Made by a program: the position numbers and the translations under genes | Notes under the pieces: model-generated | Databases searched by the model: none | What the model was told of the DNA's origin: nothing | Seen by the model: the letters and a program-made list of their open reading frames with translations, nothing else | Source of the DNA: Prorocentrum cordatum | Taxonomy: Eukaryota | Length of the DNA stretch: 64,000 bases | NCBI GenBank assembly: GCA_963575745.1 | Contig: CAUYUJ010000002.1 | Span: 1,054,001-1,118,000, forward strand | Direction: 5' to 3' | In this document: positions 1-64,000 of the stretch, piece by piece | Layout of the letters: each line of letters starts with the position of its first letter | How positions within the stretch are numbered: the first letter of the stretch is position 1

Positions 1-2599
1 CCCGAAGGACATTCGCCGCGTCCCTCTCGAACGCCGGGGTCGCCCTCTCCTGGTCGCTCTTCGCTCGAACCTCTGGTGGCCCGTCGCTAGGCGCATCTCC
101 CCCGACATCTTCGCGCTGCAGTCGCGCCGCGCCCCCCCTCGCACGGCGGCGCCTCCGCCGCCGCCCGTCGCGCCCCGCGACCCCTCGGGGTCGCGATGGG
201 GGAGCTGTCCGCGGCGCCCCCCATCCTGCTCCTCCGTCTGGTCGAGCCACTCAGGCCACGGGGGCGAGAGGATCTGGGGTTTGAAGAAACGGCCCCGGAT
301 TTAGAACATCCGCTTTTGTGTGGGAAGCGTTTTTCGCGTTTTATACCATAATGTTTTGCCATGTGTTGATTGGGCGGCGCAAATTGATGAATCCAATTCT
401 CGCTTTAGTTAACCGTCGCTTCTTCAATGATTTGTTTGAAGAATGCGCGCCCAGTCAATGCCATGACCTATGCTCGCCAGTGACCGTCTGCCACCGTCTG
501 CAGGTCGCCGCAGTCGATCGCCGGCATCGGGGTCGAATCCCCCGGCTCGGCCGGGCCCCTTGCGGCAGCGCCCCGCCGCGCAGTGCCCGCGCCAAGCTCG
601 GCGCGGCGCGTGGCTTGCGCGTGGTCGAGCCGATCCTGCTCCGCCGTCTCGTTCGGCGCCCCCATCGCCTTCGCCCTCGGCCCCGTCGTCGCCTACCAGG
701 GGCGGCGCGCCAGCTCCGACAACTCGACCACCTGCTCCGGCAACTCGCCCCGCAGCAGAACGCGTGCGTCGACCTCTCCGCCGTCGAGGCGGGTCTCGCC
801 CTCGTTGACCTCCGCGCGCAGGTCGACGGGGCGCAGCTCTGGAGGTCTCGCGGTCTCGCGGACTGCCGGCGAAAAGATGCCGACGCGCTGCCGGAAGCAA
901 GCGGCGCCTCCACCGCCAACTCGAAGACGCCGTTCTTCCTCGCGCACCCATGGACGCCCACCCGTGCTGAGGTCCTGGCAGTGGGGCCCCCCGAGCTTGA
1001 GCGCGACCCTGTTGCGAGCGTTCGCCATCTCGCCCGCGGTTATAATCGGCTGCGACGCCAGCGCGTCGTGGCGCCCGATGCCCTTCAGGGGCCCGAGCCC
1101 GCTCGCACTCGCAACCTCTCCCACGGTCGCGCGCGCGCCCCAGTCTGGTGCCCGGCCGCCGCCCGCCGACCTGCAGCCGTCGCCTTTGCGGCTCGTCTCC
1201 TTCTCCTCTGCCTCGCAGTCCCGGCGCTGGTCTAGCGGGATGACCGTCGACGCAGCTCCGCTGTCGACGCCGCGCGCCCCTCTCGCACCCGCCCCGCTCG
1301 ATGCCAAACCTTGGAACTCGAGACGCGACCTCTGGATCGACGCGATCCTCGGCGAGGAGCCTGACCACCGTCGCGTTCTCTTTGGGCGCGTCCTTCATCG
1401 AGAGCGCTGGCAAAAACAGACCTCGCAGTGGCTTCTGAGACTCGACTCTGGCTCTCCAGCAGGTTCGCTCGCAAGGTCGCTTGTGTTCCTACCCTTGGCC
1501 TTGGGGCGGTCCGCCTGCCTGTGACCTGGTCCGCCGCGCCCCCGACGCGCGGGACCGTTGCCCGTGGCTGCGCCACCTTTTGGGCCTCTTTTGCCTGTGG
1601 GGGCCTTGCCGTGGCTCCTGTTTCATTCGTGGCCCTTCGGGTTGAGTCTGCTTGTGCCGGCGCCCCTTGGCGAGGTGGCCTTTGCGGTGGCAGGTCGCGC
1701 GGCCTTGGTTTTTGCAGTGGCCTTTCGCGCGTTTCTGGCGCATCTTCTAGCCGAGCGCGCCAAGCTCCATCGACCAAGGCCCTCCCGCCGAACTTTGCAC
1801 CGCCAGCTGCGCCGCCCGCGCGTTCTGCGCCTCCTCGCGGTGCCCAGCCCAAGTGTGCAGTCTCTCCAAGCTCATGACGAGGCGCTGCCTGGGCGGGCTA
1901 CCGGGCAACTGGAGCAGGGCAGTCCCGATCCTGATCGCGTCCCGCATCTTCTCCTTAGAACTCCCCGCGCACATCGTCCCATCCCGCTCGAAGGCCCCGG
2001 CCCGCGCGAAAATGTCGCCCGTGAAGTCAAGTCCCAGCTCAGGAGCCCCATGCTCTGGCCTTTGAACTTCGTCGACGCTTGTGGCTCGCACCCGGCGATT
2101 AAGAAGCACTGGGCCTACATGCCTCCATTGCTTATGCGCCCACGACGACGTCGAGTGCTGGCCCGGGGCACGTCTGGACCAAACAGTACTGTACTGCCAG
2201 GGTCTCTCCACTGCGTCGCAGCTCTCGAGCACTGCGTTCAGCTGTGGGACGTCGATAGATGCTGCCGAACTCCAGCTCCTTTGCCATCTGGCCCTGCGCT
2301 GCTCCCGCGCAAGCTCTGAAAACCAGCGGCAAAGCGCGCCTTTCTCTTCATTTGACCTCTCACGTTTGCCTAGCATGCGGAACACCGCGCCGCCGAAACT
2401 CCTTCCAATAACAACCCGTTTTTCTCCGCTGTCCGCTTCAACTTGCAGCCGGTAAGCTGTAGCCCGCGGCTTGTCCGCTTAAACTTTCGCGCGGTGGGGC
2501 TCTGTAGCAAATTCGGCCATCTGCTGCTGCAGCTGCCGGAACTTTGTTTCGGTCACCACCATTTCTAACAGTACTGCTCGCGTCTACGCCCAGCCGGGT

Positions 2600-2990
2600 C
2601 TGCTGGCACGTCCGTTGTCTCCTTGATCACTCGCACGTGCTGTTTGAACAATGCCCACTGCCTGCGCTTGAACCCGACGTGAAGATACCGGCAGTAGAAC
2701 TCGCGCCACAAGTCGTCCAACTTCTCTTTCTGATCGCCCTCGGACTTGCTATTCACGTTCAGCCTCTCTCCCGTGCAGATCGAAAAAAATGCGTTCTTCG
2801 AAACAATCCCACGACGGAAGCCAGAGCTCATCAACTTTCCGTACTACAGTGGAAGATTCTCTTCTCGTCACGGCCCAAATCGACATCTGTAACCAAAGCG
2901 TCAGTGGAGCTGCCTATACAAGAAATCGGCCTGTCGGAACGATCTGGGCACCCCCGGACCGCTTTCGGCGACGCGCAGCTGCTGGACAAC
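2600..2990 (-). mobile_element. Possible decayed Merlin/IS1595-like DDE transposase fragment
   Basis: Broken minus-strand frames give GAQI.SD..., IFHCSTES, FRRGI and KLDDLWREFYCRY. These resemble the IS1595/Merlin motifs PGS.I.SD, HT..IES.W...KR and LDEF..RY. Frameshifts and stops are present. Confidence 0.3.
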
Positions 2991-3121
2991 ACCCCCCGGC
3001 CGGAAGACCGCCGAAAACCGATGAATGCGCCCGGAAACCTGGGAACCTCGAGCCTCAAACACCCCCCCCCCCCTGGAGGGGGAGGCCCGGCTACAGGCCT
3101 CGCAGACCTGGTCCGACTAAA

Positions 3122-3258
3122 TCGGGTCGGAGGATTGCGCCGCATCCCCTGATGCATTGCCGATGCCTTGTCGATGCCGGCGTGAATAACATCCGGTTGC
3201 ACATCGGGCCGCATCGGCGACGCATATGCGATGCGGCACAATCCTCCGACCCCATCTA
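3122..3258. mobile_element. MITE family A (CGATGCATCG-rich hairpin element)
   Basis: Inverted ends GGGTCGGAGGAT...ATCCTCCGACCC; homologous copies at about 20030-20246 and 22636-22850. Confidence 0.7.
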
Positions 3259-3855
3259 CCCGGATCCTTCGATGGAAACTCATGGGAAGGAGCCTCCCAT
3301 ACCATCTTGTTGGCTTTTGTGAATCGACGCTGGCCGACGCTAATCGACGCCAGTCGACGGTAAATCGATGCGAATCAACGCCAATCCCCGCTATATCGAC
3401 GCTCTCATCGAGTACCAGGCGCTAATCGACGCTGGTGCACGTCAGAGACGCAGTTGCGAGGGTATACAAGGCTCCGATGATTTCCTTTCGAACCTACTCG
3501 GGGGCGCGCAAGCATGGATCAGCGATCCATGGATTGGGCGCGCGGTCGCCAAATCCATGGATCGGGGGAGGTGCCCTCCCCCAAAATGCGGCCGGTGCCG
3601 CCTCGCTCGGCGGCGGAAATCTGCGACTCGCCATGGGAACCAGACCCGTCTCTAATCCGCGCCCCCTTGATCCATGTTTGCGATCGCCCGACCTCCTCCG
3701 ACCCCATTTGGGAGGCCTCGACCGGCGCCGCCCCCGAGGCCGTCGCTGCCGCTGCGGCCTCTGCCAGCGCGGCGAACACGCGGACGCTGGGCGCCACCGC
3801 GCCGCACGCCGCCACGAGCGCGGCCACCGCCGCCGCCGCCGCCAGCCTGCACCAG

Positions 3856-3865
3856 TTGGCTCAAG
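3856..3865 (+). other. Possible relic dinoflagellate spliced-leader 3' end
   Basis: TTGGCTCAAG equals the last 10 nt of DinoSL (DCCGTAGCCATTTTGGCTCAAG). It is followed by lower-GC unique sequence. Confidence 0.4.
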
Positions 3866-4146
3866 GCATCTGGTTCCAAGGTTAGGCCGGCGCTGAAGCA
3901 CCGTGCAGGTGCGCAGAGATCTGGCTTTGTTTCCAGACGCTTCGTATGTGTGCTGGTCTGCGCAATCCTCCTCCTCTTCTGCACGTTTTACCTCTTGCAG
4001 ATTCCAGCTCATTCTCTTGACTACCAGTGGGGAGAGGAGGAGGAGGCTGCTTCTTAGAAGGCTTCGGCCTTGCATCTGCAGGTAAGGCCCGCGCCTTTTG
4101 AGCAGGAGGGGTGCTTCTATGAAGCCCAGCTCCACCTCCGTCTAGC

Positions 4147-5162
4147 CTTAGGTCGGGCATGTCCCCCTACAGGCAGATCTTAAATGAAAAATCAACCATA
4201 ATCCCAAAACACTCCAAAAATGCTCAAAATCATCCTGGTGAGGATCCCAACCATATGCAGGTGTGAATACTGCAGGTCAGCTGGGACGAAGAAAGGGGAG
4301 CTCCTCACGGGGCCTTCGGTGGAGCTCCCTGTGGGTTCACGAACCTTGTGAGGGGTGTGCCAATGGGTGACGGTCCCCGCATGCGGCCTGTGCCACTGGG
4401 GCCTTGGGTGGAGCTCCCTGTGGGGTCACGAACCATGTGAGGGGTGTTAATATGGGTGGCGGCCCCCGCATGTGGCCTGTGCCACTGGGGCCTTCGGTGG
4501 AACTCCCTGTGGGGCCACGAACCGTGTGAGGGGTGTGCCAAAATGGGTGGCGGTCCCCGCATGCGGCCTGTGCCGCTGGGGCCTTGGGTGGAGCTCCCTG
4601 TGGGGCCACGAAGCGTGCGCGGGGTGGGCCAAAATGGGCGGCGTTCCCCTGCGTGCGGCCTGTGCCACTGGGGCCTTCGGTGGAGCTCCCTGTGGGGCCA
4701 CGAACCGTGTGATGGGTGTGCCAAAATGGGCGGCGGCCTCCGCATGTGGCCTGTGCCACTGGGGCCTTCGGTGGAGCTCCCTGTGGGGCCACGAACCGTG
4801 CGCGGGGTGTGCCAAAATGGGTGGCGGTCCCCGCATGCGGCCTGTGTCGCTGGGGCCTTCGGTGGAGCTCCCTGTGGGGCCACGAACCATGTGATGGGTG
4901 TGCCAAAATGGGTGGCGGTCCCCGCATGCGGCTGTACCAAAACAACTCGGGTTTCCCGTGACACCATTCCTGGCACATCACCAGTACCTCGCGGAGGAGG
5001 AGAAAAGGGAGGAGTGAGGAGGAGGTGACGCGGGGCGCTGTCTCTTCAAAACGAGGACCCAACATCACATGATGGTAGGGAAATGTTAGAAAAATCGTCC
5101 CCATACTATTTTTGGACAATTTTCGAAAATTCCTCCTGCAGAGGGATACGCCCGACTTAAGT
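4147..5162. mobile_element. MITE family B copy expanded by nested insertions
   Basis: Ends CTTAGGTCGGGCATGTCCCCCTACAGG and CCTGCAGAGGGATACGCCCGACTTAAG. Compact 140-160 bp copies lie at about 8793-8957, 17028-17186 and 18258-18398. Confidence 0.6.
4305..4935. repeat. Tandem array, about 91-bp unit, about 7 copies
   Basis: GGGGCCTT(C/G)GGTGGAGCTCCCTGTGGGGCCACGAA recurs about every 91 bp. Related arrays lie at about 31640-32200 (reverse), 46295-46705 and 60620-61110. Confidence 0.9.
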
Positions 5163-5449
5163 CTAGCCCCCTCTGTGCGTGGCTGACTCAGGGGAGGCGG
5201 AGGGGGCGGTCGAGGAGGCACGACAAGGCCAGGAACGGAACGAACTCGAGGAAGAAAGAACTGCATCAACATTGTAGGGGCCCAGGGACACACAAATAAA
5301 TACACACAAGTCCTAGGATTCCCACTATTTGTCCATACTTTTTGGATCTTCGTCTTCCCACCCACTTCCCATACTTTCCCATATTTTCTGGGGCATCGGC
5401 AGATGATTGTGTCTGTGTGATTTTTCCCCTCCTGAAACATAAGCTTTTG

Positions 5450-5578
5450 CGGCTCCGCGCCGATCTCTCGGATCGGTGCTGGGCCCCCCTGGGGGCGCCT
5501 CCAGCGCCAGCTCCGGCGCGCTCCGCGCGCCAGGGCCAGGGGTGCAGCGCCGCTCCGGGAGATCGGCGCAGACCGTCG
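5450..5578. mobile_element. MITE family C
   Basis: Inverted ends CGGCTCCGCGCCGATCTC...GAGATCGGCGCAGACCG; related copies at about 16000-16120 and 16625-16755. Confidence 0.55.
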
Positions 5579-5840
5579 CAAGTTAATGTTTGTGCAAATC
5601 CGCCGGCCCCCTTGTGGGGCCACCAGGCTGTAGGCCCGTGATTCGCAGTTTCCTGTACCAGTCGTAGGTTGTAGTTTCCAGTGTTACAGTTCTGCTTCTT
5701 GCTGGTTACTGTAACTAGTTGACTTTTTGCTGGTTACTGTAACTAGTTGATTGACCGCGCGAGGGGGGGGAGGCCCAAACCGGCTTTTTAGCACCCCTTG
5801 GGCGCGTTGTCTGAATTGCTGGGGGGGCTCGAAATCGACA

Positions 5841-5996
5841 CCCCTCACGCAGATCCGCGGGGTCAGGGTCCAAAAACACAAGGGATTTGCCACATTTCTG
5901 AAATTCGGTGCCACCCCTCACGCAGATCCGCGGGGTCAGGGTCCAAAAACACAGGGGATTTGCCACATTTCTGAAATTCGGTGCCACCCCTCACGC
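5841..5996. repeat. 73-bp tandem duplication
   Basis: CCCCTCACGCAGATCCGCGGGGTCAGGGTCC... at 5841 and 5914, with a partial third copy near 5987. Confidence 0.9.
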
Positions 5997-8204
5997 ACAT
6001 CCATCGCAAGGCGTGGTAACCCAAACTGCGAGTACTCCCTCGGCCCTTTAATCCCAAGGTGTGGTAACCAAGCTCGTAAACCATACACGTCTTACCAATC
6101 GCCCTGTGTGGTAACCCCTCTTGTGATCAGTTGGTTTTGCCGATTGCGAATCGGCCTCGCATGAAGTTCCGATACTGCTGCACGACAGCGCCAAAGCCTC
6201 ATGACTTAGCTCTTCCATGGCCCATTCTCCGAGAGAGGGGGCCGGCGGCAGGGGGCGAAGCCCTTACGGATTTTGCCCCTCTCGGCGGTTGACAAACCTC
6301 CCTTTAGCAAACCTCCCCTCAGTGAAAACGGCCTGGCCTGGGACCGAAGCCGACGGACCTGGACCCGCAAAAAAGACGGCCGCGACGCCCTCTCGCGAAG
6401 CGAAAACGGCCATCGCGAATCGACGTGTCAGGGTAGGAGGTCCGTCAACCTCCGACCGTCCTGGGGAGGGTCGAGATCTCCAGGGGTGCGCGTCGTGGAG
6501 AGATCACGGCGTCGGAGCTCTGGATGCCCGCCAGGGCAGGGAGGGGGAGGGGGAGGAGGGAGGAGGGAGGAGGGAGGATAATGAGGAGGAGGAGGAGGAG
6601 GAGGAGGAAATGGAGGAATAGGAGGAGGAGGAGGAGGAGGAGGTCTATCCACCCCCGACCCTCGGGGGACTCCAACACCGCTCCGAGAACTTGGCGCGGG
6701 CCGCCACAAGTATGCCTATGCCGTTCTTGCCCCCTCGGGGCACGGAGCAGAATCTGGCGCGAGGCTGCACGAGGGAGCTGCCGGGAGGGCCGAGGCCTGC
6801 CGACGCGTTGACGCAGTCGTCTTTCAATTGGTCCCACGCCTCTGACCAGGGCTGAACCCAAACGGTGTTTGTCGTTTTCGTTGTCTTCGTTCTCCCTCGC
6901 TTTTGTCTTCAACCTGCCTCTACCGCAAAACGAAGTCGAAACGAAAACGGCCCACGAAATCGCCAGAACACCGTTTAGGTCCCACGCCTCTGACTCCGCG
7001 ACCTGTTGCCAACTGTCGCACAGCCAGCGGTTGTCAGCACATGTTGCTCGATGTCGAGGTCTCGTGGCGCCCTCGGCGTCGCCGGGCTGCCACATGCGGG
7101 TCAAGGTGTGGAGCCCAATGGATCACTTGTGTCTGCCATTGCGATGCCTGCGTGGTAAGAGGAAGCCAGGACCGGGGCAAAATCGGACCAGCACACAGCG
7201 GCGATCTCTGAGATCCGGCGGCTCCAGGGAGGTGAATCGGGCGCCGAGGCGGTTCCGGAGCGCTCAGAGAGAGATCGGACACGCTCTGGAGCCTTTTATG
7301 CAATCGGACCCAGGCCAGAATAACATCCTTCAAGAATATGAGACCCTCCGTCGGCCATACTAAACAGAACATCGAAGGGTGTACACCCCCCCAGGGCGCG
7401 CAAAAACATCCAACAACCACGAAGAACATTAGGGTACCCTCCCCGAACCGACCTCGATCTTATACCTCTGTCCGACTGTGTCCGAGTCCAGGCCCCGCCC
7501 GAGGAGGCAAGGGCTCGGCGGACAAAACCGACAGGGATTACTATGCCCACCTGGAAGGGGAAGGGGAAGGGGGAGAGAAGAGGCGCGAGGACAGCGTCTC
7601 GCGAAGTCTCGTGGGGACGGGCGACTACACGGCCGAAAAAGCTCGAGCTCAGTAGAGCAGTGTCTTAGAACGCCTTCCCAGTAGAATTAGCCCGTCGCGG
7701 GGCGGGGCGACGGCTTTTCGGGGATCTACTGGCCCGGGTCAATCCAGACCCAGGTCAACAAGGCTCTGCAAGATACTGCAAGATCCTGCTGGATCTTGCA
7801 CCCAAGCCCGGGTCAATGCGACCCTGGCTCTGCAGGACCCTGCAAGATCCGGCGCTCTGACCGACCCCCGTTTGCATTGACCCCCGTCTCTTGGGCCCGG
7901 AGCTCTTAGAGAAAAAGCGTCGCCAGGGGCACCGTTGCCCCCAGTGGTCGGCGCCACTTCTCGCGCGGTCGGGAAGGCCTCCGAAGCTCGAGGCGGAGGC
8001 AGGGCCCCTCGGAATCGCCGCGTCCTGCCTGTCCTGCGCCATCGGGCTTCTGGGGCCGCGCACCTCGCCTCGCCATCGCTCGGACCCCCCATTCTCCGTG
8101 CATTCTTCGGTTTCGATGACCTCAAATTCTCCTCGATGGTCCTTGCCGAGAGCAATGCAGACGTCCGAGCGATGCCAAGACACGGGCAAACATCGCATCG
8201 TCGG

Positions 8205-8239
8205 ATGTGTGTGTGTGTGTGTGTGCGTGTGTGTGTGTG

Positions 8240-8282
<43 letters not shown>
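8205..8282. repeat. (TG)n microsatellite
   Basis: Read directly from the sequence. Confidence 0.95.
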
Positions 8283-8288
<6 letters not shown>

Positions 8289-10274
8289 ACGGCGCCTATG
8301 CACTGTACCATGTTTGGACCCCTTTCAGGCCCTGATCTAGCGCGGGACGGTGCACAAGTTTCTGACCCTGAAGGCCGAACGGAGATGCACCGTACAGCTC
8401 CTGGGTTGAAGATCCGCGACGCCTCGGGAGATAGCAGCGCGGTACGGTGCACACAGATTGTCCGCGGATGTGTGGGAGAGGGGTGGCCGCAGCGGCGCCG
8501 CGACCGGGGCGCAGCAGCAGCTCGCAGAGGGCCCCAGATGCCGCGGAAGCTGCGCGCGAGGAGGGTCCCTAATTAGGCGGCGCGGCACAATCTCGCCATC
8601 GCTCGGACATCTATATTCCCCTGGCATTTATCGGTTTCGTGCGCGTGCCCTCATGCTTTTCCCCCCCCCTCCCCCCCCCAAAGATGACCCAAGGGGCTCC
8701 TCGATGGCCCTCGCCGAGGAAAACATGCACACGTCCGAGCGATGCCAAGTCCCTGGGCGCTCCGCACGATGGCCCCTGGGGCAGGGCCACAGTCAGGTCG
8801 GGCGTGTCCCAATACAAGCGGATCTTGGACGAAAAATAAAAAAACACACACACCAAACATTCTCAAGAATGGCCCAAAACATATTCAACAAACATCGTCC
8901 CCAACGTATTGTTCCAGTATTTTCCAATGCTCCTCCCGGAGAGGCGCAGGCCCGACGGAAGGCCACAGCCAAGGGCGACGCAGGCCCACCGACGGCGGAC
9001 GACGCACGAAGGAGACGACGACGGCCTGCGACGCACGACGCCGGCGACGACGGCGGCGGCGACGCCCGGCGGGCACCTCGTCGCCCGCGCCGCCGCCATG
9101 GCGCCGCGTCCGCCCCCGAGCGGAGACCGGCCCCCCACCGGCGGGGCCCCGGGAGACGGCCGGAGGGTTCCACGGGGGGGTTCTGGGGAGGGGGTTTTTG
9201 AAGGGGCCCTGGGACACACAGAACAGGATTCCACATGTTTTCCCATATTTCCTGGGTTTCTGTCTTCCCCCCCACTTCCCACATTTTCCCATCTTTTCTC
9301 GGGAATCGACGATTCATTGTGTCTGTGGTTTTTGTCCCTCTCGGGTTTTCCAGGAGGGGTCCCCCAGGGGCTTCGCGCCCCCTGTTCTGACGAGGTTCCG
9401 GGGCCCCTGCAGGGGCTCTCTGAAAAACCCCCTCCCTCACCAAAGCCCCATTTTGGAACCCTCCGGAAAAGGGGCAGGGAGGTGGCGAGCGCCCCGCGGG
9501 CCGGCTGCGCGCGCGGCGCGCAGGTCGACGTCGTCGACGCCCTCGTCGTCCGCCGTCGTGCGTCGTCCATGTCGTCCATGGTTGTCGTCGCCAGTCGTCG
9601 TCCGTCGTCGTCGGCCGACCGTCAATTGTCCGCCGCCGCCGCCCTCGCCGGCGAGGTCGCTGTCGTTGCGTGGCAGGGGGCCCCTGGGGGGCCGGGGGAG
9701 GTCCGTATCCACCGCTTCCCAAGGGTCCAGGACAGGAATGTCGGTTTCCCAGGCGGTGCGTATGTGCAAATCCCAAACTCTTGCGAGGGCGCCCGGCAGC
9801 CCTGGCAGCAGCGCCGCCACGGAGAGGACCACTTCGACGATCGGGGCGGCATCGCATCGTGGCGGCATGGGAAAACATCGAGCTGGAATCGGCGACGCAT
9901 CGCCGATAGATTGACGATGTAGGCCCTCGATAAGCCCAACTTCTGATTTTCCGGGCCGTCGGGCGGCTTCTGCCTCTCCCGGCCCTTCGCGGATCCTTTC
10001 CCAACTGCCCCAGCTGCCCCGTCCGTGGGCTGTGGCGCACGGCCGGCTGCTGCGAGCTCGGCCTGCGCCATCGAGGACGACCGAGCCAAGTCCTCTCATC
10101 AGCCCTCCATCGTCGTCCCCCTCACCGTCGTCATTATTCCAGTCCCCTGGGGACGTGCGATCATCATCAGTATTGTCGTCGCCGTTGACCGCAACCACCG
10201 AATCAATAGCATCATCATTACCACCACCATCACCGTCATCAGCTTCAGCACCAACACCAAGACCACGAACATCG

Positions 10275-10275
10275 C

Positions 10276-10316
<41 letters not shown>

Positions 10317-10317
10317 C

Positions 10318-10391
<74 letters not shown>

Positions 10392-10421
10392 CCCGTCACC
10401 ATCACCACCATGACCACCATC

Positions 10422-10483
<62 letters not shown>

Positions 10484-10521
10484 CGTCCTCATCCTCCTCC
10501 TCCTCCTCCTCCTCCTCCTCC

Positions 10522-10554
<33 letters not shown>

Positions 10555-10572
10555 CTTCCATCACCATCACCA
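10275..10572. repeat. (ATC)n/(CTC)n compound microsatellite
   Basis: Read directly from the sequence; it produces the poly-M/D/I/H ORF artefacts. Confidence 0.95.
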
Positions 10573-12799
10573 TGCCGCCCGCGGACACTCAGGCTAAGGG
10601 GCCGGGCCCACATCTGGACCTTGGGGGTGGCCGGCCCACCATGCCATTCGCCCCCGCCTCGCTGGCGTGGCACGCGGGCGCCTGCACCTCATGCCTCAGG
10701 TCGTGGGTGGGTTGCTCAAATCGTCCGAACGCCTGAGCTCAATTGGCAGCATAGTTCGGCCAAAAAATACATATTCATGTTGGCACACTGTCCCCGATTA
10801 ACTTCAGTAGCCGAGCGATGGCGGTGAGAAAAAGGGCGCGTGATGGCGATGATGTTTTTTTACGGGTGGCGGTGCCGCGGGGCCCTGTGCGCAGGGTTCC
10901 TGCCACTTCTACGAACTTGATGCCCCCCCATAACGATGGAGGCGGAACCCAGGGCCCCCCGGACGCTGCGATCGTCGAACCGACCGACCCCACCTCGCCC
11001 CACGGAAGCGGAATCCGGCCCCCCCCCCCCTTGGGCGCTGCAAGCGCCTGGACCCGCTGCGTTCGCTCCCATGGACTTGGTGCACCAAATGCCTACTCTG
11101 CGCCTCCGCCTCCGCCCGTGCTGCGCCGCCCACGCGCGCAAGGGCTGACAAAGAGGGGGGAGGGTGGCCCAAAGGCCTCTCACTAGCTTTAGGGCCCCCG
11201 GCAGGCCCGACCCGCACTCCCACCAAGGGGGCCCTCGCCCACAGTGGCCGCAAGGTTCCCGGGGAGGGAATGCGGGATCGCGAGGGAGGGGAGGGCCCAC
11301 CCAAACCGCGGGGATGTTTGAGCCACCCAAACCCAGGGCCGACCACGTGGCCAGGGCAAGGGGCGCGGTCTCGAAGCCCTGCCCATCCTCTATAAGGCTC
11401 TGCGCGGTTGGTGTACCCCGCCCGGCCGGACACCCACCCCTGCCAGCGGAGGAGGGATGGGGATCCACGGGCACGAAAATGGCCCAAGCTGTGCAAGCTC
11501 CCGCCGGAAGGTGGGGTTCAAAACGATCCCGGAGGCACGCCATGATGCCGTTCGAAGTCCCCTTCCGCTGGGGGCCGCCGCCGAGCCCCGCCCGGGACAC
11601 GACCCAAAGCGATCGGTCGACGGCCCTTCCTGATCGGAGGAGTATTCAAACTGGCCGACAAGAGGGGGGTCTCAATGGCCTCTCCCCCGGCCCCGACACC
11701 CACTCACATCAAAAGAACGCTCGCCCACCGCGGCGGCCGCACGGTTCCCAAGAATGGGATGCGGCATCGGGAAAAAGGACCCCCCAGGCGCGGGGAGGTT
11801 TGAGCCACCCAAGCCCAGAGCCGACCACGTTGCTCGGGCGTCCCCCGCTGGCCTGGCGGCCGTCGGTGGCCACCCGCCCCTCGGCGGTGGCCCCTACCGA
11901 ATTCCCAGCCGAGCCAAACGCCATGGTGCCGCGGCTCGCGGAGCCGCGAGGGTGCGACCTCGCCGCTGATGCTGGCCAAACAGTTGAGACGCAACAAATC
12001 TAGCTAGAGCGTTCCAGCTGATCATGTTTTGCTAGACAAGAGACGCAAACCTTGATCACTCAACCCCCTGCCGCGGCAACTGGGCGACCGCGGCCTTGAA
12101 GAGGTCATGGAACCTCCCGCCCACGTTGGCCTGCGCACGCTTGACGCGCTTGGACGAGCGCGCGCGGGCCATCTTAAGCATAAGCTCCTCCATGCGGGCG
12201 TGGTCAGCATCCTCGAAGGCCCACTCCATGGAACGCTTCTTGATGCCGGCGAGCTCGTCAGCTCGATCTTTGGGAAGGTCGCCTGCTTCAGACCCCGCGT
12301 CGCTGCCAGTGGTCGCTGCCGGCGCCTTCGTGGATCTGCCTTTCGACGTCAACGAACTGCTGGACCAAACCCGAAGGACTATTACTAGCCGGCCGCTCTG
12401 CGGTTGATCGGGAGTTTCACTATATTGAAGAAGGGGCGCGCGCTTCTCAGAAGAGGAAAATCATCGAGATGATCATGACCGCGAAGATCAGGAGGGCGAG
12501 GGTCGCGAAGGGGAGGGCCAGGATAGTGAGGGTCACGCGGGCGTGGATCAGGCGAGCACGGAGCAGGAGGTTTAGGATGTGGAGAAAGAGGGCCAGGAAA
12601 GCAATGATGGCGAGAATAAAAATCAGGAGGGTGAGGATTGGGAAGGAGTGGCGCTCCCCGCTGCCATGCTGGCACTGTCACCTCCTCGTCCTCCTCCTCC
12701 TCCTTTTCCTCTTCCTCCTCTGCTTCCTCAAACTCCTCCACCTCGTCGTCTTCCTCCCTCTCCTCCTTTTCCTCCTCGTCTTCCCCCCCCTGGGATGTT

Positions 12800-13965
12800 C
12801 CAGATCTCGCCGGGCCTCTGACGGCCTCGTTGGGGAGGCTCGAACGGCAATTTTTCTCAGGATTTCCCACGCGAGGGCGCCAGTTTGGAATTCGTCGCCG
12901 GATTCGCCGGATTCCACGGATTCCCGGATCTCGCCTCAAACGGAACAGGGGGGCCTCGGAGGACCTCCTTTGGGAAACTCCAAGGGGTGTTTTTTTTACG
13001 ATGTCCCACGCGCGGGCGTTGGTTTGGAATTCGTCGCGGCATTCGCCGGATTTCCCGGATCTCGCCTCAAACGGAACAGGGGGGCCTCGCAGGACCTCCT
13101 TTGGGAGGCTCCAGGAGCGTTTTGTTAGGATGTCGCACGCGAGGGCGTCGGTTTGGAATTCGTCGCTCGGCGCGCTGGATTTCCCAGCCGGACCTCGCCT
13201 GAAACGCAACATGGGTGCCTCTGAGGGCCTCCTTTGGGAGGCTCCAGGAACTTTTGAGGATGTCCCACACGAGGGCGTCGGTTTGGAATTCGTCGCTGGG
13301 CGCGCTGGATTTCCAAGCCAGATTTCGCCTGAAACGGAACAGGGGGTTTGTGACGGCCTCGTTGGAGAGGCCGGTTTGGAATTCGTCGCTGGATTCGCCA
13401 GATTCCCCGCATCTCGCTCGACTTTGAACAGGGAGGCATGTGAGGACTTCCTTGGGCAAGCTCCCGGGGTGGTTTTTCTGAGGCTGTCCCGCGCGATGGC
13501 GCCGGTCTGGCATTCGTGGCTGGAGTTGTCGGATTGCCCAGATCTCGCCTGAAACGGAACAGGGGCCTCCTCCTTGCAAGGCTCCAAGGGCAGTTCTTCC
13601 GAGGATGTCCCACGCGAAGGCGCGCCTCCTTGGGGAGGCTCCGGGATTGGTTTTCCGTCGCCGGATTCGCCAGATATTCGCCGGATTTCCCGGATCTCGC
13701 CTGAAACCTCTAAAAGCCGCCTTGGGAAGGCTTTCGGGGTCTTCTTTTCTGAGGGTGTCCCACACGAAAGCGCCGGTTTGGATTTCGTGGCTCGATTCCA
13801 CTGATTTCCCTGATCTCGCCTGAAACGGAACAAGGGGGCCTCTTGGGAAGGTTTTTTTGCAAAGAAAAAATGTCCCACGCGAGGGCGCTGGCCTGGAATT
13901 CGTCGCCGGATGTGCTGGATTTGCCGGGCTGGCCGGATTTCCCGGATCTCGCCTGAAACGGAATC
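12800..13965. repeat. Diverged tandem satellite, unit about 120-130 bp
   Basis: GATCTCGCCT(C/G)AAACGGAACAGGGGG...GTCCCACGCGAGGGCG...GGAATTCGTCGC recurs about 9 times. Confidence 0.85.
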
Positions 13966-14070
13966 GCGCGTGGGGGGTCAGGATGGCGTGAGTTCCACGG
14001 GAACCCCCTCAAAGTAGCAATGCAATGCTCACGTAGCTGTGCAACGTCCATGCGACGTAGCTCAGGTGCT

Positions 14071-14950
14071 TCAATACCCATTGGTGCGAGCACCAATCGC
14101 CGCAACGCCGGCAGCGGCGTGGCCCGCGGCAGCGCCTGCGGCGGCGGGGCCCGTCGGCGCCCTCGGGGCCTGGGCGGCGTTGGCCACCTGCGCCGCCCTG
14201 GTCGCTGCCGCCGCCTTCGCCCGCTCGTGGCGCTTGGCGTCAATCCAAACAACCTGCCACCTTGTCATTGGCGCCCTGGTTTTGATGCTCAGCTTCATGA
14301 GAGAGTTGTTCAGCTCGCGGGAAGTTGGCACGAGCTTCGCGAAGGGCCCACCTGTAGCTTCTGAGCCTTGTTCGGACGATGTGCACTTCTTGAAACGAAA
14401 GGCGCGCCGTCTTGGCACAGGGCTCGGCGTCCTTAGTGAGACCAACACTTTCATGCCGAACGACATCAACATGTTGGGCCTGCGCCCGCTGCTTTTCCGC
14501 AGGGGCACGCTGCGGAACCATGCCTCCAAGCACTCCCTGACGATCAGGCCGTGCAACGAACAGTACTGCAGCAACCGCGAGCACCCGAGGATCGGTTTCT
14601 CCTGGAACTCCTCCACCTCCTCCTGCACCTCCTTGCTGGGTAGCGCGGGGGGGTCCTTCTAGTAATTGAGAGACATATTGGCCACCTCACTTTGAGCAAC
14701 ACCCCTGGCCGTAGGACTTGAATTGCCAGTGCTGGCGCTCAAAGCAAACGTCGTACCCTTTGTTGGAACGATCTGAAGCATGCTTCTTGCAACCGCCACG
14801 TCTTCTGCTGCCACAGCGCCAGAGGGGCCTTGCTGCGCCGACACCTGGCGCGAACACGAAGGGTAGGTGAAGTGGAAGCGTTGCCAGGCTGAACGGCCTT
14901 GCCTGCCGCGGACTAGCGGTATCCACGTGTTTCATTGTGGAACGAAGCAT
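14071..14950 (-). pseudogene. Putative processed pseudogene of an unknown protein
   Basis: Lies directly downstream of a near-complete SL relic. One frame (14844..14071) is open for about 258 codons apart from a single stop near 14659. No family recognised. Confidence 0.4.
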
Positions 14951-14971
14951 TTAGAGCCATAATGGCTACGG
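14951..14971 (-). other. Near-complete relic dinoflagellate spliced leader
   Basis: Minus strand CCGTAGCCATTATGGCTCTAA versus DinoSL CCGTAGCCATTTTGGCTCAAG (18/21 identical). Confidence 0.75.
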
Positions 14972-16393
14972 GGCAGGGTAGGGGGGGAATGGGGGAGGAA
15001 AAGGAAGATCACCCAGGCTGGCCTATCTAAGGTGGGGGGCTGCACGGGCTGACCCCCCCCCCCCCTGGCCTGGCGTCTCTTGCTGCTGCTCCCCCTCTCG
15101 GGGACGTCCAAGAGAAGTGCTCGCAGATGATAGCCGTGTGCGCAGGGGGGAGCAGGAGCTGTGGCGAAAGAAAATAGGAATCCAGGGAGATATCATGGCC
15201 CCTGCCATGATGCACGCCCCCCTTTACTCATCACCCCCCTTATTGGACGCCCCCGCCTCTCTGCCCCGCTCCTGACAGCCCACCTGGGCCGCCCGTAGAC
15301 TCGCTTCTGGATGCGCCGCTGGGGCTACGGGCAAGACGGGACCCTGCATGAGGGACGAAGCCCCTTTGGGGCCCAATCTGTCCCTGGGCGCACAGTCTGG
15401 GTGTCCGAGGAGCGCCCGAGGAAGGAGACCGAGGAAGGACGCGGGGGGCCAAAGAGGTCACTTTTCCAAGGTTTCACCGCACGCGAAACGCCAAGAAATA
15501 CCGGGGAGGCGTGAGACCCGAAGTTGGAGGACTCGAGGTTACCTGGCGGCGCCGCCCGTGCTTGCGGGACACTGGCGGGGCCCAACCTGCAAAGCTGACG
15601 CGAGATCTCCCGGTGCAAACATTTCACACGCTTGGCAGTCAAATTTCGCGCAGAGGCCGCGAAGAAACGACACAAAACAAAGTCCCGGCAAACTCGAGTC
15701 TGGCTTTGCCCTGACATTCGCCCGCGTGCGAAGACGAGGGGCGCGAGAGAGGAGCAAGTATCCCGCCACACCCCCAAGTCTGTCTCGAATGCCCGGAGCC
15801 TGACCATCGCAAGCAGAAGAAACCATCACTGCGCACACACACACACACATTCACACACGTTGGCGCAAACGGCCTCACGCAGGGCGACAAGCGGGAGTCA
15901 GCGAGAGTACTAAGCGTGGGGTCGCGGACGGGGCCTCAGGAATCGCTACTGCGCAACAGACGCACACACACCACACACACAAACATCTACATACACTTTC
16001 GGAGCTCCGCGCGGACTTCATGGATCGTCGCTGGATTCCCCGTGGCGGCGCCGGGGGCGCGCCCTGCGCGCCAGGGAAGGGGGGGCCCCAGCGCAGATCG
16101 AAGAAACCCGCGCGGATCTCGAACACCTTCTGCTCGTGCAACTTTCTCTTCTCGGAGCAGGGGTCCCCTATCAAATTCTTCGCCGTCCCTGGCCCTCTCG
16201 GCCGAGGCACCCGCGAGGGGGAGCGGTCCAGGAGACATTTCGCCTCCTCGGGCCCTAAGGCCCTGCGGCCACATTCCGAAAAGGAGCCGACGCCGCCAGC
16301 CCGCAAGGATGGCAGCGGATCAAAACCAGATAGGCAAGATCACCCTTTTCGGAGGTCCGCGCCAGTCCTCAGCACCGAAGCCTCAGCTGGTGG

Positions 16394-16555
16394 GCCTGTC
16401 TTCCACCACCACCACCATAAGTCGAAGGGGGGGAGGAGGTGAAGGACGAAGAGGAGGGCGAAGGGCAGGAGGAGGAGGAGGAGGAGGAGGAGGAGGAGGA
16501 GGAGGACACCCTCCCCCTCCAACTCATGGTGGTGGTGGTGGTGGTGGAAGACAAG
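16394..16555. mobile_element. MITE family with (CCA)n-containing inverted ends and a GAG-repeat core
   Basis: CCTGTCTTCCACCACCACCACCATAAGT...ACTCATGGTGGTGGTGGTGGTGGTGGAAGACA; further copy at about 58950-59085, partial copies at about 24910-24950 and 58786-58825. Confidence 0.65.
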
Positions 16556-17319
16556 CCAATCATCTGCATTTCGCATTTTTGCGGAGGCCCTCTAAAGAAG
16601 TAAGAGCGGCACAACTATGCACGTTCGGAGGTCCGCGCGGACTGCTTTGATCGGCGCTGGGCTCCCTTGGCTGCGCCTCCAGCGCCGCCCCTGGAGCGCT
16701 CCGCGCGCCAGGGAGGGGGTCCTGCGCCGATCCAAGAACTCCGCGCCAAACTCCGCCCGTCTTTCCTCTTCGATCCCCCGCGATCTGGGCTGAAGATTGG
16801 CAGGCCAGAAAAGGGTAAGTACGGAAAAAAGGGGTACGATGCCCAACAGCAAAGGGCGACAGCAGCGGCTACTTGGCGGGGGTGTTTCTGCCTCAAGTGG
16901 ACACCGCTTGCAGCGACTCCGACAACGAGTCCTGCTAAAAATGGGCAGGCACTGCTGCTGGTCTTCGTCCCCATTCTTCCTGTGTCAATACCGATCGCAC
17001 CGAGAGAACGCGATCTTGGGAGATAGAGTCAAGTCGGGCGTGTCCCCCTACAGGCGGATTTCTGGAACAGTGAGAAATACTCAAACAATACCCCCAAATA
17101 GTCCAAACATAATCGAAACATCGTCCCCAAACTATTTGTGGACTATGTTTAAACATTCCTCCTGTAGAGGGACATGCCCGACTTAACGATAGAGGCAACG
17201 GGCTGCCGCAGGCGCGATCTTGGGAGGGCAGAGAAGCACCAGTACCGCTGCGCCCCAGACCTCTCCCGGGGTGCACTCCGACCTGGCGGGGGATCTCCAG
17301 GACGAGCAGCGTTATCGGT

Positions 17320-17612
17320 ATCTCCTCCTCCTCCTCGTCCTCGTCCTCCTCCTTCTCCTCGTCCTCCTCCTCCTCCTCCTAGTCCTCGTCCTCCTCCTCT
17401 GCCTCCCTCTTCTCCTCGTCCTCGTCCTCGTCCTCCTCCTCCTCCTCCTCCTCGTCCTCCTCCTCCTCCTCCTCCTCCTCCTCCTCCTCCTCCTCCTCCT
17501 CCTCCTCCTCCCCCTCGTCCTCGTCCTTCTCCTCCTCTTCCTCCTCGTCGTCTTCCTCCTCCTCCTCGTCCTCGTCCTGCTCCTCCTCCTCGTCCTCCTC
17601 CTCCTCCTCCTC
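17320..17612. repeat. (CTC)n/(GTCCTC)n microsatellite
   Basis: Read directly from the sequence. Confidence 0.95.
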
Positions 17613-17690
17613 TGCCCTTGCGCCCGAAGGGCCCCGTGCCCCCCGAGGCTGGCCTTGCAGCCCCGAGTGCACCCCACCGGCCGCGGTCGC

Positions 17691-17735
17691 TTAGAGCTCC
17701 ACGGTGGTGTCCTCGTAGGTGCCCGCGGCCACCAC
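17691..17735 (-). CDS. UGP: UDP-glucose pyrophosphorylase, exon 5 (last)
   Basis: Acceptor AAG|GTG; encodes VVAAGTYEDTTVEL followed by TAA, a plausible UGPase C-terminus in phase with exon 4. Confidence 0.75.
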   Translation of the reverse strand: MVAAGTYEDTTVEL

Positions 17736-17960
17736 CTTCTCTTCGGGTGGCCCAAAACGGGACGCACAGAGACACACTAGTACTATATGCCCTCCCTGGA
17801 GGCGTGCGTCCGACCCGAACATATAGTATACCCATCTCGTAGTATATGGTTTCCCGATCGGTGTGGGCAGAAAGTGCCCGCCACGACGCATATACTATAA
17901 GATTTCTGGGTGCGGGCGTCGCCCCTGGGGGGGCGACGGACATATAGTATAAGTATGCTA

Positions 17961-18231
17961 GGGTTGACGCCGACAAAAGGGGGTCCAGCTGAAAGGGCGT
18001 GGTGCAACAGATTTGGGGCTATTGTATTGCAAATGCACTGCGCCGGAAACTTGTATCGAATTGTATTGCAAGTAATGCATTGCACGCGAATGCATTGCAC
18101 GCCCCAAATGTATTGCGCCCCGGAATGTATTGCACGCCCCAAATGTATTGCAACCCCGCATATCGATTGCAGCCTATTGCACCATCTATTGCACCACCCC
18201 CTTGTCGCTGGACCCCCTTTTGGGTCAACCC
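17961..18231. mobile_element. MITE inside UGPase intron 4 with internal about 20-bp tandem repeats
   Basis: Inverted ends GGGTTGAC..AAAAGGGGGTCCAGC and GCTGGACCCCCTTTTGGGTCAACCC; internal AATGTATTGCAC repeats. Confidence 0.7.
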
Positions 18232-19110
18232 GATTCTCGGCATGAAGGGCATTGGGCTTAGGTCGGGCATGTCCCCCTACAGGCGGATTTTGGGCGAATG
18301 TTGTCAAACATTGGCAAAGATTGTCGACAAATCGTCCCCGGATTATTTTTTGACTGTTTTCGAATAGTGCTCCTGTAGAGGGACGTGCTCGACTCGAGCA
18401 TTGGGCGACGAAGAGAAAACGATCTCACGCGAGATGGCATAGCAACCTTGAGACGGCCCACCCGGGCCGCCGGCGCGGCACGCCACATCGGTAACGAGGG
18501 CGCGCGAATGTCGGCACTAATGAAACCGTTTTCCTGCGTCGCTCAATCAAAACGAAATCGAAACGAAAACGGCCCACGAAATCGCCAAAACACCGTTTAG
18601 GTCCACCCCTGGTGTGGTGACGAACCGCGCATTGACCTCGAAATCCACAAAAAGACCTCACCGCGCGGTCCGTCACCGCACGGTTTCGGGACCCTGGAGG
18701 CCCCAATCGCCCGAGGCATCTTCGGAGAACGATCACCCCGAACTGACTCACCACACGGTGTGGTCACCGCATCGTTTCGGGGCCTCCGATTAGGGTGCGC
18801 CAAAGATTCGAGCCAGGAACAAGGGGGTTAGCGCATCATGGCCCGAGGCATGTGCGCGGACGAGTGGGGGAAAGCAAATTATTTGAAAGACGAGGCGAGG
18901 GCTACGAAATCTGGGAGATTAGATCGTGGCCATGATATCCATCGTCCGTACACCCGTCTTGGACGCCCCCAGCAGTCCTGGACCGGCAGCTTTCCTCCAA
19001 ACCAGCTTTTCATCCTGAGCCGTTGATTCACTGCCCTGGGCACAAGAAGCGGCCCCAGAGACTGAAAACGGTGAAATGCCTCAGGACCCGTTCCCCTCAG
19101 GGCCGGGAAC

Positions 19111-19245
19111 CTTCTTCCCCTCGCCAGCGTTCTGGATCTTGACCTCTCCCTTGAGGACGACACCCGCGGCGAACTCGATCTCGCCGACCACCGTCAGCTT
19201 CTTGCAGAACTTGAGCGAGGGCACCCCGTTGGGGATCATGGTGTC
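19111..19245 (-). CDS. UGP: UDP-glucose pyrophosphorylase, exon 4
   Basis: CAG|GAC acceptor, AAG|GTT donor, 135 bp; DTMIPNGVPSLKFCKKLTVVGEIEFAAGVVLKGEVKI matches the UGPase C-terminal beta-helix. Confidence 0.9.
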
Positions 19246-19460
19246 CTGAGGGGCATAGATAGGGGGGACCGGCTCAGGGGGGGAAACGTCGAGCTGGAAT
19301 CGGCGACACATCGCCGATATATCGGCTATAGGCCCCCGACCACGAATCCGCACGTCACTGGGCGGGGTGGGGCTATCGGGCCCCTGTCGGCGATCACTTG
19401 ACGATTGGGGGTCGATGCGTCCCCCCCTGAGCTATCCCCCCTATTGCTGCCCCTGATGTC
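19246..19460 (-). mobile_element. UGPase intron 3, an Introner-like hairpin element
   Basis: About 35-bp imperfect inverted repeats lie a few nt inside both splice sites; GGACA direct repeat at both junctions; GA donor. Confidence 0.7.
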
Positions 19461-19721
19461 CATGGCGTCCACAAACTTGTACCGGTCGTCCAGCTTGACC
19501 AGGGGGGGCTTGCCCTCCCGCTCGGGAGCCAGCTCGACGCGGAAGTCCTCGGTCAGGACGTAGGCGTCGGACCGCAGCGCGAGCAGGTCGTCGCACTTCT
19601 TCACCGGCGCGAACCGCGTCCGCGGGATGCAGATAGCCTTCGCGCCCGCGAAGCAGGAAATGGCCGCGCCCATGGCGGTCTCGAGCTGGATGACCTTCGT
19701 GGACTTCTTGTCGCGCGGGTC
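19461..19721 (-). CDS. UGP: UDP-glucose pyrophosphorylase, exon 3
   Basis: CAG|GAC acceptor, ATG|GA donor, 261 bp; QLETAMGAAISCF and RFAPVKKCDDLLALRSDAY are conserved UGPase motifs. Confidence 0.93.
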
Positions 19722-19898
19722 CTGGGCAAACCAAGCGGAACCGATGATTACCGCTACTCCACCTCTCTTAGGGTGCGTTCTGACTATAGTGTCGAGGCGG
19801 ACCCAGCCGTAGCGACGAGGACTTCCCAAGTGGCTCAAAAAGGCGAAAACGAGGAACGGGTAGCGATATCGGTAAGCACCTCTTCTTCCTCTAAGGTC

Positions 19899-20003
19899 CA
19901 CAGTCTTGTCGTTCAACATCACCGGCAGTGGAATCGCGCCGCCAGCCGACTCGAAGAGAGACTTCAGCTGCACCAGGTCCACCCACAGGTTGTTGGTGTT
20001 GAA
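19899..20003 (-). CDS. UGP: UDP-glucose pyrophosphorylase, exon 2
   Basis: FNTNNLWVDL...LPVMLNDKTV; GTG|GA donor. The 5' boundary is uncertain because no AG lies at the homology-predicted position. Confidence 0.88.
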
Positions 20004-20029
20004 ATCCGCCCCCATGCTCAGCGGCCCCC

Positions 20030-20246
20030 TAGATGGGGTCCGAGTAGTTAGCTGGGGTCGGAGGATTTCGCTGCACCGCCGATGCATCGACGATGCATCG
20101 GCGATGCATCGGCGATGCATTGGCGATGTACTGACGACGTCGGCGACATCGGCGTGGAGAAAGTCTGGCTCCACATCGAGCCGCATCGTCGATATATCGG
20201 CGATGCGGCGCGATCCTCCGACCCTGTCTACTCGGACCCCATCTAG
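20030..20246. mobile_element. MITE family A copy in UGPase intron 1
   Basis: Long inverted ends CTAGATGGGGTCCGAGTAG and CTACTCGGACCCCATCTAG around a CGATGCATCG-rich core. Confidence 0.8.
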
Positions 20247-21216
20247 GAGGCCTAGAGCTCAGAACGCCCGTCAGCTGTCCAGCCTGGCTCCTGCAGTGTG
20301 AATATCTGGAGGGCCGGGATACAACCCCTCCTCGACGAGAGGGCCGCCGAAATCTCGGGCGTTCGTTGAGGCCCGCGCCTTCTAAGAAGCGGGGGTGCTT
20401 CTAAGAAGCCCTCCCCGCTCCCCACACCTCCCTCTGCACGTGGCTGAGTTCGTTGACAGGGGGGAGCAGCAAACGGCGGGTGCAGAGGTGTGCACCTCTC
20501 GAGCACCTTTTGGGCCCGCGGTGGCAGTCTGGATTCCACTCGATGCCCCTCCGAGGCTGCTTTCCTGTGATCTTCGGCCCCCTCACGCGCATGGCCCCCC
20601 CTGGCGCCACGTCCGCCCGGATCCTGGAGGCGGCTGGGGGAAAAAACGGTCAAGAAAGAAGATAAGGTAAGACGAAGCCAGGACGATGATAACGTCGGGC
20701 GTGGATAGATCGAGAATCTCTGAGATCCTGCGGCTCTGGAGGACGTCTCGAGCGCCGCGGCCTTCAGAGCATCCCAAAAAGCTCTGATAGCGTTCCGGAA
20801 CGCTCTGGAATGCTCTGATCAAGAAAGGGGATGAGGGCACATCCATTCAAAATCGGTCCCTGACCCCCCCCCGGGGTCGAAGCGGATACGTTTTTCTAAC
20901 CGCGTTCAGCCGCGGCGACGAGGAAGCCCCTTTCCCCCCTTTCTGGACGTCCCGAGACGTCCCAAGGACCCCCCAAGATGACGAGGGAGGAGGGAGCGGG
21001 AGGATGAGGAGGAGGCGGAGGAGGAGGAAGAGAAGGAGGAGGAAGAGGAGGAAGGGGACGGAGGAAGGAAACGGAGAACGAGGCTGAGAAGGATACGATG
21101 TTTGGTACCCGCACCAGGTAGGACAGTGAGCTGAAGTGGAGCGGGTCTTAAACTCAACCTCCTCCCTGCTGTGATGCTGCGCTGGCACGTCGGCGGGGTT
21201 CGCCGCAGGCGACTGG

Positions 21217-22077
21217 ATACGCGTACTTCGCCGTGTCTTGGAAAGCTTTCTCATCCTCCTCCGGACACTGCGCAGACTCGCGCAACGTAAGACCACCGTC
21301 GGACTTCTTAGTGGCGAGGTGGCCACCCTTCTTGTCGGCATCGGTGCGGTCAGCGACCTCCATCATGAAAGGGGCGCCGGTGCTCTTGAAGTAGGACAGC
21401 AACTTAAGGTCCATCGTCGCGCCCAAGTTGTCGGAGTTCGACACGAACATGTACTTCAGCCCCTTGGACAGGAGCTTGTCCAGGGTGCCACTGCCGAGCA
21501 TCGCGGGGTAGAGGTCACCATGCCCGGGCGGGCACCACTCGTTGTCTGGGGACGCGGGCCAGGACGCTGGCGCGTAGCCGTCCTTGGTGACCTTGGGGGC
21601 CTTGTTCTGCACGAAGGACAAGTCGGCGCCAGTGCCGAGATCTGGGTACCGTGCCAGTGCGGCCTGGGTGTCGGCCTCCGTGGCGAACGAGTTCATCAGC
21701 ATGAACTTCATGTCAGGCTGGCTGTAAGTCTTCTTCATCCATGCCACCTGCTTGGCTATGAGGTCGAGGAAGCTGTTCCCCTCGTTGACAGTGAGCAAGG
21801 ACTTCGCCTTATCCAGCCCCATGCCAGTACCGAGTCCGCCGTTCAACTTCAGGACGAGGGTTTTCTGCAACAGCTCCGGCTCCAAGGTCACGTCCAACGA
21901 CTCGTACCTCGGCAACGGCGCCACTGGGTCCAGCGCGGACTCTGGCATCATGGTGGACTCGCCAGAGCACAACACTTTGAAATTGTACTTGAACGCGTTG
22001 ATGGCGGCTTCGTTGCAACCGTCTCCCTTCATCTTCGCCTCGTAGGCTGGCCAGAGGGCATCGAAAGAGGCGGCCAT
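21217..22077 (-). CDS. UGP: UDP-glucose pyrophosphorylase (UTP--glucose-1-phosphate uridylyltransferase), exon 1
   Basis: ATG at 22077 (MAASFDALW...); motifs LKLNGGLGTGMGLDKAKS, LMNSF, WCPPGHGDLY, FVSNSDNLGA and KKGGHL. The five exons sum to about 468 aa, the normal size for this enzyme. Confidence 0.96.
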
Positions 22078-22136
22078 CCCTGCGGCCCAACACAAGCCAG
22101 AAAACCCTGGCTCGATCGGAAAGTGTTTGAGAACGG

Positions 22137-22146
22137 CTTGAGCCAA
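22137..22146 (-). other. Relic DinoSL 3' end upstream of UGPase
   Basis: TTGGCTCAAG on the coding strand ending about 60 nt before the ATG, the position expected for an SL/5'UTR junction. Confidence 0.7.
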
Positions 22147-22189
22147 GGGGGCTCACGCACAACAGTTGAGCAGGGACCGACCGTCCCAG

Positions 22190-22370
22190 CATTCCTAGAG
22201 TCCTACCACGACATTTTCTTACAACCCCCAAATGTTCTAAGAACAACCAGACGTTCTTAGAACAGAAACCCGATGTGTTAAACCAAGACAAACTCCGCCA
22301 AACATGTTCTAAAATATTTCGTGGTAACCACAAGAGGTTCTTAGGACATTCTTTGGTAGGGCTATAGGCG
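22190..22370. repeat. AT-richer dispersed MITE-like repeat
   Basis: Homologous to about 24495-24680; ends CCTACCAC...TGGTAGG. Confidence 0.6.
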
Positions 22371-22635
22371 AGCAGGCAGGCACTGCTTGAAGCAGGCTTT
22401 TGTCGTGACAGCGCACACGCCGGCTCCTCGTGCCACCCACTGCGGCCTGTCTGGGGCGCCCGCGGCGCCAGCTCCGGAGCTCCTCCGCTGGGCTCCCCTC
22501 TCGGACTGCCCACGTGACCAATCCGACCAGACCCGAATTCCCACGCTTCGGGTTGGGGGGGGGATTGGTTCCACATGTGTTTTTGTTCCACGCCCCCGGA
22601 TGCCCCCCCCCCCGCACTGGGCATGGAGGTAGAGG

Positions 22636-22850
22636 CCTCTTGGATGGGGTCGGAGGATCGCGCCGCATCGCCGATACATCGACGATGCATCGGCGATGTA
22701 TCGGCGATGCATCGGCGATGTGCAGACGATGCGTCGTCGACGTCGGCGATGCATCGGCGACGTCGACGTGAAGCAAACCGGGCTCCACATCGAACCGCAT
22801 CGCCGATGCATCGGCGATGCGGAGCGATCCTCCGACCCCATCTAGGAGGC
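22636..22850. mobile_element. MITE family A copy
   Basis: GATGGGGTCGGAGGATCGC...GCGATCCTCCGACCCCATC. Confidence 0.8.
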
Positions 22851-25800
22851 CTAGAGGAGGGCAATTTGGGGCCTTCGAAAGGAGGAGGAAGAGGAGGAGG
22901 AGGAAAAGGAGGAGAAGGAGGAGGAGGAGGGGGAGGAGGAGGAGGAGGAGGAGGAGGAAAAGGGAGGAAGGCACTTGGGATGGAGGACAACTTGGGGCCG
23001 TCGGGCTGGGCTGGGTTGGCTTGGTGGGCGCTGACTCCCAGGGGGGGCGCTCGCCTGCACAGCCCTCGCTCCCCGCCCGCCTCGCTCCAAACCCGCAGCC
23101 GCCCGCCCGGCCGGCCGCCCTCAAGGTCTGAAAGGGGCCTGGGGACACACCGAGAGATAGACACACCGATCCCAAAAGGCCTTTTCTCGTCTTCCCCCCC
23201 TACTTCCCGCATTCTCCCGCGACGCTCTCCTGGGCGTCGGCGATCACCTGTGTCCGCGTGTGTTTTCTCCCCCCTCGGTACTTCGCCGCCGGGTTCCTGT
23301 ACAAGGCGTTCCGTTGCAAGCACATCGTCTTCGGCACCGCCTGATTCCGGGGCTTTGCCCCCTCCTGGCCTTGACGTGAGGCCCCTCCTTCTGCCCCCCC
23401 CCCTTGTTAATTAGAGCTGTGCGCGGCCCGCTTAGCTTCGACCGGAAGAGGTGCGCTCTCGACCCGCGAATCAAAAAGCTGTCTCCCCCCTCCTGGAGGT
23501 CCTGGTCCTCGTCCTCGCCTCAGGGGCCCGGGTCAGCGCAAGCCCAGGCTAGCGAGGGCCCTGTCGCGAAGCCAGGCCGGCCGCCGAGCGAGCTCGGCAG
23601 GCCCAGGCCGGCGGAGGGCGGAGACGGACTGGCCATCGCTCGGACTTCCACTCCCTGTGTTTTTTTCCGGTTTCGTGCGTGGTTTTTTCCGCGCATTTAT
23701 CAAGGACGCTCCTCGATGGTCCTCGCCGAAGGAACAATGCACACGTCCGAGCGATGCCAAGCGGAGGGACTCGGCCCCGCGCGGCCCCCGGACCCGGGTC
23801 AGCCGGAGGGGCTTGGCTGACCCTCGTTGGCGCTGACCCCCGCGGCGGCAGGTGCGTGCCGTGACGACCCCGGCGTCGGTTCCCGACGCCGCGTGCAACG
23901 GTCAGCCCGTCACGATCGGCGGCTTTCCGACCGCTAGGTCCTTCAGCATTGCCCGATTCTGGGCCACAGGCGGTGGTCAACCTGGCACGCCCACGGCGGG
24001 GTCGCCGCCGCGTCGGCACGACACGAACCTACCCCAGACGTCCGGCTGCTCAAATTTGTCCTATGCGTGGGCCCTGGAGGTCTGGACCACCGAGCTCGTT
24101 TCTCGTCCTGAGCCGTTCTTGACGGTCCCGAGGCCCCTGCGAGGGCCCCCAGAGGGTACAGGTCAAAGGTCAAGCCCGTGCGCCGGAAGGCGAGCCCATG
24201 AAGGGCACAGGCGGTGGCAGTCGGCAGCGTGCTATACACGCGCGCGGCACGATCCAGGGAGAACAGTACGTGCGTCTAATAAAAGGGGGAGGACTCATTC
24301 ACATGGCGTGTTCATTGAGAACGGCAGCAAAAATGATGAAAGTCCCGAGAGGATAAAAAACAACCTCGCCCGCTCCCGTTTTTTCCTGGGGCGTCGGACC
24401 TCCAGGACCGTGCGTTCGCCGTCGGCGCCGGCATCCTCCGCCGCACTCCGCGGGGCCCGCCGTCCGTTATTGAGCAGGGGCCGACCGTCCCGGCATTCCT
24501 ATAGGCCTACCACGAAATTGTCTCAGATCCCACACATGTTCTGATAACAGAAACACATGCTCTTAGAGCATAAGCCCGACGTGTTAAACCAAGACAGTCC
24601 CAGCCAGAAGTGTTCTGAGGACATGTCGTGGAAACCACAAAAGGTTCCGAGAACATTCTTCGGTAGGCCTATAGGCACGCCAGGACGCTTCGCCACTGCT
24701 TGACTTTCTCGTCCTCCACCTCCTCCTCCTCCTTTTCCTCCTCCTCCTCCTCCTCCTCCTCCTCCTCCTCCTCCTCCTCTCGAAGGCCCCAAGTTGCCCC
24801 TCCTCCTCCTCCTCCTCCTCCTCCTCCTCCTCCTCCTCCTCCTCCTCCTCCTCCTCCTCCTCCTCCTCCTCCTCCTCCTCCTCCCCCTCCCCCTCCCCCT
24901 CCCCCTCCCCCTCCCCCTCCAACTGATGGTGGCGGTGGTGGAACACGGGCCCCAGAAGCACCCTCCGCCGCACTCCGCGGGGCCCGCCGCCCTCTCTCTC
25001 GGGCGCGGGCGCGGGCGCGCAGGCCGCGCCTCCCGCGAGCGCGCCGGCGCGCGCTCCGCGCGCGGAGCCTTTGACCCCGCGCGGGCCCCGCGGGCAGCGC
25101 GCCGGGCCTTTGGCCCTGGCGCGCGCCGCCTGCTGTTTCGACGCTCTCCCAGAGATTTTTGGAGGCTTGGAAATGGACAACAACGCCAACATACGGCGTT
25201 GCCTCCACCAGGGGAAGATGATCCCAGATTTCGGCGTTGGATGTAAATGAGGGGCTCATAAATGGGTGGGCTGAATGGGGGGTCATATGGGGGGGGGCGG
25301 GGGGGCTTAATGGAGGATTCTTGGGCGTGGCTTCATGGGGGGGGTCATGTATGGGGGGGTCAGAAGCGGTTCCCGGTTGTGCCCCTTTCGGGCCCCTCCG
25401 GAGCCCCAGGGGGTACCGTCTGGGTACCATGTCAGGGTACCCTCGCCAGCACCCCATTTATGACCCCCCATTACGCACCGCCCAAGACTCGGATCGGCGG
25501 CGCGCCGGGGACGGGGGAGGGGGGAGGGCAGAGTGGGCCCGCCTTTCCAAAGGCGGCGGGGCTTCTCAGAAGCCCGCGGGCCTTCGGAGAAGCCCCCTGT
25601 GGCCTCGGAGAAGGCATGGAAAGCTGCCCAGAAGGCCAGAGGCCTTCCGAGCCCCCTTGAGAAGGCCCGCCCCCTCTGCCTTCCCCCCTCGGCGCGCCGC
25701 CGATAGGAGGCAAATCCAGGCAAGTCCTTGTGGGAACGATTAAAGGTTGTTGAAACCGATTAGGGTGCCAGTAGGCTGGATCAGTCCAGAACAAGCCCAA

Positions 25801-28329
25801 TATGAATCCCGACCAGGCCTCGGTAAGCGGGATTAGACCTACTACACCAGCGCCGATGCTGAAGAACCTCCCAGGAGCTGCATCTTCACCCGGGCCTCCA
25901 GAGACTCAAAAAACTAGAGTCCGAAGCTCTCCTGCATTCTCGGCCTCTGGAGGCCAGGTTCGGACCATGGTGATGTCAGGGACACAGCTCGAGACGGAAA
26001 CCGTTCCCAGGGAGCGGGTCGAGAGCTGTGGAGCCCCGAGGCTCGAAGATATCGAGTCGCTGGAGGTCCGGATTCTTCGCGACAGCGAGAATAGTGAGGG
26101 TGGCGGGTGGCAATACTCGCTGCTCCGCTGCCGCATCAGAGGGAGGGGCAGGCGAGAAGGGGGGCGGAGGACCAGGGAGGCGAGGAGGGGGGCGGAGGAG
26201 GGGGAGGCGAGGAGAGGGCAGGGCGAGGTGGCGAGCAGGGTGGAGGCGAGCGAGGCGGGAGAGGCGAGGAGGGGGAGGCGAGGAGGGAGGGGGAGGCGAG
26301 AATGGGGAGGGAAGGAGTGCGAGGACCAGCCCAGCGGAGAGAACAGCAGGGGGCGCGCCATCCTCGAGCGGGCACGCACCACATCGACACGTTCACACTT
26401 TCTGTGAAGACGTCTGCAGACTCGGGGATGGACTGAACCCCCTTAAGTAAAACGTGGCTTAATCAAAACGACCTAGCGCCCAAACCTGGCGGGCGCAAGC
26501 CTGAAAACTGACGGCCGCGGCGCCCCTCTCGAGAAGCGAAAACGGATAATTCGCTAATCGACGTGTCAGGGTGGGAGTTTCTGTCCACCCCCGACAGACC
26601 AACGCACCCTCACGAGGAGTCTTAGCAGCACGCCTCTCACCATCTCTCGTATGAGGGAGCAGGGGGTCTGCGGACCCCGTTCGCCTCCGGAGATCCGAGA
26701 TAGGGGGCACAGTCTCCTCGGGCGGGCAAGTGCGAAACGCATGTTTTCTTTCCCAGGTTGGGGCGCGATCCCGTCGGCCTTTTTCGAGGATACCAACTGA
26801 ATTATTCGACGCGCATGCCCCCATCTGTGCATCTCACTTCCTGGCGCTTCCGCACCTTGAGTGTCAGGGTGAAAACCTTCGCCTGTGGCGACTGGGCGAT
26901 CCCTGGAGGTCTCCCCTCTGGGGTGCCCAAAATGATATGCCTGCTGCATCGGGATGTTCTCAGGGCTCTTGAAGGAGCGGGGTCGGGAGGAGGAGGAGGA
27001 GGAGGTGGAGGAGGAGGTGGAGGAGGAGGAGGAGGAGGAGGTGCCCAAGCCAGCGTTTCGTCTTAGGCGCTCGAAGCATCCCCACGATCTGCTCTCAACG
27101 CAGGAGTCCCAGCAACGGAGCGGGCGGCACGCTCGGGACAGCCCCACAACCCAGCCGCTAGCGGGCCCGTGACCCACCTGGCGGCTCCCCATTCGGTAGG
27201 ACGCGGCTGCTTGACGCCGGGACTAGCGCTGAGAATCAAGGGCTCCCAACTTCGCGCTTCGCGCTGCGCGAAGCGCGACGTGCGAATAACTTCGCGCTCC
27301 CGCGCCGCCTCCTAAGGGAGAAGAGGAGGACGAAGAGGAATCGGAGCCGAACCGCAAAGCGCGAAAAACTTCGCACCCTCGAGGGCGCCCCTGAAAAATA
27401 ATCGAAATCTGGGCCCTACTATCGCCGACGCGCACGCACTAAGCTGCGCTGAATTCGAGCGTCTTCCCCGCAAAACCGGCGTCGGCCCACGCCCACAACA
27501 CAAAGAGGTCTTCGGACCCGACCTCATCGATGGCCTTGCCGTCACCCGTGTGCTGGTCTTGGACACTGCTGTCCTTTCCCTTCCATCGCAGGAGGTAAAG
27601 GAGAGATGGGGGAGGAGGGAGGAACAGGTGGAAGAGAAAAGAGGAGGGAGGAGGACCGAGTCGACGAAAAAGGGGGAAGTGTGAGGACGTCTACGAGAAG
27701 GACTGAGGTGGAGGAGGATGATGAGGAAGTGGAGGAGACTGAGGAGGAGACGGATGAAAGAGGATGAGGATGAGGAGGAAAAACCCGAATCAACCCAGGA
27801 TGCATCAACGATCCCGCAATACTTACACCCTCACGGCGCAAACAAATAGGATATCATAACTCAAGGAATCGTCCTTCAACACGCCATTCGAAAAATGATC
27901 CGCCATCCGTCCGTGTAGTTGTTGTACAATTTCAATACTGGACATGTTGGCATGACATGTGTGGAAGTCTCAAATGGCAACCCGGAGTTGAATGATCTCC
28001 CTTCCGTGCGTGTTAAATTTATTATACAATTGGGAACCCCTAGCCATCCAAATCCCGGAAACCTCCAACGGTAACCTTATTGTGAAAACGGGTCCGCTTC
28101 TGTCCATACTTGTTGCGATAACGTGAGGAGGATGTGCACGGCACTGCGGCTAGATGCTCATTTTTTAACGACCATCCCTTCATCCTTGCAGCGGCTGCAT
28201 TCTTCAAAACACGAATGCGTGCGACGTTAAGACGCACACCCCAAATTGAAGGCTATACGACACGGAGGATCAAGCATAAGAAAGAGGGATGAAGGAGGAG
28301 GAGGAGGAGGACTGTTTCGTCACAGTTGA

Positions 28330-29950
28330 TCGAACCAGTTCCAAGTTGGCCGCACAGCGGCCCAGAAGACTGGGAGACGGAGAGAAGCAGGAGGCCACAG
28401 CTCACACCTCCCAGAGGGAAGGAGGGCCTTGGCCAGCCGCCTCTCAACACGCCTCAATCTGATCCCGAATCGTGGCCATCCTTGACCGCGCCTGCGACCA
28501 GAGGAACGTTATCCTCCTCTTCCTGCAGGTTGTCCACCACACGCCGGAGCATGGACCTGGGATCAGCTGGAGCAGAGGATGTCGCCGCATGGGGTGTGTC
28601 CACGCTCTCAAACATGAAGCGGGGAGCTTCTCCATCTGCTTCGAACGTGTCACCGAATGGCTCAGGATCAGGCCTGGACGGCCTCGCCTCGGCCCAAGAC
28701 CGACTTGGCACTCCCCCACCCACTCCCCGCTCCACCGCGCCCGCTATCTTCTCGGCAACACGCGCACGCAGAGCAGCTGGCCTATCAAGGTAGCTGGCAT
28801 GAGCTGGAACCCGCACAGGCCGAACTGCCTGCTCGTACGAATTAGCCTCTTCGAGGGTGAGTGGAGCCTCTTGCTCCGCACAAGTGACCGCCAGCTCTTT
28901 CTTAGGGTGCAAACCTCTTCGCAACTTTCTGAGAGCCGTAATGCCAGCGTTGCTCCTTTCCTCGTCCGTGCGAGGCTGCTCACAACGCTTGACTAACTTA
29001 AAAATCCCGTGTTGGGCGAAGTATCCGCACAGCATACAGAAGACAAGTGGCTTAGACTGGTTAGCCAGTGGGTTGGAGGCCAACTGGTGGCCGTGTCGAG
29101 GGGAAGTGGTCAAGAGCTCCTTCACCCTCGCGAGGAACCCAAGAAGAACAAACAAAACAAACACGACTCGGGTCTCGCTTCCCTCGTTCCACCATGAAAC
29201 TTCAAACAGCTACTGCACCTGGAGCCCCACACCCAAGGCTCCCAATAATGCCAGCCATCGTTTTTTTTAATCAAAAAGTTTGACAGGGCGCTCTTGCTTA
29301 GGCGGACGCTGATGCTAGACCCTTGGAAAATGTGGGAGGATCCCCGCAGCGAGACGCGCCACCGTTTGAAGATGCTAAATCGAGCTACTGACCGCATCGG
29401 ACTCGGCGCCCGACGGTTGAGGATGCAAACGGATTGCTGCCTTGGCTTCCTGATCCACCCGCCAATTAGCCTGGCCAATCCACCTCTCAGGGGCAGGGAG
29501 CGCATCTATTACACTTAGCTCTCTGTGCGCTGCGGTGAAAACAGCTGGGGCATACGTATTATTAACCATGTGCTGCAGCGCTCCTCTGCGAAGGCCCGAG
29601 TACTTGTGTTTGTGACTGAGCTGTTGAGGTATACTGTTGTGTAATCGTACATGATTCATACAATCGCTATAGCACGCAACACCATACCGCGGCACGAAAA
29701 CGGGCAAGAGGCTAAGTTGCAACTGCTCGGCTGCCTGGCTTGTCTGCGGAAGTGAAGGCCAGACTGTGCCCTTAGCCGTCGCCACCTGCTGCCCTTCGGG
29801 GCCCATGAATACCCACGAATACGCTGCCCTGGAGAGCTCTTTGATGACATGGGGAACGCAGGACCCGTCTCCAGAGACACTCAAACCGGTGGTGTCAAAA
29901 TCGTTCCAAGCTAAGGGCGACAGCAGCACTAAACTCCGCCACTCTTTCAC
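28330..29950 (-). mobile_element. 5'-truncated non-LTR (LINE) retrotransposon: RNase H and C-terminal Cys/His region
   Basis: GDGSC...QTSQAAE...YSDC...AAH...ANWRVDQEAK gives the RNase H D-E-D-H-D layout. It is followed by HGHQL...VFCMLCGYFA...LVKRC, and a (TCC)n tail lies near 28290-28310. Confidence 0.75.
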
Positions 29951-32250
29951 AGCGACAGGGGGTGGGGGGAGATGAGGGAGGAGGACTAAGAAGGGGGGGG
30001 GTGGAGGAGGGATGGCTGAGGACCAGGACTGAGGAGTTCCGAAGAGCCCACTATCAAGAGGGATGAGGAAGGAATGGAGACGGATAGGGGGAGGACCAAG
30101 AATGAATGGAGGAGGGAGGCATGGAGGCCATTCTGAGGAAGAGGGATGAGGGAGGATGACCTAGGAGGAGGAGGAGGAGAACCGAGGAGGAGGAGGAGGA
30201 TGACCGAGGAAGAGGAGGAGGAGGAGGAGGAGGAGGAGGAGAAGGGCGGAGGAGGAGGAGGAGGAGGGCGGAGGAGGAGGAAGGCGGAAGGAGGGAGGGC
30301 AGGGGAGGAGGCCTCGTCAGGGCGAGCTCGCGGCAGCCACCCTGGGGGGCACCACCAGCACCGTGTCGCCGTCCTCTCGGCGCCCGGGCGAACAGGGGGA
30401 ACGCGCGGCACAAAAGGAGAGGCCTTGTCGCCTTCATGGTGGGAGGGGGCGGAGAACGTGTGGTGAGGGGGAGTGAGGGGGGAAGGGGGAGGAAGAGGAG
30501 GGAAAGGAGGAGGGATGGGACGGGGGCAGGAAGGGGAGGGGGGGAGGGGAAAGAGGCGCGTGGCGGCAGGGGGAGAGGAGACGGGAGGGGGGGCTTGGGC
30601 GCCAATGTTCTGCGATGCTGCCTCAGCTTGCTGTGTTTCCAGAGGGCAGCTGCTCGAAAGTAGGGGTAAGGGCAGGAGGGCCAGGAGTGGACGGAGAGAG
30701 GGAAGGGTCGGGGTGTGAAGGAACGGATTTTGAAATTTCCGGTCGGTCGCGTTGGATCATGAGGGAAGGGGATCGAATAACAAGGAACGAGAAGGGGAGA
30801 CGAGACCCATCTTACTTGGACGTGGGTTAGCGTCAAGCCCTGACTCCGTAGAACTCCCACGTGAGGTCACCCTCCCCCCAACGCCCCCATGCCCCCAGCC
30901 ACGTACACACCCCACCTACCACCCCCGACCACCCAATACCACCCCCCAGAAATCAACCTCTGCCAGGCCCTCGACGGCCTTCCCGTTACACCTCGAATAC
31001 TCCCAAATTCCGAGTGGCCTCGGAGGGATGCGTGAAGCGCAAACACGTCGTTCTCTCAACGGCTCTGTTGCCAACAGCATAAGTGGCATGTTACCTGTTT
31101 GTTGTGTATGTGTGTGTATGTACATGTGCGCGTGTGTGCGCGTGTGTGTGTGTTGCATGGGGACATATACGTGTACGCCGACGTGGGCGCATGCCATAGT
31201 GTTCACTCTTCACCTACCTTGGCTTCGCATGGCTCTCGAATAGAAGTGGAAATTCACTGGATGCAGTCACTGCTCGGCATCGCTGCTCGCAAAAGATAGG
31301 CCATCGAAGACGCCAATTTCTGCCCCGCTGCAGCGTGCCACCGCGCCCCCTGGCACGCTGGGGCGTGCTAGAATGCCAAGTGCTGCCGGGTAGGATTTCT
31401 ATAATTTTCTGAAGCCCTCCCTTCGGGTCGCGGCCAGAGGCATGCACCGTCACCGCCTCCCGATGCCACAATACCTCCCCAAATGCAAAGGTTCGCGCTC
31501 CCGAGGCCCAGATGCCTCCAGGTAGGTCCAATATCGCTCCAAAAGCGGCAACTTTGGCCTTAGGGCGGCCCAATATGGCTTCAAGACGGCCCAAGAGGCC
31601 GTCGAGGCGTCCCAAGAGAGCCCCAAAAGACGCCCCAAGAGGCCTCACACGTTTCGTGGCCCCACAAAGGGGCTCCACCGACAGCCCCAGAGGCGCCGTT
31701 CACATATGGGCGTCACGCCCGTTCCGGCACACCCCGCACACGTCCCGTAGCCTCAAAGGGAAACTCTACCGAAGGCCCCATATGCACCGTCCACATGTGG
31801 GCGTCACGCCTCCGTTCTGCACACCCCGCACGTGCTTCGTGGCCCCATCGGAAGGTCCACCGAAAGCAACCAGAGGCACCGTCCACATGTGGGCGTCACG
31901 CCCGTCCCGGCACACCCCTCACACGTCCCGTAGCCCCAGAGGGAAGCCTTACCGAAGGCCCCATATGCACCGTCCACGTGCGGGCGTCACGCCCCTGTCG
32001 ACGCACCCCCACAAATTTCGTGGCCCCGTACGAAGCTCCACCGAAGGAACCGTCCACATGTGGGCGTCACGCCCCTGTCGGCGCACCCCGCACAAATTTC
32101 GTGGCCCCATAGGGAGCTCCACCCAAGGCCGGAGCGACAGGAACCACATGCGTCCCCAGGCCCATTCTGGCACACCCTTCGTACGTTTCGTGGGCGAAAA
32201 CATCTCTCACTCCTTCGTCCCCTGCTGCGCGGTACTCATGGGGAAGTTTT

Positions 32251-32518
32251 TGAAGGGGGCCGGTAGGCCCGACCAGAAGCTACGCCTTAGGCGTAGCAGA
32301 GCTACAGCTTTGTTGTACCGTAGTAACGATAGTCCCAGTAGTAGGGGATCGTCGCGGGATCGACGAGCCATCTCAAGCAAATGATGCTGTGGCTTCGGAG
32401 GCAGATGGTCCACCTCGCACTGAAGTGTAATCAGATCTGGGCGGCCGGCCGCTTGAGCACAAACGGCCGCGCACACACGCTCGTTACCTCTCGCCTGTAT
32501 CCCAGCTCACTTCAGAGT
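32251..32518 (-). repeat. 3' LTR (portion shared with the 5' LTR; may extend to about 32665)
   Basis: About 270-bp direct repeat of 58190-58457, visibly diverged (roughly 80% by eye); ends ...CCCCTTCA on the minus strand. Confidence 0.85.
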
Positions 32519-32675
32519 CGAGGGGGGGAGGGAGACGAAGCGTGAGTCCGCCGTTTCTATACAGTTGGTACAGCAGCTACTATGTTCAAAAGGCAGCAAA
32601 AAGGCGGGGCCGTAAGGAAGGCGGACCCGCATGCAAGTTGCCTCGCCTGCACGTTATTGTGCATACGATTACTCC

Positions 32676-33310
32676 TCAGGCGGCCTCAGACCAAAATGTC
32701 TGGCCAGCCCGATAAGGAGTATGACGCTTGAAGTCATGCTTGAAGTATTGCGTACCTCCCATGACCTGTAGGAACATATTGCTGTCGACGCCCCCCTTTG
32801 CGTGGCCATCCGCGGTCATGTCGCGAGCGTCACACCACTGAATACTATGCACGATTCCTCGCTCCATCATCTGTCGTATCCGACTGATGTGTCCTGAAAG
32901 GGCACACTCAGTCGGCTCTTTTTCAAGTCTTTGCTTGACAAGGACCTAAAAACAGACTCAGCATCTATGGCCAATGTGACCTTGACGCTCAGGCCACCCA
33001 ACTCAAGTACGTCTTTCAACTGAGTGGGAATCAGCGGCCCTGCAAGGAGCTCGTGCGGAGTCACGATCGTGGGATAGTAGTCCTCCAAGTTGCGGGCTGC
33101 TGCTAGTGTCTCTGCTGGACAGCTTGAGCGGACCTGCAAGCGGTGAGACTTGCAGTGCGCATCGATCAAGTGGACGACAGGCCTGCCGGATGGCGTGTTT
33201 CCACGCCGTAGCAGGTTTGCCCCGCGAAAACCATAGCCTTTCACATCGTCACCGGCATCTCCAGTCAGGCGTCGTTATAACCTGAGTCGCTGTGCAGGTC
33301 AACGTCGCCC
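32676..33310 (-). pseudogene. Copia RNase H (frameshifted)
   Basis: DLHSDSGY, AETLAA, LAIDAESVF, WCDARDMTADGHAKG. Confidence 0.8.
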
Positions 33311-34400
33311 GCTGGAATCATCGCTTGGTAGACGATATTATTAGGGCAGGCCTGCAATTTCCCGGTCATCGCGTTCAGTCGTCGCACTTGTATACTGGTC
33401 GAGTCTTGGACACGTTGTAGAGAGACCACATATACCATCACCCACACATGGGTGATTAATGCGTGAGCCAATGCTCCTCTGAGGCTGACGACCATGTCTG
33501 CGACCATCCTTGATGCCGTGGCGCAAGCGTCGGCGCCGGTGGGTTCATGATGCTGCATAGGACGGAGCTGTTTGATGTATTCATCTTGGTCCAATGTGAC
33601 ATTGCCGTCCTCATCCATGGTATACCTCGCAGCACACTTGGTATATGTATGCTTGTTGAGTCTACACTGACCAAACATGTCCTCTGCGCACTTGGCGCAC
33701 TTGTCAGGTGGTGCCCTCAGTGCCGGCCATATTGATATCATCAACATGTTTGGCTGTGCAAGTTACTGCTCGTCTCGATTCTCTCGTCGTAGGACGCGGG
33801 TCTGAGACCGAAGCCCCCCGGGGCCCTTCTGAGCTTTAGTGGGAAACATCTGGGTGCATCCTTGGTGCCGGTGCCTGGCTCAAGGCGCTGCAAGCGGCGC
33901 TTCGACTCGTCGTTGCGTCCGAATCCTGGGAGGGGCCGAAGCGCCGTGGCCAGTCCAGGCGGCAAAGTAAAGCGCGCGACGCGTTCTTCCTCACCAGTTG
34001 CCTCAGCAAGTTCCTGGTGGGTCAACCCTTTCAGGAAGGCCGTGTTGATGTCGAGGGGGGCAATGGCCCATTGCCTCTTGCACGCTGCCGCGCTTGCGAG
34101 TAACTTCTGGCTTGGCCGCCGCGCCGCCCCTGAGGGCGCTTCGAAAACTTCAAGGTCCATAAAACCTAAGCACCGGGCGCATATCTGATGGTACGTTCCA
34201 TGTCGCATTTCTCGTTCTTCACGAACTTCTATTTATGCACGTGCCTCGATGTCATGATGTTTGGTTTTATATAAAAATATATCGATATATTGCATCTTGA
34301 AACACTTGTCAAACCATGTCTTGAGTTCGGTGTATAGGGCCTTTGATACTTTCTCGGGGTTCGCCTGGACGTCGACCTGCGCGAAGAAGTCGCCTTCGTT
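33311..34400 (-). pseudogene. Copia reverse transcriptase (frameshifted)
   Basis: ELKTWFD, GFMDLE, LDINTAFLKG, GTKDAPR, and KHVDDI at about 33730-33752 (YVDD equivalent). Confidence 0.85.
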
Positions 34401-35399
34401 GACAACAGCAGCTCGCTTTGCAGCGGAGGTAACATATACTCCCAAGGTGGTTGCGCGGCTGGCATCGAATATCCTGCGCTGTTGTTCAGATACGATTACC
34501 TTTGACATTTCTGCCGTGGAGCGGAGTTCTACATATTGACAGTTTTCGTCTGAGTCCACTCCGTAACTGTGGTCTTCGACCGTCGAGCACAGTGGTACAT
34601 GATACGCCTCCTCGATGTCGGAGTCGCGCGGGTGCCCCACCTTCGGCAAGTGCCCCCGCTGTTCTTCAGATACTGTGGCCGACGCACTGTTGTCGGGAAT
34701 CACATGTGCGGGTACAGTGTAAAGGTCGCCCAGTGGAGTTGCCTCCCGCAGCTCCCTTTCATCGCGTAGTTCTGTATACCGCACTTCCATAATATGTTCC
34801 TCAAGGTCCGCTTCCGATTCTTCATATATCGTAGGAAGCCGTCCACCCTCCTGCGGTGGTTCGGCTTCTGGGGCTTCTCCGGCGGTTTCGTCGTGCGTCG
34901 GTCTTTCCGCCAGTTCCTCGAACTTTGTCATGTCTGGGTCAGAGCCCGCTTGAGGTTTAGTGGACTTTAGGCCCTGGATGATTCTCGAATGTTCTGAGCC
35001 AGTTATATCATGAATATTGAGGACAGTGCCTTCTGCTTTGTAGTAGTGGAATCCTGGATTCACATCGTTGTCATAATGGGCCAATGTGCCGCTGTCAGCG
35101 TAAGCCACCGGAGGTAGCTCGTGGATACCCGTGGCCAACCTAACATAGACTACGTTCTCACTGCAGAAGAAGTTTCTGATAAGGTATTGTAACGCCAGAT
35201 GTTCTTTAGGATATAGTTCGCTTGCGCTTGTCATCTGATGCGTCCCCCTTGTGGCCGGGACATAGTCAAGTGTCATCGCAGGTCTCCCCGCAGGTAGACT
35301 GGCTACGAATGTCAGTGCTGTCCGTAGTGCAGTGTTGTCGGAGCCGATTTCCCTGGTTATCAAAACTTCGATGTAAAGTGAATGTCGTGCGTCGCCATA

Positions 35400-36338
35400 T
35401 TGTACTTGGTCATCGCGGTTTCCCGCTCGAAGATGACTTGACCCCTGCCGGGATCATGTCTTACGACAGGGAACGGGCCACTCCTGCCTGTCCTTCGTAG
35501 TTGCGCGGCGATGATAGTCGACCAAATCTCCTTCGTCGTAGTAATGCTGACCGGTGATAGTTGTCTTAGTGCGCAATGCACGATGGGTCTTAGCCACTGC
35601 AGTGGCCCGTGTGATAGCTTCAATGCATACCTTACGGATCACCTGTTCTTGAGGATGATCCTACGTTTCCGTCGGCCGTTCGTGATCCAGAACAGGCAAG
35701 TCAGGAAGCATTGCTGGTTGCCGCCCAAACAAAGCGCTGCATGGAGACACCTCGTTATAAAGAATACATTCGTTGGCGGCAAGCAGGGCGTCATGCAGTA
35801 GTCGCGTGAACACAAGAGTCATGTCTAACCTTTTGAGTTCAGCTTCCATAGCGTGGAGTAGGTGGCGCAATATGCCATTTCTGGCATCGATCGTCACTGT
35901 TAAGGCCCCCCCCCATCGGAGTAGAGTGCCTTGGCAGGTCCGAATTTCATCCAGCACTGATGATAATACTGGTCCTTGTCTGACCCGGTATGGTATCTCC
36001 ATTCCAATAGCATAGCGAATACAACGATCGATGATGTGCAACTTATTTTGTTCTTGTTTGTAGAACGTGCGGTCGCATTCGGCTTCTTCGTTGAACTTGC
36101 CAGGTAGCGCAGTGGATGGCATGGCGGCATGCCCAGGCCTGTCCCAAGGCATGCGCTCCCGACATGAAACGCAGACACCTTTGATCAGGTTGAGCGTGAC
36201 GTTGTTCAGACCTGCCTTGGTTAAGCTGGGCCTCATCTTGGATTCTGCAGCACAAAACCAGCGCACGTGTAGCTTCCGCAGCTCGCGTGCTACCACGCTT
36301 GGGTCAAGGCTTCGTGCGTCTTGTAGCTTGATTTGCAC
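35400..36338 (-). pseudogene. Copia integrase (decayed)
   Basis: LRKLHVRW...CVSC zinc-finger remnant, FNEEAECD, HIIDRCIRY, FGPAKALYSDGGG, SPCSALFGRQP. Confidence 0.8.
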
Positions 36339-37049
36339 ATCGAATCTTGAGACTGGAAGTCTTGGGCGTGCAGCAGGGTTACCCGCAGGTGGCGGTGGAG
36401 GCGGATCTCCTCCCTGCTGTCGGCCGCGTCTGGCACTGATCTGCGGTAGTCAGGTGCGGTCATCCGAACCACCCGCTCCGCTCGAGGCAGGTTGCCCCGC
36501 GGCAGGTTCAGCAGCGTGTCTGCCTGCTGTAAAGTCGTGGCTGCTGGCGGCAGCTGTGGGACTGGCCCTAGAGCGGGGTCTTGGTGCTCGTAGCCGCATA
36601 AGTGGTAGTGCGTATTGCGTCTCGGGTGAATGAGCTGCCAGTTCGGCAGGCGCTTGATGTACCTGTCCGTGGTCGTCGGGCAAGTTTCAGGGTTTGGCAA
36701 ACTTGCATGTGCCAGGTGCCCGTAAATGGCAAGGCTTGTTCTGGCCGTAGTTCTTCGTGCAGCTCGGACATTCCCAATGGTGGCCCCCCTTATCATATCG
36801 CCTGCAATGTTGAGGGTTTCTGTCATGTGAAGGAGAGTGCATGTTAACATTATCTGCACATGCAAGACATCCTAACCCTCCCGAGGGTGGTCTCGTGATC
36901 GGCCCGTCGGGCTATAGAGGGATACTTGGGTCGTCAAAATCAAATCCCCTCGCGTTGGTGGTGACGAGTGCAGTGCGAGAGCAAGGGTGACCATGAAAGG
37001 GATCGCGGCTCACTTGGAATACATCGCGCGCGATCTGAACTGCATCGAC

Positions 37050-37665
37050 GAAAAGGGCCTGCATCCTTGAAGTATAATGTTCAGCCACGGACAGTTCTGA
37101 ATTACATACCGAGGCATGCTGATGATGGCCAACGCACCGCTTTCGTTCAAAAGGTGTAAGGAAGGAAAAGACGATGGTTGGCAATCGTCTCGGTCGGTTT
37201 CCGTATCAATGCCCCATGAGCATCACGTAAGCCAGACTCATATTCATTTTGCAAATGCCCTTGCATGTGGCCAATGGTGTCCATGGCGGTATCTGATCCA
37301 CCCAAGTACCCACTGGTTGTTCTCGCACGTCAAACCGTGGAAGGTCGGTCGTTTTGACGTAGGGCAATTGTTCCACAACGCTTTAAATGTGGAAAGTATT
37401 CGTTCTGCTGTTCATTCCATGTGTCCGAATTGTCTTGGGAGAGTTGAAATAGGAAGGTAGCCCAGTCGTTGTGCAGTTGGGTTATAGTATGACAGCCTTG
37501 ACGAAACACACGTATAAATAACGCATCGCTGCATCCTGGGCATCCTTGTTTCCAAGGTCAGCATATGATCGCTTGTCTACACTTCCTCCGGCGGGCTAAC
37601 CTTGGCTGAACTCTAACTGCGAGATTCCCCCACTTCCCCCATGCAGTTCCAACATGCCAACCTTG
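37050..37665 (-). pseudogene. Cytosine-5 methyltransferase-like domain within the Copia polyprotein
   Basis: MLELHGGSGGIS (SAM-binding motif I-like), VIL*PNC (motif IV-like), VREQPVGTW (motif VI-like) and RKPT occur in the correct order; stops are present. Confidence 0.6.
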
Positions 37666-39759
37666 TTGCGCCCATAAGAGAACGTTGGGATTCTGGAAAA
37701 GACCAAAAACATCTGCGCGTGCATCCACAGGTAGCCCCGCAAATTGCGCGACGAAGGTTTCTTCTTCAGCATCGCTCTCCGTGTCGGAGTCAATGGGGGC
37801 GTCGGTGTAGTAGGCGCTACATCCGAGACCCTTTAGGTCGTCACCGCAGTCGCCGTTGCCTTCCTCGACTACCTTGGGTGTCTTGCGTGGCCTGATGCCC
37901 GCTTCTTTGTCGGCTTTCTGCTTTTCGATTTCTTTGTTTCGGGCGTCCGTCCGCCGGTAGTGCTGTCTGTTGTTCAGTGTCGGATGAACCGAGCGTCGGG
38001 AATTCGGGGATCGAGGGGAGCACGAGGCCACGCTCAATCGAGGGGCGGGTGGGGGCGATCGTCATCCACGAACGTGACTCGCCTTGGGCGCGGTCGCTGG
38101 CCAGCTTGTAGGAGAACCGGTCCTGGCGGTTCCCAATACAATCGAGTACGAACGTGTGTCACACCATGTGGTAACGGTGCATTGAAATAATACCCGATAG
38201 GCTGATCCTGGATCTTGATGCCTTGTATAATAGTATGATCATCAACTTTCATCGTTACTCGTCTCACGACATGGTCCACTTCAGGGCCACTCTTGGGAGA
38301 CTGAACGTAAATTCAAGCTCCTTTATCCACTCGTGTGGGTGGTAAGATGTACAGCACTCGTGTGGTTTCCCTTTGTTGTTATGCAAACCAATTTGATTAA
38401 CCAGTCTCGCAGTCATGATACCCAGTGTTTTGTTACGACATTCTGCCTTCTGGTTGCCTTGGCCATGCCAGTCCAACTCATGCTCGGCAAGTTTTGCAGG
38501 TTTCCCTGCAATCTGGCACGTGCATCTCCACAGGCTAGTTGGGATGCGCGCGTAGGTAGTTGTCACCTGCAGATGCGATCCTCTTGGCAACTTACTTAAA
38601 CGGTCATATTGCATACCGAAGTGGCAGCATCGAATAGCGCGACCTGCATGTCTAGATCTTCAATCGCATCTCGCATGGGACCTCGTTTCCAGAAGTAGCC
38701 TGGTGGTCCCACAAGTACTATAGACATGCGTAGAGCCCGCGCCTTAGTTATTACATTTCGGATGCGTCGTGTGGCCCCGAGCGCTTTCCACGCATGCTAA
38801 CGCGCCAGTCAGCGGGCGTTGCCACCCATAGCAGTAGATAACCCTCCGAGAGTAAAGCGCCCAAATACTATGTACCAGTAGAGGTCATAACCTCTGTATG
38901 TGTGATACGGTCGCACATGTAAACGCGAGCTCGGAGTTCAGCGCAAGCTGTCCGCGCGTCCTCAATGACAAGTGCACGATAATGATAATGATGCGATGAG
39001 CGTTCATTTCTGCAGCGGCCACACAGCCGGGCCCGCTGCTGTCCTTGGCAGCCGCGCAGCCGGGCAGGCCAGTGCCCCTGGCGCGCACCGCCGGCGCCTG
39101 GGGAAATAATGCAGGCCCCCCCGCGCCAGACAACATAACCTCAGTATTCGGCCTGTCTAGGCAAGCGCGAGTGGCCGTGGCACGCGCCTGCCCCCGTCAC
39201 TCATTTTCAAGCAACGGGGGCGTCCAAATGCCCGTGCCACGCTGCGCTGCTGAGCCACTGCTCGAAGTGCAAAGATCGTGCTTCTCAGCGGCATTATTCC
39301 CTCCAGCAGGTGTCCCTGCCTTAGCGTCGGGCGGCGTCCACATGCTGCCCTCCTCGTAGATGGCCTGGTAGGCCTTCGCCTGCAAGTTCCACAGGGCGAA
39401 GTCCTGGTCGGCCAGTGTGGGGGCATTCCCGAAGGGCGCGCTCCTGCGATGCCAGGTCTTCAAGGTGTCATTCACCAATGACTGGATCGTGAAAGCAGAC
39501 GTCTCCGCGTTAATGGAGAAGCAGATGCCCTTGGTGTCCTGAGACATCATATGTGCATGGGCATCGCAAGTAGCGGGTGCCACCGCGCTGCTCGATGCAG
39601 GTTGCCCTGCGACTGGCTCTGCGCCAGCTGCCCCCCTGACAAGCAACAGGGCCTCTTCGCTGTGAGGATTGGCCGTGGTAGTAAACGACATCGACCCTCG
39701 ATCCTGCGTCGCGGCCCCGTGCTCGTCGACCTTGGGCGCTCAGACCCCCGAAGGCGTTT

Positions 39760-40344
39760 TCATGCAATCCAATGCTCTGGCGCCTTTTCCAGGAGGAGCT
39801 TGTACATCTCAGAGCCGGGGGTGGCCATCTTCTCCTGCCCCAGATCCAAGATCTGGATGGCCCCCACGTTGGACATGCTCCTCGTGCCCAGGATCGCAGC
39901 AATATGTCCCCCTGAAGCCTCATCCACGTTAGCTGAGTAGGTGTCCAGTCTCGGCACAGCAGGTGCCCCCGCTGGATCTCCTGTCTTCTTGCACGCAACT
40001 TTGCAGTGCAAGGCCTTGTCGCAGATAACGGCGCCATGCCCCACTCCCGACACGCAGGGCCTCTTCGTCAAATTCAGCTTCTTGGTATCGTGTCCGTGAA
40101 AGCGGGATACACGTTCGAATGTCTGTGCCGTTTTCAGACCGACGATGTGGATGTTGCTTGCAGTGTCAAGAAGAATCGCCAGCATCCCATCCGCCATGGT
40201 GGTCCCACTTTTCGCGGCCAGGGCCCATTCATGGCGTTCTACGAATATACCTGGCATCTCGGACAGTGTAGTTCCATGCTGACCCTTGCGACGCCTCTGC
40301 TCCAACACCCAATCGTTCCTCGTCAGGGGCGCGAAGACGATCAT
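39760..40344 (-). pseudogene. Retroviral-type aspartic protease region
   Basis: ILLDTASNIHIVG, then VSGVGHG and AAILG. Confidence 0.7.
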
Positions 40345-42435
40345 GTACCCGCGGGCCTCCTCCTCAGTGATGGGGTTCTAATCGAAGATCCAGGCCGTCG
40401 GGCACTCGTCGTGCATGTGTGGGTGGTGTGAAGATGAGAGCGGCATGTTCATCAACGTATCCTCATCGGCTCGCATGGCTACCTGTCCATCTGTGTTCAC
40501 CATCAACACAGTGCGTAGCATGTCACGCTCGGATATGGCACTATTGCCGCTGCGTGCGCTTGCCGGGCTTTCCGGTTTGCGCTGGCTACGCGGGCGGGTG
40601 TCTCGCCCGTGCGGAATATTTGCACGTGGTGCTTGGAACCACTGCGCACTTCTCTCGGTGGCCCGCACCATGCGTCTCAGCCACATATCATTGGCAGGCA
40701 ACGCTGCAGGCGTTGTCGTAGCAGGTGCCCTTGCGTTGCTGGCTGATTCAGCTACCAATGGCATAGGCGTATATGTAGCAGGCGCGGTCGCTGCTGTCGC
40801 CTGAACCGCATTGGATGATGAAGCAGGTTGCCCCGCAGGTGTCGTTGCGGCGGCAACTGCCGCGTTGTCCGTTATTATCGCCGTGATGCGGTTGAGCTCT
40901 TCGCGACGGTCCCTGAGCTCGTTAGCCCCATCTGAGTATCTCTTCATGACGAGTTGCTGCATTCTGATCTCCGGGGTGGACGTAGTAGGACTCAGCTACG
41001 ATGAGACCAGCGCCCCTGCAAATGGCGCAGGGGGCCTCAATTGCGGCACGTCCTAGGGCACCGGCCAGCTGTCTATCCACATGTGCGCGCGCCACTCGGC
41101 CCCAGCACTGCGCATGGAATCTGTAGCTACGCTGGGGCCTCCAGACCTTGATTGATGAAGTTGCCCAGGCATGCACATTGCACACTTGTTGAAGTCACCG
41201 TCGCGCATGACCGGTGGTGTCGCCGATGGCCTGATGCGCGTCTGGTGCTCCAGAGTGGATTCACCAACCTCGTACTGGATCGGTGGAAACGATGGCGGCT
41301 GCATGGCTGCGAGCGCCGCCAGATTGAAAACAGGCGCCCCCGCAGAAATAGGAGTAGCAGGTTGCCCCGCACGACCCGTCGGCCGGTTTGCCGTCCGCTC
41401 CTGGTTGCGGCGCTGGCGGGCCAACAGCATTGAGAGGCTGGCCTGCTGCGCCTCGTGGATGGCCAGGATCTCCTGGCGCAACTCCCCCATGGATGATGGC
41501 GCTACCAAGCCGGGGGCCAGTTGCATCGCATCGGGATCCATAGGAGTAGCCAGATAGCCGCAATGGGGAATCTGGCCCAGGATTCCTGGCGCGCACCCAG
41601 AGCCGCGCGCCAGCTGAGACTGATAGACGTCGTCGGCGGTCGCCCGAACATACGGGTTATCCGGCTGCGCTCCCACGCGAAGGTTACCCGTGACCTGAGA
41701 ATGGTAGTCAGGGAACAACGGGGCGTCCATCGGCGGCGCTGCGGGGCGCTCAGAAGCTGTCGGATCGCATGTCGGGTGGCTGAAAAACGCTGGGACATAT
41801 CCGTACCTGTTGGGTTTGTCCAGTGATGGATTTGGGTCTGGAACAAACCCCCAAGGAGGTGTCCAGCTGGCGCTAGGGAGGTCGATGCCATCCCTACGCG
41901 AACTCTGCGCGGCCTCGCGCATCTGCCGGAACATCCAGTGTTGCCGACCCACCAAACTTTCAGTCCGAGCAGGTTGCCCCGCATGTGGACGTGGCGAACG
42001 GCGATGTCGCCTGCAAGGCCTGGTAGGGCTGTGGGTCCATCCGAATGCTCTGGAGCCTCGCCTGCAGGCTGTTGGTGCTCCCAGCACTCGGTGGAGTCCC
42101 AAATGGAGTCGTAGCCCTGCTCGCAGGCGCAAGCGACGCAGGTTGCCCTGTAGGTGCTGGCAACTGTTGCGCCTGAGCACGCCGTCGTTGGGAGTATACC
42201 CGTTTGACGTCATGCCAGACACGCCCGCACTCTGGGCCTGAATCCATGACCCATCTGGTCCCCCTGCAGGTGTTCCCGCTTAGTGCCCCTCTTGCAACAG
42301 AAATGCCGCGGCGAACGACCACCGGCATGGGCGTCGGTTCGGGGCACTTCAAATTTTAGGTGGTTTTTGGAATAAGCCAACCCTTCAACGATGATGCATC
42401 ATTTCGAAATTCATATAGGTCGTCAAAGAGTAACA

Positions 42436-43241
42436 TCACGCAGATTTCTCCGCTCGTTTTCCCACATGTACAAGGGATTGAACCACATCTCCCACACGGT
42501 TGTATATACACTGGTCCGCGTTAGGCAGGATGCCTACAAGCTGGGCGATGTGGGTCGGCGGAAGTATGCCGTTCCTGCCTGCCCCCATCATAATATCACT
42601 TGCTGAGCGCCGAATAGCCTGACTATCGCGAAGTACGTTTTCCAGACTTATCATAATCAATACTTCGGAATTGACGCGCGGGCCGGACTGAATCCTGATA
42701 TCTCCCGGTAAATATGGACAGCCATGAACAAACTGTCTGCCCCATTTGTTGGCAATGCCATCGGCGCGGCATTGCAGTCCCGTGCGAAGTATATGCGGGA
42801 TTTTGGCCCATTGGGTACCATGAATAAAATAGCAAGGTGCACCTGGAGTTGTCAAGCCAGTTATCCTCATATATTGGGACCTAGGGCACTTTATCCCAGG
42901 GTTGCTATGTCCATTACTTGGGCGCAGAAAGTACGCATCGTGAGTCTCGGTAACGAACTCGCACTTCTTGACCTGGAGCCTGTGCTTCTGCATACCGGTG
43001 TTGCCAACCATGCCAAGCAAGCTCAGCACGGTCAAAGCTTGCTATGCCCAGTGGCGTTTGCTTAGGCAACGCCGGACGGTCTCCAGGTGCTTGCCACGGT
43101 ACCGCTCGCCACCCTCAGGTGGCCAGTCGTTGAGCAGCTCCGAGAGCTCCACCCGCCCATCGAACTCGCCCAAAAACGGTACTGCTGCCAGAAACCTATC
43201 AGAAATATGGTTATTACGTAGCACCCCGCAATTGCGGATAA
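42436..43241 (-). pseudogene. kptA: Tpt1/KptA RNA 2'-phosphotransferase domain inside the retrotransposon
   Basis: DGRVELSELL, KHRL, LRPSNGHS, IHGT, ILRTGL, GRQFVH, SGPRVNSEVLIMI and GILPP match the ordered Tpt1 motifs; one in-frame stop near 43042. Confidence 0.85.
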
Positions 43242-43319
43242 GAGTGAGGGGGCGGGCGCGGGCGACGCGGGCGTCGTCGAGCCGGCGGACCTCGTGGCCC
43301 CCACCTTCCCTGTCGATGG

Positions 43320-43820
<501 letters not shown>

Positions 43821-44214
43821 CCCAAGATAACTGCAACGCAATCCTTTTTTCCACTTTATGCTCCCCGCCTTCTCTGATCAAGGCAACTCGCCAGGGCAAA
43901 GTTGCTGGACGGGCTGGTGTGGATGCGCGGGGCTTGAAGAGGTCCTTGCGGGCTCAGACGGCATGCGAAAATCCGCCGCCGCGCTTGTGCGGCATTGGTT
44001 TGTTCTGAATTGGTTCTGAATTCAGTTTGTACCCTGAACGTGGTCGCGGTGGTTGCAAAAGATGGTTTGTACCCTGAACATGGTTTGGGTCGCGGGTTGG
44101 TCGCGAGTTGGTCACGGGGTGGGTCGCGGGCTCTCCACCTGGAAGGAATGCAAAAAAAAACCCGCCGCAGGCGCCGAAAATGGTGGTTTGTACCTTCAAC
44201 GTGGTTTGGGTCGA

Positions 44215-44563
44215 AGGTGGGTCGCGGGTGGGTCGCGGGGAGGGTCGCGGGGTGGGTCGCGGGTGGGTCGCGGGTGGGTCGCGGGTGGGTCGCGCGGGGT
44301 GGGTCGCGGGGTGGGTCGCGGGTGGGTCGCGGGGGGTCGGGGTGGGTCGCGGGTGGGTCGCGGGTGGGTCGCGGGTGGGTCGCGGGGGTCGCGGGGGGGG
44401 TCGCGGGTGGGTCGCGGGGTGGGTCGCGGGGCGGGTTGCGGGTGGGACGACGACAACAACAACAACAACAACAACACAACAACAACAACAACAGCAGCAA
44501 CAACAACACCAACACCAACACCAACACCAACAACAACAACAAACAACAACAACAACAACAACA

Positions 44564-44658
<95 letters not shown>

Positions 44659-44660
44659 CG
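44215..44660. repeat. (GGGTCGCGGGT)n minisatellite followed by (AAC)n
   Basis: Read directly from the sequence. Confidence 0.92.
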
Positions 44661-44914
44661 CAAGGACACTCTCTCAGGCCACCCCGGCGGGGCCCGTGGG
44701 TGTGTCCTCGCCCCCGGGGCGAGCGCACTGCCCCAGGCCACACGTTGCAGTTGTTGCCCTGGGGGGGGGGGGAGCAACGCGCAACACCTCTGTCATACGC
44801 TAACGTAGATCTATATATGTTTCCGAATCTCCGTTGGCTCCCTTACTGTTCCCCACGCACTCCTGTGTCCGAAAACCGACCACGCGCCAGCGAGGCCAGC
44901 TCCTCCTCCTCATA

Positions 44915-46295
44915 GGACTCCTATGGAATCGCGCGGGACCCTGTAAGGATCCTGTAGGATCCCTATAGGACTCCTATGGAATCCTGCCGGACCCTGTAAG
45001 GATCCTATAGGATCTCTCTAGGGTTCCTATGGAAACGTGCAGGACCGTGTAAGGATCCTATAGGATCCCTCCAGGGTTCCTATGGAATCGTGCAGGACCC
45101 TGTTAGGATCCTATAAGATCCCTATAAGGTTCCGATGGAATCGTGCAGGACCCTGTAAGGATTCTATACGATCCCTATAGGGTTCCTATGGAGTCGTGCA
45201 GGACCCTGTAAGGATCCTAGAGGACCCTCTACGGTTCCTATGGAATCGTGCAGGACCCTGTAAGGATCCTATATGATCCCTCTAGGGTTTCCATGGAATC
45301 GTGCAAGACCCTGTAAGGATCCTATGGGATCCCTCTAGGGTTCCGATGGAATCGTGCAGGACCCTGTAAGGATCCTATAGGTTCCTCCTCTATAGGACTC
45401 CGATGGAATCCCTCTAGGGTTCCAATGGAATCGTGCAGGACCCTGTAGGGTTCTATAGGATCCCTATAGGATTCCTATGGAGCCGTGCAGGACCCTGTAA
45501 GGATCCTATAGGATCCCTATAGGGTTCCTATGGAATCGTGCAGGCTCCTGTAAGGATCCTATAATATCCCTATAGGGTTCCGATTGAATCCTGCAGGGTC
45601 CTGTGGCGATCATATAGGACCCTTATGAAGGTTCCGATGGGATCGTGCAGGACCCTGTAAGGATCCGATAAGATCCCTATAAGGTTCCTATAGAATCGTG
45701 CAGGACCCTGTAAGGATCCTATAGGATCCCTCCAGGGTTCCTATGGAATCGTGCAGGACCCTGTAAGGATCCAATAGGATCCCTCTAGGGTTCTTATGGA
45801 ATCGTGCAGGGCCCTGTCAGGATCCTATAAGATCCCTCTAGGGTTCCTATGGAAACCTGTTGGCCTTGTAAGGATCCTATAGGATCCCTCTAGGGTTCCT
45901 GTGGAATCGCGCAAGACCCTGTAGGGATCCTATGGGATCCCTCTAGGGTTCCGATGGAATCGTGCAGGACCCTGTAAGGATCCTATGGGATCCCTCTGCG
46001 GTTCCGATGGAATCGTGCAGGACTCTGTAAGGATCCTATGGGATCCCTATAGGTTGTTCCTATGGAACCGTGCAGGACCCTGTGAGGATCCTATAGGTTC
46101 CTCCTTATAGGACCCCGATGGAATCGTGCAGAAGGATGCTATAGGTTCCTCCTTATAGGTCTCCGATGGAGTCGTGCAGGACCCTGTAAGGATCCTATAG
46201 GATCCCTATAGCATTCCGATGGAACCGTGCAGGGCCCTGTAAGGATCCTAAGAGGCTCCCTCTAAGTCTCCGATGGAATCGCGCAGGACCCTGCA
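44915..46295. repeat. Tandem satellite, about 53-bp unit, about 26 copies
   Basis: Consensus GGAATCGTGCAGGACCCTGTAAGGATCCTATAGGATCCCTMTAGGGTTCCTAT; units start near 44921, 44974 and 45027. Confidence 0.93.
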
Positions 46296-47989
46296 GAGGG
46301 GTGCGCCAAAATGATCCTCGAGAGGGGTGTGCCATAATGAAGCCTCTGAGGAGCTCTCTGTGGAGCCAGGGCCACGATCCTCGAGAGGGGTGTGCCGAAA
46401 TAAAGCATCGGTGGAGCTCCCTGTGGGGCCAGGGCCACGATCCGTGAGAGGGGCGCGCCGAAATCAAACTTCGGTGGGGCTCCCTGTGGGGTCAGGGCCA
46501 CGATCCTCGAGAGGGGTGTGCCGGAATGGAGCCTCGGTGGAGCCTCCTGCGGGGCCAGGGCCACGATCCGTGAGAGGGGTGCGCCGAAACCAAGCTTCGG
46601 TGGAGCTCACTGAGCCACGATCCTCGAGAGGGGTGTGCCCAAATCAAACCTCGGTGGAGCTCCCTGTGGGGCCAGGGCCACGATCCGTGAAAGGGGTGCG
46701 CCCTTTGGGGCCTGTATGGGGCACCGCAGCAGTCCCGAAGGACCTGCCGAGCAACGCCGCCGGGCCCTGCAGACCCCCGCGGCGGCCTGGCGAGGCCTCG
46801 TGGCGTTGCTCGGACCAGGGGCCCTGCAGGGCCCGCGCGTGGCCCCGTGGCGTTGCTCGGGGGGGGGGGGGGGGGGGCGAGCAATGGGCCTCCAGTAGTG
46901 TCCTCGCGAACAACAGCAACACACAAACAAACAAACAAACAAACAAACAAACAAACAAACAAACAAACAAACAAACAAACAACAACAACGATAATCTGCA
47001 CCGCGGAATTCCACTTCAGCCACGCACCCAGGGACAGTGAATAACCGCTCGGCCCCCTCACTCTGATGAAAGGGTTTGTGACGAGTAGCTGTAGTGAGCC
47101 ACTCTGAACATCGGCGCTGCTCATCGAAGTTCGGGCTTGGTCCAACAATTCTCAATTCCCTGAGGATCTCCCGCAGGTAGTTCTTTTCGGGCTGGAAGCT
47201 GAGAGCAACGTATCCACGTAGGAGATTGCGTGCAACCTGACGTGTGCGAGCGGCCTTATCCGCAATGGCGGCAGTATCCTTGATGTTGCACTTCACCACG
47301 ATAAATCGATCAGACCCGTCGTCGATGTGAGGAGGATACGCCGGGTTGATCTTCGCGCGGTGGGCGGTGCACATACATTCCCAAGACTGCCTGCAATCCA
47401 CAGGCATTTCGAGAGTGGGAGCAGGTTGCCCCGCGGAGCTCGGATCTGGCTCATCAGACCTTCTTGCTGACTGGGCTGCTGCAGGCGCTGCTGATGCGCG
47501 AGCGCCTGGAGATGATGAATCAGCGCCTGCAGATCCCCTGAGAGTTCGAGGGGCGCGAATGTGGAAGTCCAGGCGCTTATTTCCACTGCTGTCGTAGAAC
47601 TCGCATGCGTTGTCCTTGGGGGCTGCCCCTGGCGCCTTCGACGCAGTTGCCAATGCCTTCTGCTTGGGGCAATGCTTTGGCGACGAAGCATCACGCGATG
47701 ATCCCTCCAGCGTTGGCGCCCAGCCTGTCCTGTGCGCCCGGCCAGGTGCAGGGCCGCGACGAGCCACGGGCCCCCTTGGAGTAGGGGCGCTGGCGCCCTG
47801 AAATGCAGCTGCCGCGGCGGCCGCTGCTGGACCTCTGGATCGACGTCGGTCCGCAGGCTGCCCCGCAGATCGCTGCTGGTTGCTGCTGCCAGGATTGGGG
47901 TCCTGGGCTGTCTCTCTTCTTCTGGTTAGGCGGCGGCGCAAGCTGATCAGGTCCGAGCGACTTAGGCTGGCCCGAAGAATCCGAAGATG

Positions 47990-47997
47990 GATGTATA

Positions 47998-48041
<44 letters not shown>
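47990..48041. repeat. (TA)n microsatellite interrupting the retrotransposon ORF
   Basis: Read directly from the sequence. Confidence 0.95.
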
Positions 48042-48043
<2 letters not shown>

Positions 48044-49569
48044 TTGTTCTGTCTTTGGTGCACGAAGAAGTGCCTGTGGCTCTGCCCCTGCGGGTATGCA
48101 TGGCCTATAAGATACAAGCCCTCTGTCAGGATTAAGCTCCCCACTATCTGGTCTTCCGAGCGCCATATTCCTGATGGTAGCCTTGCCCCTTAACAGTCAG
48201 GTCATACGTGTCAGCGCCAATCCGTCTTACAATCGCGGTTTTAATCCAGCCTGCAGTTCCAGCATGATGGGCGACAACTCTTTCTGGGGATTAATCCATG
48301 TCTTCCGTGCCTGCGTCAGCAGGGTCAATGATGGCGTCCGCCACGCGGGCGACGTCCGCGAGCGCGGAGAGGGCGTCGGGGCATCCCGAAGCACATCCTG
48401 GAGGGGATTCCGCTGTGGGGCCCGCTGCTTCGGCCAAGTCTTCAGCTTCATCACCTTCTGGCTGGTCGTCTTCTTCTTGCTGAGACGAAACAAGTTTCCC
48501 CGCGCGCCGCTCGCGATTGAATGCCTCTCTCCCATGTAGCCTTGGCACGGGCTATTTCATGATCTGCAGCTGCCTTGTAACTCAGGTGCGTCAGCTGCTC
48601 TCTGGGTGGAGTTTTGTTCGGATCGGTGAAACGCACCCGACCGTCGCCGTCGGACCAGACCCATTGTGTCTTTCGGAAGTTGGGGCTCCTTGAGGAGCGC
48701 CCCGCGGGGCGGCCGGGTCTGCGGTCGGCGCGCGCGAAGCAAGTGCAAACAACATGTCGGTGAAGCTCCCCTTCTTCGATGGCGGCCCTCTTCGTGTCCC
48801 GCTTTACAAGGGCGTCTTGTGATCTGACGTCCCCTGTCCTCTTTAAATGACTTTGCCTTCGTCATTTCGCCCGACATTGCGAAGGGAGTGCCAGTGGCGG
48901 ATATGGCTTTCAATCCAACCTTGGTCGTGGTACCATTGCGTCGCATCCGGGGGTCTGCGCTGGCGAGCCAATCCGGCAGTCCGGTAGCTGACAGGGCGCT
49001 CTAGCTCGCCGCCTGGATATTCTTCTGGAGGACATTGCCTCTGAAGAGGGTGCCCCCGCAAGCGCCGCTTCCTCGGTGGAGCGCCAGGCGCACTGCCCCT
49101 CCTTGGCGGAGTCTTCGGGGCCCTCGTATCAGGAAGGCGAGGGCGCTGGAGGCCGCTGGGGCGAACGCCGCTGGAGCGCGCGCGCGAGTGTCCGCGCGGA
49201 TAACTGCGGGACCGACCGCTACGTAGCACGCGCGGGTCAACTTCCCACTTTTCGTCATCGTCGCCCGAGCGGTCCGCGCGTCTCAAGGCCCGACGGCTCG
49301 CCGGTCGCTCCTGGCGGCTCGGGAGACGCCCCGCGGCTGTAAATGTATATTGAATTCCGTCGTCGTGGCCGAACTCGCGCTGGATGCGCTCCGAGCATCT
49401 CGCGGGTATCCCCGCAGAGGGTCCTCATCGTGCACTTCCATGTTCATCGGATTTCCACTTGCCTGAGGAACAGGCATCAATTGTATTTCCTCGTCTGTCG
49501 CAGGAATTGCGGCTTCTTAAACCGCGGGCGCCCCCGCCATTCTTTGATCTGCTTCGGCGGGCATGTAGA

Positions 49570-52500
49570 AATTGTTGACGCTTCGCGTATCCCCACCAGC
49601 CCATCCAGAAACGATGCTCAGGGGAGTTGAGGTGATCAGGGAAGTCGGGGAGCATGCAGAATAACAAAGGGCGGGGGAAGCTGTCACAGACCCCGAGAGG
49701 GGGAGGATGGAAGAGGAGTCGTCGTCGTCGTCGTCGTCGTCGGAGGAGGAGGAGGAGGGGGAGAGGAGGAGGAGGAGGAGGAGGAGGAGGAGGACGGAGG
49801 AGGAGGAGAATCGGAGGAGGAGGAGGAGGAGGGGAAGGAGCTTCTTGGGGGTCTTTTGAGGGCCTCTTGGAGGGCTTTTTGGGCGCCTTGGGGCATCTTG
49901 GGCGCCTCTTGGGACCCTCTTGAGGCGCTCTGGGGAGCCTTCGGGGCGCTTTTGGGGCCATCTTGGAGGGAGTCGATCAAACAAGAGGGGGGGTTTAATT
50001 AGCGCCCCCCCTCGGAAGCCCCTAAAATCGCCTCTTGGACCCCTCTTGGAACGCTCTTGGAGTGCTCTTGGGCGCTCTTGGGGCCGTCTTGGGGCTCTTT
50101 TGGGGCTCTCTTGGGGCCCTCTTGGGCCATCTTGGAGCCATCTCCAGGCCTCGGATGGCCATCGGAAGCGAAAAGGCGAGAAAGCAAAAATCATTGATTT
50201 TCCTTAGGTTTTGGGACGATTTTGGCCTCTTCGGGGCCTCCTTGGGGAGCTGTTTGGCCACTTGGAGTTATCTTGGGGCCGTCTTTGGGCTTCTTGGAAC
50301 CATCTTAGGAGCCATCGTGAGCGATCTTGCGCTATCTTGAGCCATCTTGGAGCTCATCTTGGGTTCTCTGAGGCGCTCTTGGAGCCGTCTTGGGCCATCT
50401 TGGGACGCTCTAACTACCCGCGGCCCCCCCCGTCCAGGTCCAGGGGAGGGGGTAGGGGGAGGGGTAAACCCCTCCCCAAGGGGGAAGAGGGAGGGGTGGA
50501 AGAGGATCTGCTCTAGACCACCTAGAGCAGATCCTCTTCCAAGCAGATCCTCTTCCACCCCTCCCTCTTCCCCCTTGGGGAGGGGTTTACCCCTCCCCCT
50601 ACCCCCTCCCCTGGACCTGGACGGGGGGGGCCGCTGGTAGTTAGAGCGTCCCAGATGGCCCAAGACGGCTCCAAGAGCGCCTCAGAGAACCCAAGATGAG
50701 CTCCAAGATGGCTCAAGATAGCGCAAGATCGCTCGAGATGGCTCCTAAGATGGTTCCAAGAAGCCCAAAGACGGCCCCAAGATAACTCCAAGTGGCCAAA
50801 CAGCTCCCCAAGGAGGCCCCGAAGAGGCCAAAATCGTCCCAAAACCTAAGGACCAGCCCTCGGCTAAGGTAGTGGTCTAGAACAGATCCTCTTCCACCCC
50901 TCCCTCTTCCCCCTTGGGGAGGGGTTTACCCCTCCCCCTACCCCCTCCCCTGGACCTGGACGGGGGGGGCCGCGGGTAGTTAGAGCGTCCGGAAGCGAAA
51001 AGGCGAGAAAGCAAAAATCATTGATTTTCCTCAGGTTTTGGGACGATTTTGGCCTCTTCGGGGCTTCCGAGGGGGGGCGCTAATTGAACCCCCCCTCTTG
51101 TTTGATCGATCTCTTCCAAGATGGCCCCAAGAAGCGCCCAGGAAGCCCCAAGAGGTCCCAAGATGGCCCCAAAATGGCCCCAAGAGGCCCCCAAGAGGCC
51201 CCCCGGAGGCCCCCAAGAGACCCCCAAGAGGCCCCAAGAGCCCCCCCAGATGCACCCAAGATGCTCCAAGAGGCCTCGGCGAGAATGCCTAATCATTGAT
51301 TCTACACAGGTTTTAGCCACATGGAGGCCTCTTGGGGGGGGGCACGGATTAAGATGACTCCAAGAGCGTCTGGGAGAGCCCAAAATGACCTCCAAGATGG
51401 CTCAAGATATCCCAAGATGTCTCATAATGGCTTCCTCTGTGTGCTGCCCACTTCTCTGATCGAGGCAATTCCTCTGGGCATCGTTTCTGGATGGGCTGGT
51501 GGGGATTCGCGAAGCGACAACAATCAATGATTTTTGCTTTCTCGCCTTTTCGCTTCCGATGGCCATCCGAGGCCTGGAGATGGTTCCAAGATGGCCCAAG
51601 AGGGCCCCAAGAGAGCCCCAAAAGAGCCCCAAGACGGCCCCAAGAGCGCCCAAGAGCACTCCAAGAGCGTTCCAAGAGGGGTCCAAGAGGCGATTTTAGG
51701 GGCTTCCGAGGGGGGACGCTAATTAAACCCCCCCTCTTGTTTGATCGATCTCCTCCAAGATGGCCCCAAGAAGCGCCCAGGAAGCCCCAAGAGGTCCCAA
51801 GATGGCCCCAAAATGGCCCCAAGAGGCCCCCAAGAGGCCCCCCGGAGGCCCCCAAGAGACCCCCAAGAGGCCCCAAGAGCCCCCCCAGATGCACCCAAGA
51901 TGCTCCAAGAGGCCTCGGCGAGAATGCCTAATCATTGATTCTACACAGGTTTTAGCCACATGGAGGCCTCTTGGGGGGGGGCACGGATTAAGATGACTCC
52001 AAGAGCGTCTGGGAGAGCCCAAAATGACCTCCAAGATGGCTCAAGATATCCCAAGATGTCTCATAATGGCTTCCTCTGTGTGCTGCCCACTTCTCTGATC
52101 GAGGCAATTCCTCTGGGCATCGTTTCTGGATGGGCTGGTGGGGATTCGCGAAGCGACAACAATCAATGATTTTTGCTTTCTCGCCTTTTCGCTTCCGATG
52201 GCCATCCGAGGCCTGGAGATGGTTCCAAGATGGCCCAAGAGGGCCCCAAGAGAGCCCCAAAAGAGCCCCAAGACGGCCCCAAGAGCGCCCAAGAGCACTC
52301 CAAGAGCGTTCCAAGAGGGGTCCAAGAGGCGATTTTAGGGGCTTCCGAGGGGGGGCGCTAATTAAACCCCCCCTCTTGTTTGATCGATCTCCTCCAAGAT
52401 GGCCCCAAGAAGCGCCCAGGAAGCCCCAAGAGGTCCCAAGATGGCCCCAAAATGGCCCCAAGAGGCCCCCAAGAGGCCCCCCGGAGGCCCCCAAGAGACC

Positions 52501-53788
52501 CCCAAGAGGCCCCAAGAGCCCCCCCAGATGCACCCAAGATGCTCCAAGAGGCCTCGGCGAGAATGCCTAATCATTGATTCTACACAGGTTTTAGCCACAT
52601 GGAGGCCTCTTGGGGGGGGGCACGGATTAAGATGACTCCAAGAGCGTCTGGGAGAGCCCAAAATGACCTCCAAGATGGCTCAAGATATCCCAAGATGTCT
52701 CATAATGGCTTCCTCTGTGTGCTGCCCACTTCTCTGATCGAGGCAATTCCTCTGGCCATCGTTTCTGGATGGGCTGGTGGGGATTCGCGAAGCGACAACA
52801 ATTGTTGTCGCTTCGCGAATCCCCACCAGCCCATCCAGAAACGATGCCCAGAGGAATTGCCTCGATCAGAGAAGTGGGCAGCACACAGAGGAAGCCATTA
52901 TGAGACATCTTGGGATATCTTGAGCCATCTTGGAGGTCATTTTGGGCTCTCCCAGACGCTCTTGGAGTCATCTTAATCCGTGCCCCCCCCCAAGAGGCCT
53001 CCATGTGGCTAAAACCTGTGTAGAATCAATGATTAGGCATTCTCGCCGAGGCCTCTTGGAGCATCTTGGGTGCATCTGGGGGGGCTCTTGGGGCCTCTTG
53101 GGGGTCTCTTGGGGGCCTCCGGGGGGCCTCTTGGGGGCCTCTTGGGGCCATTTTGGGGCCATCTTGGGACCTCTTGGGGCTTCCTGGGCGCTTCTTGGGG
53201 CCATCTTGGAGGAGATCGATCAAACAAGAGGGGGGGTTTAATTAGCGCCCCCCCTCGGAAGCCCCTAAAATCGCCTCTTGGACCCCTCTTGGAACGCTCT
53301 TGGAGTGCTCTTGGGCGCTCTTGGGGCCGTCTTGGGGCTCTTTTGGGGCTCTCTTGGGGCCCTCTTGGGCCATCTTGGAACCATCTCCAGGCCTCGGATG
53401 GCCATCGGAAGCGAAAAGGCGAGAAAGCAAAAATCATTGATTTTCCTTAGGTTTTGGGACGATTTTGGCCTCTTCGGGGCCTCCTTGGGGAGCTGTTTGG
53501 CCACTTGGAGTTATCTTGGGGCCGTCTTTGGGCTTCTTGGAACCATCTTAGGAGCCATCTCGAGCGATCTTGCGCTATCTTGAGCCATCTTGGAGCTCAT
53601 CTTGGGTTCTCTGAGGCGCTCTTGGAGCCGTCTTGGGCCATCTGGGACGCTCTAACTACCCGCGGCCCCCCCCGTCCAGGTCCAGGGGAGGGGGTAGGGG
53701 GAGGGGTAAACCCCTCCCCAAGGGGGAAGAGGGAGGGGTGGAAGAGGATCTGCTCTAGACCACCTACGCCCAGAGGGCTGGTGGGATT
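49570..53788. mobile_element. Cluster of CCAAGA-rich Helitron2-like non-autonomous elements (tandem and inverted copies)
   Basis: End A is AATTGTTGACGCTTCGCGTATCCCCACCAGCCC and end B is CCACCTACGCCCAGAGGGCTGGTGGGATT. Contains 639-bp tandem units and a palindrome centred at 52801/52802. Confidence 0.65.
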
Positions 53789-53888
53789 CAACATCGGCAG
53801 GTTGCCCCGCGATGGGCATGCCCAGCAAGTCTGCCAGGTTGATCTCACTGCGGCCAGCGAACATCTTCTTCGAACAGCTCGTCGGCGT

Positions 53889-54869
53889 AATCCCACCAGC
53901 CCTCTGGGCGTAGGTGGTCTAGAGCAGATCCTCTTCCACCCCTCCCTCTTCCCCCTTGGGGAGGGGTTTACCCCTCCCCCTACCCCCTCCCCTGGACCTG
54001 GACGGGGGGGGCCGCGGGTAGTTAGAGCGTCCAAGATGGCCCACGACGGCTCCAAGAGCGCCTCAGAGAACCCAAGCTGAGCTCCAAGATGGCTTAAGAT
54101 AGCGCAAGATCGCTCACGATGGCTCCTAAGATGGTTCCAAGAAGCCCAAAGACGGCCCCAAGATAACTCCAAGTGGCCAAACAGCTCCCCAAGGAGGCCC
54201 CGAAGAGGCCAAAATCGTCCCAAAACCTAAGGAAAATCAATGATTTTTGCTTTCTCGCCTTTTCGCTTCCGATGGCCATCCGAGGCCTGGAGATGGCTCC
54301 AAGATGGCCCAAGAGGGCCCCAAGAGAGCCCCAAAAGAGCCCCAAGACGGCCCCAAGAGCGCCCAAGAGCACTCCAAGAGCGTTCCAAGAGGGGTCCAAG
54401 AGGCGATTTTAGGGGCTTCCGAGGGGGGACGCTAATTAAACCCCCCCTCTTGTTTGATCGACTCCCTCCAAGATGGCCCCAAAAGCGCCCCGAAGGCTCC
54501 CCAGAGCGCCTCAAGAGGGTCCCAAGAGGCGCCCAAGATGCCCCAAGGCGCCCAAAAAGCCCTCCAAGAGGCCCTCAAAAGACCCCCAAGAAGCTCCTTC
54601 CCCTCCTCCTCCTCCTCCTCCGATTCTTCCTCCTTCTCCGTCCTCCTCCTCCTCCTCCTCCTCCTCCTCTTCCCCCTCCTCCTCCTCCTCCTCCGACGAC
54701 GACGACGACGACGACGACGACTCCTCTTCCATCCTCCCCCTCTCGGGGTCTGTGACAGCTTCCCCCGCCCTTTGTTATTCTGCATGCTCCCCGACTTCCC
54801 TGATCACCTCAACTCCCCTGAGCATCGTTTCTGGATGGGCTGGTGGGGATACGCGAAGCGTCAACAATT
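53889..54869. mobile_element. Full about 980-bp copy of the same element, inverted
   Basis: Near-identical reverse complement of 49570-50520 with both ends intact. Confidence 0.75.
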
Positions 54870-55331
54870 CTCGAGGGACATGCTGGTGCTCAAGTATCTG
54901 GCAGCCATGAACTTAGAAACTGCAACTGAGCTGTCGGCAGGGTCGGCTAAACCGCGCCCCCCAATCGACGCGCTGCATGTCCGAATCAGCGCGCGCGAAA
55001 TGCATCGACGGACCTCTGCCCCCCCCAATCGCCCTGAGGGCATTCGCGGCGAACGTGTTGCGTGCTATGGCAGGTATCAAATTCCATTGATTTGCCGTTA
55101 GCATCCTTCGGGTTGCCCCGGCGCCCCTTTACCTTTTCCTGAAGTGCGCCTGCGGTTCCTACCTGCGCCCCGGAACAGCTCTTCGCATTGCGGGCCGGTA
55201 AGGGGCGCCGAGAAAGCGAACGCACCTCTGCCGCGCAGTCGCCGTCGTTTGCCCTTACCCTCGCCTCGACCCTTACCCTGTCCCCTGCGTGCCCGCGGGA
55301 TAGTACGTCGTACCTTGCGAACTGGCTTATT
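54870..55331 (-). pseudogene. Gag C-terminus with GK-rich stretch and degenerate zinc knuckle
   Basis: KPVRKVRR...GKGRGEGKGK...GNPKDANGKSMEFDTCHSTQHVRRECP (CX2CX4HX4C with the first Cys replaced). Confidence 0.7.
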
Positions 55332-56762
55332 TAATCGCTTCGCTCATTCCGCCGGCCCGTCTTGTGCCCTCGCTGGCGTTTGGGCTCCCCGAAGCTTCTT
55401 GCGGGCCTCTAGGGGGCGGCTTCTCGGGAGCCTATTGGAGCTTTCTTGCGGCCTGTGGGGGCCGAGGGGCCGAAATGTTCGTCTAGCATCCTCGTCTGGG
55501 CTTCTCTTGGAGCCGTAGTGAGGCTGTTTTCGGATGTATTGGAGGCGCGTGGGGCCGTCTTGGAACACGCATGGACCGCGCCGAGGTCATCTTTGGAACG
55601 TTGTGGGAGCCTCTGAGGGCCGAGAGCTAGAAGTGTTGTTTGGTGTTCCTTTTGGGGCGTCCTTGAGGCCCTCGTGGGCTGTCTAGGAGGCCTCTTGGCC
55701 TGTCTTGGAGCCCTGTTGGGCAGTCTTGGGGCGCTGTTGGGGAGTCTTGGGCCCCTCTTGGAAGCCTCTCGGGCCGATCTTGTAGCACATCGCTAGCGCA
55801 TGCTTGCGTGCTGGAGGGGTGGGGTCTCCTGAGGGCTTCTGGGGGTCTCTTGGGACCTCTTAGGGGCCTCGTGGCTCCTCTTGGGGGCTTCTTGGGGCCG
55901 ACGGCTGGACATGTTGTTTTGCTTGCTTGCGTGCTGGGGGGTGGCATTTGGGGGCTCTCGTGAAGGCTTCTGGGGTGCCTCCTGGGACCTCTCAGGGGCC
56001 TCTGGGGTTCTCCTGGGGGCTTCGTACGGGCGAAGGCTGGACATGTTGTTTCGCTTGCTTGCGTGCTGGGGGGTGGCATTTGGGGGGTCTCCTGAGGGCT
56101 TCTGGGGGGCCCCTTGAGACCTCTCAGGGGCCTCTGGGGTCCTCCTGGGGGCTTCTTGGGGCCGAGGGCTGGACATGTTGTGTCGTGTTCCCCCCCTGGG
56201 GCCGCTCTTGGGGCGTTCTTGGGGCCCTTTTCGGCCGTCTTGGGGCCCTCTGGGGCCGTTTTGGGGCCATCTTGGCTCGTCGTAAGGCCCTTGTGGGGGG
56301 CTCTTGGGCACTCTTGAAGCGGTCTTGGGGGCCTCTTGGGCCGTCGTCGGGCGTTGGAAAGCGGAAAGGGTGGGAATGCCAAAATCTCACCAAAACCTAA
56401 GGAAAACCAATGAATTGTGCCTATTGGGGCCCTCTTGGGAGTGCTCTTGGAGGCCTCCTGGGGCGTTTGGGGGCCACATGGAGCGCCTTGGAGCGATCTT
56501 GTTGCATCTCGGAGTCCTCTTGTAGCATCTTGGGGGCGTCTTGGGGCGTCTGGAAGCTCTCTGGAAGACCTCGAGGGCGGCACCCAGGAGGGAGAACATC
56601 TCTGACGGGAACCTCCCGGGACCCTCCCGGGAGTCTCCCGGGACCCTGCCGGGGTACTTTTCGTGGGGGGACCCCCAGGGGCCGCCCCGCGCGCGCGAAG
56701 AAGAATATTGTAAAGCAGTCACCGGAGATCCTAGCACGCCTCTGGCCCGTTGGGCCGGCGAA
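55332..56762. mobile_element. Second Helitron2-like non-autonomous element with internal about 122-bp tandem repeats
   Basis: Ends AATCGCTTCGCTCATTCCGCCGGCCC and CTAGCACGCCTCTGGCCCGTTGGGCCGGCGAATT share the inverted core CGCCGGCCC. Removing the element restores the gag frame. Confidence 0.6.
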
Positions 56763-57800
56763 TTCATAAATCGTCTCCACCTGCGTCTGTGTTTCTGATA
56801 TCCTAAGAACAGCCATTGCGCCTGCTGTTCTTCCGTGAGATACGCAGGCATGTCGGAGAAGTCTAGGGCATTCGCCTCGTCGTCCGAAAACGCGTCAACG
56901 TCGGTTCCAGAGCCGAAGTCGGACTCAACGAAATGCCCCGTAGAGCCTACTAGGGCAGTGGTTTGCGTGGGAGCCGCCGTATCCAGCGGCCCCCGAATCC
57001 TGGCCAAGGAGTCTTGCAACCCCGCGGCCGAACCACCATTTTGAATTCATAGCGCGGTGGTTTCCGTTGGTTGCGGTTCGCCGTTCCAGACGTTAGTAGC
57101 AGGCTGCCCTGCATCAACTTCTGCATGGAAGGTCTCGGCACGGTGGCCATGGCTGAAGATGCCACCGATATCACCAGGGGTTCGCTCAGCGATGTGGGCA
57201 TATGATCTCATGCGTTCAAGCAGAGAATCACATTGCTGCTGGTCCCTGCGGTGGTTAAGTTGCTGTTGGAGTTGTTGTGCGCGCGACGTCCCCACTCCTA
57301 AAGCTCTGACCAGAACAACCGCTAGAATTTGAAAGTTGGGGATGTTAAAGCCTGCCGCTTCCGCTTCGTAGCGGGCTATCTCGAAGCATGCCAGAGTCTG
57401 GTCGATCTTTCCTCCCGCATGGATTCGGAAGTCACTGCGAGCTGTACCAGAATTGAGTTGGCGTTCCTCTTCTAGGTTCTCGAACTTCGCGCTTAAGAGG
57501 AACATGCTGTAGGTGGCGCCGTCGGTATGGCGGCCACCTATGTTACACGCCGAAATTGATCACTGCTGGGGGAACTCTCACGGCTATGGTCCGCGCGAGG
57601 CCTCCCGAGCCTCGCTGCAGTGCTGCAACTTGCTGGGAGGGCGTCGTTGTGCCTGTGGCCACGTTGATCAAGGCATGCACCTCGCGAGCGACTCCGCGGA
57701 AAAAGTACCTGGCCGGCCGGGTCCCAAGTGGGGGCCGCTTGTCTTTGCGTCGTCTCCGCCACGCATGTGTCCCACCGCACACCCGATAGCAACCCATACG
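56763..57800 (-). pseudogene. Copia gag (decayed)
   Basis: APTWDP..., QQVAALQRG, FLLSAKFENLEEERQL, FEIARYEAE, YQKHRRRWRRFM; lies directly downstream of the LTR and PBS. Confidence 0.65.
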
Positions 57801-58173
57801 CACCCCAAGATAATCACACCAATCCAATGGCTTCGGAGGTCGTAGTCGGATGTGGTTGGCTGGGGTTTGTTGTGCTTTGTCGTAAACATGCGTGGGGATG
57901 GAGACGGCACGAATTGCATCGCATGTTTCCATGCGTTGAACCTTCGAAATAGTTTCCGATTGGAGTAGGTGGGTGGAGTTCAGGAGTGTAGTACTCGAGT
58001 CAGAGGCCTCTGCGATCGCAGAGGTAACACTGCAAGTGTCCTTGCGGTTGTGCATCGTTATGTACATTCCTCCGCGCAGACCCACTGCACCCTGATGTTC
58101 CACCATGTCAGTAGTCCACCAAATAGTGCCGTGGATGGTGAAGAATAAAGTAAAGGCTGGCCACCAAAGGCCA

Positions 58174-58185
58174 GCGCCACTACCA
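58174..58185 (-). promoter_or_regulatory. Primer-binding site
   Basis: TGGTAGTGGCGC begins 4 nt after the LTR end (TTCA-AACT-TGG). A TGGTAG start is typical of initiator-Met tRNA PBSs such as that of Ty1. Confidence 0.7.
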
Positions 58186-58189
58186 AGTT

Positions 58190-58457
58190 TGAAGGGGGCC
58201 ACTGGACCCGACCAGAAGATACGTTTTAGGCGTAGCACAACTCCAGCTCTGTTGTACCGTATTCGCGATAGTCCCAGTAGCAGGGGATCGTCGCGGGAGC
58301 GACGAGCCATCTCAAGTAAAATATGTTTTGGTCTCGATGGCAAATGGTACGCCTCGCATTGACGTGTAGTCAGATCTGGGCGGCCGGCCGCTTGAACACA
58401 AACGGCCGCGGACACACGCTCTTTACCTCTCGCCTGTATCCCAACTCACTTTAGAGT
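58190..58457 (-). repeat. 5' LTR (outer part truncated by later insertions)
   Basis: Direct repeat of 32251-32518. Confidence 0.85.
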
Positions 58458-58468
58458 GGGGACACCAG

Positions 58469-58612
58469 AAGGTACCGATACCGCTACTCCCCGGACCTCT
58501 CCTGGAGTGCGTTCTGACCAGGATTTCGAGGCGAATCTAGCGGTGGCGACGAGGGCCTCCAAGGAGGCCCAAAAAGGGGAAAACGAGGGAAGGGTAGCGG
58601 TATGGGTACCTT
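58469..58612. mobile_element. MITE homologous to UGPase intron 2
   Basis: TIRs AAGGTACCGATACCGCTAC and GTAGCGGTATGGGTACCTT; the interior aligns by eye with about 19741-19875. Confidence 0.75.
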
Positions 58613-59589
58613 TTCCTCCTTTGAGCTCATACCTGCACGTGGTTGGGTCCCTCGCCAAGCTGATTCTGGTCCGCCCCGCCCAAGACGCGATCCGCCCATA
58701 GAAAGGCCTGCACGCCTGTGCCGCCGAGGAGGCACGGACACGGGTCAACACCGGCAGCGGGTACTTGCCCAGGCTGGTACGATGGGCCTGTTTTCCACCA
58801 CCACCACCGTAAGTTGAAGGGGGGAAAGAGGTTGGTATTGGTCTGAACCGGTGTGGATATGGGCCCTTGTGCGTCCCGGGAAATGCAGGCTCAGCAAGTT
58901 ACGGTTGTGGGGCTGGGTAGTTCCGAGCTTGGGAAGGTACCATGATGCGCCTGTTTTCCACCACCACCACCATGAGTTGGAGGGGGGAAGGAGGTGGAGG
59001 ATGACGAGGAGGAGGAAGAAGACGAGGGGGAGGAGGACCCCTTCCCCCCTCCAACTTATGGTGGTGGTGGTGATGGAAAACAGGCACATCATGGTACCTT
59101 CCCAAGCCTGGAACTACACAGCCCCATAACCGTAACTTGCTGAGCCTGCAATTCCCAAGACGCACAAGGACCCAAATCCACAAAAGGCCAGACCCGTAAA
59201 CTACACCCCCCGCAATTACCCGTAGCAAAAAACAACAGCAGACCCGCAGCTATCCAAATACCGTAACTACAGAGCCCCTTACCTGCCCAGGCCCGCAACT
59301 CCCCAAACCCGCAAAGACCCAACCTGGTACCTACCAAGACCCGCGACTACCTGAACCTTTTAACAAAAAAACGTCCCTACCCTCAACTATAACCATGCAA
59401 AACCACAAGTCCCCAAAGTCAAACAGTTCCCTAAGACACGCAAGTTCCCTAAGACAAGTCCGCGCGAACCAAAAGTCGCGTGAACACAAGTCGCCTAAGA
59501 CACGCAAGTTCCCAAAATCGAAACTGCCCCAAACAATAGCTATCCAAACCCACCACTACCAACGTCCGCAACTTCCCGAGAGCGTAGAT

Positions 59590-59995
59590 GCCCCGACCAG
59601 GGCCTGCCTGGGGCGCCTGTTTGGTGAGCCTGCTTGTGGTGCCTGCCTGGGGTGCCTGCCTGGGATGCCTGCCTGGAATTCCTGGCTAGGCTGCCTGCCT
59701 GCGGTGTCTGCTTTGCGTGCCTGGCTGAGTTGCCTGCGCGGGGTGCCTGCCTGGAGGGTGCCTGCCTGGGGTGCATGCCCGAAGCGCCTGCATGGAACGC
59801 CTGCCTTGAATTTGTTGCTTGGGATGCTCGCCGTGGGCCTGCTTGGCGAGCGTGCGTGGGGTGGCTGCGTGGGGAGCCTGCTTAGGGTGCCTGCGCGGGG
59901 GACTTGCCTGGGGCGCCTTCCTTGGATGCCTGCCTGGGGTGCCTGCATGGAGGGCCTGCATGTGCGCCTGCTTCGGGCGTCTGCCTGAGGTGCCT
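59590..59995. repeat. Degenerate GCCTGCCTGG minisatellite
   Basis: Read directly from the sequence. Confidence 0.8.
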
Positions 59996-61119
59996 GTCTG
60001 CAGCAATACAATGCAATCCAATACGGTCGCTCGTCTGCCAGGGCAACACAATACAATGAAATGGGGCGCACTTCGCATACATGCGGACTCGATTGGACAG
60101 GACACGCGAGAGGACACAATACCATCCCGAGGGCCACATGGCCACAGGAATGCAGGAGGCACGCGTCACGAGACACAGGACACGAACGTACCCTTGACCT
60201 GGCAAAGTCGACCAACTAATCCGGGCCGACTGTAGCGCACCGTGCACCAGCACAACGGCTTGTGGGGATCATGCGCGCACGGAATATTGTGTTGCCTCCC
60301 GCAAGGAACATGATCCCGCGTCCCGGAGAAAGTATTGTATCGTATTGTGTTGATGCGGTTTGCCTCCTGCCTGCCCCTGGGGTGAATATTGCGCCCCACG
60401 AGGAATCTTGTGTTGCATCGCCTCGTTCCAGGACTCCTGTCCCGAAGGCACCAGGCACGCAAGCGCCCCCCCCCCCCCCCCAGACAGCCCCCACGATGGT
60501 TTTCTGACCATGGGCGGCCGGGGGCGCGACCAGAAACATATCCAAAAAAAGGGCCCACCCATGCACAAGCGTGAATACCCCAAAAAAGGCAGGACAAGAA
60601 ATAACACCTTCTTGCGCAGCCACGGAATGTGTGTGTGGTGTGTGCCGAAGCGGGCGCGGCGCCCACATGTGAGCTCTGCAAGTGGGGCTTTCGGTGGAGC
60701 TGCCTAAAGGTCCACGAAACGGGCGTGGAGTGTGCCGAAGTGGGCGCGTTGCCCACATTCGGACAGTGTTTCTTAAGTCTTCGGTGGATATCCGGATGGG
60801 GCCACACATCGTGTGCGGGGTGTGCCGAAACGAGCGTGGGGTCCACATGTGGACGGTGCCTTCGGCGGAGCTTCCTGCAGAGCCCAAAAACACGAAACGT
60901 GTGAGGGGTGCGCCGACACGGGCGGGACGCCCACATGTGGACGGTGCCTTCGGGTGCCTTCGGTGGAACGCCCTACGGGGCCACGAAGCGGTGAGGTTTC
61001 TCCGGGGGCCCTCGGTGCCCCTGGGGCCCTCGGTGGAGCCTCCTACGTGGTCACGAAACGTGTGAGGGTGCGCCAGGACACGCGTGACGCCTACATGTGG
61101 ACGGTGCCCACGTATTTCA

Positions 61120-61640
61120 GCCTGTGGCCCTCGTAGCTCAGGAAGTCGCCCTTGTAGCTATGCTGGTGACTCCTGGAGCTCAGCTGGTGGCCCTGCTACC
61201 TCAGCGGGTGGCCTTCGTAGCTCAGCTTGCGGTACTGTAGCCCGGCCTGTGGCCTTTGTCTCAGCTCGCGCCCCTCGTAGCTCAACATATGGTTTTTGTA
61301 GCTCAGCGCGTGGGCCTCGCAGCTCAGCTGGTGGTCCTCGAAACTCTGCCCTTGGCCCTTGCAATTCAGCACGTCGGCCTGGTAGCTGGATGGGGAGCTC
61401 CCGTAGCTCTTCTTGTGGCCGCGTAGCTCCGACTGTTGCCCTCGTAGCTCGACCGGTGGCCCTCGTAGCTCAGCTGGTGGTCCTCGTAGCTCTGCCAGTG
61501 GTCCTCGTAGCCCTGCTTGCGGCCATCGCGGCCCGATGCCTGGTCCTGGTAGCTCAGCCCGTGGCTCTCGAAGCTCTGGTGGTGGCTATCGTGGCTCAGC
61601 GGCTGGCCCATCGTAGCTCCGCTGGTGGCCTTCGTAGCCA
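61120..61640. repeat. Degenerate about 21-bp tandem repeat (GGCCCTCGTAGCTCAGCTGGT)
   Basis: Read directly from the sequence. Confidence 0.8.
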
Positions 61641-62452
61641 GGAGGTGCAGGTTGTGATGGCACGGCGCCTGGCGAGGAAATTCTCGCACGCCAGCGCGGC
61701 CGTCGCGAAGGCGTCGAGCTCTTCCTTCAGGCTGTGCTCCTCGTCGTCTGCCTACTTGGCCCCCTCTTCATCTACCTCCGCCTCCCCGCGGTCCAAGTCG
61801 GAGTCGTCGGCTGCCAGGTCGTCGCACTCCACCCCTAGTTGCCACGAGGAGACGATGAGGAGGAACCTGAGGAAGATGGGACCAGCGAGGGCAAGTCTGG
61901 CTCTTCCTCGCCTGGTGGCTCTCGAAACTCTTTTTCTTGCTGTCCTATCTCTGCTGCCGGCCCTTCAAAACCAGAAGGTTGGTATCCGTTGATCATGTGC
62001 AGGGCGACCCAATCTCGTAGAAGTACGCGACCCTATTCGTGGCTGTGTTATTCGTTGAGCTGGTTGTGTTGGTCGTGTTGGTCGCACGGGAAATCGTATT
62101 GGTCCAAACGGGTACCCCTACGCCTCTGGGGATGGAGGTTCTGAAGATGGCGTCGGCGTCCCCAATCTCCCGCCACTGGGTGCCTGACCGTACGGCTTCA
62201 CCTCACTGCACTCCGCCGCCGCACGACCATCATCATTGGCGCACTTGGTGTCATATTTGCCAGACCACACCCACGTTTCGCAAGTATCGCGACGCCGTTT
62301 TCGGGCGAGACGGCGTGCATATATAACACCACATCATTATGCTTCGTAGGCTCGTTCGTGCGCTGTAGATGTAGGACCGCCCTGACGTTGGGCACCCCCC
62401 CGATGCCATGGCAGCGCCCTTGCTCCCCCTGCTCCTCCTGCTCCTCCTGCTT

Positions 62453-62514
<62 letters not shown>

Positions 62515-62902
62515 CCTCCTCCTACTCCTCCTCCTGATCGCGTCCGTCTCCTCCTCCTCCTCCTCCAACTTCCTCCTCCTCCTCCTCCTCATCCTCGTCT
62601 TGGTCGTGGTCGTGGACCCGGTCGTGGTCGTGGTCGTGGTCGTGGTCGTCGCCCCCTCCCTGGCAGAGAGAATTCGGAGAGGGCGGAGCAGGCCCGCAGG
62701 CCCAGCATGTGCACCTGCGCGACGGCGGGCAGCGGCTCCCCGGCGAACCTCGGCGGGCGTCGCTCGCCGCCGTCGGCAGCGTCGACGTCGGCGTCGGCGG
62801 CGTCGGCGGCGGCGTCGACGTCGGCGTCGCTGTTGCTGCCGCTGCTGCCTGCTGCCTGCTGCCTGCTGCCTGCTGCCTGCTGCCTGCTGCTGCTGCCTGC
62901 TG

Positions 62903-62946
<44 letters not shown>

Positions 62947-63010
62947 GACACGTCTGCGCGGACAAGCTTCGATGTGACCACCTGTACAAGAGAGGTGCAC
63001 CAGCGATCCA

Positions 63011-64000
63011 CTATTGGGACGCTGGTGCGGTAGCGGAGGAGACGAGCACCGCAGTGGCTCGCCCCAAGAGGACTGCAATCCGCTGCCACCAATCGCGGAG
63101 CGGCGACCGTGCACAACCCGTGCCACGGAGATGGCTCTGGTGCCGGGTGAGGCTTGCCAGCTGTTGCAGCAGACGCGTCAGCTGCGGCCCGTGGCGGCCG
63201 CCGAATTCAAGTGCAAGGCCTTGCACGCTGGTGCCGCCTCGAGCTGCATATTTTGTTACTTTCGCAGCCTCGGCAGCGGTCGCGCCAGCACCGGCGGTCG
63301 CCGAATGGCCGCGGCGGTTGTGTGTGCTGACGACTGTGAAGTCCCCGTGGAAAATTGGGAGCGAGCAGTGGCCCCAGAGCTGCACGTCCACGCGCGGCTC
63401 ACGCATGGTTGCCGTGGCCAGCTCTGGAAGCACGACCTCGCGTGTGGCTGCAAGGCCGGCTGTGCGAGCGCACGCCGCGAGCTCGTCGCAGACTCCATCA
63501 TGCAGACGGTTGTGGGCTCCACCGATCATGCAAGATATCGCGTGATCTCCAAGCTCGTCGAGTGCGTGGCCACAGACCCTTCCAGCACGCGTGCGGTGCT
63601 GACAAAAACACGCAACGCCGAAAAGCGGGAGCCGGAGACGCCGGCGGAAATTGATGCGGAACTCATCGTCCGACCAAGGGGCCAAATCCCCAGTGGCGTT
63701 GGCTGTGAAACCAAGCCCGCCTTCCGGGCCGCCTCCGGACAGCCAGTGTTTCCGCTGCTCAGGCGTCCCTGCAGAAAGTACGGCATCGGCCGCTCGGAGC
63801 ATCCACAATTTACGACGGTGCCGCAGCGCTGCGCCTGCAGCTACCGCGTGCTCGAGCGAAAATGTGTGGGCACCTGTTTGCGCATCAGGCTCCGGCTGCG
63901 GCATCCCCCACGCGTCGAGGAATACGCCGCTCGCCGCCAACCGGCCAAGGCAATCTCTGGCAGCAGCGAGCATGCCGGAGCGCTCGTACCCTACGCGGCG
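63011..64000 (-). mobile_element. 3' part of a CRE/SLACS-like non-LTR retrotransposon ORF (CCHC finger plus restriction-like endonuclease)
   Basis: RRRLRLPL, CGHALDELGDHAISC, RLHD, EPRVDV, GDFTVVS, AEAAKVTKY, LALEFGGRHG; short 3' UTR then an (AGC)n tail; runs off the window. Confidence 0.85.

Follow-up and report, generated by a model that had tools for sequence, protein, structure and literature searches.

A giant Copia-type retrotransposon with accessory domains and repeated hairpins, split by four insertions, in Prorocentrum cordatum

Copia retrotransposons are usually 5 to 7 kb long and carry little cargo past Gag and Pol. Do the pieces of Copia-like coding sequence that are scattered over 26 kb of the genome of the marine alveolate alga Prorocentrum cordatum belong to one element? 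The stretch of DNA analyzed here, referred to as the window, comprises 64,000 nucleotides (contig CAUYUJ010000002.1, positions 1,054,001 to 1,118,000). We conclude, with a probability of roughly 0.9, that the window contains a single old minus-strand copy of a giant (~15.8 kb) Ty1/copia-type LTR retrotransposon, which was inserted with a 5-bp duplication and was then split by four insertions. The present copy is dead: it contains many frame shifts and stops.

The element spans positions 32245–58457 (minus strand) and is bounded by two LTRs and the 5-bp duplication (Table 1). A repeat search paired 32249–32518 with 58188–58457 as direct repeats (two copies, 270 nt, 87% identity); with refined ends, 236 of 272 aligned LTR columns are identical (86.8%; K2P 0.147). 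Since the LTR ends were picked among a few options, the probability that the 5-bp TCCCC matches by chance exceeds 1 in 1024. The LTRs have ACTCT...AAACT ends, not TG...CA, and the terminal words of the 5′ LTR are shared by the LTR of a related metagenome contig, L001. No purine-rich tract was found upstream of the 3′ LTR, where the tract is C/T-rich on the coding strand; a pyrimidine-rich tract and such LTR ends also occur in L001. The L001 counterpart of the putative primer-binding site, at the identical position, is TGGTAGCGGAGCTGG; the window contains no tRNA gene for comparison with this site.

Table 1. Features of the element and its insertions, in coding-strand order (P numbers denote related proteins).
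Feature	Positions	Strand	Details
Upstream target-site duplication	58458..58462	-	TCCCC on minus strand
5′ LTR	58186..58457	-	272 nt, starts ACTCT, ends AAACT
Candidate primer-binding site TGGTAGTGGCGCTGG	58171..58185	-	15 nt, starts TGG, abuts 5′ LTR
Frame 1 start: hydrophobic N-terminal segments and Gag-like region	56765..58170	-	tblastn P0003
Insertion A	55332..56761		1430-nt repeat element; ATT at 55329-55331 and 56762-56764
Basic Gag tail and zinc knuckle	54869..55328	-	P0003 residues 551-675 align
Insertion B	53892..54865		974 nt; AAT at 53889-53891 and 54866-54868
Copia piece between B and C	53789..53888	-	100 nt, YADELFEE...AGQPADVE
Insertion C	49574..53785		4212 nt; ATT at 49571-49573 and 53786-53788
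Conserved region, zinc knuckle to Tpt1	47404..49570	-	P0003 residues 764-1056 and 1097-1409 align
Pre-Tpt1 segment and N-terminal Tpt1 part, ...SEWLTTATRHKPFH	47068..47403	-	P0002 residues 54-174, E 1.8e-13
Insertion D	43240..47064		3825 nt; 12-nt inverted ends AGAGTGAGGGGG
Tpt1/KptA, C-terminal two thirds	42439..43236	-	Pfam PF01885 and P0002 alignment
RING-H2 finger	40979..41170	-	P0002 residues 899-959 align, 52% identity
Putative aspartic protease region LLDTASNIHIVG	39790..40330	-	Colinear with P0002 residues 1199-1401
In-frame TGA (then C), end of frame 1	39197..39199	-	Frame open ~100 codons beyond
Frame 2 start: additional module (38375-38043) and DNMT-like domain (37917-37110)	37110..38375	-	P0154 alignment
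C2HC fingers and integrase	35466..36875	-	P0004, E 3e-57
Reverse transcriptase, Copia type	33274..34232	-	P0064, P0061 and P0027 align
RNase H and pol end	32679..33259	-	Stop codon at 32676-32678
3′ LTR	32245..32518	-	274 nt
Downstream target-site duplication	32240..32244	-	TCCCC on minus strand

For each insertion, we removed the core and one copy of its 3-bp duplication, 10,453 nt in all, which leaves an element of 15,760 nt. The original prediction of one giant Copia element across nested insertions, far longer than is typical, is supported, with corrections, by the LTR pair, the duplication, and colinear relatives. All four insertions are non-coding repeat elements with a 3-bp duplication each. 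Three of them, A, B, and C, are high-copy, related to one another, and duplicate ATT; D is packed with satellites (units of 53, 63, 11, 6/3, and 4 nt) and is flanked by a possible GAT duplication at 43237–43239 and 47065–47067. A separate observation, which adds to the original prediction, is that B and C represent a single high-copy repeat in opposite orientations: B matches the outer 960 nt of C in inverted form (98.6% over 960 nt), and C, a member of the same family, contains internal tandem units of 639 nt as well as 11-nt arrays.

The refined borders of A, B, and C (Table 1) differ from those first proposed by only 1 to 4 nt, and excision rejoins the reading frames. Junctions A and B are seamless, with ...RRWRRFMNKPVRKVRR... 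at A (the intact relative has RRWRRFMKKPVRKIRR) and ...SMSLENYADELFEE... at B. Junction C, with a surplus of one base, connects ...AGQPADVEF with FYMPAEA, and junction D connects ...RHKPFH with ...NNHISDRF through a frame shift; a one-base correction is required at both. A less certain junction had been placed at about 44000–46990; the insertion is real, but its true position is 43240–47064, inside the Tpt1 domain. When tblastn was run across the junctions, with approximate insertion borders removed by script, single alignments crossed every one of them: P0003 residues 72–552 cross A, P0003 residues 551–774 cross B and C, and P0002 residues 54–899 cross D. Together, P0003 and P0002 are colinear with the window from 58195 to 39350, through all four insertions.

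In four sequencing runs (X1–X4), loose contigs from other copies of the repeats end at the borders of A (55327; X1 and X4), B (53887/53888; X2, X3, and X4), and C (53790; X4). Over the B/C stretch and at the end of A, sequence depth is very high, but it is low on the Copia parts; in the bin at the end of A (55314–55400), it is 627 to 9367 across the four runs versus 0 to 32 in the preceding bin. No contig in these runs spans any insertion junction, and the nested block therefore depends on the present assembly and the insertion borders. The near-palindromic stretch 49570–54869 (C, the 100-nt piece, and inverted B) could accordingly be suspected to be an artefact, produced in assembling a very high-copy repeat, the more so as the k-mer depth of the B/C family is in the thousands (X2 and X3) and its arms are 98.6% identical. 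However, B and C each carry a matching 3-bp duplication of their own, oriented as the element should produce it, and the exact frame is regained when B is removed. The 100-nt piece between them is true Copia sequence in the right order and orientation (P0003 residues ~700–745, matched by eye) and has one hairpin, at 53797–53810, at a conserved place. An artefact is thus very improbable.

The 5′ half of the element (58–47 kb and 43–39 kb) is colinear with an open 2653-codon frame of L001. The first 694 nt of this contig correspond to the RNase H end (window 33250–32697; 81%, 90/111, and 64%, 48/75, identity) and are followed by a 288-nt LTR, a putative primer-binding site as in the window, and gag. 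Since L001 joins the pol end, an LTR, and gag-protease, both halves of the element represent one family; comparison with L001 revealed neither different families nor unrelated LTRs for the two halves. The order in L001 may result from assembly through identical LTRs, in which case it links families, not one physical copy. L001 ends at the protease, and none of the compared relatives spans the whole element on one DNA molecule. In a related lineage, a single 3301-residue protein (P0138) contains Gag, knuckle, RING, protease, integrase, and RVT_2 in the order found here. Being a metagenome relative, L001 also indicates that the family occurs beyond one assembly.

These comparisons bear on the idea that the 26 kb are a chimera of two partial copies joined in the 43–47 kb satellite block, whose LTRs never belonged to one insertion. 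Such a chimera would fit an LTR identity of only 86.8%, the large and repetitive block D, and the lack of a single relative spanning the whole element. Yet P0002 and P0003 cross D without residue loss or duplication (1409 meets 1406), D is bounded by its own 12-nt inverted ends, one 5-nt word lies beside both LTRs, the hairpin motif described below occurs on either side of D, and L001 ties both family halves. We consider a chimera hardly credible.

The Gag-like region matches P0003 residues 72–559 (tblastn, E 2.8e-100, 45% identity) and is damaged by frame shifts and an in-frame stop at 57047–57049. No Gag or capsid family was matched by Pfam in the window or in the relatives searched. In the window copy, the zinc knuckle (~55040–55085) reads FDTCHSTQHVRRECP, and the initial Cys of CX2CX4HX4C is missing; the knuckle of P0003 is complete (CDICGSTQHFRRECP). 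The conserved region that follows yielded no Pfam or Atlas lead; at 47975–48528, it has a surplus of ~430 nt that includes a (TA)24 run (TRF). The putative protease is assigned from its motif (LMDIGSNVNIVG in P0002) and position, with no family match. Frame 1 ends at an in-frame TGA, a correction to the original prediction; this codon probably divides the element into two reading frames.

No relative aligns with 39350–38375. The start of frame 2 is broken by stops and frame shifts, and its identities with P0154 are 63%, 36%, and 50%. The integrase region is matched by 462 library proteins at E ≤ 0.001, and a structure model of P0012 residues 503–832 matches integrases with Z of 15 to 18. The window reverse transcriptase is 36% identical to P0027 (E 1.5e-24), which scores 76.9 bits for RVT_2; the window ORF alone scores 13.7 bits versus a cut-off of 31.6, and both the reverse transcriptase and integrase ORFs alone fail Pfam. 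The predicted order integrase, reverse transcriptase, RNase H is confirmed by P0064 and P0061, which are colinear with 36869–32715, and colinear tblastn with P0002, P0004, P0064, and P0061 upholds this order with the protease in front.

Instead of the two accessory enzymes first proposed, the accessory modules number three or more: Tpt1, RING-H2, and a DNMT-like domain. Tpt1 itself had been named correctly: Pfam PF01885 matches the window at 42439–43041 (E 6.3e-10, 39.8 bits versus a cut-off of 26) and P0003 with 61.8 bits, in a stretch beginning at residue 1387. The relative’s domain also matches mammalian TRPT1 chains (PDB 7yw3 and 7yw2; E 1.9e-12), with aligned blocks IRA-x-GH, HGT-W, and GR-x-IH. 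In the window, the RH of ...TRHKPFH and the single R of both LRPSNGH and GRQFVHG may represent the Arg-His...Arg...Arg catalytic set of Tpt1/KptA. Since the domain is split by 3.8 kb of insertion D, Tpt1 is inactive in the present copy. Cellular Tpt1/TRPT1/KptA is an RNA 2′-phosphotransferase, whereas here the domain is placed, between Gag and RING, in the polyprotein of a retrotransposon. The long linker expected after Tpt1 is present but contains the RING-H2 finger. In P0003, Pfam detects zf-RING_11 (33.8 bits versus 27) and zf-RING_2; in the window, metal-ligand positions are mutated (CGHTFH to RSYRFH).

The label “MTase-like” holds by fold in the distant relative P0012 only, but not for the window copy itself. 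The DNA_methylase Pfam is absent at E ≤ 1 from P0012, P0017, P0154, P0004, and P0064, and P0012 has no PDB sequence match. The model of P0012 residues 74–292 (pLDDT 72 to 93 from residue 111 on, lower before) resembles DNMT3A (4u7t_C; Z 9.4, rmsd 4.6, 174 aligned), 3g7u_A (9.3), M.HhaI (10mh_A; 8.7), and DNMT1, MET1, and Dnmt2 (7.3 to 8.5), all in the middling Z range. P0154 matches P0017 with an E of 4e-11. C5 methyltransferases have motifs I (FxGxG), IV (PC), and VI (ENV); at these places the consensus of 16 relatives is ELFGGxG, APPC, and EQP, the window, whose frame is broken here, has ELHGGSGG, PNC, and REQP, and motif IV of P0154 is PQT. Our guess is that Tpt1, RING, and the DNMT-like domain might act in RNA or cDNA end modification, ubiquitin-dependent removal of host factors, and DNA methylation or DNA binding, respectively.

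The coding strand carries ~3 GNRA-tetraloop hairpins per kb, mostly in frame as Ala-Gly-Gln-Pro-Ala. All 15 window matches to the 14-mer (≤2 mismatches; expected 1.45) are on the minus strand, in the element, and outside the insertions; in L001, 14/14 are on the coding strand (expected 0.10). Every window site in alignable stretches (6/6) coincides with an L001 site. With the inner stem left free, full pairing occurs at 40 of 46 coding-strand sites, and 16 of these 40 have other stem sequences; of the 39 sites on control strands and outside, 1 pairs fully. In the decayed window copy, however, pairing is seen at only 13 of 18 free-stem sites. Judged from these alignments, hairpin positions are conserved and stems covary in relatives, which points to selection on both positions and pairing.

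Alternatively, the repeated AGQPA could be a peptide signal, for example sites for the element’s protease between modules, with the hairpin as a by-product. Indeed, 14 of 17 strict L001 sites read in frame as AGxPA, and L001 sites are located in linkers, with none between 4066 and 5974 (the Tpt1 domain). Codon choice, however, is fixed far past usage (a single codon set in 9 of 10 AGQPA sites of P0003; expected frequency 0.0098), and the constraint stops at base 14. A perfect 14-mer at L001 7053, near window site 41370, is in another frame (RGNLQ), as is a variant at L001 3390; L001 599 reads in frame as AGKPA at the pol end, but its window counterpart, 32633–32646, lies behind the pol stop. 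Other stems with a GNRA loop maintain pairing through two-sided changes, and the strand specificity of the motif, due to a G-U pair, also counts against a peptide signal, which we regard as unlikely.

We take the hairpins to be RNA signals; most likely, they would be dispersed sites through which the 16-kb genomic RNA is packaged or recognized. A more tentative proposal, possible though somewhat doubtful, is that the lineage tags its own 16-kb RNA with dozens of identical in-frame linker hairpins, which Gag or a captured enzyme domain would read to select, fold, or protect it. We know of no dispersed RNA tagging system in retrotransposons. Single-stranded RNA viruses have dispersed packaging-signal stem-loops with a shared loop motif, also within coding sequence. 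The hairpins resemble these in being many, short, and shared-loop along the coding strand; unlike in the viruses, stem and loop are near uniform and mostly in one reading frame.

Our literature search found no description of this family and no paper on Tpt1 in a retrotransposon; “phosphotransferase” has 0 occurrences in an accessory-domain overview (PMC6338049). PMC5776459 describes SmTCL1-4 of Symbiodinium microadriaticum as Ty1-copia-like, with full-length SmTCL3 of ~10 kb, large for Copia. Like our element, these are LTR elements of a marine alveolate alga with the integrase before reverse transcriptase and RNase H; compared by description only, integrase, reverse transcriptase, and RNase H are named there, whereas the element here has ~15.8 kb, Tpt1, RING-H2, the DNMT-like domain, and hairpins. 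DNMT-bearing LINE, DIRS, and Gypsy elements (SymbioLINE-Dnmt, SymbioDIRS-Dnmt3, and KnitGypsy-Dnmt3) appear in de Mendoza et al. 2018 (PMC5890265), which states that Symbiodinium Copia elements are without any DNMT domain. As in those elements, a cytosine-methyltransferase-type domain would lie within a retrotransposon Pol polyprotein; unlike them, ours is a Copia, and its domain fails Pfam and is seen by fold in a distant relative only.

The history of the locus would thus comprise an insertion long ago, decay by frame shifts and stops, and four repeat elements landing in the copy. As the alignments to relatives show, frame 1 follows the LTR and putative primer-binding site with a hydrophobic N-terminus, Gag, knuckle, a ~2-kb region, Tpt1, a long linker, RING-H2, and the putative protease; after the TGA come an additional module, the DNMT-like domain, C2HC fingers, integrase, reverse transcriptase, RNase H, and LTR. 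The live family may move by the ordinary Copia route, from transcription through the virus-like particle and reverse transcription, for which the primer-binding site would supply the priming, to integration; frame 2 is probably reached by TGA readthrough.

One high-copy family with ATT duplication has struck the dead copy repeatedly, which makes this copy a natural record of such events. A ~16-kb lineage with an RNA-end enzyme, a ubiquitin-ligase finger, and a methyltransferase-type domain broadens the captures known for LTR retrotransposons, and its hairpins are a testable case of RNA-structure selection within coding sequence. If true, RNA tagging would account for a Copia tripling in size with Tpt1, RING, and DNMT-like cargo.

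A repeat search of the GC-rich window (52 to 69% GC per 2 kb) revealed two copies of a 270-nt direct repeat with 87% identity. Read on the minus strand, the long terminal repeat (LTR) starts with ACTCT and finishes with AAACT. With LTR ends placed as in the table, the two LTRs agree at 236 of 272 aligned columns (K2P 0.147). The sequence TCCCC lies immediately outside each LTR, and the 5′ LTR is adjoined by a 15-nt site starting with TGG. The LTR pair and the flanking TCCCC therefore delimit an element of 26,213 nt. Insertions A to D, each counted with one duplication copy, total 10,453 nt, leaving 15,760 nt. The original prediction of a ~16-kb Copia element spread over 26 kb by nested insertions is real, and its interpretation was right in substance; it is borne out by the LTR pair, TCCCC, colinear relatives, and the metagenome contig L001.

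Coordinates of the element, its insertions, its matches to the intact relative P0003, and neighboring features
Feature	Window position	Strand	Details
Element	32245-58457	minus	
Direct repeat	32249-32518 and 58188-58457		270 nt
LTR ends	58457-58186 and 32518-32245	minus	
TCCCC	58462-58458 and 32244-32240		outside each LTR
ATG within 5′ LTR	58310-58308		
P0003 72-559	58195-56741	minus	tblastn, E 2.8e-100
P0003 551-628	55334-55107	minus	tblastn
P0003 619-658	55135-55016	minus	tblastn
P0003 655-675	55026-54964	minus	tblastn
P0003 764-796	49513-49415	minus	tblastn
P0003 803-950	49370-48846	minus	tblastn
P0003 953-1056	48843-48529	minus	tblastn
P0003 1097-1409	47974-47045	minus	tblastn
P0003 1406-2637	43206-39790	minus	tblastn
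Tpt1/KptA match	42439-43041	minus	Pfam
In-frame TGA	39199-39197	minus	next base C
Insertion A, core	55332-56761		ATT each side
Insertion B, core	53892-54865		AAT each side
Insertion C, core	49574-53785		ATT each side
Insertion D	43240-47064		12-nt inverted ends, possible GAT duplication
UDP-glucose pyrophosphorylase gene	19329-22152	minus	host gene

Among 118 minus-strand open reading frames (ORFs) of at least 70 aa, the sole credible Pfam match was Tpt1/KptA (E 6.3e-10, 39.8 bits versus a cut-off of 26); the remaining matches were of low complexity and under their cut-offs. A weak RVT_2 match (E 0.047) emerged only once the threshold was relaxed to E ≤ 10. Copia hallmarks are visible by eye in the translations, alongside many stops and frame changes. 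The copy in the window is dead, an old wreck of its retrotransposon family. No second copy was found within the 64-kb window, no Rfam family reached its gathering score in 32000-58700, and ARAGORN detected no tRNA genes in the whole window. A host gene for UDP-glucose pyrophosphorylase (UTP-glucose-1-phosphate uridylyltransferase) lies ~10 kb from the element and comprises two or more exons (Pfam E 6.4e-75 and 6.5e-30).

Using the Tpt1 ORF as a query, we found P0002, a 1627-aa relative with Tpt1 and RING, and a metagenome scan yielded L001 (8780 nt, 99% identical to P0002); a scan of a viral contig collection returned no relatives. L001 contains a single open frame of 2653 codons, P0003, in which Pfam recognizes Tpt1 (61.8 bits) and RING fingers. 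When P0003 was compared to the window by tblastn, the matches were colinear, and the places where insertions had been proposed appeared as gaps; the alignment of P0002 extends on to 39350. The stretch 47975-48528 holds ~430 nt more than the intact relative, including (TA)24 at 47994-48041; this surplus could represent an expansion or one more small insertion, the fifth in this copy. A search of the ESM Atlas gave no usable match for the unknown module encoded by L001 3397-4044. The long frame is already open inside the 5′ LTR and continues through the primer-binding site (window 58310-57900; L001 860-1500), which translates as FKLGSGAG in both. Two hydrophobic, membrane-like segments precede Gag and are conserved in the window, P0003, and P0138, a further relative.

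Insertions A, B, and C are three related non-coding repeat elements. B matches the outer 960 nt of C in inverted orientation (98.6% identity), all three duplicate ATT when read in their own orientation, and all carry arrays of 11-nt units. A and C have in common an unusual asymmetric end, in which 18 to 19 nt with CGCTTCGC are followed by an inverted repeat. D (3.8 kb) consists almost entirely of satellites (53-nt units × 25.6, 63-nt units × 6.3, and 11-nt units × 21), with further runs of (ATCCTC)n, (ACA)n, and (AACA)n. Two other borders were considered. An edge of A at the inverted repeat close to 55349 would leave 17 surplus bases and was excluded by the second ATT and by contigs ending at 55327, and limits of 43207-47044 for D, taken from alignment ends, were replaced owing to the inverted ends. 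Excision of A in silico restored one frame reading FLGYQKHRRRWRRFMNKPVRKVRRTIPRAR, where the relative has FLGYRHHKRRWRRFMKKPVRKIRRTIRREF, and excision of B gave SMSLENYADELFEE in a single frame, as predicted. The joints across C and D each require a one-base shift. Once approximate borders were excised by script, single alignments of relatives crossed all four junctions.

We also placed contigs of four public sequencing runs, X1 to X4, on 53400-56000. The region 53400-54878, comprising the inner end of C, a Copia piece, and B, had depths between tens and tens of thousands, with the highest values in X2 and X3 (one depth bin was skipped as a repeat), and the end of A (bin 55314-55400) had depths of 627 to 9367 in the four runs. 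The Copia stretch 54879-55313 had a depth of 0 to 77. In two runs that carry an organism label, k-mer depths for the B/C repeat type were in the thousands. Contigs of other copies diverge at the insertion termini: at 53887/53888 (X2, X3, and X4), 53790 (X4), and 55327 (X1 and X4). Because no contig in X1 to X4 bridges a junction (two joints skipping B, with sides of 21 to 22 letters, were discounted), the nested arrangement rests on this assembly.

L001 opens with 694 nt coding for a pol end that is 81% (90/111) and 64% (48/75) identical to window 33250-32697, with 76.8% DNA identity over 525 nt. After this pol end come a 288-nt LTR (726-1013) that shares the terminal words of the window's LTRs, the same primer-binding site, and gag. 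One contig thus joins the 3′-half family, the LTR, and the 5′-half family. Such an arrangement could stem from tandem elements sharing an LTR, from a one-LTR circle, or from an assembly that ran through identical LTRs; whichever origin applies, both halves would still belong to one family. L001 thereby speaks against the refuting condition of the original prediction, halves from different families or with unrelated LTRs.

For the 3′ half, we searched with the ORF spanning 35664-36449, which matched 462 library proteins at E ≤ 0.001, of which 181 reached ≤ 1e-10 and 8 reached ≤ 1e-30; nine relatives were examined among the best 150 of these 462 matches. P0064 and P0061 both align colinearly to 36869-32715 over integrase, reverse transcriptase (RT), and ribonuclease (RNase) H. 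P0027 has RVT_2 (76.9 bits) and rve slightly below its cut-off (31.4 versus 32.6 bits). P0138 is a single 3301-aa protein with Gag, knuckle, RING, a protease-like motif, integrase, and RVT_2, without Tpt1, and its Gag has the same RRWRR-x-GKPVR word. P0154 is 50 to 63% identical to window 38375-37110. In the N-terminal parts of the related lineages lacking Tpt1 (P0064, P0061, P0027, and P0138), an H-x-D ... H segment, which by eye recalls 2-oxoglutarate/Fe(II) oxygenases, lies ahead of the DNMT-like domain, a place occupied by another module in the window's family.

The Gag-protease frame of the element is divided from the Pol frame by an in-frame TGA, which closes frame 1. Since the frame stays open for ~100 codons past it, the sequence suggests stop-codon read-through rather than frameshifting.

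A methyltransferase-like domain had also been proposed. Profile searches of the relatives were negative, and comparison of the relative P0012 with PDB chains by sequence gave no methyltransferase. P0012 was folded from a 16-sequence alignment (mean pLDDT 64.7; 72 to 93 over residues 111 to 290). A plain Foldseek search with the 894-residue model returned integrases only; methyltransferases were matched only by a wide VIA search of 48,161 chains. In this structure search, residues 74 to 292 of the model matched C5 DNA methyltransferases: DNMT3A (Z 9.4, rmsd 4.6, 174 aligned), 3g7u (Z 9.3), M.HhaI (Z 8.7), and DNMT1, MET1, and Dnmt2 (Z 7.3 to 8.5). Residues 503 to 832 matched integrases (Z 15 to 18). 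The window is tied to the DNMT-like domain via P0154 (E 4e-11 against P0017). The label holds at the level of the predicted fold and for the relatives; membership in the DNMT family is putative.

The peptide AGQPA recurs across translations of the element, and its DNA, GCGGGGCAACCTGC, can fold into a hairpin whose 5-bp stem includes one G-U pair and whose loop is GCAA. All 15 sites of this 14-mer (up to two mismatches) lie on the minus strand in the element's own sequence, none of them inside an insertion (1.45 expected), and all 14 sites in L001 are on the coding strand (0.10 expected). Six of 16 strict window sites are in stretches alignable to P0003; all six coincide with L001 sites, one of them in a different frame in L001. 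The Pro codon is CCT at 14 of 14 AGxPA sites of P0003, and 9 of its 10 AGQPA sites read GCR GGG CAA CCT (expected frequency, 0.0098 each); the base beyond position 14 is variable. When the 14-mer was folded with 10-nt flanks, the exact 5-bp stem with a 4-nt loop was the best structure at four of six sites, with one stem extended and one in a different register at the other two; fold Z-scores were only −1.2 to −3.4. For a pairing test, we used a pattern with a free inner stem, GC-NNN-GNRA-NNN-GC. Fully paired sites made up 13 of 18 on the coding strand of the window element, 20 of 21 in L001, and 7 of 7 in L003, versus 1 of 16 on opposite strands and 0 of 23 outside the element. Sixteen of the paired coding-strand sites have other stem sequences, i.e., they covary. 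The GNRA hairpins are a selected structure of RNA type, with a putative role as RNA signals.

Sixteen named proteins, P0154 to P0169, are related to the Tpt1 and DNMT-like parts (55 to 71% identical to the window), and all derive from a single EukProt record with the label Pyramimonas sp.; either this label or the dinoflagellate label of the window's genome may be wrong, or the retrotransposon family may cross lineages. de Mendoza et al. 2018 (PMC5890265) report DNMT-bearing LINE, DIRS, and Gypsy retrotransposons and state that Copia elements of Symbiodinium have no DNMT. In the account of SmTCL3 (~10 kb) by Chen et al. 2017 (PMC5776459), the domains named are integrase, RT, and RNase H only, and this is the sole work cited in the Copia passage of a 2024 review. 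The word “phosphotransferase” is absent from an overview of accessory domains (PMC6338049), and a retrotransposon bearing Tpt1 was not found in literature searches. The retrotransposon family appears to be undescribed in print, and the window, L001, and the library proteins together document it.

Follow-up and report, generated by a model that had tools for sequence, protein, structure and literature searches.

A giant Copia-type retrotransposon family with a Tpt1/KptA RNA 2'-phosphotransferase domain between gag and protease, seen in a decayed copy from Prorocentrum cordatum and in metagenomic relatives

The window analyzed here, a 64,000-nucleotide stretch of Prorocentrum cordatum contig CAUYUJ010000002.1, contains an old, decayed minus-strand copy, about 26 kb long with its insertions, of a very large Copia-type LTR retrotransposon. 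Read on its own strand, the element is ordered as LTR, PBS, gag, zinc knuckle, spacer, Tpt1, RING finger, protease-like region, integrase, RT, RNase H and LTR. Its features are given below in that order, with residue numbers (aa) referring to the polyprotein of the relative L001.

58188-58457, minus strand: 5' LTR of about 270 bp, with ends resembling TGAAG...CTTCA, a direct repeat with 32249-32518.
58171-58185, minus strand: PBS-like sequence TGGTAGTGGCGCTGG, 2-3 nt past the 5' LTR; the equivalent in L001 is TGGTAGCGGAGCTGG.
56732-58170, minus strand: gag-like region without a Pfam family (tblastn to L001 aa 72-562, 45% identity, E 4.5e-102).
55028-55334, minus strand: decayed gag zinc-knuckle region (EFDTCHSTQHVRREC, 55040-55066), aligned to L001 aa 551-654.
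49514-55027, no strand assigned: about 5.2 kb of surplus repeat-rich DNA (inverted and 639-bp tandem repeats) relative to L001, whose aa 654 to 764 span 5.5 kb here.
48529-49513, minus strand: conserved polyprotein spacer (L001 aa 764-1056).
47042-47404, minus strand: N-terminal extension and first lobe of Tpt1, with the Arg-His motif SEWLTTATRHKPFH at 47066-47107 (tblastn to L001 aa 1290-1410, E 2.4e-14).
43222-47041, no strand assigned: 3.8 kb of tandem arrays with periods of 3, 11, 53, 63 and 4, splitting the Tpt1 domain; missing from L001, L002, P0152 and P0153, all of which have an unbroken domain.
42436-43221, minus strand: C-terminal two thirds of the Tpt1/KptA domain (KHR, RPSNGHS, HGT, GRQFVHG, SGPR), matching Pfam PTS_2-RNA and PDB structures of TRPT1.
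41185-42435, minus strand: P/Q/A-rich linker between Tpt1 and RING, starting with AGTPAGGPDGSWIQAQS as in P0023, P0004 and P0032, within the match to L001 aa 1401-2135.
40979-41184, minus strand: frameshifted RING finger (CAMCMPG.. then ..FHAQCW..APCAICRG; L001 aa 2144-2195).
39790-40926, minus strand: aspartic-protease-like region (L001 aa 2212-2637), named from its motif alone (LLDTASNIHIVG at 40138-40173).
32697-38921, minus strand: pol, with unassigned N-terminal domains, a putative integrase, RT (33759-34637, including LDINTAFLKG at 34026-34055) and the end of RNase H (32697-33262), colinear with P0163, P0170, P0185 and P0154.
32249-32518, minus strand: 3' LTR, a direct repeat with 58188-58457.
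36487-57112, minus strand: nine copies of the 14-mer GCRGGGCARCCTGC, at 36487, 39597, 40823, 41357, 41969, 47421, 47853, 53797 and 57099, each encoding AGQPA in frame.

The two LTRs lie in direct orientation and are 86.7% identical over 270 bp. No target-site duplication was identified around the pair, and no polypurine tract was recognized before the 3' LTR. The PBS-like site would pair with a tRNA 3' end (...CUACCA). This copy is dead: its Tpt1 domain is split and holds one stop, frameshifts occur elsewhere, and the LTRs have diverged by about 13%. Neither gag, protease nor integrase passed a Pfam threshold in the window or in L001, the minus strand of the window contains no intact zinc knuckle, and the spacer between zinc knuckle and Tpt1 matched no Pfam family and no Atlas entry. 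The CAMCMPG sequence downstream of Tpt1 (41164-41184) was considered as a zinc knuckle and rejected, being part of the decayed RING finger; the true gag remnant, at 55040-55066, is upstream of Tpt1. Among the sequencing runs listed for the stretch, none is of RNA, and three DNA runs contain small shares of it (0.13, 0.09 and 0.05).

The Tpt1 domain is most readily recognized in a 201-aa ORF at 42436-43041 on the minus strand, which matches Pfam PTS_2-RNA (PF01885, curated gathering score 26 bits) with 39.8 bits (E 6.3e-10, profile positions 60-174 of 177), as had been expected from its motifs. A single in-frame TAG at 43042-43044 ends this ORF, and the frame resumes upstream to about 43221; with the TAG read as X (the P0001 read-through), the score is 40.8 bits and human and mouse TRPT1 structures are matched in the PDB (7yw3 at E 1.3e-9 and 7yw2 at E 2.3e-7). 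The ordered motifs from which the original prediction named the domain are all present in the translation of 42436-43302 on the minus strand, namely DGRVELSELL (43132-43161), KHR, RPSNGHS, HGT, GL..GRQFVH, SGPRVNSEVLIMI and GILPP. The segment contains no intron, in keeping with the earlier description, which had also placed the element's own 14-mer on both flanks of the domain; the positions of its nine copies bear that out.

The domain had been assigned to 42436-43241. The identification as Tpt1 holds, but this span takes in no more than the C-terminal two thirds, and the remainder lies upstream of the tandem arrays: tblastn places L001 aa 1290-1410 at 47404-47042 and aa 1401-2135 at 43221-41170. 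Two candidates had been offered for the N-terminal catalytic Arg-His, an LRN at about 43215 and SEWLTTATRH at 47078-47105, and the relatives decide in favor of the latter. In P0024, P0152, P0153 and L002, LSEWLSTALRHKPFH is found directly before DGWV in the same protein, the succession being LSEWLSTALRHKPF(H/Y), about 20 residues and DGWV, uninterrupted. Since these four carry the equivalent motif in this position, the catalytic Arg-His of the window is SEWLTTATRHKPFH (47066-47107), which rules out LRN as the catalytic dipeptide.

Relatives of the domain were sought in several collections. Among 1.84 billion representatives, the window ORF retrieved 199 proteins with E values of 1e-3 or lower, and a metagenome scan with a Tpt1 alignment of six sequences yielded three loci, L001, L002 and L003. 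Viral and genome contig collections scanned with the Tpt1 alignment gave no relative, and a near-length search with P0153 found only P0153 itself among 8000 scored candidates. At 40% identity or more to the L001 domain there are 66 compared rows, which include L002, two pieces of L003 and the window's own piece, and which are mostly short fragments. The labels of the element-type fragments name Pyramimonas sp. CCMP1952, a green alga, in 10 of the 16 whose clusters were checked.

In L001 (8780 bp), positions 820-8778 form a single reading frame of 2653 codons that meets no stop before the contig ends. Following the PBS region, this frame encodes a gag-like region, a CCHC knuckle, a spacer of about 600 aa, Tpt1, a P/Q/A-rich linker, a RING finger and a protease-like region. 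The knuckle is intact (CX2CX4HX4C, CDICGSTQHFRREC at aa 637-650). The Tpt1 domain (aa 1387-1620) scores 61.8 bits with PTS_2-RNA, and that of P0153 scores 62.9 bits, with positions 5-177 of the 177-position profile covered. The RING finger, at aa 2130-2183 in L001, scores 33.8 bits with zf-RING_11 and 29.5 bits with zf-RING_2 (34.7 and 31.2 bits in P0153). The protease-like region has the motif ILMDIGSNVNIVG, and is named by D-[IT]-[GA]-S motifs only. The window is colinear with this frame from 58195 to 39790 in eight tblastn segments, which are 32-51% identical to L001; the three gaps in the colinearity correspond to about 1.4, 5.2 and 3.8 kb of extra repeat DNA in the window.

Other relatives agree with this arrangement. 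P0153 (1627 aa, from a different archive than L001) combines Tpt1, RING and protease in one protein, and in P0023, P0004 and P0032 Tpt1 runs into the linker that starts the next ORF of the window (AG.PAGG.DGSWIQA). L002 is open across all of its 495 codons, while L003, which contains a stop and a frameshift, is a dead copy. The order of segments is common to P0153, L002, L003, P0004, P0023 and P0032 as far as each reaches. The originally proposed placement of Tpt1, within the two LTRs and with the gag zinc knuckle on one side and the protease-like region on the other, is supported by the colinearity with L001 together with the LTR alignment. Within the sequences available, the 2653-aa frame and the shared order in the other relatives indicate that the domain is a fixed, in-frame part of the family polyprotein. 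It very probably represents an integral and selected domain of that polyprotein.

The assignment to the Copia type, also made in the original prediction, is upheld by the LTRs, the PBS-like site, the putative position of integrase before RT, and matches of relatives colinear with the window pol to RVT_2 (the Ty1/copia RT family, cut-off 31.6 bits): P0154 scores 47.6 bits, P0200 44.3, P0183 38.0 and P0163 32.2, with several others below the cut-off. The decayed RT piece of the window itself reaches only 13.7 bits. In P0185, residues 500-586, upstream of the part aligned to the window RT, match the integrase core family rve with 24.5 bits, below its cut-off of 32.6, and HHCC- and DDE-like integrase motifs were read by eye in the A6 consensus. 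The domain at the N-terminus of the pol frame gave a weak Atlas lead to DNA_methylase (0.84), its profile found no PDB match, and its AF2 model has a pLDDT of 49.

L001 starts with a pol end 97% identical to P0154, followed by the LTR and the gag frame, which ties the Tpt1-bearing frame to the RT family of P0154. This pol end, being upstream of the LTR, may stem from a neighboring copy or from an assembly path through the LTR. The link between Tpt1 and RT is formed by the decayed window and L001, no single intact contig spanning both. The long pol proteins, which reach 2223 aa, share no overlap with the frame of L001 and so speak neither for nor against Tpt1 upstream of them. P0200 and P0206, likewise without overlap, begin with a methionine at a point just past the protease region, so the element probably has two frames, one from gag to protease (at least 2653 aa) and one for pol (about 2200 aa).

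In a tree of 71 rows that included cellular TPT1 types, the 9 element rows form one clade with SH-aLRT support of 90 (97 with the divergent fragment P0099), split by long branches from the 61 cellular-type rows. The element domain is about 30% identical to cellular TRPT1, and Symbiodinium TRPT1 is the sole name among the 9 cellular-type clusters checked. Over the 239 codons of the Tpt1 domain, the L001-L002 pair has dN 0.107, dS 0.931 and dN/dS 0.12 (NG86; this is one pair, with dS near saturation), compared with dN/dS values of 0.55 for the N-terminal extension (97 codons) and 0.78 for the upstream linker (131 codons). Sequence comparison thus indicates that the domain was captured once, long ago, and that it has been kept in frame under purifying selection with its Arg-His-Arg-Arg tetrad intact.

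This tetrad is essential in Tpt1 enzymes (PMC6182162), and corresponds to Arg14-His15-Arg63-Arg116 in the Aeropyrum enzyme (PMC10622864). It was mapped to LRH, K-x-R and GRQ in the element through the residue spacing of ApeTpt1 and the TRPT1 alignment, without structure superposition; IRA and SGLR, considered as sites of the last two arginines, were replaced by K-x-R and GRQ following PMC10622864. Among the element rows, the Arg and His of the first motif are kept in 4 of 4 each, the K-x-R Arg in 25 of 26 and the GRQ Arg in 33 of 36, and the window copy has all four residues (TRH, KHR, GRQ). The HGT motif has lost its His in 13 of 36 element rows, versus 5 of 82 cellular-type rows; the losses in the element probably reflect dead copies among the fragments, with inactive lineages as another possibility. 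The AlphaFold2 model of the L001 domain (pLDDT 78.9, pTM 0.75) predicts the two-lobe Tpt1 fold, with an RNA lobe and a NAD+ lobe. Foldseek returned 21 matches to the model with E values of 0.001 or lower, every one of them a Tpt1/KptA structure and with mouse TRPT1 7yw2 in first place (E 2.9e-13, TM 0.78 normalized to the target). On balance, the domain is somewhat more apt to be a working catalyst than an inactive one.

Three other explanations of these observations were weighed. That this element copy merely received a one-off retrocopy or fragment of host TPT1 gains some plausibility from the abundance of later insertions in the window, by which foreign DNA did enter. Related copies without the domain, together with insertion boundaries of its own, had been named as observations that would speak for it, and an absent PTS_2-RNA match as one that would also count against the original prediction. 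The PTS_2-RNA match is above the cut-off, and the domain occupies the same place in frame in L001, L002, L003, P0152 and P0153, is continuous with element flanks in P0004, P0023, P0024 and P0032, and has no insertion boundaries of its own, since its flanks are colinear with L001; the element sequences moreover form one clade far from the cellular types. The L001 frame, the colinearity of the window with it and the tree together refute the retrocopy, which we regard as the least credible of the three. Only marginally more credible is that chimeric assembly created the gag-Tpt1-RING-protease frame, or that it represents a Tpt1-RING gene of the host beside pieces of a retroelement. Both L001 and P0153 are indeed metagenome-assembled sequences of a repeated element, and an assembler walking through an LTR can yield the order of pol end, LTR and gag that is read in L001. 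Against this, the window was assembled independently, from a lineage whose segments are only 32-51% identical to L001, and contains the eight segments in the same order, on one strand and between two LTRs; P0153 (ENA) and L001 (JGI) agree across 1627 aa; and the 14-mer occurs in gag, beside both Tpt1 and RING, and in pol.

A more serious competitor, though still an unlikely one, is that Tpt1 has been retained as a non-catalytic RNA- or NAD-binding module, for example holding the primer tRNA or the genomic RNA. Selection on the domain demonstrates constraint and not catalysis, and the variation of the HGT His in 13 of 36 element rows, the long branch of the element clade with its roughly 30% identity to cellular TRPT1, and the extra loops relative to TRPT1 would all be compatible with such a role. 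A binding module would nevertheless be expected to have lost some of the tetrad, the conserved Lys and the Arg134-equivalent, which are kept in nearly all rows, and both lobes are modeled as in Tpt1.

The account that we consider likely as a whole is that of a giant Copia element with a captured, selected Tpt1 that acts on nucleic acids. Frame 1 encodes gag, the zinc knuckle, the spacer, a complete Tpt1/KptA, the RING finger and the protease-like region, and frame 2 would encode the integrase, the Ty1/copia-type RT and RNase H. Tpt1 would be made with the polyprotein, or cut out of it, as an active NAD+-dependent enzyme, and would probably work on nucleic acids of the element itself within the particle, perhaps beyond the reach of host enzymes. 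Its most likely reaction would use NAD+ to attach ADP-ribose to a phosphate on the RNA, primer or cDNA of the element. The preferred target would be the 5'-phosphate end of the cDNA, of RNase H products or of the primer tRNA, which would receive a protective ADP-ribose cap while 3'-OH ends stay free for integrase. Almost as likely is the canonical reaction, in which a 2'-phosphate is removed from within an RNA. Judged from sequence, either reaction taken singly is possible rather than probable.

Capping of 5' ends is slightly favored because the particle would be rich in 5'-phosphate ends (on the primer tRNA, on RNase H products and on the cDNA after primer removal), because integrase needs only the 3'-OH, and because it is hard to see where an internal 2'-phosphate would arise there. 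Two reactions are documented for Tpt1 enzymes, the removal of a 2'-phosphate inside an RNA and a one-step ADP-ribosylation that caps a 5'-phosphate on RNA or DNA (PMC6182162, PMC12678800). Human Tpt1 is inactive in DNA capping (PMC6182162), so that this activity is not general to eukaryotic Tpt1. Removal of a 2'-phosphate remains a live option because plant tRNA ligases leave 2'-phosphates (PMC10622864, PMC12678800) and the closest fragments are labeled as green alga. In a search for a ribozyme or other RNA family that would account for 2'-phosphate junctions, nothing reached its gathering score in the window or in L001-L003 (the sole RNA-family match of L001 is a chance-level Ocean-VII, E 0.094), and a literature search on the blocking of reverse transcriptase by 2'-phosphates returned nothing usable. 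We offer only tentatively, as something that may well not hold, the full proposal that a giant (about 16 kb) Copia-like lineage of marine algae uses an active Tpt1 of its own in replication, whether for 5'-phosphate capping or for 2'-phosphate erasure, after a plant-type RNA ligase, on an RNA that the element needs.

Classical Copia polyproteins are about 1300-1500 aa long. The present element is far larger than these, with a frame 1 of at least 2653 aa and a frame 2 of about 2200 aa, and has Tpt1 and RING between gag and protease, plus further conserved regions. It shares with Ty1/copia elements, including SmTCL of Symbiodinium (PMC5776459), the LTRs, a PBS-like site, a gag-like region with a CCHC knuckle, a putative integrase ahead of an RVT_2-type RT, and RNase H at the C-terminus; the features named for SmTCL in the available portion of that source are RT, integrase, RNase H and LTRs only. 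Profile match, predicted fold and tetrad place the element domain in the Tpt1 family. Relative to the cellular Tpt1/TRPT1/KptA proteins (PDB 7yw2, 7yw3, 8tg3 and 6e3a), it is distinguished by being embedded in a retrotransposon polyprotein, by an identity of about 30% to the nearest of them, among which is a Symbiodinium TRPT1 cluster, and by a conserved N-terminal extension of about 100 aa and longer loops.

Two systems offer partial parallels. Dinoflagellate and charophyte retrotransposons that carry a DNA methyltransferase (PMC5890265) are alike in that a host nucleic-acid enzyme has been captured and kept across many copies; the enzyme and the element class differ from those described here, and according to that source the Symbiodinium Copia superfamily is without any DNMT domain (PMC5890265). 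Gammabaculoviruses contain KptA/TPT homologues (PMC3230848), again a case of a mobile or viral genome with a Tpt1 homologue of unknown purpose; that homologue is a stand-alone gene of a large insect DNA virus rather than a polyprotein domain of a reverse-transcribing element. No report of Tpt1/KptA (PF01885) in a retrotransposon was found in the literature searched, including that on Copia elements of dinoflagellates, Symbiodinium and Pyramimonas, and an earlier description elsewhere is possible.

Tpt1 occurs throughout life. Its substrate is an open question in most lineages that lack a fungal or plant tRNA ligase (PMC6182162, PMC6573784). The comparisons support the existence of a giant Copia-type family that has captured both Tpt1 and a RING finger, and whose Tpt1 part is undescribed for retrotransposons in the literature searched, and the interest lies in this family, the window copy itself being dead. 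A selfish element keeps only what aids its copying, and Tpt1 is under purifying selection, which implies that some step involves a nucleic-acid phosphate to be removed or ADP-ribosylated; reverse transcription, particle biology and host evasion are candidates for that step. The family provides a testable setting for Tpt1 that consists of one polyprotein, one RNA, one primer and one cDNA. It widens the list of captured enzymatic domains of LTR retrotransposons beyond methyltransferases, and indicates that Copia-type elements can attain about 5000 codons with several accessory domains. If the proposed reaction is true, it would be the first nucleic-acid ADP-ribosyl-transfer step in the life cycle of any retroelement, and a natural clue to the role of Tpt1 outside tRNA splicing.

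The 14-mer is an observation in its own right. All nine matches in the window, versus 0.01 expected, are on the minus strand, and gag, the flanks of Tpt1, the flanks of RING and pol carry it alike. This strand-specific hairpin motif is, like the RING finger, an additional unusual trait of the element. The dispersed hairpins, with their GNRA loops, could be RNA marks of the Tpt1 system, serving in packaging or recognition.

The element family seems to use two reading frames, the break lying after the protease and not after gag, as judged from comparison of two long pol proteins, P0200 (2223 aa) and P0206 (2200 aa), with frame 1 of the metagenome contig L001 (window ~39140). The two frames combined comprise ~5000 codons, and this is therefore a very large Copia-type element.

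The pol frame begins with two conserved regions, found in the following sequences:

window ~37100-38921, minus strand: the two pol-start regions
P0170 (a pol protein of the family), residues 1-560: the same two regions
A6: alignment with the two regions

Region 1 carries the motif GPPGF.WK, and its AF2 model is poor (pLDDT 49). Region 2 carries LELCGG.GRIS, LQPNC and FLREQP, which by eye resemble motifs I, IV and VI of C5 DNA methyltransferases. For the pol start, Atlas offered no more than a weak lead, to DNA_methylase (0.84). Profile searches of the pol-start regions against Pfam and PDB gave no match to a known family.

Between Tpt1 and the protease-like region lies a RING finger:

window 40979-41184, minus strand: RING finger, carrying a frameshift
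L001 7207-7368: RING finger
P0153 (a 1627-aa relative), residues 894-947: RING finger

Both zf-RING_11 and zf-RING_2 exceed their cut-offs in L001 and P0153. The RING finger is a possible E3 ligase domain, which would itself be unusual within a Copia polyprotein. A 133-aa fragment, P0056, runs from the end of the protease region (GAILILEQGREK...SGHLALKADSSF) straight into the Tpt1 N-lobe, which it enters midway (HLETVRHKLKDQRWACQ...); it represents either a copy that has been rearranged or a lineage whose domains are ordered differently.

The linkers between domains carry a recurrent 14-mer, GCRGGGCARCCTGC, which occurs nine times in the window (0.01 expected), always on the sense strand of the element:

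window 36487, 39597, 40823, 41357, 41969, 47421, 47853, 53797 and 57099, minus strand: 14-mer
L001, 10 sites, plus strand (sense in 10/10): 14-mer

At least four sites are positionally equivalent between the window and L001 lineages. The 14-mer is translated at every site as AGQPA, a peptide present in only one of 34 pol proteins. Its codons in L001 are nearly fixed (GGG at 9/10 sites, CAA and CCT at 10/10) compared with their use elsewhere in the contig (17%, 46% and 31%, respectively), and this fixed choice places the constraint on the nucleotides. The predicted fold is a hairpin whose stem has 5 bp and whose loop is GCAA (-7.1 and -7.8 kcal/mol); pairing at the R position is preserved as G-U or A-U. 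The 14-mer might serve as a signal for packaging or recognition, might encode the peptide of a protease site, or might do both.

Most of the 5.2 kb of additional DNA that separates the zinc knuckle from the spacer is a repeat complex inside the element:

window 49570-54869: repeat complex, containing arrays of 11-bp CTCTTGGGGCC-like units
window 49570-50524 and 54869-53911: inverted copies of ~955 bp, 98.6% identical
window 51057-52634: three tandem units of 639 bp (99%)

A family of ~91-bp tandem repeats occupies three further sites (window 4309-4921, 31645-32193 and 60608-61108), with a between-site likeness of about 70-74%; one of these directly adjoins the outer side of the 3' LTR.
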